DNA of 32,000 nucleotides from Gemmata obscuriglobus (lineage in GTDB: Bacteria; Planctomycetota; Planctomycetia; Gemmatales; Gemmataceae). The position numbers were made by a program, and so were the translations under genes. This document shows, in pieces, positions 1-32,000 of this stretch. A model generated the notes under the pieces. It was not told the DNA's origin. It worked only from the letters and a program-made list of their open reading frames with translations, and ran no database searches. The stretch is taken from contig NZ_CP042911.1 of NCBI RefSeq assembly GCF_008065095.1, forward strand, positions 3,810,001 through 3,842,000. The letters run 5' to 3'. Within the stretch, counting starts at the first letter, position 1, and each line of letters starts with the position of its first letter.

Positions 1-20
1 ACCTCAAGCCCCGGATCGGG

Positions 21-1238
21 ATGCCCGACGGGAATAATACGGACCCGCTCATCCCGGTACACAGCCGGTGTGTGCAGATTGCCGAGCAGCTCCGACAGGC
101 ACAGGTTGACGACATCAGGCAGAGCTGCGAAGAGTCGGTCGTAGCGGTTAAGCGGGCGATTTGGTCTACGGGTTTTGCGATGGGCTGGGCGCTGGCGCTC
201 GTCGGCACCATGCTGTACTACTTCCGCGTGTGGATGTTCGCGCCAATCCGCGAGCTGCAAGGCGGGGTGCAGCGGGTTCACAACGGCATCTTCAACCAGC
301 CGATCGTGCTGGACTCTGGCGACGAGCTTCAGGAACTCGCGGACGAGTTTAACGCGATGGTGGCGCGGCTCCACGCCGTTTACGCGGACCTGGCCCGACA
401 GGTGACCGAGCGCAGCCGGCAGCTCGTGCGCTCGGAGCGGATGGTGTCCGTCGGGTTCCTGGCCGCCGGGGTCGCGCACGAGATCAACAACCCGCTCGCC
501 AGCATCCTGTTCTGCTCCGAGGCGCTCGAGCGCCGGCTCCAGGAAACGCTCACGGCCCTGTCCGCCAACACCGCGGTCGCGCCGCCCGCCGACGCCGAAG
601 TGCTGGCCCGTTACCTGAAGATGATCCAGCAGGAAGCGCTCCGCTGCAAAGACATCACCCAGAAGCTCCTCGACTTCAGCCGCACCGGCGACCGTAAGAA
701 GGAGCCCGCGGACCTCACGGGGCTCGTGAGCGGCGTGCTGGAAGTGGCGCGGCACCTGCCGTCCAGCCGCGGGAAGCTGGTGGCGTTCGAGCCGACCGGG
801 TACATCGTCGCCCCGATCAACGCCCAGGACCTCAAGAGCGTGATTCTGAACCTCGTTGTGAACGCGCTCGACAGCATGGACGACGGGGGCCGGCTGGACA
901 TCACGCTGGGCACCGTCGCGGGGTACGCGGAACTGGCGTTCACCGACACCGGCTGCGGAATGGCGCCAGACGTGCTCGAGAACATTTTCGAGCCGTTCTA
1001 CACCAAGAGCCGCACAGGCAAGGGGACCGGACTGGGGCTATTCATCAGCCACCAGATCGTGGACCAGCACGGCGGCACCATCACCGCTTCCAGCCCCGGG
1101 CCGGGTGCCGGAAGCACGTTTACGGTTCGCATCCCTTTGCAAGTTGCGCCGGCCGTAGCGGACGCGCCAGGCGGGGACCCGGAAACCGACCCGGCCCCCG
1201 CTGTACTGACGTTCCCTGGCGGGCGCAACGCGGCATAA
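21..1238 (+). CDS. Sensor histidine kinase (TM segment + HAMP-like linker + HisKA + HATPase_c); possibly 5'-truncated by the window edge
   Basis: 405-aa ORF. H-box VAHEINNPLAS, N-box LNLVVNALDS, G1 box DTGCGM, G2 box GTGLGL. One hydrophobic segment (FAMGWALALVGTMLYYF) is followed by a HAMP-like helix (DELQELADEFNAMVARL). The frame stays open from nt 3 to 20, so the true start may lie upstream of the window. Confidence 0.85.
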   Translation: MPDGNNTDPLIPVHSRCVQIAEQLRQAQVDDIRQSCEESVVAVKRAIWSTGFAMGWALALVGTMLYYFRVWMFAPIRELQGGVQRVHNGIFNQPIVLDSGDELQELADEFNAMVARLHAVYADLARQVTERSRQLVRSERMVSVGFLAAGVAHEINNPLASILFCSEALERRLQETLTALSANTAVAPPADAEVLARYLKMIQQEALRCKDITQKLLDFSRTGDRKKEPADLTGLVSGVLEVARHLPSSRGKLVAFEPTGYIVAPINAQDLKSVILNLVVNALDSMDDGGRLDITLGTVAGYAELAFTDTGCGMAPDVLENIFEPFYTKSRTGKGTGLGLFISHQIVDQHGGTITASSPGPGAGSTFTVRIPLQVAPAVADAPGGDPETDPAPAVLTFPGGRNAA

Positions 1239-1412
1239 GTGGGATGCGAACGCGGCGAGTTCTGATTGACGATGGGCGGCGCGCAGGTCACGTCACTAAT
1301 CGCACTCTCAACCTCGCCAGTCGGGGACGACGAATCGGGGTTGTAAATACTGCAAGCCGGTTTATCTTCCCCTCCCGAACGAGACACCGGACGGACGAAA
1401 CGGAGACCGCGA

Positions 1413-2915
1413 GTGGCTACCACACCCGCTCACAACCGACTGCGAATCCTGTTCGTCGACGACGAGACGCACCTGCGGGAGTTCATGCGATCGGAGCTGC
1501 CCCGCCTCGGGCACGAGGTCACCGTTTGCGCGGACAGTAAGGCCGGGATCGAGACCGTCAAGAAGCAGACGTTCGACGCGGCCATCCTCGACATGCGGAT
1601 GGAGCACGACAAGGCCGGGCTCCAGGTGCTCGCCGCGCTCAAGCAGGTCGCCCCGGACACCGAGGCGGTCATCATGACCGGCTACGGCAGCACGGAGACC
1701 GCGGTCGAGGCGCTGCGCCTGGGGGCGTTCGACTACCTGACCAAGCCGTGCAAGCTGACCGACATCGAGGCGCTGCTCCTGCGCATCCAGGAGAAGCGGC
1801 GGCTGAAGCACAAGACCGCGGCCCTGGAGAGCCGGGTGCAGGCGGCGGAAGGGCCGGCCGGCCTGATCGGGGCCAGCGCGGCGATGGTGCCGGTGCAGCA
1901 GTTCATCCAGCGGGTCGGGCCGACCGACGGGCGGGTGCTCATCACCGGCGAGACCGGCACCGGGAAGGAAGTGGTCGCGCGGGCGCTGTACACGGCGAGC
2001 AAGCGGGCCGACATGCCGTTCGTGCCGGTGAACTGCGGCGCCCTCACGCAGTCCCTGGCCGAGAGCCAACTGTTCGGCCACAAGAAGGGCGCGTTCACCG
2101 GCGCCGACAAGGACCACAAGGGGTTCTTCGAGGTCGCCAACGGCGGCACCCTGTTCCTCGACGAACTCGGGGAACTCGACAAGAACCTTCAGGTGAAGCT
2201 GCTCCGGTTCCTTGAGGCCGGTGAGATCCAGCGCCTCGGCGAGAGCCAGCCCATCACCGTGGACGTGCGGGTCATCAGCGCGACCAACAAGGACCTGCGC
2301 CAGATGGTCGCGGAGGGGCACTTCCGCGAGGACCTCTTGTACCGGCTGAACATGTTCCACGTCCACCTGCCCCCGCTGCGGGACCGGCGCGAGGACATCC
2401 CGGAACTGGCCCGGCACGCACTGGCCCGGCACGCCAAGCGCCCGGTGGAGTCGGTCGCGCACCTGATTACGCCCGAGGCGTTTCAGGTGATGGTGAACCA
2501 CGAGTTCAAGGGGAACGTGCGGGAACTGGTGAACGCGATGGAGTATGCGTGGATCGTGTCGGGCGGGGGCGCGATCACCCCCGACTACCTGCCGCGCGAA
2601 ATGGTGGCGCCGCGCGCCGCCGCGCCGGTTCCGATGGCGTACCCGGTGCCCGCGCCGGCGCCGGCCGCGTACCCCACCGCTTACGCCGCGCCGCCGGCCC
2701 CGACGCTCCCGTTCCCGGGGGCGCCGACAACTGATACAGGTGCGGGCGGCCCGACGAAGTCGCTGGCGGACGTGGAAATGGAGTACATTCTTCAGGTGTA
2801 CGCAAAGAACGGGATGAACAAGCAGAAGACCAGTGACGAACTCGGGATCAGTCTAAAAACGCTCTACAACAAGCTGCACAAGTATGAAGAGGAGCGGCAG
2901 CGCCGCGCCGGATGA
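1413..2915 (+). CDS. Sigma-54-dependent response regulator / enhancer-binding protein (NtrC family: REC + AAA+ sigma-54 interaction domain + Fis-type HTH)
   Basis: GTG start at 1413, preceded by GGAG at 1402-1405. REC motifs LFVDDE, ILDMRM and YLTKP. Walker A GETGTGKE, the sigma-54 contact loop GAFTGA (KKGAFTGAD) and Walker B TLFLDELGEL. C-terminal HTH KQKTSDELGISLKTLYNKL. Confidence 0.93.
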   Translation: MATTPAHNRLRILFVDDETHLREFMRSELPRLGHEVTVCADSKAGIETVKKQTFDAAILDMRMEHDKAGLQVLAALKQVAPDTEAVIMTGYGSTETAVEALRLGAFDYLTKPCKLTDIEALLLRIQEKRRLKHKTAALESRVQAAEGPAGLIGASAAMVPVQQFIQRVGPTDGRVLITGETGTGKEVVARALYTASKRADMPFVPVNCGALTQSLAESQLFGHKKGAFTGADKDHKGFFEVANGGTLFLDELGELDKNLQVKLLRFLEAGEIQRLGESQPITVDVRVISATNKDLRQMVAEGHFREDLLYRLNMFHVHLPPLRDRREDIPELARHALARHAKRPVESVAHLITPEAFQVMVNHEFKGNVRELVNAMEYAWIVSGGGAITPDYLPREMVAPRAAAPVPMAYPVPAPAPAAYPTAYAAPPAPTLPFPGAPTTDTGAGGPTKSLADVEMEYILQVYAKNGMNKQKTSDELGISLKTLYNKLHKYEEERQRRAG

Positions 2916-2930
2916 GGTGGGGGGGGGCGG

Positions 2931-3407
2931 TCACGCGGTGAGCCACGGGACCGCGCGGCACGCCTGCCCGAGCGCGAAGCCCGTACCCGCGAGCGCGACC
3001 ATCCCGAGCGCGAGCCGCTGTCCGTGTCGGCGGTACGCGACGAACTCGGCCGGGGCCGCACACACCCTCCACGGCCAGTGGACCCACGACACGTAGGTGA
3101 ACAGCACACAGGCGCCGAGCCACGCGGCGCCCTTCGCCGCCACGAGCGCGAGCCAGAGCGTGCTCGCGCCGTCCCACCGCAGCCCCACCAGCGCGAACCC
3201 AGACAGCCCGCACGTCAGGAGCCCGGCGGTGACGAAATAACGCATGTTGTGGGCGAGGTGCGCTGAGAAGTGCTCGTACTCGGCCCGCGACCGGAAAAAT
3301 GCGAGCGCCTTTCCGTCGACCACGAGCGTGCGGTAAAAGATCGCACCGAACCACGCCGCGCCGGACAGCCCGTGGGTCCAGACGAGCAGCATTTCGAGCG
3401 ATTTCAT
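2931..3407 (-). CDS. Small integral membrane protein (about four hydrophobic helices), function unknown
   Basis: ORF 2931..3449. I prefer the internal ATG at 3407, which has GGAG 8 nt upstream on the minus strand. The ATG at 3449 has no purine-rich element. Hydrophobic segments: LLVWTHGLSGAAWFGAIFY, YFVTAGLLTCGLSGFALVGL, LWLALVAAKGAAWLGACVLFTYV, LALGMVALAGTGFALG. No family recognised. Confidence 0.55.
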   Translation of the reverse strand: MKSLEMLLVWTHGLSGAAWFGAIFYRTLVVDGKALAFFRSRAEYEHFSAHLAHNMRYFVTAGLLTCGLSGFALVGLRWDGASTLWLALVAAKGAAWLGACVLFTYVSWVHWPWRVCAAPAEFVAYRRHGQRLALGMVALAGTGFALGQACRAVPWLTA

Positions 3408-3541
3408 GGCGACGGCTCCGGCGGGTGACTTCACCCAATTCACCGCCATAGAGGGCGGTCACACAACCGTAAAGGTCCTTGGCGTGATCGCGTTCGTTTG
3501 ATTGGAGCGCTGGCCTGTGCAATGGCTGCAAGGTCGGTATG

Positions 3542-4423
3542 TCAGACGGCGCGGCTGAGCGCGATCGTGTGCGTTTTGGTTGCGTTCGGGTCATCGACCT
3601 GGCCGGTCCGCGCGACGATCGCGGTGATGTTGTCTTGCCCGCCGGCCTCGTTGGCCGCTTCGATCAGCGCCTTGACCGCCCGTGCCGGGCTGTCGGACCG
3701 CTTCAGGATCGCCAGCAGGTTTTCGTCGGTGAGCCGACGGGTGAGCCCGTCGGTGCAAAGCAGTAGCTCGTCGCCGACTTGAAGGGTGGTGTGGTGTAAC
3801 TCGGGCGTCACGTCCTTTTGGCCCGCGCCGATGCAGTTCCACAGGGCGTGCCCCAACCCCGCGGCCTCGGCCTGCGACGCCGTCAGCACGCCCTCGTCGA
3901 CCGCCCGCTGGGCGAGGGTGTGGTCGGTGGTCAGGCGGGTCAACGTGTCGCCGCGCCGGATGTAACACCGGCTGTCGCCGGCGTGGACCACGTAGATGCG
4001 CGGCCACAGGAGGCACGCCAGGGTGAGCGTCGTGCCCATGCGCCGGAACCGCGAGTGCTCGGCCGCGTCCTTCACGGTGTCCTGGGTCACCCGCACGGCG
4101 TTCCGCAACTCGTGCTCCAGTTCCACTTCGCGCCCGTCCTGGTGGCGGTAGAACCAGGGCATCGTCTTGGCGACGTACCACGAGATCGTTTCGACCGCGA
4201 GGCCGCTCGCCACCTCGCCCCCGGACATCCCGCCCATCCCGTCGGCGACGACGAAGAGGTGCCCCGTTACGCCCGCCTTCCAGCCGCCGTCTTCGGACGG
4301 GAGGAGGCTCGTTTGCGTCACCCGGAGCTGCTTCACGAGATCGGCGATCAGGAAGTGGTCTTCGTTGTTCTTGCGCACGCGGCCGATATCGGTGGAGCCG
4401 GCAGATTCGACCGTAACGCTCAT
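3542..4423 (-). CDS. PP2C-family Ser/Thr protein phosphatase
   Basis: PP2C motifs are present in order: RKNNEDHF, VADGMGGMSGGEVAS, VVHAGDSRCY, LLLCTDGL, GGQDNITAIV. The ATG at 4423 is preceded by GGGAG on the minus strand. The TTG at 4468 used by the ORF track would add 15 non-conserved residues and overlaps a promoter-like motif. Confidence 0.9.
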   Translation of the reverse strand: MSVTVESAGSTDIGRVRKNNEDHFLIADLVKQLRVTQTSLLPSEDGGWKAGVTGHLFVVADGMGGMSGGEVASGLAVETISWYVAKTMPWFYRHQDGREVELEHELRNAVRVTQDTVKDAAEHSRFRRMGTTLTLACLLWPRIYVVHAGDSRCYIRRGDTLTRLTTDHTLAQRAVDEGVLTASQAEAAGLGHALWNCIGAGQKDVTPELHHTTLQVGDELLLCTDGLTRRLTDENLLAILKRSDSPARAVKALIEAANEAGGQDNITAIVARTGQVDDPNATKTHTIALSRAV

Positions 4424-4463
4424 TGTGGCGACTCCCGCTGAGGTGCAGACACGCATTCCGATG

Positions 4464-4480
4464 AGCAACCGCCGTGCCCC
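4464..4480 (-). promoter_or_regulatory. Candidate sigma-54 (-24/-12) promoter for the PP2C gene
   Basis: The minus strand reads GGGGCACGGCGGTTGCT, against the consensus TGGCACG-N4-TTGCW. GG and GC have the canonical 12-nt register. It sits in the 60-nt gap between the radical SAM stop (4484-4486) and the PP2C ATG (4423). The -12 GC lies about 42 nt upstream of the ATG. Confidence 0.5.
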
Positions 4481-4483
4481 GGG

Positions 4484-5581
4484 CTACCGTTTGAGGCCCA
4501 GTTGAATCAGCTCGCCGGTGAAGTTGGGCTTCAGGTCCACCCAGTTGCCGACTTTTCCGCCCCCGCCGTTCACACCGGCCGCCAACCCCCGTGTGAGTAC
4601 GAACCAGCAAAAGTAGCAGTGGTTGGTGGTCGCACCCGGCAGGGCATTCGGGTCACGCTGAAGGATCTCGTCCCGAATCGCCGACAGGCCGTCGCGGAAG
4701 ATCGTGCCGACAACCGGGTGCGCGCGGGCGGACCGGACGATCTCTTCCACGCTGTCGGTGTAGATGTTGCCGATGGTGAGTTGGTCGAGGTCGGACGCGA
4801 ACCCGCAGCACGGCTTGACCTCGCCTTTGGGGTTCACGATGAGCGCCTGCCCCGGCCCCTCACAGTAGTCCTCCTCGAACCAGGTGCCGTCCCACGGGTC
4901 GCCGGGCAGCTCTTCCGCGCGCTCGACCGTCGCAAGGTGGTTCCAGCACGCGGTCATTGTGAGGTCGTCACTCACGACCAGGTATCGCCCGAGCAGCTTC
5001 GACCACTCCACCACGCCGTCCAGAGCCGCCGCCAGACGACGAATCGGTTCCAGGCCCTTGTGCGGGTCGCGGCTCGCGTAACTCAGTGAAAGAACGGTGT
5101 CGCGCGCGAACACCTGGCGAGTGACCCGACAGAACTCGGCGAGCTTGTCGATGTCCATTCCGTGGAACTTATCGACGCTGAGGCCGATCTTGCCCGTGAA
5201 CCCGGCGTCGCGGAGCGCCGCGAGCACTCGCTCGGCGTGTGCGGCGTCGGCGTGCCACACGCCGTTGGTCATGAGCTTGTCGAACTTGAAACCGAGTTCC
5301 GCCGCGCGCGCCGTCAGGGCGTTGAGGAACTCGGGGTACAGGAACGGCTCGCCGCCCGTGAACCCGAGCGTGCCGATACCGGCCTCGTGCGCCTGTTCGA
5401 GGAACCGCAGCGCCGTCGGGATGTCGAGCCGGTCGGTCCACTCGATCGGGACGCAGCAGTGCGGGCACGCGAGGTTGCACTGATATGTGCCCGCGAACGA
5501 GAGGTAGTTCGGCCGGAACGTGCGGCTGGGGGCGGGCGCTCGCTTGTCGCCGCGGCCCAGGGTCGGTTTCAGATCACGCAT
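4484..5581 (-). CDS. Radical SAM enzyme with Cys-rich C-terminal (SPASM/twitch-like) region
   Basis: CxxxCxxC cluster motif in YQCNLACPHCC, and a SAM-binding GGEPFL motif. C-terminal cysteines occur in YCEGPG, KPCCGF and NHCYFCW. The ATG at 5581 (MRDLKPTLG...) is preferred. The 103 upstream codons of the 468-aa ORF are Arg/Pro/Ser-rich, look non-conserved, and would invade the divergent promoter region. Confidence 0.85.
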   Translation of the reverse strand: MRDLKPTLGRGDKRAPAPSRTFRPNYLSFAGTYQCNLACPHCCVPIEWTDRLDIPTALRFLEQAHEAGIGTLGFTGGEPFLYPEFLNALTARAAELGFKFDKLMTNGVWHADAAHAERVLAALRDAGFTGKIGLSVDKFHGMDIDKLAEFCRVTRQVFARDTVLSLSYASRDPHKGLEPIRRLAAALDGVVEWSKLLGRYLVVSDDLTMTACWNHLATVERAEELPGDPWDGTWFEEDYCEGPGQALIVNPKGEVKPCCGFASDLDQLTIGNIYTDSVEEIVRSARAHPVVGTIFRDGLSAIRDEILQRDPNALPGATTNHCYFCWFVLTRGLAAGVNGGGGKVGNWVDLKPNFTGELIQLGLKR

Positions 5582-5822
5582 GAGAGCTTCCAGGGGGAAC
5601 CCCGAGCCGGTGGGCCGCGCCGCGGTTAGGCGCGACACGCCGCCTCGTCGTACTTTATCAACCCCGGCACTGTTGCGGGTAACGGGTTGTGCGGTTCGCG
5701 GCGGCCCCGGCGCGTCACAGCGCGGGGATTTCTCCTTGTGAACTGCGCCATCAGTTGACAAAATCGGCAAGGTGCGCGTGTTGTTCCCGGCACACCGGTC
5801 ACGGACAGAAGTGGGTACCGCC

Positions 5823-8800
5823 ATGCGTGGCTCCAAACTGCGGTTGTTGTCGGCCGGGGTGCTCGCGGCCCTGTTCGCGTGGCTCGTCACGTGGGCCGGG
5901 CACGTCGCGAACGGTCAACCGGCGGTCATCGGCGTCGCGCAAGCCAAAAAGGACGGCAAGGACGATAAAAATAAAAAGGAAGATCGCTCCGAACTCGACG
6001 AGAACTTGCCGTTCTCGGTCCCCTACGACCGCGACGCCAAGAACCAGCTCAAGGCGGCGCGCGACTACCTCGACTTCAAGGACCCGCCGTACAACACGAT
6101 CTGCCCGCTGCTCCAGAACATCCTGGACGCCAAGAGCGATACGTTCTTCGATGTGAAGTACAAGGTCGGCGAGACGGTCCGCATCAACCGGATCAGCGTC
6201 AAGACCGAGGCCAACCGCATTATCGCGGAGTTCAAGGCCGAAGGGCTCCAGTTCTACCAGCAGGCCTACGGGGCGACCGCGTCGGCCCTGCTCGACGACG
6301 CAATCAAGGCGAACTGCGACCCGGCGCTGCTGTCCGACGTGTCGCAGCGGTACTTCAACACGCGGGCCGGGGCCGAGGCCACCGTTCTGCTCGGCACCCT
6401 GCACCTCGAGCGCGGCAACTACCTCGAAGCGGCGTACGCGTTCGAGCGCCTGCTGCCCCGCAAAGACGTTGAAGACATTTTGACGCCGCGGACGCTGTTC
6501 AAGACCGCGCTGGCCTTCAAACGGAGCGGTGACCCGCGGCACGCGGACCTATACAAGCCCGCTGAAGAAAAGCTGTTCAAGGCCGCGCGGGACGGGATCA
6601 AGTTCGGTCGCACCGTGTTCACCTTGGACCGGCTGCGGTCCGAACTGGCCCGCCCGGTGGAGCTGGTGCGCTCCAACGCCGTGGTGGGCGAGTGGGCGCA
6701 ACGCGGCGGCAACGCCGGCCGCAACGCGGTCGTGGACGGCGGGCCGCCGTTCCTCGACAAGGTGTTCGGGTTCCCGATGTTCTACTCGGGCGACGACGAG
6801 GCCAACCTGTGGATCAAGGGCGAGCTGGAGAAGCTGTTCGCCCGCGACGCCCGCGCTTCCAAAAGCACCCCGCTGCCGGGCACCTTCCCAGTGACCACCG
6901 GCGACACCATCGTGTTCCGCAGCTACGACGGGGTGTATGGGGTCGCCACCCGCGACCGGGTGCAGGGGGGCCGCGTCGTTCGCGCCGGCGACATCCTCTG
7001 GCGGTCCAAGACGACGGCCGGGTTGTACCAGCTCATCAAGAGCGACGAGACCCACGACGTGGACATGAGCCGGGACGCGAAGAGCTGGTGGGGCACGTAC
7101 AACACCCGCACCGTCAAGGTTCACAACATCCTGCACGAGAACCCGCTGATCGGGTCGCTGGCGCACGACGGCCAGAACGTGTACTTCGTGGACGACCTCG
7201 CGATCACGCCGCCCCCCGTTTACAACAACCCGGAGTTCGGCATCAACTCCGGGCCGCAGTTCCGTCACTCGGGCGACCTGGCCGAAATGGTGCGGGCCGG
7301 CCGGCTCGCCGCGGTCGACATCAAGAGCGGCAACATCCGCTGGGAACTCGGCCGCGTCAAGGCGCCCCCGCCGGACAGCGACGGGAAGGCGCCGCCCCCC
7401 GCTCCGCTACCGAACTCGCTGACCGAAGAAGAAGCCGACAAAACCACCGACGCGTTCCGGTTGTGCCTGGACGCGGTGTTCCTCGGCGCGCCGATGCCGC
7501 TCAACGGCAAACTGTATGTGCTCATCGAGCAGGCCGGGGTGATGCGGCTCCTGTGCCTCGATCCGAAGACCCTGGTGAAGGTTCCGGGGCCGGACCCGAC
7601 GCCGAAGCCCGCCCTGGTGTGGACCCAGAAGCTCGGGAAGCCGAACAGCACCCTGCCGACCGACTCGGTGCGGCGGTACCAGGGCTGCACGCTCGCCGCC
7701 AGCGACGGCATCATCATCTGCCCGACCAACTCCGGCGTGGTGGTGGCCGTGGACGTGATGTCGCGCAGCCTGCTGTGGGCGCACGGGTACCGCCAGGTGT
7801 CGCCGGCGCCGCCGCGCGGGTTCGACCCGAACACCGGCATGCCGATCGTACCGGAGCAACTCCCCGACGACCGGTGGCGGTCGGCCGGGCCGATCGTCAG
7901 CGGCGGGCGCGTGATCCTGACCGCCTACGACTCGCGGAAGCTCGAGTGCCTCGACCTGCGGACCGGGAAGATCCTCTGGACCGTGAACCACGACGCCAAC
8001 GACCTCTACGTCGGCGGGGTGGCGAACGACCGCGTGATCGTGGTCGGCAAGAACCAGATGCGGGCGTACCGGCTCGGCGGCGAGGACACCGACAAGAAGG
8101 CCCCGAAGGCGGCGTGGGGGCCGGTTACGATCCCGACCCCGACCGGGCACGGGGCGGTCGGCCGGAACGCGTTTTACGTACCGGTCCGTCAGGACGCCGC
8201 CGGGAAGGACACCGTTCCGGCGGGCGAGATCTGGGCCATTAACATTGAGGACGGCAAGGTCCTCTCAAAGACCGGCGCCCGAAAGCGGAACGACACCGAG
8301 ACGCTCGCCCGCTACGGCATCGGGAACCTCGTGTTCCAGGACGGAATGGTCTACTCCCAATCCCCCTGGGAGGTGGCGGCGTACCCGCAGTTGGAACTCA
8401 AGATCGCGGAGATGAACAGGCTCCTCGACAAGAACCCGAAGGACCCGATCGGGCTCCTGGCGCGCGGCGAACTCCGGCTGGACGACGGCAAGCTCAAGGA
8501 CGCCATCGCGGACTTCAAGGACGCCGAGCGGAACAACCTGCCGGTCGAGAAGAAGCCGCTCCTCCGGGAGAAGCTCTACATCGCGTACACGGAACTGCTC
8601 CGGGCCGACTTCAACGGCGGTGAGAGCGTCCTGTCGGAGTACGAGGCGCTGTGCGAGGTGCCGGCGCTCGGCGAGGAAACGGCCGAGGACAGGTTGCGCC
8701 GCGAGGACGAGATCCGGCGCCGCAAGCGGCTGTACTACTACTTGCTCGCCCGCGGGCGCGAGACCCAGGAGCGGCTCGGGGAGGCATTCGACCACTACCT

Positions 8801-10817
8801 CGCGCTGGCCAACTTGGGCGAGGGCAAGCAGCTCCTCGATATGCCAGACGAGCCCAACGTGAAGATGCGCCCGGACGTGTGGGCGCGGGGGCGGCTCGAG
8901 GTCATGATCCGCCGCGCCGCGACCCCGGAGGCCAAGCGGTCGCTTGAGGCGCGCGTCGAGAAGGAGTGGGGCCTCGTGAAGGGCGGGACGGACCTGGGCC
9001 GGCTCCGCGAGTTCGTCGCGGTGTTCGGGCCGTTCTTCGCCTCCGGCACCGAGGCCCAGTTCAAACTGGCCGACGTGCTCCTCTCGACCAACAACGAGGC
9101 CGACGCCCGCGAAGCCCAGACGTGCCTGGCGCACCTCCGGGCCAGTTCCGATGACGCCACGACCCGTGCCCGCGCCACGGAAGCGCTGGCACAAGTGATG
9201 ATCAAGAGCCGGATGATGGAGGACGCGGTCGGCCTGTACTTCCAGCTCGGCAAGGAGTACCCGAACGTCGTGATCCGCGACGGCAAGACCGGCGCCGACT
9301 TCCTCACCAACCTGCTGACCGACAAGCGCCTGCTGCCGTTCCTCGAGCCGAGCCGCTACCCGCTGCCCACCCGGGTGAAGGCCGAAATGGCCGGCCCCTC
9401 CGCCAACATGAACAACGGCTCGCAGATCGAAATCGAGCCGCCCGCGGATCTGTTCCCGGCGTACCGGCGGCTCCGGTACACGCTCGACGGCAGCACCGGG
9501 CTGTTCGCGCTCCGCGTGTTCGACCGCTCCACCGGGGCCGTGCGGGCCACGTTCCCGCACATGCAGAGCCCGAACATGTACTCGCGGAACGGGCAGCCGA
9601 TCCCCTGGTCGAAGTTCGTGCAGGGGCACGGCCACCTGATGCTGGTGCAGATGGGCCTGACCCTGTACTGCTACGACCTCGCCGAGAAGAAGGTGCTGTG
9701 GGACAAGAACCTGATGCCCGACAACCCGCTCCAGCCCGGGGGCAGCTACCAGATCGACGTCCTGCCCAACGGGGACTGTGAGCTGTACTTGCTGCCGAAC
9801 ACCCAGAAAGTGCCTCTGGGCCGGTCGGCGGTGCTCCAGGCGGGGTACTGTGCCGTCCTCACGTCCGACGGGCTGGAGGCGGTCGAACCGGTCAGCCGCC
9901 GCGTGCTCTGGGTCCGCAAGAACGTGTCCGAGCGCACGTCGCTGTACGGCGACGGGCGCTACCTCGTGCTGATCGACGTGGACTCCAACACCCGGAAGCC
10001 GGTCTCTACAAAGCTGCTCCGGGCCACGGACGGGGTGCAGGTGGAGGGCTCGCCCGATTCCGGTGAGGTGCTCAAGAACGCGCGGTCGTACCGCCTGTTC
10101 GGGCGGCACGCGCTGATCACCTCTGGCGCGGACAACGAGCCCCGCGTGCTCCGGCTGTACGACCTCGCCACGGGCAAGGACGTTTGGAAGAAGGAGTACG
10201 ACTCCAAGGCGGTGCCGATCACCGCGCCACTGAACGCCGACTGGACCGGCGCCCTCAAGGCCGACGGCACCGCGGAGGTGATCTCGGTCCGCACCGGGGA
10301 GACGATCACGACGCTGAAACTCGACCCCAAGAACCTTGAGGCCCACTTGGTACCGTGTGTCGGGGCGCAGGTGCTGGCCGACAGCGACCGGTATTACCTG
10401 ATCCTGGACCGCGATCCGAATGCGGCGTCAACGAACGGCAACCGGCCGGTGCAAGTCCAGAACAACGCGATGCTGAGGGCGCAGAAGGTCAACGGGCCGG
10501 TTTACGCCTTTGACCGGGTCTCCGGGAAACGGCTGTGGCTCTACGAGGGGGTGCTCGAACACCAGTGGCTCGTACTCGAACAGTTCGCTGAGTTGCCGGT
10601 GCTGATCGCGACGGCACCGGTGATGAACCAGAACAACGTGTACAGCCACGCCGTTGTGGTGATCGAGAAGGAGCGCGGCCGGCTGATCCTCGATACGTCG
10701 GTTGTCTACAACGGGAACTTGTTCCAAAGCCTTGCCATTGACCCGAAGAACGGCACGATTCGGATGAGCCGGTTCGACACCAGCGTCCTGATCTCGCCCG
10801 ACGAGAAGAAGCCGTAA
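5823..10817 (+). CDS. Giant secreted protein: N-terminal helical/TPR-like region, PQQ-like (BamB-type) beta-propeller, alpha-solenoid/TPR region, second beta-propeller
   Basis: 1681-aa ORF from GTG 5772. The preferred ATG at 5823 gives a signal-peptide-like MRGSKLRLLSAGVLAALFAWLVTWAGHVANG. Propeller-blade signatures recur: AAVDIKSGNIRWEL, VAVDVMSRSLLWAH, LECLDLRTGKILWTV, WAINIEDGKVL, YCYDLAEKKVLWDKN, VEPVSRRVLWVRKN, LYDLATGKDVWKKEY, AFDRVSGKRLWLYE. A helical repeat stretch lies around LLDKNPKDPIGLLARGELRLDDGKLKDAIADFKDAE. Confidence 0.85.
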   Translation: MRGSKLRLLSAGVLAALFAWLVTWAGHVANGQPAVIGVAQAKKDGKDDKNKKEDRSELDENLPFSVPYDRDAKNQLKAARDYLDFKDPPYNTICPLLQNILDAKSDTFFDVKYKVGETVRINRISVKTEANRIIAEFKAEGLQFYQQAYGATASALLDDAIKANCDPALLSDVSQRYFNTRAGAEATVLLGTLHLERGNYLEAAYAFERLLPRKDVEDILTPRTLFKTALAFKRSGDPRHADLYKPAEEKLFKAARDGIKFGRTVFTLDRLRSELARPVELVRSNAVVGEWAQRGGNAGRNAVVDGGPPFLDKVFGFPMFYSGDDEANLWIKGELEKLFARDARASKSTPLPGTFPVTTGDTIVFRSYDGVYGVATRDRVQGGRVVRAGDILWRSKTTAGLYQLIKSDETHDVDMSRDAKSWWGTYNTRTVKVHNILHENPLIGSLAHDGQNVYFVDDLAITPPPVYNNPEFGINSGPQFRHSGDLAEMVRAGRLAAVDIKSGNIRWELGRVKAPPPDSDGKAPPPAPLPNSLTEEEADKTTDAFRLCLDAVFLGAPMPLNGKLYVLIEQAGVMRLLCLDPKTLVKVPGPDPTPKPALVWTQKLGKPNSTLPTDSVRRYQGCTLAASDGIIICPTNSGVVVAVDVMSRSLLWAHGYRQVSPAPPRGFDPNTGMPIVPEQLPDDRWRSAGPIVSGGRVILTAYDSRKLECLDLRTGKILWTVNHDANDLYVGGVANDRVIVVGKNQMRAYRLGGEDTDKKAPKAAWGPVTIPTPTGHGAVGRNAFYVPVRQDAAGKDTVPAGEIWAINIEDGKVLSKTGARKRNDTETLARYGIGNLVFQDGMVYSQSPWEVAAYPQLELKIAEMNRLLDKNPKDPIGLLARGELRLDDGKLKDAIADFKDAERNNLPVEKKPLLREKLYIAYTELLRADFNGGESVLSEYEALCEVPALGEETAEDRLRREDEIRRRKRLYYYLLARGRETQERLGEAFDHYLALANLGEGKQLLDMPDEPNVKMRPDVWARGRLEVMIRRAATPEAKRSLEARVEKEWGLVKGGTDLGRLREFVAVFGPFFASGTEAQFKLADVLLSTNNEADAREAQTCLAHLRASSDDATTRARATEALAQVMIKSRMMEDAVGLYFQLGKEYPNVVIRDGKTGADFLTNLLTDKRLLPFLEPSRYPLPTRVKAEMAGPSANMNNGSQIEIEPPADLFPAYRRLRYTLDGSTGLFALRVFDRSTGAVRATFPHMQSPNMYSRNGQPIPWSKFVQGHGHLMLVQMGLTLYCYDLAEKKVLWDKNLMPDNPLQPGGSYQIDVLPNGDCELYLLPNTQKVPLGRSAVLQAGYCAVLTSDGLEAVEPVSRRVLWVRKNVSERTSLYGDGRYLVLIDVDSNTRKPVSTKLLRATDGVQVEGSPDSGEVLKNARSYRLFGRHALITSGADNEPRVLRLYDLATGKDVWKKEYDSKAVPITAPLNADWTGALKADGTAEVISVRTGETITTLKLDPKNLEAHLVPCVGAQVLADSDRYYLILDRDPNAASTNGNRPVQVQNNAMLRAQKVNGPVYAFDRVSGKRLWLYEGVLEHQWLVLEQFAELPVLIATAPVMNQNNVYSHAVVVIEKERGRLILDTSVVYNGNLFQSLAIDPKNGTIRMSRFDTSVLISPDEKKP

Positions 10818-10819
10818 AG

Positions 10820-10843
10820 CGGGCCGGTGCTTCGCACGGCCCG
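10820..10843 (+). terminator. GC-rich hairpin immediately after the giant gene stop (terminator-like, no U-tract)
   Basis: CGGGCCG(G)TGC-TTC-GCA-CGGCCCG. A 7-bp stem plus a 3-bp stem with one bulge, starting 3 nt after the TAA at 10815-10817. A 415-bp T-tract-containing spacer follows. Confidence 0.35.
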
Positions 10844-11232
10844 ACCGCTCGCGCCGTTCTTTCGACCGCCGCGGGTGAACTGCCCCCTGTCGCATGCTTG
10901 TGCATTGCGCTGGGGGCGGTTCGCTCGCGGAAGTGATCGCGTCAAACCGCCTGGGTTAGCGGGCAGTCACCTCGACGTGTTCGGGCTCCCTCATCGCCAA
11001 GGTTACGCTAAATTGAGACGGATGTAATTGGTTCGGTCAGTGCGATTCGCTCCGGCCTCGGCAGTTTTGTTTCCCGTTTTTCACCTCTTGGCCGGCCTTT
11101 CTCGGTTTTGAGTGGGCATTTCCTATCCACCGGTGTTAACGTTTTTCTCGCCGTTCGTCTCTGACCTACCCTCCCAGGTTCGGCCCGTGCGGCAGACCCG
11201 GCCCCGCCAATGGACTTTATGTGGAGAAACTC

Positions 11233-12459
11233 ATGCCCCGTAGCTGGTCGCTCGCAGCCCTCGCGGCGTGTGTGACGGTCGGCCTCGTAGCCGTTCCCTC
11301 ACCTCAACCCGTTACCGCCGCCGCACCTCAGGACGACGCGAAGAAGAAGTTCAAGAAGGATGTCGAGGCGTCGATCGAGAAAGGGCTGGAATACCTGAAA
11401 AAGATCCAGGCGCAGGACGGGCACTGGGAGGCACAGGGGGGACAGTACCCGACCAGCATGACGGCGCTGGCCGGGATGGCGTTCCTGATGGAAGGGAGCA
11501 CGCTGAAAGAGGGCAAATACTCGGACCAGGTGAAGAAGGCCGTGGACTGGTTCCTGGCTCCGGCCCGGCAACAGCCCAACGGCATGATCGGCGACGTGCG
11601 CAACCCCACCGAGCAGACCCGGTACATGTACGGCCAGGGGTTCGGCACCATGTTCCTGGCGAGCGTGTACGGCGAGGAAGAGGACAAGGAGCAGCGGGAG
11701 AAGTTGGAAAAGCTACTCAAGAAGGCGGTCGAGTTCATCTGCAAGGCCCAGACCCTCAAGAAGCACCGCAAGGCCGAGGGCAAGGAGGTGGACATCGGCG
11801 GGTGGGGGTACGTGAGCGCCGCCGAGGGCAACAACTTCGACGAGGGGTCCGTCACCATCACCGCGCTCCAGGGGCTCCGCGCCGCCCGCAACGCCGGCAT
11901 CCCCGTCCCCAAAGAGAACATCGACCGCGCCGTCAACTACCTCGAAGCCTGCACCACCCCGAAGGGTGGGATCATTTACAGCTACGCCGGCGGCGGCGGG
12001 GCGGTCGGCGAGAACGGGCGCCCGCCCCTCACCGCGGCGGCGGTCTGCTGCGGGTTCAGCGCCGGGCAGTACAAGAGCGAACTGCCAAAACGGTGGATCA
12101 AGTACTGCAAGGACAACATTCCGGTCGGTAAGGGGCGGCAGAGCCACGACGAGTACCAGACCTACTACTTCTCGCAGGCCGTGTACGCGCTCGGGGACGA
12201 CAAGTACCTGGAGATGTTCCCGCTCCTGAAGGCCGACGGGAAGACGCCGAAAGTGTACGGCGACCTGACGGCCGGCGAGAAGGAGCAACTGCTCACCTGG
12301 AGCGGGTACAAGGACGCCACGTTCCAGACCATTCTCGACAACCAGGACAAGACCAACGGGTCGTGGAGCCAGGGGTACATCGGGCCGGTTTACACCACGA
12401 GCATCAATCTCTGCATCCTTCAGTTAGAAAAGGCGATCCTGCCCATCTATCAGAAGTAG
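11233..12459 (+). CDS. Secreted prenyltransferase/squalene-oxidase-repeat protein (terpenoid-cyclase-like alpha/alpha toroid fold)
   Basis: ATG 11233 is preceded by GGAG (11223-11226). The N-terminus looks like a signal peptide (MPRSWSLAALAACVTVGLVAVPSP). Repeats resemble the Q-x-x-x-G-x-W motif of squalene-cyclase/prenyltransferase repeats: IQAQDGHWE, QQPNGMIG, IGGWGY, KGGIIYSY, TNGSWSQG. At about 408 aa it is too short to be an oxidosqualene cyclase. Confidence 0.8.
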   Translation: MPRSWSLAALAACVTVGLVAVPSPQPVTAAAPQDDAKKKFKKDVEASIEKGLEYLKKIQAQDGHWEAQGGQYPTSMTALAGMAFLMEGSTLKEGKYSDQVKKAVDWFLAPARQQPNGMIGDVRNPTEQTRYMYGQGFGTMFLASVYGEEEDKEQREKLEKLLKKAVEFICKAQTLKKHRKAEGKEVDIGGWGYVSAAEGNNFDEGSVTITALQGLRAARNAGIPVPKENIDRAVNYLEACTTPKGGIIYSYAGGGGAVGENGRPPLTAAAVCCGFSAGQYKSELPKRWIKYCKDNIPVGKGRQSHDEYQTYYFSQAVYALGDDKYLEMFPLLKADGKTPKVYGDLTAGEKEQLLTWSGYKDATFQTILDNQDKTNGSWSQGYIGPVYTTSINLCILQLEKAILPIYQK

Positions 12460-12618
12460 CGCCGTGCGCCGCCGGTCGGGGTTGTAACGCCGACCGCCGG
12501 CCGGCGCGTGCCTGCGGGGGGCAAAATCCGCAGTTCGCAGGCGACGGCCCTCCCCGGCACACGGTATCTCTATCCCTAAACTCGACCCAAATTACCACCT
12601 CCGAGGGCGGTGACCGCG

Positions 12619-13677
12619 ATGAGCAAGACACCCGAGATGGCCCAGAGCGATATGGACGCGATCCAGAAGCTCAAGACCGCGTTCGACAACATCAAGAAGC
12701 AGCTCACGCGGGTCATCGTCGGCCAGGACATGGTGATCGAGGAGCTGCTCATCGCGCTCTTCAGCAAGGGCCACTGCATGCTCGAGGGCGTGCCGGGCCT
12801 CGCGAAGACGCTCATGATCAGCACCCTGTCGCGGTGCCTGTCGCTGGAGTTCAGCCGCATCCAGTTCACCCCGGACCTGATGCCGGCGGACATCACCGGC
12901 ACGGACTTCATCGAGAAGAACCCGGCGACCGGCTCGTTCGAGCTGCTGTTCCGGCCCGGCCCGCTGTTCGCCAACATGGTGCTGGCCGACGAGATCAACC
13001 GCACCCCGCCCCGCACCCAGGCGGCGCTCCTCGAAGCGATGCAGGAGCGCCAGGTGTCCGTCGGCCGCGTGCGGCACAAGCTCGCCAACCCGTTCTTCGT
13101 GCTCGCGACCCAGAACCCGATCGAACAGGAAGGGACCTACCCGCTGCCCGAGGCGCAGCAGGACCGGTTCATGTTCAAGGTGTACGTGAAGTACCCGAAG
13201 TTCGAGGAGGAGTTCGAGATCGCCCGCCGCACCACCGGCGTGACCGCCGACGAGATCACCCCGGTGCTGACCGGCGAGCAGATCCAGGAGATCCAGCAGC
13301 TCGTCCGCAAGGTGCCGGTGACCGACCACGTCATCCACTACTGCCTCGCGCTGGTCCGGCAGACCCGCATCGGCGAGCCCGGCGTCCCGAAGTTCGTCAA
13401 GGACTGGCTGAGCTGGGGCGCGGGCCCCCGCGCCGTGCAGAACCTGATCCTGGCCGGCAAGGCCCGCGCGCTGCTGTACGGCCGCGGGCACGTCACGACC
13501 GAGGACATCAAGGAACTGGCGCTGCCGGTGCTCCGGCACCGCATCCTGACCAACTTCACCGCCGCCTCCGAGGGCATTAACACCGACATGGTGGTCAAGA
13601 AGCTCATCGAGGAGACGCCGGACAAGGAGGGCTCGCTGATCAACGACCCGCGGTTCCAGAAGATCTTCTCCTCGTGA
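12619..13677 (+). CDS. MoxR-family AAA+ ATPase
   Basis: Walker A GVPGLAKT and Walker B VLADEINR. Typical MoxR (AAA_3) blocks: [47 protein letters not shown] 12619 is preferred, with GTG 12610 as an alternative. Confidence 0.95.
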
Positions 13678-13679
13678 CC

Positions 13680-13775
13680 GGGGTTCCACGTTCCGGGTTC
13701 CACGTTCCAAGTTGGGAACCCGGATCGGCCCCTTGATGAGAAACTTGGAACCTGGAACTTGGAACCTGGAACTTC
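13680..13775 (+). repeat. Inverted pair of heptad/14-nt tandem repeats, (GTTCCNN)x4 ... (GGAACNN)x4, able to form a 34-position hairpin filling the moxR-DUF58 junction
   Basis: GGGTTCCACGTTCC occurs twice in tandem (13681-13708). AACTTGGAACCTGG occurs twice in tandem plus a partial copy (13742-13776). Pairing 13680-13713 with 13742-13775 gives 28 Watson-Crick pairs, 4 G-U pairs and 2 C-C mismatches. The loop is 13714-13741. The helix ends 2 nt before the DUF58 ATG at 13778. Confidence 0.75.
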
Positions 13776-13777
13776 CG

Positions 13778-14728
13778 ATGGCCAAGCGCCGCCAAGAGCC
13801 CGAGAACCCGCGCCGGTTCCTCGACCCCAAGGTGATCGCCCGCGTCTCGCAGCTCGACCTGCGGGCGCGGTACGCGGTCGAGGGGTTCATCTCCGGGATG
13901 CACCGGAGCCCCGTGTACGGGCAGAGCGTCCAGTTCGTCCAGCACCGCGAGTACATGCCCGGCGACGACCTGCGCCGCATCGACTGGAAGGTCTGGTCGC
14001 GGTCCGACAAGTTCGTCATCAAGCAGTACGAGGCGGAGACGAACCTCCGCTCCTACGTCGTCGTGGACGCCAGCGAGTCCATGCTCTATGGGCGGGACAA
14101 GCACCGCCGCGCCGGCACGCTGTACAAGTACGATTACGTGGCCACCGCCGCGGCGTGCCTGGCGTACCTGACGATCAAGCAGCAGGACTCGTGCGGGCTC
14201 GTCACGTTCGACTCGGACGTGCGCGAGGCGATCCCGCCGCGCAGCTCGCAGCGGCACATGGACGCCGTCACCAAGGCGCTCCACGTGTCGGACCCGCGCG
14301 AGAAGACCGACATGGTCAAGATCATGCGGCAGGTCGCGGAGGCCATGCCGGCCCGCGGGCTGGTGCTGGTCTTCTCCGACTTCCTGTGCGACCGCGCGGA
14401 GCTGTTCAAAGGGCTGGAGATGCTGCGGCACCGCCGGCACGACGTGATGGCGTTCCACATCCTCGACGACGACGAGCTGCTGTTCCCGTTCGGCGGGATG
14501 ACGAAGTTCGAGGGGCTGGAGGCGCAGCCCGACCTCCTGTGCGACCCGCGGGCGCTGCGGGACGGCTACCTGGAGGAGCTGGAGCTGTACCTGACCGAGG
14601 TGCGCCGCGGGTGCACCCGGATCGGCGTGGACTACACGCTGCTCCGCACCAGCGATTACATGGACGCGGTCTTGTCGAAGTTCCTGTTCGAGCGGATGTC
14701 CACCCGGGCCGCACCCGCGCGGCGCTGA
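13778..14728 (+). CDS. DUF58 family protein (vWA-like partner of MoxR)
   Basis: Hallmark DUF58 block HRSPVYGQSVQFVQHREYMPGDDLRRIDWKVWSRSDKFVIKQYEAE, followed by MIDAS-like VVVDASESM. The start is ATG 13778. The longer ORF from 13712 would translate the hairpin repeat. Confidence 0.92.
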   Translation: MAKRRQEPENPRRFLDPKVIARVSQLDLRARYAVEGFISGMHRSPVYGQSVQFVQHREYMPGDDLRRIDWKVWSRSDKFVIKQYEAETNLRSYVVVDASESMLYGRDKHRRAGTLYKYDYVATAAACLAYLTIKQQDSCGLVTFDSDVREAIPPRSSQRHMDAVTKALHVSDPREKTDMVKIMRQVAEAMPARGLVLVFSDFLCDRAELFKGLEMLRHRRHDVMAFHILDDDELLFPFGGMTKFEGLEAQPDLLCDPRALRDGYLEELELYLTEVRRGCTRIGVDYTLLRTSDYMDAVLSKFLFERMSTRAAPARR

Positions 14729-14821
14729 TGTCGAACTCGGAGTGCGGGCCGCGGCGGTCCTCGCCCCCGACCTCCTTCGGTTTTTCGTCCGCGCCCCGCG
14801 TTCCGAACTTCTGAGACTCCG

Positions 14822-17710
14822 ATGCTGTCGCTGTTCCTCAACCCGTGGACGTTCCTCGCCGGCGCGGCGCTGATCGCCGCGCCGATCGTCATCCACCTCA
14901 TCAACCGGATCCGGTTCCGGCGGGTGCAGTGGGCGGCGATGGAGTTCTTGCTGAAGGCGCAGAAGCGGATGCGCCGCCGCAAGATCCTCGAGCAGCTCCT
15001 GCTCCTGCTCCTGCGGTGCCTGATCGTGTTCCTCGTCGGGCTGCTGCTCGGGCGGTTCCTCGGGTGCAACTCCGGACAGGGCAAGGAGACCCGCGCGACG
15101 ACGCACCTCGTCATCCTCGACGACTCGCCCAGCATGGCCGACGTGTGGCGCGACGAGGGGGCGCAGACGGACGCGTTCGCCGTCGGCAAGCGGCTGATCC
15201 ACGAGAAGCTGATGCGGGCGGCGGGCGAGGCGGCCACCGCGCAGACGTTCCAGGTGATGCGTACTTCGGAACTCGGGAAGCCGTTCCCGGCGAAGCCCGA
15301 AGAGGCCAAGGTCAACGCCGCCGCGATCGAGGCGATGGAGGGGCACCTCGCCCAGTTCCAGGTGTCCACCGTCCGGCGGAGCCTGCGGGACGCCCTCGAC
15401 GCCGCGAAGGCCCACATGGCCACCGTGCCGGCGGGCGAGGCGAAGGTGATCCACGTCCTGTCGGACCTCCGCAACGTGGACTGGGCCGAGGACGGGCAGG
15501 CCGTCAACGACAAGCTCACCGAACTGAAAGACAGCGGCGCGACGGTCCACCTGATCGACGTGGCCCCCCCGGCGCGCAAGCCGGACCGCAAGTCGCCGCC
15601 GTTCACCGACAACGTGGCGATCGTGGAGGTGAAGCCCCGCAACCGCGTCGTGGCCGCTAACCAGCAGACCGAACTCGAGGTGAGGCTCAAGAACTACGGC
15701 AGCACCGACCTCAAGGAGGTTCGGGTGGAGTTTTACGTCAACGGCGAGATGCGCCGCGACATCTCGCTGGTGGTGCCGAGCCTGCCCGCGAACCAGGAGC
15801 GGGTGGCGACGTGTCAGGCGACGTTCACCCAGGTCGGCACCCGCGAGAAGCCGCTGGACCGGTTCAACCTCGTGACCGCGGTGCTCGCCGTCCCCGAGCC
15901 GGGCGGCCTCGCCATCGACAACGTCCGCCACGCCGTGGTCGAGGTGCGGCCGAAGCTCCAGGTGCTGGTGGTGGACGGCCGGGTGGACAAGCGCGACAAG
16001 CAGGACGGCGACAGCTTCTACCTGCGGCGCCTCTTCATCGACTCGTTCGGGGGCATCGACTGGGTCACCACCGAGCCGCCCAAACTGGACGGGCTGGACC
16101 TCCGCCCGTTCACGACGGTCTACCTGCTGAACGTACCGACCCTGTCGCCGGGGGCGGTGACGAACCTGGAGCAGTTCGTCTCGAACGGCGGCGGGGTGGG
16201 CGTGTTCCTCGGCCCCGACGTTAAGCCCGACGAGTACACGGCCCGGATGTACAAGGGCGGGGCCGGGTTCTTCCCGGTGCCGCTGCCGGCGAAGTTCACC
16301 GACGAGCTGAAGCCCGAGCAGAAGACCGCGCGGGAGCTGGCGTTCGGGAAGCGGGTGATCCTGCGCGACCCGGCGAACCGGCAGCACCCGGCGCTGTCCG
16401 CGATCTACACCAACGAGCGCGGCGGCACCGCCAAGGACAGCGAGGTGGAGCGGTACTTCCTGTTCACCAACATCGACTTCTACTGGCCGGTGGCCCGGCG
16501 CGGCGGCTGGCGCGAGGACAAGTTGGTGCGGGAGCTGTACTGCATGCCCAACGAGAAGCCGATCGCCGAGTTCGAGGAGCGGGCGCGGAACCTCGTGATC
16601 GAGGTGAAGAAGCGGTACAACGAGCCGAAGTTCGAGAAGGCCCGCAAGTACCTGGACCCGCTGCTGCGGCAGATCCAGGAGACGCCCGCGCAGGTGGGCA
16701 TCCCGCTGTCGGTGCTAGCCCGTTACCTCGACCAGCTCCTGTGCGACCAGATCAACGACGGCGACGAGAGCGAGCCGGTGCTGCGCGACTTCTGGAGCCA
16801 GCCGGAGCTGGCCGAGGTGCGCCCGCAGGCGACGGCCCTGCGCGACGAGGCCAAGTTCGGCGACCCGCTGTACATCGTGAAGGAGTTCGGGCGCGGGCGG
16901 GTGGCGGTGATGACCACCGACGCCGGCGGCACCCACAGCCCCGGGAACAAGCAGTGGACGGACTGGCCGTCGGGTAAGGGGAGCCCCGGCTGGGTCGTGG
17001 TCGTGAGCGAGATGCAGAAGTACCTGTCCGGCGGCGGCGCGGAAGGGAACCTGGCGCTGGGGGACCGGTTCTTCGCCGAGTTCGAGGCCACCCGGTACAA
17101 GCCGTTCGCGGCCCGGCACCTGCTGACCGCGGACGTGGCGAAGGCCGAGGGCGGGCGCGCCCTGCTCACCCTCAAGCCGCTGACCGATCAGGTGCTCGAT
17201 CAGCCCGCGAACCCGCCCGACGCCGCACCGGACGCGCCGCGCCGGCCGCTCCAACTCGCGTACGCCGACGCCCGGGTGCCGGGCGCCTACCTCTTCTCCC
17301 TGACGCGCCTGAAGGGCGACAAGGACCCGCCGGGCACCCCCGCCGAGCAGCCCGATTACGCGGCGGTGGCGTTCAACGTGGACGCGATGCGCGAGGCGGA
17401 CCTGCGGCGCGCGAACACCGACGACCTGGCGCAGTGGACCAACAAGGCCCCGATCCACAACACCGATGACCTCTCGTGGCTCGACGACTTCAAGCAGAAG
17501 CCGTCGGACATGTCGAGCCGGCGGTGGCTGTACTTCCTGCTCCTGCTGGTGCTGATCGCCGAGCAGGCGTGGGCCGTCCGGATGAGCTACCACACCAAGC
17601 CGGAAGACCTGGAGGCGCTGGCCCCCAGCGCCGCCGCCGCGTTCCAGCCGCGGTCCACCCCGCTCCCGACCGAGGCCGCCGCGGACGAACCGGTCGGCGC
17701 CGGCGCGTGA
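14822..17710 (+). CDS. BatA_N (N-terminal double-transmembrane) / vWA-domain membrane protein, 962 aa
   Basis: The N-terminus MLSLFLNPWTFLAGAALIAAPIVIHLINR plus a second TM (LLLLLLRCLIVFLVGLLLG) matches the aerotolerance-regulator BatA N-terminal architecture. A MIDAS-type HLVILDDSPSM is followed later by VLSDL. There is a C-terminal TM, RRWLYFLLLLVLIAEQAWAV. Confidence 0.88.
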   Translation: MLSLFLNPWTFLAGAALIAAPIVIHLINRIRFRRVQWAAMEFLLKAQKRMRRRKILEQLLLLLLRCLIVFLVGLLLGRFLGCNSGQGKETRATTHLVILDDSPSMADVWRDEGAQTDAFAVGKRLIHEKLMRAAGEAATAQTFQVMRTSELGKPFPAKPEEAKVNAAAIEAMEGHLAQFQVSTVRRSLRDALDAAKAHMATVPAGEAKVIHVLSDLRNVDWAEDGQAVNDKLTELKDSGATVHLIDVAPPARKPDRKSPPFTDNVAIVEVKPRNRVVAANQQTELEVRLKNYGSTDLKEVRVEFYVNGEMRRDISLVVPSLPANQERVATCQATFTQVGTREKPLDRFNLVTAVLAVPEPGGLAIDNVRHAVVEVRPKLQVLVVDGRVDKRDKQDGDSFYLRRLFIDSFGGIDWVTTEPPKLDGLDLRPFTTVYLLNVPTLSPGAVTNLEQFVSNGGGVGVFLGPDVKPDEYTARMYKGGAGFFPVPLPAKFTDELKPEQKTARELAFGKRVILRDPANRQHPALSAIYTNERGGTAKDSEVERYFLFTNIDFYWPVARRGGWREDKLVRELYCMPNEKPIAEFEERARNLVIEVKKRYNEPKFEKARKYLDPLLRQIQETPAQVGIPLSVLARYLDQLLCDQINDGDESEPVLRDFWSQPELAEVRPQATALRDEAKFGDPLYIVKEFGRGRVAVMTTDAGGTHSPGNKQWTDWPSGKGSPGWVVVVSEMQKYLSGGGAEGNLALGDRFFAEFEATRYKPFAARHLLTADVAKAEGGRALLTLKPLTDQVLDQPANPPDAAPDAPRRPLQLAYADARVPGAYLFSLTRLKGDKDPPGTPAEQPDYAAVAFNVDAMREADLRRANTDDLAQWTNKAPIHNTDDLSWLDDFKQKPSDMSSRRWLYFLLLLVLIAEQAWAVRMSYHTKPEDLEALAPSAAAAFQPRSTPLPTEAAADEPVGAGA

Positions 17711-17841
17711 CGTGACCGCGCCGGTCCGCCCTCGCTTGAGCGGTGAGGGCGACCGCACACAGGTAGGCAGGCATGCGGCCCCGACGCGCGGGCCGCGCCA
17801 GACCGCAGACGAACACAACGACCGCACCGGCGGGCAGGCAG

Positions 17842-20800
17842 ATGAACGAAACCGCGACGACCCGAAAGACCGAGTACGTGTTCCGCCGGCTGGTCGATTC
17901 GTTCGACCAGTTCGGGCAGGACCTGCTCTCCGCGCTCGCGCTGAACGCCTTTTCGCTGGCGCTCATCGGCGCGCTCGCGCTGGTCGTGCTCGCGCGCGTC
18001 GGGTACCGCCTGGCGTCCTCCGGTCGCCCGCTCAAGACCGGCGTCTCGGACGCGTCCGCGTTCGGGGTGGTGTGGGGCGTGGTCGGCTCCCTCGCCGTGT
18101 TCGCCGTCCTCGTCGAATCGATGGTGCTGCTCGCCGCGGCGCGTGGGGGCAGCACCGAGGTGCCGCTCTGGCGGCTGCTCGTCGCCGTTGCGGCGGTGCC
18201 GCTGGGCGCGCTGACCGCGCTGGCCGCCCTGTTCGCCGTGTTCAAAATCCTGTTCCCGCGGCGCACCGCGGCGTCCCCGCCGCGGGACCTGCCCGCCGTC
18301 GCGCTCGCCCTCCTGACGGGACTGCTCGTCGGCACGCTCGTCGTGTGGTGGGTGGTATCGTACTTCGGGGTGGACGCCCAGCAGGTGAAGGGCGAGGCCG
18401 ATTCGCTGGCCACCACCGGCGACCTGAACAAGGTCAAGTGGCTGGTACTCGTCGCCTTCGTGTTCGGCGCCGGCGCGCTGTTCACTCTGTTCACCTACAT
18501 CCTCGACATGCGGACCGCGCCGTGGTTCGTGGCGGTACCGCTCGCGCTGGTCCGCACCGCCGTGTACGGTGCCCTTTGCGTCCTGTTCCTGCTGCCGGCC
18601 GAGCAGACGTGGGAGGAGACGAACAAGCAGTCCCGGGTGGTGATCCTGCTCGACATCACCCCGAGCGTGACCGCCGTGAGCGACGAGGCCGGCGCGACCG
18701 CCAAGAAGCGGATCGACGTGCTCATCGAGTTCCTGACCGACGAGAAGGTCGCGTTCCTGAAGAACCTGCTCGACAAGAACCCGGTGGCGGTGTACGCGTT
18801 CGGCACCCGGCTCGACGAGGCCCCGGCGCTGATCCCGCGCGGCGCCCCGGTGTGGTCGAAGGGCGAGTGGGACTCGTTCCGCCGCTACGACTTCAAGCCG
18901 TTCGTACTGAAAGGGCTGTCGGACGCCGGCCAGGCGCAGCTCCGGCAGTCGTCGAAGTGGGGCGACGGGCCGGGAACCGCGGACTGGGCGCAGGAGTGGT
19001 TCGCGCGGCGCGGCGACGGCGAGCTGAAGGCGTTCTCGGGCCTGGAGTCCGACGCCGACGTGGAGGCGCTCCGCAAGAACCTCGACAAGCTCGACAAGCG
19101 CATCGACGTGGCCCGCACCATCACGCTCGGCACCAACGTGCCCGACGCCGTGACCGCGGCGGTCACCCGCGAGGCGTCCAACATGGTGCAGGGGATCGTC
19201 GTCCTGTCGGACGGGCGCAGCAACCTGGGCTCGGAGTCGAGTTACGCCGAGCTGCGGGACCGGGCGGGCAAAGAGAAAATCCCAGTGTTCACGGTCGTGG
19301 TCGGTGAGGACCGCGAGCGCGTCGCCATCAGCGTCACCGACATCCAGGCCCCCGACGCCGCGCCCATCGACGAGGCGTGGAAGTTCATCGTCGAGGCCGA
19401 CGGCCAGAACCTTGCGAACAAGGAGGTCGAGGTGCTGCTCGACCTGTACGCCCCGGGCAACACCCCCGTGCCGGGCCGGGACGTGAAGGACCTCACCCCG
19501 AACGAGACGTTCCGGCAGAAGCTCGTGTTCGCGCCCGGCGACCCGCCTCACGGGCAGGTCGAGTTCGTCATCGACCCGGCGAAGCTCCCCGAGAAGCTGA
19601 CCGAGCCGTCGAAGGACGCCGCGATCCCGAAGCCGGTGCTGAAGGAGGGCAAGTGGGCCGCGCGGGCGCGGATCGCGCGGGACCCGCAGGAAGCGTTCCC
19701 CGACCCGGAGCACTTCAGCACGGTGCGCGAGGTCAGCGTGCTCCGGCAGAAGCTCAAGATCCTGCTCGTCGCGGGGGCGCCGAGCCGCGAGTTCACGTTC
19801 CTCCGCACGCTGCTCGCCCGTGAAGTGCAGGAGCAGCGGGCCACGCTCACCACGTTCGTGCAGAACGAGGCCGGCACCACCGGGAAGCTCACCGCGGAGC
19901 AAGACGAGGTCGTGATCCGCCGGTTCCCGACCCACTTCGACCTGCGGTCCAACAAGGGCGTGGACCCGGCCGACCGGCCGTACAACATGAACGAGTACGA
20001 CGTGATGATCGCGTTCGACCCGGACTGGTCGGAGCTGTCGGCCCAGCAGGCCGAGGACCTGAGCCGGTGGGTGCGCGAGGGCGGCGGCGGGCTGATCTTC
20101 GTGGCCGGGCCGATCAACACGTTCCAGCTCGCCCGGGTGGAGGAGAACAGCAAGCACGACCCGCTGCTGAAGATCCTGCCGGTGCAGCCGGCGGACATCA
20201 TCGCCCAGCGGATCAAGCCGATCCCGAAGTCCCCGCGGCGCCTGTACCTGAACCCGAAGGCCATCATCGGCTCGGACCTGCTGCGGCTCGATGACCGGGT
20301 GCAGGACGACCCGATCGCGGGGTGGGAGCGGTTCTTCACCGACCGGGACCGCTACGTCAAGGACCCGGACGACCGCGTCGAGCTCTACCCGACCCGCGGG
20401 TTCTTCTCGTGCTACCCCCTCAAGCCGGACGTGGGCATCGGCGGGGTGAAGGCGGGCAGCGCGGTGCTCGCGGAGTTCGCGGACGTGGGCGACAACAACG
20501 AGGTCGTGAAACTCCCGTATGTGGTGACCAACAACCCGTCCGCGGCGTACCGCACCTGCTACATCGGTTCGGGCGAGTTCCACAAGATGCGGTCCTACGA
20601 GCCGGGCGAGGGCACCGGGCGGGAGTTCTTCGAGCGCGTCTGGATCAAGATGATCAAGTACATGGGCGGGAAGCGCAACGTGAAGGCGCCCCGCGGCCGC
20701 TTACTGGTGGGCAAAGAGGCTGTCGCCGGGGCGCCGCTGCGGGTCCAGGCCCGCGTGCTCAACGAGAGCGCCAAGCCCTATGAGGTCACCGCTCCGCCGC

Positions 20801-21780
20801 CGAAGTTCCTGGTGGTTCAGGAGCCGAAGCAGGGCGACAAGCGGACGTTCGGCCCGTTCGATATGGCCGCGAAGCCCAACCCGGGCGGCGGGTTCGACGG
20901 GTACTACGCCGGCCAGGTGCTGCTCGACCCCAAGCAGTTCGCCGCGGACGACTCGACCTACCGGGTCGAGATCGAGATCCCCGACTCGGCCGGCGACAAG
21001 CTGACCGGCGAGTTCAAGATCCGCGCCGCGGACCCGGAGATGGACAACAAGCGCCCCGACTTCGGCGCGATGGTGCGGATGGCCAGCGAGTTCGACAAGG
21101 ACTTCCAGGCCCGGCTCACCGACAAGGTGAAGAGCGAGCTGGGGACCAAGCTGCCGAAAGAAGGCAACGTCCCCCGGCTCGCGTTCAAGGCCACCGACCA
21201 CGAACTGCTGAAGCTGATCCCCGAGTGCATGAAGACCGAGACCCGCAACACCGAGGTTCGCGGGCCGGTCAACGACCTGTGGGACAAGCCGCTGCGGTTC
21301 AGCGTCGGCGGGCTGGAGGTGCGGCTGCTCGACTTCGACCTGACCGCCGAGCGGCTCGCGGTGGGGCTCAACATCGCCCTCGTGGCGGCGCTGGTGCTGA
21401 TGGTGGCGCGCGGGGTGTGGGCCAGCGTGTACGAGCGCATCGGACGGACGCCGTGGCTGGTCGTGATGATCGCGGTGACGGCCCTTGAGGTCGTCGCGCT
21501 GGTCGGGCTCGGCGTGATGGTCGGCGTCGGAGAACTCGACTGGTGGTACTTCATGGTCGCCGTCGGGGTGTTCCTGACCCAGGTGCTCGCGTTCCGGGCC
21601 GACTGGGGCAGCGGGCTGCTGATCCTCGGGGCCGCGCTGCTCGCGGCCGTTGCTGTGAAGGTTGTGGCCCACCGCACGCAGTTCAGTGGCGACAACGTGC
21701 AGATCAGCTTCGCGCTGCTCGCCGTGGTGTCGCTGCTCTCGCTCGAGTGGCTCACCCGCAAAGTGTCCCGCTTGGCGTGA
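17842..21780 (+). CDS. Large multipass membrane protein with vWA-like domain, about 1313 aa
   Basis: Several N-terminal TM helices. vWA-like VVILLDITPSVTAVSD ... VVLSDGRSNLG ... PVFTVVVG. A cluster of C-terminal TM helices: WLVVMIAVTALEVVALVGLGVMVGV, WWYFMVAVGVFLTQVLAF, LLILGAALLAAVAVKVV, FALLAVVSLLSLEW. ATG 17842 is preferred over ATG 17773 because the 23 intervening codons include several rare codons (CGA, AGA, ACA, GCA, AGG). Confidence 0.8.
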   Translation: MNETATTRKTEYVFRRLVDSFDQFGQDLLSALALNAFSLALIGALALVVLARVGYRLASSGRPLKTGVSDASAFGVVWGVVGSLAVFAVLVESMVLLAAARGGSTEVPLWRLLVAVAAVPLGALTALAALFAVFKILFPRRTAASPPRDLPAVALALLTGLLVGTLVVWWVVSYFGVDAQQVKGEADSLATTGDLNKVKWLVLVAFVFGAGALFTLFTYILDMRTAPWFVAVPLALVRTAVYGALCVLFLLPAEQTWEETNKQSRVVILLDITPSVTAVSDEAGATAKKRIDVLIEFLTDEKVAFLKNLLDKNPVAVYAFGTRLDEAPALIPRGAPVWSKGEWDSFRRYDFKPFVLKGLSDAGQAQLRQSSKWGDGPGTADWAQEWFARRGDGELKAFSGLESDADVEALRKNLDKLDKRIDVARTITLGTNVPDAVTAAVTREASNMVQGIVVLSDGRSNLGSESSYAELRDRAGKEKIPVFTVVVGEDRERVAISVTDIQAPDAAPIDEAWKFIVEADGQNLANKEVEVLLDLYAPGNTPVPGRDVKDLTPNETFRQKLVFAPGDPPHGQVEFVIDPAKLPEKLTEPSKDAAIPKPVLKEGKWAARARIARDPQEAFPDPEHFSTVREVSVLRQKLKILLVAGAPSREFTFLRTLLAREVQEQRATLTTFVQNEAGTTGKLTAEQDEVVIRRFPTHFDLRSNKGVDPADRPYNMNEYDVMIAFDPDWSELSAQQAEDLSRWVREGGGGLIFVAGPINTFQLARVEENSKHDPLLKILPVQPADIIAQRIKPIPKSPRRLYLNPKAIIGSDLLRLDDRVQDDPIAGWERFFTDRDRYVKDPDDRVELYPTRGFFSCYPLKPDVGIGGVKAGSAVLAEFADVGDNNEVVKLPYVVTNNPSAAYRTCYIGSGEFHKMRSYEPGEGTGREFFERVWIKMIKYMGGKRNVKAPRGRLLVGKEAVAGAPLRVQARVLNESAKPYEVTAPPPKFLVVQEPKQGDKRTFGPFDMAAKPNPGGGFDGYYAGQVLLDPKQFAADDSTYRVEIEIPDSAGDKLTGEFKIRAADPEMDNKRPDFGAMVRMASEFDKDFQARLTDKVKSELGTKLPKEGNVPRLAFKATDHELLKLIPECMKTETRNTEVRGPVNDLWDKPLRFSVGGLEVRLLDFDLTAERLAVGLNIALVAALVLMVARGVWASVYERIGRTPWLVVMIAVTALEVVALVGLGVMVGVGELDWWYFMVAVGVFLTQVLAFRADWGSGLLILGAALLAAVAVKVVAHRTQFSGDNVQISFALLAVVSLLSLEWLTRKVSRLA

Positions 21781-21883
21781 CGGACAGGTTGGCGCGCCGC
21801 GCTCCGCGTGATGGGATGCGACCCCTCGGCGGGTCGCCCACCGGAGCCGCCCGGAATTCGACTCGCTACTGAGAGCCGCTGAT

Positions 21884-24800
21884 ATGGCGACCGCCGAAGG
21901 AACCCGCCGGACGAACGTGACGCCGCAGCACGTGGCGCGCGACCCCGCCGTGTTCAACCCGCTCAACCAGTTACGCAGCACCATCCGCCGCTACATCCTG
22001 CTGGAGGGGGTGCTGTCGGCCTGCCTGTTCGCGGTCGCGTGGTTCGCGCTCGGGCTGGTGCTCGACTTCGTGTTCTTCAAGGTCACCGGCGTGGACTGGG
22101 TGCTCGCGGGGCACTGGTGCGCGCGGGTCTTCCTGGTCGTGGTCGCGTTCGCCGTGGTCACCGCGATCGTTGAGGGGGGTATCGCGGCGGCCGTGTTCTT
22201 CGGCGCCTCGCTGACCCTCGGGTTGGTGGAATACCTGTGCGTGTCGGCCTTCGGCTCCGGCGAATGGGTCGAGCACGCGCCGCTGTGGTTCCGCCTCGGC
22301 ACCTTACTGTGGGTGTCGCTGCCCCTGGCGGCGGTCATCGGGTTCCGGCTGCTGCGTCGGCTCACCAAGGAACTCTCTTACGAGACGCTGGCGCTCGTGC
22401 TCGAGCGCCGGTTCCCCAAGCTCCTGGGCGACCGGCTCATCACCGCGGTCGAGATGGGGAACGTCAACAGAATGAAGGAGTTCGGGTACTCCGAAGAGAT
22501 GCTCCTGGCGACCATCGTCGAGGCCCGGGAGCGGGTGGCGCAGGTGCCGGTGAGCAAGGTGTTCAACTGGCGCCGGCTGTGGCTCCTGGGGTTCGCGTCG
22601 GTGGCGCTGGTGCTGGGAACCGTGACCGTCGGGGTCGCGTCCCACGCGCTCGCGGCCCGCTCCGTCCAGCCGGCCCGCGCGGGGTGGAAACTCGCGCACG
22701 TGAGCGGGATCTTCCTGGAGCGGAACGTCGGGCTGATGAGCACCCCGTGGCCGCGCCGGGCGCACATCGAGCTGGTCGGGTTCCCGGAGACCGAGGCCAC
22801 CGTCAGCCGGGACGTAGCGACCGTGCCGATTACCGCACGGGCGTACAAGTGGGTGGTCGCGGACCCGTCGGTCCGTGCGGGCTGGCGGCCGATGAAGTGG
22901 GGCGACGTGACCCCCGAGCTGATCGGCCGCGACGTGCCCGCGATCGACGCCGCGGCGCTGCTCCGGACCGACGACACGAGCCTCCCGGCGCAACTCAATG
23001 ACTGGTACGTCGACGCGGTCGAGGCCCGGCTCTTCGTGCCTGCCGACGCACCGGATGACTCGCTCGCACCGGAGGCGCTGGCGTACCGTAACCGGTTGCG
23101 GGAGAGCCTCGGAAGCGGTTTCGCCGCCGCGCAGGATGTGTTCGCGGCGCTCAACGCGGCCGCCGACCGGCCGAGCATGGAACGGACCTTGCGGAAGCTG
23201 GAACTCACCCGCCCGGAGGCGCGAACCGACGAGAACGGCGCGCCGGTCGTGGTGCAGGCGCCGCTGAAGCTCCAGTCCTACTACCGCGGGCTCAAGTTCA
23301 AGGGTAAGGGCGACCTCACCCCCAAGCAGAACAACGAGTACACCGGCGACGTGAGCGGGCTGAAAGAGGACGTGTACTTCTACGTCGAGGCGGACGACTT
23401 CCAAACGCCGGCGCAGCGCATCCGGCTGATCCCGCCCCCGACCCTGAAGCGGCTCTACCGGATTCAGGAGGAGCCGGCGTACCTGCACCACGCCCCGGCC
23501 ACGGGAGCCGGCTTCGAGGACCTGCGCGGCCGCCGGCAGGTGATGGGCGAGAAGAACCTCTCGCTGACCGGCGAGCGGTCCGTGTTCGTGGTGCCCGCGG
23601 GCACCCAGGTGACCATCCACGCCGACCCGTACACCGACGACGACGGTAACGTGTCGGACAACGACGCCGTGGTGTCTGCGGTCGCGGTTCCGGTGGTCGG
23701 GAAGTTCCCCGGCGCCGTGTTCGGTGGCGACGGGAAGGTCACCCAGACCCCTGTCCCCCTCGCGGTGACGCCGGGCAAGGGCTGGACCGTCACCTTCCGT
23801 AACGGGTGGGACGACTACGACGCGCCGACTCGCGCCGCTCTGTCGGTGCTGAAGGGCATTTACCCCGAACGCGACGGGCGCGCGAACGTCGATTTCCGGC
23901 TCAAGGACCCGGTCGAGTTCAAGGTGACGTGGACGAACAAGTACAACGTCAGCACCACCCGGTCGATTCTGATCCAGGTGACGCAGGACCAGCCGCCGGT
24001 CGTCGAGGTCGGCGTGGACGTGATCCGCAAGATCGGCAACACCTACCTCGTCACCCCGAAGGTCCGCATCCCGTTCAACCCCGACAGTTTCATCAAGGAC
24101 GACCACGGGCTGAGCAAGGTCGAGTACACGTTCACCTACTCGGCCGAGGACTCGGACGTGGTCCGGGGGCTGCGCACCAAGTACGCGCTGCGGTCGCTGT
24201 TGGACCTGCCCACCGGGGCGCATTTCCCCACCGCGATGTTGCCCCGGCTGCACGCCGACAACTTCCGGACCCTCGACAAGAACGACGACCGGCTGACCGC
24301 GTCGGTGTTCGTGAGCGAGTGGGCGAACCAGAACGGCCGGCTCCGCCGCGAGACCCCCGACCGGCTCGCCGAACTGCTGAAGACCCCGTCCGGGGACGAC
24401 GTGAACCAGGAGGCGGTGCGGAAGGTCGAGCTGAAGAACGCCGACCGCGACTACTTCGACCTGAAGGAGCTGAACGACCTCGGGATCATCAAGATCCTCG
24501 CCCCGCCGGGGGAGGCCCAGCAGAGCTACCGGATGGACCTGTTCGTGCAGGCCACGGACAACAACGCGGACCACGACGGCGGGCCGCGCGTCACCCGGGG
24601 CAGCGAGCCGATTCGGCTGCGGGTGGTGTCCGAGGGCGACCTGCTGTTGGAGATCAGCAAGGAGGAAGAGGCGCTCGGCACGCGTCTGGACGAGGCCCTC
24701 GTTCAGCTCGCCGCCGCGAAGCGCGCTTACGAGTTCGTCCGCTCCTCGAACGGGTTCAAGGAAGAGACACCCGAGGTGGTGGACACCGTGAAGGTGCGGT

Positions 24801-25534
24801 CGCAGACCGCCGTGAACGCGGTGGACAAGTCCCGCGACATCGTGAACACGGTGCTCCGCGAGTTCCGCCGCATCGCCCGCGAGTGCGAGGTGAACCGGGT
24901 CGTCGAGGTCACGACCAAGAACTACCAGGGGTATTGCTCACGGCTCGACACGATCCTGAGTGAAGACCCGAACGCATCGGTCGCGTTCCCCAAGACGCTC
25001 AACCTGCTCAACGTCGTCCAGGCGCCGCTGAACACCAGCCACTGGGCGCCACTCGTCGCGGTGACCGACGCCGAACAGTCCCTCTACGCACTGGAGCGCG
25101 AACTTCAGGCGATCCGCAAGGAGATCGGCGAGTCGCTGAGCAAGGAGCAGTTCATCAAGAACCTGCGGAAGCTCCGCGACGACCAGCTCCGGGTGGAAAA
25201 AGACATTGAGGCGATGAAGCGCCAGTTTGAAGTCGAGCAGGGGGCGAAGACGGCAAAGGTCAGCCCGGTCGGGGCCATCGCCTTGACGAAGGGCGAGACC
25301 AAGAAGATCCAGCACGCCATCGCCTGGCGGCAGTACAAGGAGGATGAGCTGATCGTGAAGCTGACCTCTTCCGACCCCGCGGTCGTGGTCCCCGCCCAGC
25401 TCACACTTACATATGAGAACAACCAGTTCCGGTTCGAGTACGAGGTGAAAGCCGGTTCCAAAGAAGGCACCTACAAGATCACCGTGACGCCGGGCGCGGG
25501 TGAGCCGGTCGAGGTCACCGTGATCGTGAAGTGA
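21884..25534 (+). CDS. 1216-aa membrane-anchored protein, uncharacterised (N-terminal TM bundle, long extracytoplasmic region, coiled-coil segment, C-terminal Ig-like module); possibly DUF4175-like
   Basis: Long ORF with high G/C at third positions. N-terminal hydrophobic helices: LLEGVLSACLFAVAWFALGLVLDFVFF, VFLVVVAFAVVTAIV, LWVSLPLAAVIGF, LWLLGFASVALVLGTVTVGV. Coiled-coil-like LRKLRDDQLRVEKDIEAMKRQFEVEQ. Beta-rich C-terminus ending TYKITVTPGAGEPVEVTVIVK. No catalytic motif recognised. Confidence 0.8.
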   Translation: MATAEGTRRTNVTPQHVARDPAVFNPLNQLRSTIRRYILLEGVLSACLFAVAWFALGLVLDFVFFKVTGVDWVLAGHWCARVFLVVVAFAVVTAIVEGGIAAAVFFGASLTLGLVEYLCVSAFGSGEWVEHAPLWFRLGTLLWVSLPLAAVIGFRLLRRLTKELSYETLALVLERRFPKLLGDRLITAVEMGNVNRMKEFGYSEEMLLATIVEARERVAQVPVSKVFNWRRLWLLGFASVALVLGTVTVGVASHALAARSVQPARAGWKLAHVSGIFLERNVGLMSTPWPRRAHIELVGFPETEATVSRDVATVPITARAYKWVVADPSVRAGWRPMKWGDVTPELIGRDVPAIDAAALLRTDDTSLPAQLNDWYVDAVEARLFVPADAPDDSLAPEALAYRNRLRESLGSGFAAAQDVFAALNAAADRPSMERTLRKLELTRPEARTDENGAPVVVQAPLKLQSYYRGLKFKGKGDLTPKQNNEYTGDVSGLKEDVYFYVEADDFQTPAQRIRLIPPPTLKRLYRIQEEPAYLHHAPATGAGFEDLRGRRQVMGEKNLSLTGERSVFVVPAGTQVTIHADPYTDDDGNVSDNDAVVSAVAVPVVGKFPGAVFGGDGKVTQTPVPLAVTPGKGWTVTFRNGWDDYDAPTRAALSVLKGIYPERDGRANVDFRLKDPVEFKVTWTNKYNVSTTRSILIQVTQDQPPVVEVGVDVIRKIGNTYLVTPKVRIPFNPDSFIKDDHGLSKVEYTFTYSAEDSDVVRGLRTKYALRSLLDLPTGAHFPTAMLPRLHADNFRTLDKNDDRLTASVFVSEWANQNGRLRRETPDRLAELLKTPSGDDVNQEAVRKVELKNADRDYFDLKELNDLGIIKILAPPGEAQQSYRMDLFVQATDNNADHDGGPRVTRGSEPIRLRVVSEGDLLLEISKEEEALGTRLDEALVQLAAAKRAYEFVRSSNGFKEETPEVVDTVKVRSQTAVNAVDKSRDIVNTVLREFRRIARECEVNRVVEVTTKNYQGYCSRLDTILSEDPNASVAFPKTLNLLNVVQAPLNTSHWAPLVAVTDAEQSLYALERELQAIRKEIGESLSKEQFIKNLRKLRDDQLRVEKDIEAMKRQFEVEQGAKTAKVSPVGAIALTKGETKKIQHAIAWRQYKEDELIVKLTSSDPAVVVPAQLTLTYENNQFRFEYEVKAGSKEGTYKITVTPGAGEPVEVTVIVK

Positions 25535-25566
25535 CAGCCGTACCGTTGGGGTTCCTGGTTCTGAAA

Positions 25567-25584
25567 CGGCACGGGCGCGTGCCG
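25567..25584 (+). terminator. Hairpin downstream of the 1216-aa gene (terminator-like, no U-tract)
   Basis: CGGCACG-GGCG-CGTGCCG, a 7-bp stem with a 4-nt loop, 33 nt after the TGA at 25532-25534. It is flanked by GTTCC/GTTCT pentamers at 25551, 25558 and 25591. Confidence 0.3.
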
Positions 25585-25909
25585 GCCGGTGTTCCTGCCA
25601 TCAGTACCATAGGGGCCGAGAGGTTAGCTGTGGGCTCGCATCGGGAGTGCCGTGCGAGGGGGCGGTCGCACGAAGGGGTGTAATGGGGTGAAAACGCCGC
25701 CACCGCTTCAACGCCGCCGGCACGTGATTCTCCGAACGAGTTCGGCCGCGAGTTACCGCCGCTCCGGGCGTCACTTTCGGGCGCTCGGTTCGGCGGTGTG
25801 CTTCAAAACTGAGTCGTGTCGGGGGCTATGCGGCCTTCTGAGATACCGGGTGTGATGGGGTAAGGCACTGCTGGTGGGTACGCTGACGGCACAGAAGTGG
25901 GGGGTACGA

Positions 25910-25953
25910 CTGACCGTTCGCTACCCATCCGCTGACGGTTCGCTCCCCATCCG
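25910..25953 (+). repeat. 22-nt tandem direct repeat (2 copies, 20/22 identical) in the non-coding gap
   Basis: CTGACCGTTCGCTACCCATCCG (25910-25931) and CTGACGGTTCGCTCCCCATCCG (25932-25953). Partial copies: CTGACGG at 25883-25889 and CTG at 25954. Confidence 0.6.
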
Positions 25954-26175
25954 CTGCCAGCGAATCGCCCGCATGACCCATAGATCCGGACCGACCTCGC
26001 GGGCAGAGATGGCTCAAGAGACATGGGAACCGTGGGACAATCGCGCGAAACCGCGGCCGCATGGCGGCAAATTGCCACTGCCGAATGGCGCCCAAATCTA
26101 TGGTCGCCAAGTTCTGCCGGTGGGAGGCGCCGGGCGATTAACCGGAACTTCGGGGCGTCCCGGTTTCTGCCCGCT

Positions 26176-26358
26176 TTGCGAGCGAGGTTGCGAGTGTTGG
26201 AGGCTGTCGGTGTTGAAGTTGCGAGCAGGAATTTGTTGGGCGCGTAACAAAGTGTAACATTGGACTGATCGCTCTCGGATTTTTCCCTGTTGCGTGTTGG
26301 CGGCCCTCTGGCGGGTCGTCAGAATGGCAGACGAATTGACGCCCGCGGCGCTTGCGAG
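26176..26358 (+). promoter_or_regulatory. Four copies of the heptamer TTGCGAG upstream of the 653-aa secreted-protein gene (candidate regulator-binding sites)
   Basis: TTGCGAG occurs at 26176-26182, 26188-26194, 26219-26225 and 26352-26358, all in the same orientation and all in non-coding sequence upstream of ATG 26387. Confidence 0.3.
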
Positions 26359-26386
26359 CACCGCACCCCACGAGGGAGGCCGACCC

Positions 26387-28348
26387 ATGATCCGCCGGTT
26401 GCCGTACCTGTCGCTGTCGCTGGCGGCGATGGTCGGCCTGTTCGCTCTCACGTCCGCGCTCACCGCCCAGCCCACGAGTCCCACCGGGGCCGGCACCAAG
26501 CGGACCCAGGAAGAGAACCTGAAGTTCTACAAGAACTTTTCTGAACAGATGTTGCGTCTCGCCCAGAAGTGGGAGAAGAGCGACAGCGTCGAGGACCGGG
26601 ACCGCGCCAAGACGCTTCGCGCGGCGCTGAAGATCGCGGAGGAGAAGGGCGTCGAGAAGCTGTTCAAGGAACTGATCGAAGGGCTGAACAACAAGAACCT
26701 CGGCGGGAGCGATTTCGAAACGCTGCTCGGGAAAGACAAGAAACTCATTGATGTCCTCACCGAGATCCTCCAACTCCTCGAAACCGAGGACGACGCGGCC
26801 CAGACTCGCGAGAAAATCAAGAAGCTGGAAGCCGCCATCAAGGCCATCAACGAGTTGAAGCGCCGGCAGCAGAACATCCTGGGCCGGACGTTCAACCCGA
26901 AGAGCGACGCGGACCGGCTGGCCAAGGACCAGAGCGACCTGAAGAAGGACACCGCCGCCGTGGCCAAGGCGCTGGACCCCAACGCCAAGCCCGGCGCACC
27001 GAACGCCGGCGCGAAGGAAGACCCGAAGTCGGAGAGCAAGTCCGAGCCCAAGCCCGGCGAAAACACGGCCGAGAACAAGCCCGACACCCAGGAAAACAAG
27101 TCGGAGAACAAGGGCGAGCCGATGGGCGGGATGCCGACGGAGCCGAAGGGCGCTGCCGAAGGCAAACCGATGGGCGGGATGCCGATGGACGGCATGTCGG
27201 GCGGTGAGAAGTCGGCCCCGAAGGACGGGATGGGCGGCGAGCCGAAGGGGGGCGAGCCCAAGCCGATGGGCGCCGCCAATCCGATGAACCCGATGGCCGG
27301 TGGCGAACCCAAGCCGATGGGCGGCGAGGGCAAGCCGCAGGGCGCCGGCAAGGGCGAGAGCAAGCCGTCGGCGGGGCAGCAGGGCGGCGATAGCAAGCCG
27401 ATGGGCGGCGAGGGGATGAGCCCGCCGATGGGCGGCATGGGGCAGCCCAGCCCGGGCGGTTCAAAGGGCGGCGGTCAGCCCCAACCGGGCGGCAGCCCGT
27501 CCCCGCCGCAGGGCGGCAAGAAGGACCCGGCCGCGGAGAGCGTGGAGCAGGCCGTTCCGAGCCAGCAGGAAGCCGAAAACAACATCAAGAAGAACGAGAA
27601 CAAGGACGCGACCAAGAACCAGGACGACGCCATCAAGAAGCTGGAAGCCGCCATCAAAGAACTGGAGGCCCGCCTCAAACAGCTCCGCGAAAAGGAGCTG
27701 GCCAAGCTGCTGTCGAACCTGGAACAGCGCGTCTCCGCGATGATCAAGCTCCAGACCGAGGTGCGCGAGGCCACCAAGAACATTCACGGCACCGTAAAGG
27801 CGCTCGGCGGCAAGGCGGCCGTGGCCGAGATTCAGAAGAGCCAGACGGAAGCCGAGAACGAGAACAAGATCATCGTCATCGCCGATTCCACCCTGAAACT
27901 GATGGAAGGGGAGGGGAGCGCGGTCGTGTTCGCCGGCGTGCTGAAAGAAGTTCGGGGTGACATGGAGGCGATCCAGCGGCGCCTCAACGAGACCCGCGTC
28001 GGCGAGGACACGCAGCAGATCGAACAGGACGTGATCGACCAGCTCAAGCTCATGCAGGAGGCGCTGAAGAAGGCCAAGCAGGATCTGGAGAACAAGCCGA
28101 GCGAGCCGAAACCCAACGACCCGAACGCGAACAAGCCGAACAACAAGCTGCTCGAACTCCTCGCGGAACTGAAGCTGATCAAGTCGCTTCAGGAGCAGGT
28201 GAACAAGCGGACCGTCATGCACAGCAAGGCGGACCCCGGCGAGCAAGCCAAGGACCCGTTGATCCAGACGGAGCTGCAACAGCTCGCCGCCCGGCAAAAG
28301 GTGCTCCAGGACATGCTCCACAAGATCGCGACCGAGGCCAACCAGTAA
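26387..28348 (+). CDS. Secreted coiled-coil protein with central Met/Gly/Pro/Lys-rich low-complexity repeat region, 653 aa
   Basis: ATG 26387 is preceded by a strong SD, GAGGGAGG (26372-26379). Signal peptide MIRRLPYLSLSLAAMVGLFALTSALTAQP. Heptad-like helical segments lie on both sides (KIKKLEAAIKAINELKRRQQ; AIKKLEAAIKELEARLKQLREKELAKL). The central repeats are of the (E/K)PMGG type. Confidence 0.85.
   Translation: MIRRLPYLSLSLAAMVGLFALTSALTAQPTSPTGAGTKRTQEENLKFYKNFSEQMLRLAQKWEKSDSVEDRDRAKTLRAALKIAEEKGVEKLFKELIEGLNNKNLGGSDFETLLGKDKKLIDVLTEILQLLETEDDAAQTREKIKKLEAAIKAINELKRRQQNILGRTFNPKSDADRLAKDQSDLKKDTAAVAKALDPNAKPGAPNAGAKEDPKSESKSEPKPGENTAENKPDTQENKSENKGEPMGGMPTEPKGAAEGKPMGGMPMDGMSGGEKSAPKDGMGGEPKGGEPKPMGAANPMNPMAGGEPKPMGGEGKPQGAGKGESKPSAGQQGGDSKPMGGEGMSPPMGGMGQPSPGGSKGGGQPQPGGSPSPPQGGKKDPAAESVEQAVPSQQEAENNIKKNENKDATKNQDDAIKKLEAAIKELEARLKQLREKELAKLLSNLEQRVSAMIKLQTEVREATKNIHGTVKALGGKAAVAEIQKSQTEAENENKIIVIADSTLKLMEGEGSAVVFAGVLKEVRGDMEAIQRRLNETRVGEDTQQIEQDVIDQLKLMQEALKKAKQDLENKPSEPKPNDPNANKPNNKLLELLAELKLIKSLQEQVNKRTVMHSKADPGEQAKDPLIQTELQQLAARQKVLQDMLHKIATEANQ
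27113..27442 (+). repeat. In-frame low-complexity repeat core encoding (E/K)PMGG-type units
   Basis: The encoded 110 residues contain 15 Met, five PMGG units and one PMGA unit (GEPMGGMPTEP, GKPMGGMPMDGMSGG, EPKPMGAANPMNPMAGG, EPKPMGGEG, SKPMGGEGMSPPMGGMG). The DNA unit AAGCCGATGGGCGG recurs. The wider Lys/Pro/Gly/Glu-rich region spans about 26978-27529. Confidence 0.8.
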
Positions 28349-28442
28349 AGTCGTGAGCCCGCGATGAGGACGGTCGGGCCGGGCGCGAAAGTTGTTGTGT
28401 CCGGCCGAGTTAAAAGGTATGTTGCAGGTGCATCGGTCGCGC

Positions 28443-28458
28443 CGGCACCCGGATTGCT
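28443..28458 (+). promoter_or_regulatory. Candidate sigma-54 (-24/-12) promoter for the 369-aa secreted-protein gene
   Basis: CGGCAC-CCGGA-TTGCT, against the consensus TGGCAC-N5-TTGCW. GG (28444-28445) and GC (28456-28457) are in the canonical 12-nt register. It lies in the 190-nt intergenic spacer, 81 nt upstream of GTG 28539. Confidence 0.55.
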
Positions 28459-28538
28459 TCGATCTTTGAGGAAGCCGCACGCGACCGCCACCGAACGCAG
28501 GTTCTCCGGTCCAATTACCGCCTTCAAGGAGCCTGGAA

Positions 28539-29648
28539 GTGAAGATCCGCAAGCTGTTCGCCGCCGCCGCGGTCTCCGCGGGTTTGGCCGGAACCGTGAC
28601 CCCTGCGTTCGCCGCCGAGCCGAGCGCGAAGCCGACGTTCGGGTTCAGCACGTTGAAGGCCACCCCTGCCGAGGCCGCGAAGGCGCGGGCCGAGGCGTGG
28701 CTCAAGGCGGCCGGCAAGTTCGACGAGAAGGCGTTCAACGCCGTTTGGGAGAACGACAAGCGTACCGTTCTCGACCGCACCGCCGACTCCCTCGCGCTGG
28801 GCAACGCCGAGGTGCAACAGCTCCTCGCCGACGCCCGCAAGAGCGACGCCCCGGCCCCGGCCGCGGTCCCCGCGATTCTGAAGGACGAAAAGCAGGACCC
28901 CTTCTTCCGCGCCAACGTCTCGCTGGCGTTCGCGAAAGCGGCCGCGGGCAAGAAGGTGTACGAAGAGGCCATCGACGCGCTGAAGACCGTGAACCCGGAG
29001 GTCGCGGTCGATCCGGCCAGCTTCTACTTCTTCAAGGCCGTCGCGCACCACGCGACCGCGATGAAGACCGGTGACAAGGAGCAGGCGACCTCCGCCATCG
29101 TCAAGTTGCTCGACGAAGTGGCCGACGCCCCGGACCGCTACAAGATCCTCGCCACGCTCATGTTCTTCGACATGCAGAACTGGGCCAGCGACCCGAAGGA
29201 CCTGTCGAACATCGAGCGGCTGATGGACAACAGCGGCCGCCGGCTCGACCTGGCCCGCGGCGGCGAGAAGACCCAGGACATCCAAAAGAAGATCGTGTTC
29301 CGCCTGGACGAGGTCATCAAGGAACTCGAAGCCAAGGCCAAGGGCGACGGCCAGTGCAAGGGCGGCAACTGCCCGGGCGGCGGCGACAAGCCGGGCAGCA
29401 AGCCCGGCAACGGCAACAACCTGAACCCCAACCAGCCGGCCCCGGACAGCACGATCATGGGCGGCAGCGGCCAGGGCAAGGTGAACGAGCAGGAGCTGCG
29501 CAAGATCGCCGAGCAGTGGGGCAGCCTGCCGGCCGAGAAGCGCGCGAAAGTGGTGCAGGAGATCACCCGCGACCTCCCCGCCAAGTTCGAACCGATGATC
29601 AAGAACTACTTCGAGTCGCTGGACAAGGTCCACGGCTACAAGAAGTAA
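28539..29648 (+). CDS. Secreted protein of unknown function, 369 aa (helical N-terminal part, Gly/Pro/Asn-rich linker with CxxxxC, conserved-looking C-terminal module)
   Basis: GTG 28539 is preceded by AAGGAG (28526-28531). Signal peptide MKIRKLFAAAAVSAGLAGTVTPAFA-AEP. Linker QCKGGNCPGGGDKPGSKPGNGNNLNPNQPAP. C-terminal block EQWGSLPAEKRAKVVQEITRDLPAKFEPMIKNYFESL. Confidence 0.85.
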   Translation: MKIRKLFAAAAVSAGLAGTVTPAFAAEPSAKPTFGFSTLKATPAEAAKARAEAWLKAAGKFDEKAFNAVWENDKRTVLDRTADSLALGNAEVQQLLADARKSDAPAPAAVPAILKDEKQDPFFRANVSLAFAKAAAGKKVYEEAIDALKTVNPEVAVDPASFYFFKAVAHHATAMKTGDKEQATSAIVKLLDEVADAPDRYKILATLMFFDMQNWASDPKDLSNIERLMDNSGRRLDLARGGEKTQDIQKKIVFRLDEVIKELEAKAKGDGQCKGGNCPGGGDKPGSKPGNGNNLNPNQPAPDSTIMGGSGQGKVNEQELRKIAEQWGSLPAEKRAKVVQEITRDLPAKFEPMIKNYFESLDKVHGYKK

Positions 29649-29660
29649 GACCGACTTCCC

Positions 29661-29684
29661 GCGCCGGCCCCACCGGGCCGGCGC
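29661..29684 (+). terminator. Perfect 10-bp all-G/C hairpin after the 369-aa gene stop (terminator-like, no U-tract)
   Basis: GCGCCGGCCC-CACC-GGGCCGGCGC, starting 13 nt after the TAA at 29646-29648. Confidence 0.45.
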
Positions 29685-29746
29685 CAGGAGGGCTCAAATC
29701 CATGCGATCCGGTATGATCCCCGCGCCAGTTTGATACCCGATACGA

Positions 29747-29777
29747 GGGCGGTGGGTGCTTCTGGCGCCCACCGCCC
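29747..29777 (+). promoter_or_regulatory. Second strong hairpin in the same spacer, 39 nt upstream of the NPCBM-protein start (5'-UTR structure or second terminator)
   Basis: GGGCGGTGGG pairs with CCCACCGCCC (10 bp). The stem can extend by a G-U pair and GC/GC around the loop TTCTG. CTTTCCGTT follows. Confidence 0.35.
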
Positions 29778-29815
29778 CTTTCCGTTCAAGTCCGCACCCG
29801 CGAGGAGCACCTTTG

Positions 29816-31075
29816 ATGCGCACCCCGACCCGTATCCCCGCGCTGCTGCTGGGCCTCGTGGGTCTTGCAACAGCGGGCACGCCAGCCGGTGCGGACGACC
29901 TCACCACCGCGGGCGGAAAGAAGCTTAGCGGTAAGCTCGTCGCGGTCGAGGCCGACAACATCACCTTCGCGGTCGGCGACAGTAAGGCGGTGATCCCCGT
30001 TCGCGATGTCGTCGTCATCGACCTCGGGAACAAAGTGGGGCTGCTCCCGAAAGACGCCAGCACCTTCTCGGAAATCGAACTGACCGACGGTTCGACGTTC
30101 CGCGTCGCCAAGTTCGCGCTCAAAGACAAGGCGTTCGCGGTCGATCAGTTCCCGGCCCCGGCGGGTGTCGGGTTGCCGAAATTGGATATCCCGGTTTCGG
30201 CCGTGTTCTCGGCGATGAAGCGGGCCGACGACCAGAAGGTGCGGGACAACTGGAAGAAGATGCTGGGCACCCGGGGCAAACGGGACCTTTACGTGATCGC
30301 CCAGGAGACCGGGTTCACGTTCATCCAGGGCACAGTGCTCGGCGGCGGTGCGGACGAGAAGGGGCGCCCGGTCGTGAACTTCGAGAAGGAGGCCGGGGGT
30401 AAGGAAGACCTTTTGCTCACCCGGTCGGCGGGGCTCGTGTTCCACCAGCCGCAGCCCGCCTCGATACCCGCGACACTGTGCAAAGTGACCGACGTGTTCG
30501 GTCACTCGCTCACCGCGGCCAACATCGCCCTCACGCCGGACGGCGTCACGGTGACCACCGTGGCAGGCGTGAAGGTGACGTACCCCTCGACGGCCGCGCT
30601 GGTGCGGTTCGACTACGCGCTCGGGAACGTTGCGTATTTGTCGGACCTCGACCCGCAGCTCGAGGTGCCCGAACTCGCGCCGGAAGAAAAGGGCAAGCGC
30701 CTCAACCAGCCCGCGGCGTACCTTAAAGATCGCTCCTTCGCCAACGAGGCGATCAAGCTCGACAACCAGACCTTCCCGAAGGGTGTCGTGCTGGCGCCGG
30801 ACACGGTTGCCACGTTCAACCTCAACGGCGACTACTCGCAGTTCAAGGCGACGGCCGGCATCGACGAGAACGGGGCGGACGCCTCCGCCGCCGCGCGGGT
30901 CACGATCGAGGGCGACGGGCAGGTGCTCTTTTCCGAACTGCTGAAGCGAAAAGATAAGCCGAAGGGGTTGGTTTTGGCCGTGAAGGGCGTCAAACAGTTG
31001 CGGGTCATTGTCGAGACCGACACGCCGCTGAACGGGAACTACGTCACGCTCGCGGACGCCCGTGTTCAGAAGTAA
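29816..31075 (+). CDS. Secreted NPCBM/NEW2-domain protein, 419 aa
   Basis: ATG 29816 is preceded by GAGGAG (29802-29807). Signal peptide MRTPTRIPALLLGLVGLATAGTPAGA. The C-terminal ~150 aa resemble the NPCBM carbohydrate-binding module (FPKGVVLAPDTVATFNLNGDYSQFKATAGIDENG ... VTIEGDGQVLFSELL ... VKGVKQLRVIVETD ... NGNYVTLADARV). The N-terminal half consists of repeated small beta-rich units. Confidence 0.85.
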   Translation: MRTPTRIPALLLGLVGLATAGTPAGADDLTTAGGKKLSGKLVAVEADNITFAVGDSKAVIPVRDVVVIDLGNKVGLLPKDASTFSEIELTDGSTFRVAKFALKDKAFAVDQFPAPAGVGLPKLDIPVSAVFSAMKRADDQKVRDNWKKMLGTRGKRDLYVIAQETGFTFIQGTVLGGGADEKGRPVVNFEKEAGGKEDLLLTRSAGLVFHQPQPASIPATLCKVTDVFGHSLTAANIALTPDGVTVTTVAGVKVTYPSTAALVRFDYALGNVAYLSDLDPQLEVPELAPEEKGKRLNQPAAYLKDRSFANEAIKLDNQTFPKGVVLAPDTVATFNLNGDYSQFKATAGIDENGADASAAARVTIEGDGQVLFSELLKRKDKPKGLVLAVKGVKQLRVIVETDTPLNGNYVTLADARVQK

Positions 31076-31152
31076 CCGCGACGCGGTCGGGCGGCGGGCG
31101 CCGCGCCGGCCGGTTACGCTTTGAGCCCCACGCGGGGCAACCGTCTGGCAGG

Positions 31153-31179
31153 CAGGGGCTCGCGCCCCTGATGGTTTTT
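31153..31179 (+). terminator. Hairpin plus T5 run (intrinsic-terminator-like) after the NPCBM gene
   Basis: CAGGGGC-TCGC-GCCCCTG, a 7-bp stem with a 4-nt loop (31153-31170), followed by ATGG and TTTTT (31175-31179). Confidence 0.4.
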
Positions 31180-31194
31180 CCGGGGCCGCACCAC

Positions 31195-32000
31195 ATGACC
31201 CGATTGCTCTCCGCGCTCCTGACCGCCCTCGCGGGGGCGGTTGTGTCCGTGTCGGTCGCGCCCGCCGCGCCGGTCGAGGTGGACCGGTCCGTCCTCGACG
31301 CGCAGAAGCAGCGCATCGCGGCCATCAAGAAGGTTCACCCGGCGGTCGTGGCGGTGTGCATGCCCGACGGCGGCGGGTGCGGGTCCGGGGTGCTGATCGA
31401 CCCCGAGGGGTACGCGCTTACCAACTTCCACGTCGTCCAGCCGACCGGGCCGTTCCCCACCGCTGGGCTCGCAGACGGTGTGCTCTATCAGGCCGTCGTG
31501 TGCGGCATCGACAAAGTCGGGGACGTGGCGCTCATCAAGCTCGTGCCGAAAGAGAAGGGCAAGCCGTTCCCCTTCGTCCAACTCGCCGACAGCGACAAGG
31601 TGAAGGCCGGCGACTGGTCGCTGGCGATGGGCAACCCGTTCTCGCTGGCGATGGATTTCACCCCCACGGTGACCTACGGCATCGTGAGTGGTGTGAACCG
31701 CTACCAGCCGCCCGAAGGGAAGGGGCTTCTGGAGTACACGGACTGCATCCAAATCGAGACATCGATCAACCCGGGCAACTCGGGCGGCCCGCTGTTCAAC
31801 ATGAACGGCGAACTGATCGGTATCAACGGCCGCGGGTCGTTCGAGAAGCGCGGCCGCGTGAACTCCGGGGTCGGCTACGCGATCTCGATCAACCAGATCA
31901 AGAACTTTATGGGGCACCTGCGGGCGGGGATCGACTCCGACCACGCCACCCTCGGCGCCTCGGTCGGCTCCGGGAGCGACGAAGGGCAGCTCCCGGCGAT
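31195..32000 (+). CDS. Trypsin-like serine protease of the HtrA/DegP (S1C) type, 3'-partial (runs off the window)
   Basis: Not in the ORF track because no stop occurs before nt 32000. My translation from ATG 31195 gives MTRLLSALLTALAGAVVSVSVAPAAP (signal peptide). The catalytic-triad contexts follow: GSGVLIDPEGYALTNFHVV (His), GDVALIKL (Asp) and INPGNSGGPLFN (Ser). An in-frame ATG at 31171 lies inside the upstream hairpin/T-run and is less likely. Confidence 0.9.
   Translation, partial: MTRLLSALLTALAGAVVSVSVAPAAPVEVDRSVLDAQKQRIAAIKKVHPAVVAVCMPDGGGCGSGVLIDPEGYALTNFHVVQPTGPFPTAGLADGVLYQAVVCGIDKVGDVALIKLVPKEKGKPFPFVQLADSDKVKAGDWSLAMGNPFSLAMDFTPTVTYGIVSGVNRYQPPEGKGLLEYTDCIQIETSINPGNSGGPLFNMNGELIGINGRGSFEKRGRVNSGVGYAISINQIKNFMGHLRAGIDSDHATLGASVGSGSDEGQLPA

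Follow-up and report, generated by a model that had tools for sequence, protein, structure and literature searches.

Introduction

What role a MoxR ATPase plays at the head of a long series of genes for membrane and secreted proteins is the question raised by a 32,000-nt stretch of the Gemmata obscuriglobus genome, hereafter the window. At least 10 co-directional genes on the + strand, starting with MoxR at position 12619, follow the order MoxR-DUF58-BatA-vWA-1216-coiled coil-369-NPCBM-HtrA. Bat operons have long been known, yet the mechanism of the family has not been established (PMC3557215, PMC5700661), and no function has been assigned to a cluster of this kind in the literature that we searched, as a preliminary description of this DNA had stated.

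On balance, we lean toward the view that the locus is a planctomycete, much enlarged version of MRP-type MoxR ("Bat-like") envelope operons and, jointly with this, that it serves envelope integrity by the mechanism outlined below. We infer that its products form a periplasmic scaffold, anchored in the membrane and powered from the cytoplasm, that serves to maintain the envelope. Every gene, motif and domain named in the preliminary description was located in the sequence by Pfam and NCBIfam searches and by translation. Its right boundary at 31075 was drawn too early, as the HtrA protease genes were missed and the cluster continues past this position and off the end of the window. The accompanying count of nine exported or membrane products among 11 + strand genes is true provided that the HtrA gene on the + strand, with its start at 31171 or 31195, is taken as the eleventh.

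The MoxR core and its vWA proteins

The first gene (12619..13677, +; ORF opens at 12610) encodes a cytoplasmic MoxR-type AAA+ ATPase of 352 aa in MRP subfamily context (Pfam AAA_3, 5.3e-61, and AAA_lid_2, 1.2e-14). The second (13775..14728, +; ORF opens at 13712) encodes a cytoplasmic DUF58 protein with a vWA-like fold and the DxSxS motif VVVDASESM (Pfam DUF58, 4.7e-47, and VWA_2, 4.6e-9). No transmembrane (TM) segment was predicted in either protein. All Gemmataceae synteny counts given here include only loci with room, where the gene could fit on the contig. MoxR lies immediately 5' of DUF58 in 46 of 48 such loci and in 50 of 63 metagenome loci, and DUF58 is syntenic in 47 of 49 Gemmataceae loci.

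A BatA-like inner-membrane protein of 962 aa is encoded next (14822..17710, +), with its gene in the expected place in 53 of 55 Gemmataceae loci. It contains ILDDSPSM and matches BatA_N (4.6e-14, Pfam) and TIGR02226 (3.8e-15; 55.9 bits, cutoff 23.05; NCBIfam). When 42 orthologues were scanned, BatA_N was found in all 42, CARDB in 26, VWA_2 in eight, and DUF4159 and ThuA in six each. The VWA_2 matches are sub-threshold; together with the motif residues D100, D101, S104 and D215, which are invariant in the family alignment, they point to a vWA domain. TM helices were predicted at 6-24, 59-77 and 903-921. The predicted architecture consists of an N-terminal hairpin of two TM helices joined by a basic cytoplasmic loop, a periplasmic vWA/MIDAS domain, a CARDB Ig-like domain, a GATase1-like (DUF4159/ThuA-like) domain and a C-terminal TM helix. 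This topology is a probable one, based on the positive-inside rule and on the BatA-like protein BB0173 of Borrelia, for which a periplasmic vWA domain and three TM helices were mapped experimentally (PMC5700661).

The fourth gene (17839..21780, +; ORF opens at 17773), kept in 72 of 72 Gemmataceae loci, encodes a second vWA membrane protein of 1313 aa that contains LLDITPS and LSDGRSN. Pfam VWA reaches only 0.0057 for the window's protein itself; 22 of 29 orthologues have a VWA match (best 8.9e-6), the family profile matches the vWA domain of collagen VI in the PDB (1.6e-4), and D294, S298 and D480 are invariant. The family also aligns with that of the 962-aa protein (hhalign 89%, E 2e-6, 281 columns). 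Judged by these profile comparisons, the 1313-aa protein is a paralogue of the BatA-like protein, each with a TM hairpin and vWA/MIDAS, Ig-like and GATase1-like domains. Additional N- and C-terminal TM helices were predicted in the Gemmata protein; for those of other orders, the prediction gave just the two-TM hairpin. The proposed MoxR-DUF58-BatA_N core, with its run of three vWA/MIDAS-type proteins, is thus borne out by the Pfam and NCBIfam matches, the family scans, the invariant residues and the PDB match.

The 1216-aa membrane protein

The gene at 21884..25534 (+) encodes a 1216-aa membrane protein with about five N-terminal TM helices and no Pfam or NCBIfam match. Flanked by these helices is a conserved helical segment, ALVLERRFPxLGDRLITAVE, which is predicted to be cytoplasmic and whose motif columns are invariant in the family. 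In the AlphaFold2 model (pLDDT 86.7), the periplasmic part is predicted to form an Ig/macroglobulin-like beta-sandwich array, a helical bundle of ~200 aa and a C-terminal beta-sandwich; the top Foldseek matches (E 4e-6, TM-scores low) were to arrays of MG domains in alpha-2-macroglobulin and C3. The family has homologues of ~800 aa in other orders (hhalign 99.4%, E 8e-22). The three large proteins, of 962, 1313 and 1216 aa here, measure ~750-810, 800-950 and 800-940 aa in other orders, where genes of the cluster overlap. The large size is therefore specific to Gemmataceae, in agreement with the expansion noted earlier.

It had also been suggested that the role of a DUF4175 protein is split between the 1216-aa protein and the low-complexity protein downstream. 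Pfam DUF4175 had no match among the proteins of the window or among 21 proteins of the 1216-aa family. A 1216-like protein at locus L084 matches model positions 250-352 of 825 (E 2.2e-4) and a coiled-coil homologue at L087 aligns with positions 698-804 (E 3.6e-4). The two matches fall below the curated cutoff but are collinear on the model, and two of 38 Gemmataceae coiled-coil proteins give sub-threshold matches. These matches lend weak support to a split of the DUF4175 role.

The trailing secreted proteins

A non-coding gap of ~850 nt (25535..26386) lies between the 1216-aa gene and the coiled-coil gene. Its final ~150 nt, 5' of the coiled-coil gene, are near-identical in two Gemmata strains (alignment with G. 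algarum, L003), and an internal promoter or 5' leader is therefore possible. Searches of the gap found no Rfam family and no sigma-70-like consensus. A 127-aa ORF within it has no Pfam match, and its sole matching locus is L003 (64%).

The gene that follows (26387..28348, +; ORF opens at 26294) encodes a coiled-coil low-complexity protein of 653 aa (684 aa with the longer ORF), secreted or N-terminally anchored and without a Pfam family. Across 38 orthologues, including those of Planctomycetales, the layout is a helical N-domain, a coiled coil, a variable K/G/P/E(M)-rich low-complexity region and a conserved C-terminal helical domain of ~250 aa. The protein matches loci L081-L085 by tblastn (1e-12 to 1e-23), and its gene is syntenic in 53 of 66 Gemmataceae loci.

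At 28539..29648 (+) lies the gene of a secreted 369-aa protein with a WGSLP..YFESL module, syntenic in 43 of 55 Gemmataceae loci. The protein has no Pfam family; its own family at 50% identity comprises 2632 clusters at E<=1e-3 and 347 clusters at E<=1e-30. The predicted layout is a signal peptide, a TPR-like helical repeat domain (40-270), a disordered G/P-rich linker with C272-x4-C277-P, and a C-terminal three-helix WGxLP..ER..Y..I..YF..L unit. The AlphaFold2 model has a pLDDT of 80.9, falling below 50 in the linker (272-314), and Foldseek returned weak TPR and 14-3-3 matches only. In nine orthologues the first Cys of the CxxxxCP motif is replaced by an in-frame TGA, which suggests selenocysteine.

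A secreted 419-aa protein with a C-terminal NPCBM/NEW2 domain, putatively carbohydrate-binding, is encoded at 29816..31075 (+; ORF opens at 29756; NPCBM 4e-18). Its gene lies 3' of the 369-aa gene in 42 of 49 Gemmataceae loci, in 17 of 23 metagenome loci, and in L081-L085 and L087; in L086 the next gene is cut by the contig end. The signal-peptide-like N termini of the coiled-coil, 369-aa and NPCBM proteins were judged by inspection and hydropathy only, and on this basis the 1216-aa membrane protein is followed by three secreted proteins, the last with NPCBM, as had been described.

The window ends within the gene of a secreted HtrA/DegP-family serine protease (5' part, 31195..32000, +; alternative start 31171), whose translation matches HtrA (6.3e-39) and DegP/DegQ (~1e-27) in the PDB. 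It is in place in 38 of 46 Gemmataceae loci. NPCBM is followed in G. algarum by a 606-aa Trypsin_2 protein (2.5e-29) and then a 395-aa Trypsin_2+PDZ protein, and there are three Trypsin_2/PDZ genes 3' of NPCBM in L082-L085 and L087 and two in L081. A minus-strand ORF at 31114-31944 was rejected as a gene: it is the shadow of the HtrA gene, and its apparent conservation maps onto + strand protease genes.

Upstream companions

Two exported proteins are encoded 5' of MoxR, a 1681-aa TPR and PQQ_2 (BamB-like) beta-propeller protein (5772..10817, +; PQQ_2 1.8e-16, Pfam) and a 412-aa prenyltransferase/squalene-cyclase-like alpha/alpha-toroid protein (11221..12459, +; SQHop_cyclase_C 3.6e-9, Pfam). 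The 412-aa gene precedes MoxR in 43 of 46 Gemmataceae loci and, of the 36-46 metagenome loci with room, just 11 have the pair; both are lineage-specific companions outside the phylum-wide core. Assignment of the propeller protein as a PQQ dehydrogenase was rejected (TIGR03075, 16.8 bits where the cutoff is 480).

Conservation of gene order

The cluster order was found in at least three orders of Planctomycetes (Gemmatales, Planctomycetales-type and Pirellulales). It recurs in most of ~50 Gemmataceae genomes, in seven of eight loci of other Planctomycetia anchored on the 369-aa homologue (Rubinisphaera, Lacunimicrobium and a Pirellulales MAG), and on ~20 metagenome contigs, where loci anchored on BatA gave counts of 20/27, 18/25 and 17/23 for the conserved order. 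The order is retained where the 1216-aa protein has a mere 27-30% identity, which is more than chance. In Rubinisphaera, cluster genes share 4-nt start/stop overlaps. The trailing genes are missing next to the core in ~15-20% of Gemmataceae loci, so the halves are separable. Synteny of the trailing secreted genes with the MoxR core, on which the reading of a single cluster had been staked beforehand, held in the Gemmataceae, Planctomycetales-type, Pirellulales and metagenome loci.

Relation to known systems

The alphaproteobacterial MoxR-DUF58-DUF4159 operon is the counterpart of the first four genes, whereas the genes beyond these were found in planctomycete records only. The preliminary description had the alphaproteobacterial cluster end in a DUF4175 protein. 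At the one locus compared, that of Sinorhizobium meliloti, the BatA_N/DUF4159 gene is followed instead by one for a GATase1-like membrane protein, a relative of the 1313-aa protein (hhalign with this fourth gene 92%, E 7e-7). Mutants of the four-gene operon of Rhizobium have envelope-integrity defects, as cited in PMC5700661, and MoxR1 of mycobacteria acts on the secreted wall hydrolase RipA (PMC12067865).

Proposed role and alternatives

In the mechanism that we favor, a MoxR hexamer with DUF58 as vWA adaptor would engage the three membrane proteins at short cytoplasmic segments that are highly conserved, namely the basic BatA_N hairpin loop and, in the 1216-aa protein, the segment ALVLERRFP..LGDRLITAVE, and ATP hydrolysis would drive assembly or conformational switching of the large periplasmic parts. 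The periplasmic MIDAS sites would bind the coiled-coil and TPR-like secreted partners in a metal-dependent manner, the NPCBM protein might tether the assembly to a layer of glycan, either the cell wall or a polysaccharide at the surface, and the HtrA proteases would process or recycle components. The way in which a cytoplasmic ATPase would act on periplasmic domains is speculation, and the "MoxR-remodelled envelope assembly" is one that we infer from sequence. Overall, the locus would serve to keep the envelope intact under stress, in line with the phenotypes of the four-gene Rhizobium relative and of Bat loci.

It is somewhat unlikely that the locus instead comprises two mere neighbors, a Bat-like MoxR-DUF58-BatA-vWA-1216 operon and an independent periplasmic module, made up of the coiled-coil, TPR-like and NPCBM proteins and the HtrA proteases, that has a promoter of its own and does unrelated work, for example general protein quality control in the periplasm. 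Such a division would fit the 850-nt gap with its strongly conserved ~150 nt, the 7-13 Gemmataceae loci with room that lack trailing genes after the 1216-aa gene, the different context of the 369-aa homologue at L088, and the general housekeeping nature of HtrA proteases. However, adjacency and order are shared by lineages whose proteins are just 25-35% identical, and in Rubinisphaera and related loci the genes on either side of the supposed boundary overlap or lie 5-60 nt apart. The order also withstands the insertion of toxin-antitoxin genes between members at L085, and the sub-threshold DUF4175 matches hint that a single protein elsewhere has two halves to which the 1216-like and coiled-coil proteins correspond.

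MoxR relatives serve in metal-center maturation (NorQ/NorD, CbbQ/CbbO and CoxD/CoxE), and a corresponding role here in metal insertion or in thiol/selenol redox upkeep of periplasmic proteins, with Met-rich and Cys/Sec motifs as sites, seems to us quite doubtful. The GGMP/MGG-rich repeats of the Gemmata coiled-coil protein would suit this role but are not kept in the other aligned coiled-coil proteins. The CxxxxCP motif, with its TGA in nine orthologues, would suit it too but sits in a predicted disordered linker and is mostly absent from distant 369-aa homologues. The upstream PQQ_2 propeller might likewise be adduced, yet it is BamB-like and lineage-specific. An old hypothesis, discussed in PMC5700661, holds that Bat supplies periplasmic reducing power, but the conserved core is without an oxidoreductase or metalloenzyme gene. 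We also think it quite unlikely that MoxR powers assembly of a polysaccharide-capture or adhesion apparatus whose Ig-like arrays and NPCBM domain reach the cell exterior: the putative carbohydrate-binding module, the long beta-sandwich arrays resembling adhesin and macroglobulin stalks, and the 912-aa NPCBM protein that accompanies a plasmid copy would agree with this, whereas predicted TM helices anchor all three large proteins in the cytoplasmic membrane, the conserved set has no outer-membrane or secretion-system gene, and no glycoside hydrolase is linked consistently. MoxR-vWA "ternary" conflict systems have been described from bacteria that are multicellular or complex (Kaur et al. 2020, PMC7159879), MoxR also matches bpMoxR (9.3e-11, Pfam), and a beta-propeller protein lies upstream. 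An anti-phage or conflict system of this type is nevertheless disfavored as highly improbable: the AAA_3 match is stronger by 50 orders of magnitude, PADLOC returned nothing but one marginal generic AAA match, the cluster products lack effector and NTPase sensor domains, nine of 11 products are exported or membrane-bound, and the propeller gene is missing 5' of MoxR in most non-Gemmatales-type loci.

The plasmid copy of the cluster, with its 912-aa NPCBM protein, is that of SH-PL62. Matched by position only, the plasmid gene corresponding to that of the 1313-aa protein bears the RefSeq name "VWA domain-containing protein".

Gene content and genomic context

From position 5772 onward, the plus strand of the window carries eleven genes, of which the nine beginning with MoxR are a much larger form of the known MoxR/Bat-type operon in which the extra partners are fixed. 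These nine genes encode MoxR (12619-13677, 352 aa), a DUF58 protein (13775-14728, 317 aa), a BatA-like protein (14822-17710, 962 aa), a second vWA membrane protein (17839-21780, 1313 aa), a 1216-aa membrane protein (21884-25534), a coiled-coil low-complexity protein (26387-28348, 653 aa), a 369-aa protein (28539-29648), an NPCBM protein (29816-31075, 419 aa) and an HtrA-like protease that is only partly contained in the window (31195 to beyond 32000, with an alternative start at 31171). The preliminary description had proposed an extended MoxR-DUF58-BatA/vWA envelope locus here, and domain matches and synteny bear out its account of the identity and conservation of the cluster. All of the motifs it quoted are found in the window.

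Two further genes precede MoxR on the same strand and encode an exported, BamB-like TPR/PQQ_2 propeller protein (5772-10817, 1681 aa) and an exported squalene-cyclase-like alpha/alpha-toroid protein (11221-12459, 412 aa). The toroid gene accompanies the cluster in 43/46 Gemmataceae genome loci with room for it, a count that concerns the 412-aa gene because the propeller gene lies mostly beyond the fetched stretch. The pair is present in 11 of 36-46 metagenome loci and absent from most other lineages. Both genes were treated as lineage-specific additions.

The G+C content of the window is about 67%. The whole region is 95-99% identical at the protein level to that of Gemmata algarum JC673, and a hypothetical protein of Gemmata sp. 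JC717 shares 97% identity with the 1216-aa protein. The left edge of the window (21-2915) encodes a histidine kinase and a sigma-54-dependent response regulator (1413-2915), and similar genes occur a few kb upstream of MoxR in one metagenome locus (L152, 3560-6000). Between the two-component genes and the exported-protein cluster, the minus strand (3542-5890) encodes a radical SAM/SPASM-domain protein (468-aa ORF) and a PP2C-type phosphatase.

The MoxR, DUF58 and vWA core

In the classification of Snider and Houry, an MRP-type MoxR operon combines MoxR, DUF58 and a vWA membrane protein (PMC12067865). HMM searches with AAA_3, DUF58, BatA_N and TIGR02226 all returned strong matches in the window. 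MoxR matches Pfam AAA_3 (5.3e-61) and AAA_lid_2 (1.2e-14), as expected for an MRP-type operon, and the second protein matches DUF58 (4.7e-47) and VWA_2 (4.6e-9). The DUF58 gene begins 35-98 nt past MoxR, and the pair is kept in 47/49 loci. The 962-aa protein matches BatA_N (4.6e-14) and scores 55.9 bits on TIGR02226 against a cutoff of 23.05, which places it among the 'two_anch' proteins.

The 962-aa protein of the window has no Pfam VWA match of its own, and that of the 1313-aa protein is at 0.0057. Since the window sequences alone were insufficient for a vWA call, orthologues from related loci were gathered and the two families were tested. VWA was matched by 22/29 members of the 1313-aa family (best 8.9e-6), and the family profile matched the collagen VI vWA domain in the PDB (1.6e-4) and, weakly, the BatB structure 3ibs (E 0.4). 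Residues D294, S298 and D480, at the DxTxS and SDG positions, are invariant. The 962-aa family matches BatA_N in 42/42 members, CARDB in 26/42 and VWA_2 in 8/42 (best 2.6e-4, sub-threshold); D100, D101, S104 and D215 are invariant and follow the DxS/TxS...D pattern. GATase1-like families are also matched within it, namely DUF4159 in 6 members, ThuA in 6 and GATase1_like in 3. The vWA membrane proteins of an MRP-type operon are thus recognized here by their invariant MIDAS residues and the family VWA matches.

Profile comparison indicates that the 962-aa and 1313-aa proteins are paralogues (hhalign 89%, E 2e-6), with the similarity spanning the second half of the vWA, an Ig-like domain and a GATase1-like domain. 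Because of the family tests and this paralogy, the earlier statement that three consecutive vWA/MIDAS proteins follow MoxR stands. Four metagenome loci (L101, L107, L108 and L124, about 600-6000) have a second BatA-like/vWA-like pair on the opposite strand just upstream of MoxR, and therefore some lineages have two copies of the membrane-protein pair in divergent arrangement. The essential-gene tables of P. limnophila contain five AAA_3 and five DUF58 genes, each a candidate orthologue of the cluster gene, and every entry displayed there is non-essential.

Conservation of gene order

Whether the trailing secreted genes keep company with the MoxR core in related genomes had been put forward as one of the points on which the proposed locus would stand or fall, and the synteny was found in three independent samples. 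The first comprised 80 genome loci anchored on the 1216-aa protein, nearly all from Gemmataceae, with each gene counted in the expected order and orientation only in loci long enough to show it. MoxR was present in 46/48 such loci, DUF58 in 47/49, the BatA-like gene in 53/55 and the vWA gene in all 72; downstream of the anchor, the coiled-coil gene was found in 53/66, the 369-aa gene in 43/55, NPCBM in 42/49 and HtrA in 38/46. The order is kept even where the anchor protein is only 27-30% identical.

The second sample comprised eight loci anchored on distant homologues of the 369-aa protein (25-32% identity). Seven of them, which include Rubinisphaera margarita, Lacunimicrobium album, a Pirellulales MAG and Planctomycetaceae MAGs, have a gene for BatA (750-810 aa) and then three for proteins of about 800-950, 800-940 and 550-700 aa, after which come the 369-like gene and the next gene. 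DUF58 lies upstream wherever the stretch reaches so far (5/7). In 6/7 an NPCBM gene comes next, with two or three Trypsin_2/PDZ genes after it; the contig of the Pirellulales MAG ends within the gene that follows the 369-like one. Between orders, tblastn matches of the BatA-like and vWA proteins range from 1e-27 to 1e-51, with one exception at 9e-12 where the BatA gene is cut at the end of locus L085. Several gene junctions in Rubinisphaera have a 4-nt overlap.

The eighth locus, L088, holds the one 369-aa homologue found outside the cluster context. About 19 small genes without a Pfam match adjoin it (L088:1-9823), all but three on the opposite strand, and the surroundings look like a prophage or similar insertion. 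In L085, from one Planctomycetaceae MAG, toxin-antitoxin genes are interposed between members of the cluster and the order is unchanged. The insertions (1191-2149, 4706-5576, 11238-11890 and 14878-15361) include DUF433/DUF5615 and BrnT toxin-antitoxin-type genes, and an HNH endonuclease gene lies slightly further on (16759-17184).

The third sample comprised 80 metagenome contigs anchored on BatA-like proteins. Among contigs with room, the coiled-coil gene was found in 20/27, the 369-like gene in 18/25 and NPCBM in 17/23; paralogous BatA loci probably account for part of the exceptions. The 81-kb plasmid pPL62-3 of Planctomyces sp. SH-PL62 (NZ_CP011276.1, 551-13523) also bears a copy, in which RefSeq annotates DUF58, BatA domain, VWA domain, three hypothetical proteins and NPCBM (912 aa). 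The system can therefore be plasmid-borne, and it may move between strains.

The 1216-aa protein and its possible relation to DUF4175

Neither the 1216-aa protein nor any of 21 relatives has a Pfam or NCBIfam match. The family is homologous between orders (hhalign 99.4%, E 8e-22). In an AlphaFold2 model built from 73 sequences (mean pLDDT 86.7), N-terminal transmembrane helices enclose a conserved helical segment with the invariant motif ALVLERRFPxLGDRLITAVE; the part that follows is modelled as a series of beta-sandwiches, a helical bundle of about 200 residues and a last beta-sandwich. The conserved segment is predicted to lie in the cytoplasm because of its basic charge and the three-TM plan of shorter homologues. 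Foldseek found a generic similarity to macroglobulin/Ig arrays, including E. coli alpha-2-macroglobulin (3.6e-6), with low TM-scores.

The DUF4175/TIGR02302 proteins of Alphaproteobacteria are alike in plan: TM helices at the N terminus are followed by a long exported region, a stretch of low complexity and a helical C-terminal part. Here this plan would be spread over two genes. The preliminary description had suggested such a division between the 1216-aa and coiled-coil proteins. Neither the window proteins nor the 21 members of the 1216-aa family match DUF4175 or TIGR02302. The DUF4175 scan covered shorter homologues from other orders, and there the 1216-like protein of locus L084 matches model positions 250-352 of 825 (E 2.2e-4, 19.9 bits), and the conserved helical domain at the C terminus of the L087 coiled-coil homologue matches positions 698-804 (E 3.6e-4, 19.1 bits); these are the best matches, and every match is below the curated cutoff of 27.3 bits. 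According to the hhalign alignment, the L084 match falls on the most conserved periplasmic motif of the family, DQPPV.E....IR..G....T.KA..P. Two further coiled-coil proteins (2/38) match at E 0.002 or worse.

Since the matches share one family specified beforehand, are collinear and come from adjacent genes, they hint, in line with the suggested division, that the 1216-aa and coiled-coil genes may correspond to the two halves of DUF4175 proteins. The two families are unrelated to each other by hhalign, and tblastn searches of plasmids with the conserved regions of the 1216-aa protein or BatA_N found no DUF4175 protein.

Secreted proteins and the right end of the cluster

In the coiled-coil protein, conserved helical domains at the N terminus and at the C terminus (the latter about 250 aa) flank a highly variable, charged stretch of low complexity. 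In Gemmata, residues of about 270-390 (window 26990-27560) contain the methionine-rich repeats GGMP, MGG and PMGG, and homologues from other lineages have K/G/E/D/Q-rich repeats in their place. A role of the methionine-rich repeats in metal binding is possible in the Gemmata protein; it is not conserved.

The 369-aa protein has no Pfam model; Pfam TPR matches occur in 1/15 members, and no SH3 domain was found. In its predicted structure (pLDDT 80.9), a disordered G/P-rich linker joins a TPR-like helical repeat to a C-terminal module of three helices; Foldseek returned no significant structural neighbour of the protein (E 0.1 or worse). At 50% identity an exhaustive search recovered 2632 clusters at E<=1e-3, of which 347 reach E<=1e-30, and named members come from Gemmataceae, Planctomycetaceae, Rubinisphaera, Lacunimicrobium, Pirellulales and one MAG labelled Deltaproteobacteria. 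The coiled-coil and 369-aa families have one short motif in common (E 0.0037, probability 9%). The third secreted protein matches NPCBM at 4e-18.

The end of the locus had been placed at 31075, which is incorrect, as an HtrA-like gene continues the cluster on the plus strand. The open frame past 31075 has a signal-peptide-like start and HtrA signatures including GNSGGP, and its matches among solved structures are HtrA, DegP and DegQ (6e-39 to 1e-27). It was missing from ORF lists because the frame leaves the window without a stop. In G. algarum the NPCBM gene is followed by genes for a 606-aa Trypsin_2 protein and then a 395-aa Trypsin_2+PDZ protein. A minus-strand ORF at 31114-31944 was considered as a conserved convergent gene and rejected as a shadow of the HtrA gene; its 'homologues' in other orders map onto annotated plus-strand trypsin-like genes. 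In this high-GC DNA the antisense frame of the HtrA gene still yields 'conserved' tblastn matches.

Comparison with known systems

The Bat operons of Bacteroides fragilis, Borrelia (BB0170-BB0176) and Leptospira (batA-D) have the MoxR-DUF58-BatA-BatB core in common with the window, and the BatA_N hairpin is shared. Like BatA, the 962-aa protein has the BatA_N double-TM hairpin (found throughout its family) followed by a vWA region, which is sub-threshold in Pfam and carries the invariant residue pattern; the second vWA membrane protein, corresponding to BatB, is the 1313-aa protein, with its family-level VWA matches. The vWA proteins here differ in adding CARDB and GATase1-like domains and in being 2-4 times longer. 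In Bat operons, TPR-type and larger exported proteins come after BatA/BatB. Compared with the Bat TPR proteins (BatC, and BatE with SH3), the 369-aa protein is TPR-like in its model and has no Pfam TPR or SH3 match above threshold. BatD was sought in the window proteins, 21 members of the 1216-aa family, 38 coiled-coil members and ten proteins of these two families from other orders and gave no Pfam match. HtrA and NPCBM genes are not known to be members of Bat operons.

[quoted passage not shown] From topology rules and BB0173, we infer that the three large proteins are mostly periplasmic and that only short, highly conserved segments are cytoplasmic, in the compartment of MoxR and DUF58. Bat proteins still have no demonstrated function (PMC3557215; PMC5700661).

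The first four genes have counterparts in the alphaproteobacterium Sinorhizobium meliloti (L089), where the order is the same. Its MoxR is 47% identical to that of the window and DUF58 is next; the third gene encodes a 937-aa 'DUF4159 domain-containing protein' of TIGR02226/BatA_N type, with a BatA_N-like start and a GATase1-like domain (hhalign E 0.001), and the fourth a membrane protein that matches the 1313-aa family in its GATase1-like region (92%, E 7e-7). Genes 1-4 of the cluster therefore correspond to the alphaproteobacterial four-gene operon. The S. meliloti operon ends there, without 1216-like, coiled-coil, TPR-like, NPCBM or HtrA genes, and no DUF4175 gene is present in the stretch read at this one alphaproteobacterial locus. 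We assume that it is orthologous to RL3499-RL3502 of Rhizobium leguminosarum, whose mutants are reported, in work cited by PMC5700661, to have envelope-integrity defects.

The mycobacterial ripA-ripB / moxR1-DUF58-vWA locus also places an MRP-type MoxR, DUF58 and a vWA membrane protein beside genes for secreted enzymes that remodel the envelope, and RipA export is reported to be aided by MoxR1 (PMC12067865). These enzymes are NlpC/P60 wall hydrolases, whereas the window cluster has HtrA proteases, and at that locus the only vWA protein is small and giant membrane proteins are absent. RavA-ViaA of Escherichia coli, a MoxR-family AAA+ ATPase with a vWA partner (PMC3893208), belongs to another MoxR subfamily, and the window MoxR scores 21.7 bits on the RavA model NF010054, whose cutoff is 681. 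RavA-ViaA is soluble, comprises two genes and lacks DUF58 as well as membrane and secreted partners. A literature search found no paper describing the planctomycete cluster.

Proposed role of the cluster

The reading that we slightly favour is that of a Bat-like envelope unit; most of our confidence goes to the claim that the genes form a single unit, and far less to each step. With DUF58 serving as its adaptor, MoxR would work on the cytoplasmic segments of the large proteins and so assemble or switch the periplasmic vWA/Ig/GATase1-like scaffolds. The MIDAS sites might retain the secreted helical proteins, the NPCBM protein might connect the assembly to a glycan layer, and HtrA proteases might process or remove components, with envelope upkeep under stress as the result.

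That the cluster is instead two modules that are merely neighbours seems unlikely, although the 850-nt gap, the 15-20% of loci without trailing genes and the separate 369-aa homologue of L088 speak for it. A cofactor or redox maturation system is decidedly doubtful, and a surface apparatus for glycan capture or adhesion is doubtful to the same degree. A conflict system of the MoxR-vWA-beta-propeller ternary type is highly improbable: the bpMoxR match (9.3e-11) is far weaker than AAA_3 and effector domains are absent, and the defence reading was dropped because a PADLOC scan found no system. A bolder and distinctly unlikely form of the idea would see an undescribed, Planctomycetes-specific trans-envelope machine, in which a MoxR-DUF58 motor flips the periplasmic MIDAS 'inside-out' in the manner of integrins and builds or releases a glycan-tethered beta-sandwich/coiled-coil scaffold served by dedicated HtrA proteases. 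If this were true, two parts of the machine would survive in fused form as the DUF4175 proteins of Proteobacteria, and the TPR-like subunit would be an exported selenoprotein in some lineages, giving a handle on the notion of Bat as a periplasmic redox system.

MoxR-DUF58-BatA operons are found in many phyla and have been tied since 1999 to aerotolerance, stress resistance, virulence and envelope integrity; we know of no mechanism for them. The planctomycete version joins to the same core a third membrane protein, two large Pfam-less families, a putative glycan-binding protein and HtrA proteases. These conserved partners are concrete candidate substrates and interactors, and as they are fixed, the MoxR/Bat question becomes more approachable. 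Planctopirus and Gemmata are now open to genetic manipulation, which makes the question testable. The cluster also offers a candidate exported selenoprotein family and, as far as the sub-threshold profile matches suggest, a conceivable origin for DUF4175 proteins. Should the function of the Bat-like unit be routine envelope housekeeping, its value would lie mainly in better annotation of several thousand 'hypothetical' proteins.

In-frame TGA codons in orthologues of the 369-aa protein

An internal stop was found in 9/42 Gemmataceae orthologues of the 369-aa protein (loci L027, L030, L034, L047, L062, L065, L066, L067 and L073; for example L030:16096, L034:16241 and L047:16547), and all ten stops are TGA, never TAA or TAG. 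The copy in the window carries Cys, in the motif G-Q-C-K-G-G-N-C-P (C272-x4-C277-P). In 8/9 loci TGA stands at the position of the first Cys, C272; L067 has TGA at both Cys positions and L073 at the second (C277) only. The reading frame and the conserved C-terminal module persist beyond these Cys-aligned codons. This classic signature suggests a Sec/Cys pair in an exported protein of the TGA-bearing lineages. In 6/9, the TGA is followed at about 25 nt by a GC-rich hairpin whose loop reads GGUC(A); folding energy did not differ between Sec and Cys forms, and RNAalifold gave no convincing consensus. A split NCBI protein pair (P0393/P0394), considered as a further Sec site, was rejected as an N-terminal frameshift. 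The motif is probably not central to the system, since it lies in the predicted disordered linker and is absent from most distant members aligned.

Regulatory scans and the intergenic gap

Because a sigma-54 response regulator is encoded at 1413-2915, the window was scanned for the pattern TGGCAC-N5-TTGC with <=2 mismatches, and 14 sites were found where 31 would be expected. A single good site is intergenic, upstream of the 369-aa gene; it is kept in only 4/41 orthologous loci and was dropped. Scans of the window for sigma-70 promoters and terminators gave nothing above shuffled controls, and no Rfam family was found in the window or in the 850-nt gap.

This gap (25535-26386) is only moderately conserved against that of G. 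algarum (L003:13649-14640), although the two Gemmata strains are near-identical. Its last ~150 nt are almost identical in both strains and include GTAACA-N4-GTAACA. An additional insertion of about 140 nt in the G. algarum gap resembles a miniature mobile element and contains a long inverted repeat (GGCACAGACATTCCGGTCTGTGC ... GCACAGACCGGAATGTCTGCGCC).

Follow-up and report, generated by a model that had tools for sequence, protein, structure and literature searches.

The window considered here, meaning the whole 32-kb stretch of Gemmata obscuriglobus DNA that was analysed, carries a long co-directional gene cluster in which a moxR gene is followed by a DUF58 gene. The moxR gene (12619..13677, + strand, stop TGA at 13675-13677) encodes an AAA_3 / AAA_lid_2 / bpMoxR ATPase, with a match to Pfam AAA_3 at an E-value of 5e-61. 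Its longest open reading frame starts at GTG 12610, and in the public assemblies the gene is called from the ATG that corresponds to 12619, for a protein of 352 aa. The DUF58 / VWA_2 gene (13778..14728, + strand) matches PF01882 at an E-value of 4e-47, and its protein is encoded identically in the G. obscuriglobus assemblies GCA_000171775.1 and two newer ones. Its start at ATG 13778 is backed by the orthologues, which share a conserved MAK/MAR N-terminus. As the orthologues begin at MAK/MAR, two other in-frame starts were ruled out, namely TTG 13712 and ATG 13736, the second of which is also missing in strains L121 and L122. Downstream of DUF58, the cluster continues with a gene for a protein with a BatA N-terminal domain (14822..17710, + strand).

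The moxR-DUF58 junction reads TGA-CC-left arm, a 28-nt loop, and right arm-CG-ATG. The left arm (13680..13713, + strand) is made of GGG, four GTTCC units at 7-nt spacing (13683, 13690, 13697 and 13704, with spacers AC, GG and AC) and AAGTT, while the right arm (13742..13775, + strand) is made of AACTT, four GGAAC units at 7-nt spacing (13747, 13754, 13761 and 13768, with spacers CT, TT and CT) and TTC. All eight positions had been given in the original prediction and were confirmed, the heptad pattern matching 5 times where shuffles would give 0.01. By TRF the period is 7, with 4.4 copies per arm, and both arms show a 14-nt superperiod at 100% match. The two repeat arrays (13683-13713 and 13742-13772) lie on opposite strands, separated by 28 nt. 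Recounted base by base, 13680-13713 pairs with 13742-13775 through exactly the 28 Watson-Crick pairs, four G-U pairs (13681/13774, 13682/13773, 13695/13760 and 13696/13759) and two C-C mismatches (13689/13766 and 13703/13752) that had been predicted, and the helix does fill the spacer, beginning 2 nt past the moxR stop and finishing 2 nt ahead of the DUF58 ATG. The loop (13714..13741, + strand) holds the in-frame, non-conserved ATG 13736 and GGGAACCCGG, for which local pairing with CCGGGTTCC (13693-13701) is possible; the loop sequence of strains L121 and L122 differs from that of the window. Five other independent records (L123-L127, namely a draft contig of 2008 and four read assemblies from Logan) have exactly the same junction sequence, and the hairpin is therefore no assembly artefact.

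In RNAfold, the + strand of 13670-13790 folds at -57.6 kcal/mol (z = -4.4), with 1/200 shuffles as good. The - strand folds better than the + strand, at -62.3 kcal/mol (z = -6.2). A competing local stem had also been foreseen and is found at 13693-13701 with 13715-23, though it is far weaker than the main helix, the 5' half alone folding at -23.8 kcal/mol. Within the long co-directional cluster of the window, a GC-rich stem of some kind follows the stop codon closely at every junction, and the moxR-DUF58 junction is the only outlier, with a z-score of -6.0 versus -0.8 to -1.5 elsewhere. A scan of 12300-15000 for intrinsic terminators gave 0 sites, the stem being followed by TTCCGATGG with no U-tract, and a scan for sigma-70 promoters gave no promoter-like site. 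An Rfam 15 search of 13400-14000 (E up to 10) returned no family at its gathering threshold; the best match was psaA, whose 22.9 bits compare with a gathering score of 50, and the other four matches (three miRNA families and one lncRNA) were also far under their gathering scores.

Whether such an element is specific to the operon or dispersed can be judged from its occurrence elsewhere, and it proved to be dispersed. A metagenome scan with the pattern GTTCCNNGTTCC-N25-55-GGAACNNGGAAC (two heptads per arm, 20 specified bases) found inverted GTTCC-heptad hairpins on at least 120 contigs, all matches being selected for GTTCC, so that the apparent universality of the core is partly imposed. Among the matches listed, the hairpins have three to seven heptads per arm, complementary bases at the unspecified spacer positions and variable loops, and they lie on contigs that are mostly 60-70% GC. 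Two to four copies are present on several contigs (e.g. L214, L226 and L151), and other heptad cores with inverted partners can be found on the same metagenome contigs. A tblastn search with the MoxR, DUF58 and BatA proteins of the window found none of them encoded on the hairpin contigs among the matches listed. In a viral collection of 2.9 million contigs there were seven matches.

Named genomes of about six phyla also carry inverted GTTCC pairs among the listed matches to a one-arm pattern. They span Acidobacteriota (Pyrinomonadaceae and another Acidobacteria MAG, and also Thermoanaerobaculia), Verrucomicrobiota (Spartobacteria), Chloroflexota (a Chloroflexi MAG), Methylomirabilota (Ca. Methylomirabilis), Gammaproteobacteria of the order Xanthomonadales (Rhodanobacter soli and Dyella tabacisoli) and Planctomycetota (Phycisphaerae and Fimbriiglobus sp.). 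The pair of Fimbriiglobus sp. (L089), itself a member of the Gemmataceae, is at another locus, where neither MoxR nor DUF58 is encoded. Of the one-arm arrays among the matches listed, 122/133 have no inverted partner, long tandem arrays of Planctomycetota MAGs and cyanobacteria being among them; GTTCC-type tandem arrays were matched in many cyanobacterial genomes, again among the matches listed. G. obscuriglobus has a single copy in the ~40 kb examined (the 32-kb window and 8 kb upstream).

The gene context of these hairpins was taken from gene calls made on the metagenome contigs by a simple GC-by-codon-position method, and the orientation caller was correct for 162/165 test segments of the window. 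Where both flanks are coding, 25 hairpins lie between co-directional genes, three between divergent and two between convergent genes (among the matches listed). In the oriented cases among the matches listed, the distance from stop codon to stem has a median of 4 nt (63% within -5 to +15), and that from stem to start codon a median of 12 nt (90% within 0-30). It is therefore the class as a whole that fills junctions, and the habit is not peculiar to the moxR-DUF58 operon; the suggestion that helices of this length are unusual in operon junctions is not upheld, since the class mostly fills co-directional junctions in the same way.

Orthologous moxR-DUF58 junctions were compared in relatives at 96-77% DUF58 identity, and three types of junction can be distinguished. 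The GTTCC-heptad hairpin is present in the window, in L121/L122 (DUF58 protein identical), L128 (91%), L130 (88%) and L259 (82%); these loci differ in their spacers, with a spacing of 9/7/8 nt in L130 and a degenerate right arm in L259. A hairpin of GTTTC+GT / AC+GAAAC heptads is found in L258/L257 (88%; 97% to L130) and in L260 (77%), where the junction is an inverted heptad hairpin of 179 nt at -75 kcal/mol. The contigs L257 and L258 begin inside heptad arrays. An unrelated hairpin occupies the junction of L256 (96%), L133 (82%) and L134 (81%), in the form of a GC hairpin of 16-18 bp in L256 (with the decayed remnant of a right arm, CCGGAACTTTGCACCTGGGACTTTC, behind it), a GC stem followed by TTTT in L133, and another stem in a junction of 201 nt in L134. 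GTTCC hairpins are thus seen in four lineages, GTTTC/GAAAC heptads in two and unrelated GC hairpins in three, and the types are patchy on the DUF58 tree, with sisters at 96-97% identity that differ. Hairpin strength at this junction ranges from -29 to -75 kcal/mol among the relatives. The junction is structured in 6/6 Gemmataceae loci scored (z -2.1 to -8.9), and in the same six loci the other junctions of the cluster are strongly structured in some genomes only.

Turnover at the junction is also fast between close strains. The window strain and L121 differ at 12/101 columns of the moxR-DUF58 junction, compared with ~4.2% of third codon positions in the three flanking genes and 6-7.5% of positions in two neighbouring junctions, so that this junction diverges ~3x faster than third codon positions. 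Several of the strain differences replace a C-C or G-U by a Watson-Crick pair, and the helices of L121/L122 reach about -70 kcal/mol. Covariation at the orthologous junctions was no better than in shuffles: in a six-sequence alignment the pair count came to 85.6% paired versus 84.4% in column shuffles, with a covariation score equal to the shuffle mean, in a test that is blurred because the periodic arms let any GTTCC pair with any GGAAC and the registers of L130 and L259 are shifted.

From its anatomy, its dispersal, its junction-filling and its fast turnover, the element is best explained as a palindromic heptanucleotide microsatellite, with inverted (GTTCC+2 nt)x4 arrays around a 28-nt loop and any effect on expression as a by-product, and not as a conserved regulatory RNA; we would put the probability of this reading at roughly 0.55. 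It is favoured because no constraint specific to the RNA strand is seen and because one arm decays once the other has been lost. The element belongs to a widespread, fast-evolving set of inverted heptamer pairs that lie in short, mostly co-directional gaps of GC-rich environmental bacteria, including many from soil. Processes at the level of DNA would give rise to it and maintain the match between its arms. Heptads would be gained and lost through replication slippage within each array. Quasipalindrome correction is a template switch within one strand, from arm to arm, and such switching would produce changes that appear compensatory. Slippage alone offers no obvious reason why the GTTCC core should vary so much less than the 2-nt spacers, although the searches themselves required GTTCC.

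The hairpin may be tolerated at the junction because the helix would add little to the effective distance from stop to start. The moxR-DUF58 transcript would have to form a helix of ~34 bp directly past the moxR stop. Judging from REP and SRPS stem-loops, this helix might protect the moxR 3' end and/or offer a site for dsRNA cleavage. Initiation on DUF58 would become costly, at ~18 kcal/mol to open, and expression would be biased towards MoxR. Reduced DUF58 expression and protection of the moxR 3' end are thus probable side effects of the hairpin's presence.

The main rival to the microsatellite reading is selection for a hairpin at the junction regardless of its sequence, with the heptad repeat merely as raw material. 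Such an intercistronic stem-loop would attenuate or terminate transcription, block 3' exonucleases or be cleaved as dsRNA, giving differential expression within the operon of the SRPS or REP type. We regard this explanation as possible, if on balance unlikely. The structured junction in 6/6 Gemmataceae loci, whose sequences are unrelated, leaves room for selection of a hairpin at this place; the GC stem and TTTT of L133 and the median of 4 nt between stop codons and the hairpins of the class point the same way, and SRPS stem-loops offer a precedent for the setting of operon stoichiometry in the accounts of PMC8219983 and PMC4423207. The strain changes that improve pairing would be expected from selection on pairing as well as from template switching. 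However, the stem in the window has no U-tract after it and the terminator scan gave no terminator-like site, the - strand folds better than the + strand, and hairpin strength among relatives varies from -29 to -75 kcal/mol. Mismatches in the arms show no sense-strand G-U bias (G-U 38 versus A-C 32, p = 0.55, among the matches listed), and the lack of a G-U excess counts against selection at the RNA level because such selection should favour G-U. Nor does the orientation of neighbouring genes favour it, as 5' and 3' gene ends face the hairpins about equally (58 versus 61 among the matches listed) and divergent gaps are not depleted relative to convergent ones (3 versus 2 among the matches listed).

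A broader form of the idea, which we consider doubtful, is that inverted GTTCC-type hairpins are either a selected intercistronic class that spans phyla or the footprint of an unrecognised mechanism that generates or corrects palindromes. It would fit the six Gemmataceae loci, all of which keep a structured junction despite complete sequence turnover, and it would fit L259, in which three other junctions of the cluster carry unique perfect palindromes with arms of 27-44 nt and loops of 11-13 nt. Such a mechanism may place near-perfect long helices a few nucleotides past stop codons and ~12 nt before the next start.

The original prediction had put forward a more local role, in which the helix buries the DUF58 initiation region as a gate on MoxR:DUF58 stoichiometry, with the alternative 5' stem as a switch. 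The helix does end 2 nt before the ATG and on a transcript would sequester the region just upstream of it, the helices of L128, L130 and L259 likewise end 6-17 nt before the ATG, and the alternative stem exists. Opening 13760-13790, the DUF58 initiation window, costs 17.7 kcal/mol, but this figure lies within the 9.8-34.2 kcal/mol of seven neighbouring starts. The statement that no free Shine-Dalgarno sequence remains is true and yet uninformative, since no SD-like motif is present ahead of the DUF58 ATG at all. Translational coupling was modelled by placing a terminating ribosome on the moxR stop, and the opening cost was not lowered (18.0 kcal/mol). To act as a switch, the alternative stem would have to compete with a main helix that is far stronger. 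In L256, whose DUF58 is 96% identical, the junction has a different and shorter hairpin that stops ~46 nt short of the ATG and does not cover the start, and in L133 the hairpin ends ~36 nt upstream. The same architecture is found at many unrelated junctions, with hairpins of this kind on at least 120 contigs and no MoxR or DUF58 among the matches listed, and this dispersal means that a dedicated moxR-DUF58 gate is not supported. We consider a locus-specific gate improbable.

It is also quite improbable that the junction was invaded by a non-autonomous mobile element of a REP/REPIN-like or MITE-like sort, whose mobility is supplied in trans. Copies are dispersed and extragenic, with more than one on several contigs, and the syntenic region of L259 includes a gene with a weak Y1_Tnp match, but the palindrome that precedes this gene is unrelated. 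From copy to copy the loops and spacers differ, the arms are longer or shorter by whole heptads, and no conserved core was seen; GTAG, CGTC and their complements are absent from 13678-13777, and there is no target-site duplication at the hairpin flanks (GTGACC / CGATGG). Moreover, the orthologous position is retained across lineages while the sequence drifts, and the viral collection holds only the seven matches mentioned above.

Proteins that read DNA in heptads do exist, the omega/RHH repressors being one group, and a constant 5-nt core with variable 2-nt spacers could suit an operator or centromere-like array of GGAAC sites. This reading is very unlikely, in spite of SARP regulators that bind heptameric direct repeats in the account of PMC5930380, because the GGAAC units of the right arm have decayed in L256, which has lost its left arm (so that constraint acts on pairing and not on each unit), the core is GAAAC in L258 and L260, the repeat occurs in about six phyla and in all intergenic orientations, and no promoter-like site was found.

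Among described systems, the inverted pairs of GGGAATC heptamers in Xanthomonas come closest to this palindromic microsatellite. Rehm et al., 2015 describe ~185 GGGAATC arrays per genome, with 70-75 sites as inverted pairs, whose position is kept between species while length and sequence vary, and whose function is given there as unknown (PMC4692102). Heptamer SSRs are over-represented in bacterial intergenic DNA, with polymerase slippage as an explanation (cited in PMC4692102). In that account, as here, a 7-nt unit is usually repeated about four times per intergenic array, two nearby arrays on opposite strands could form a stem-loop, and position is conserved among relatives as length and sequence change. 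The Xanthomonas GGGAATC and Gemmata NNGGAAC units also have a GGAA core in common. The G-quadruplex and i-motif potential stressed for Xanthomonas in that source does not apply here because the Gemmata unit has only GG, the sole GGG arising from units and spacers being the spacer-dependent one at 13695-13697; membership of the heptamer-pair class is unaffected by this. Unlike the Xanthomonas arrays, the present element has a planctomycete host, belongs to a class spread over about six phyla and has one copy in the ~40 kb of Gemmata sequence examined. The tight filling of co-directional junctions that is typical here is not among the array properties described in the relevant parts of PMC4692102.

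Other known elements are similar in part. The REP of malE-malF, of the REP/BIME kind, stabilises the upstream cistron. Like REP/BIME elements (as reviewed in PMC3733652 and PMC2817692), the hairpin is a dispersed extragenic palindrome that lies inside an operon right after a stop codon, and its stable RNA stem-loop is a possible barrier to 3' exonucleases that could skew expression of the neighbouring cistrons. Unlike them, it has no conserved family sequence, no GTAG/CGTC tag and no demonstrated RAYT partner, and it is built from a microsatellite, with much longer arms (34 nt). SRPS stem-loops at the 3' ends of cistrons set operon stoichiometry in the accounts given by PMC8219983 and PMC4423207, and the hairpin resembles them as an intercistronic stem-loop at the 3' end of the upstream cistron, whose stability could set subunit stoichiometry. 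By this likeness, an SRPS-type stem-loop is most plausibly how the hairpin would act on RNA. SRPS stem-loops, however, owe their definition to processing sites that have been mapped and transcript ratios that have been measured, whereas the Gemmata hairpin is a predicted structure that is not conserved among close relatives.

The STRR of cyanobacteria are heptanucleotide repeats of intergenic DNA. The TAACTGA repeats of Beggiatoaceae are another such case (PMC4679880), and in both, as here, abundant 7-nt tandem repeats are restricted to intergenic DNA. These are mostly direct arrays without an inverted partner, while the inverted arrangement defines the Gemmata element. A search of the literature on GTTCC/GGAAC heptamers and on planctomycete palindromic repeats found no description of the Gemmata element.

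The hairpin should accordingly not be annotated as riboswitch-like or as an operon-specific regulator of MoxR/DUF58. Inverted heptamer pairs of the GTTCC type are common among uncultured bacteria of high GC content from several phyla, prefer tight co-directional junctions and turn over faster than third codon positions, and motif-discovery pipelines will keep flagging such heptad hairpins as structured RNAs. They matter for operon and terminator prediction in Planctomycetota, and for assembly breaks. Should experiments show an effect of such pairs on mRNA stability or translation, operons would have in them an easily evolved means of adjusting expression ratios, and if the hairpins were indeed a selected class, Gemmataceae would use long junction helices generally to punctuate or tune polycistronic expression.

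Heptad hairpins are also seen at the second junction, between DUF58 and the BatA-like gene. In the window (14729..14821, + strand) an imperfect hairpin of degenerate GAAC.../...GTTCC units spans this junction and is weak (z -1.5). The same junction has a heptad-rich hairpin of 257 nt in L260, and in L130 it has a clean GCGGAAC/GTTCCGC heptad hairpin, of which the window copy is a degenerate version.

The junction between moxR and DUF58 in one related locus, L260, carries a hairpin of inverted GTGTTTN/NAAACAC heptads (L260:9822-10000), the core of which is separated from GTTCC by a single transition. The DUF58-BatA junction of the same locus holds a further hairpin of 257 nt (L260:10946-11202; -109 kcal/mol), composed of different 7-nt units (CTGTGGT, AAGTC...). 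At the corresponding DUF58-BatA junction of an 88% orthologue, L130 (L130:3533-3652), the heptads are GCGGAAC...GTTCCGC and the arm order is reversed, with GGAAC first; the equivalent junction of the window (14729-14821) is a degenerate counterpart of this hairpin with weak structure. The two short-read contigs of relatives L257 and L258 both open within junction heptad arrays (L257:1-39 and L258:1-110), which suggests that these repeats break assemblies.

Long palindromes are found at other junctions of the syntenic cluster in L259, from the Gemmataceae-like MAG GCA_013822345.1, where three junctions have one unique palindrome apiece (8727-8791, 10950-11036 and 13985-14085). Their arms are 27, 38 and 44 nt long with 100%, 100% and 98% complementarity, their loops span 11-13 nt, and folding energies for these junctions range from -65 to -120 kcal/mol. 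The three sequences are mutually unrelated. Upstream of the L259 cluster lies a gene with a weak Pfam match to Y1_Tnp (IS200/RAYT-like; L259:1074-1724). The GC palindrome in front of this gene (GCGGCTTCGCGC...GCGCGAAGCCGC) is an unrelated one, and no connection was seen between the gene and the heptad hairpins.

The loop of the window's moxR-DUF58 hairpin includes an ATG (13736-13738) in frame with DUF58, from which the protein would be lengthened by 14 residues (MRNLEPGTWNLELP). This ATG is missing from the two strains with an identical DUF58 protein (L121 and L122), and orthologues begin at the downstream ATG, hence it was rejected as the DUF58 start. In seven of the 60 metagenome cases with an assigned orientation (contigs L205, L209, L211, L219, L233, L243 and L246), a frame whose GC pattern resembles coding sequence continues across the GTTCC hairpin over hundreds of nt, and two contigs have two hairpins within a single read-through ORF. 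Such hairpins may genuinely lie inside genes, or may be artefacts of a crude ORF call.

The window MoxR protein additionally matches PF20030 (bpMoxR, the MoxR of MoxR-vWA-beta-propeller ternary systems), and a 1681-aa PQQ/beta-propeller-TPR protein is encoded in the same orientation two genes upstream (5772-10817), so the cluster (5772-10817 with 12619-17710) may represent a ternary system of this type. The same gene order recurs in every Gemmataceae locus retrieved together with long flanking sequence (L121-L123, L133, L134, L259 and L260). Close upstream of the window cluster is a pair of genes for a sigma-54-dependent response regulator and its HAMP/HisKA kinase (window 1413-2915 and upstream, L268:6225-9524, in Gemmata sequence extending beyond the window), separated from it by divergently oriented radical-SAM/SPASM and PP2C genes. 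Elsewhere in the window, an otherwise tightly packed, co-directional cluster is interrupted by an unusually long non-coding gap of 759 nt (25535-26293), within which a 22-nt unit, CTGACCGTTCGCTACCCATCCG, is repeated in 2.1 copies (25910-25956).
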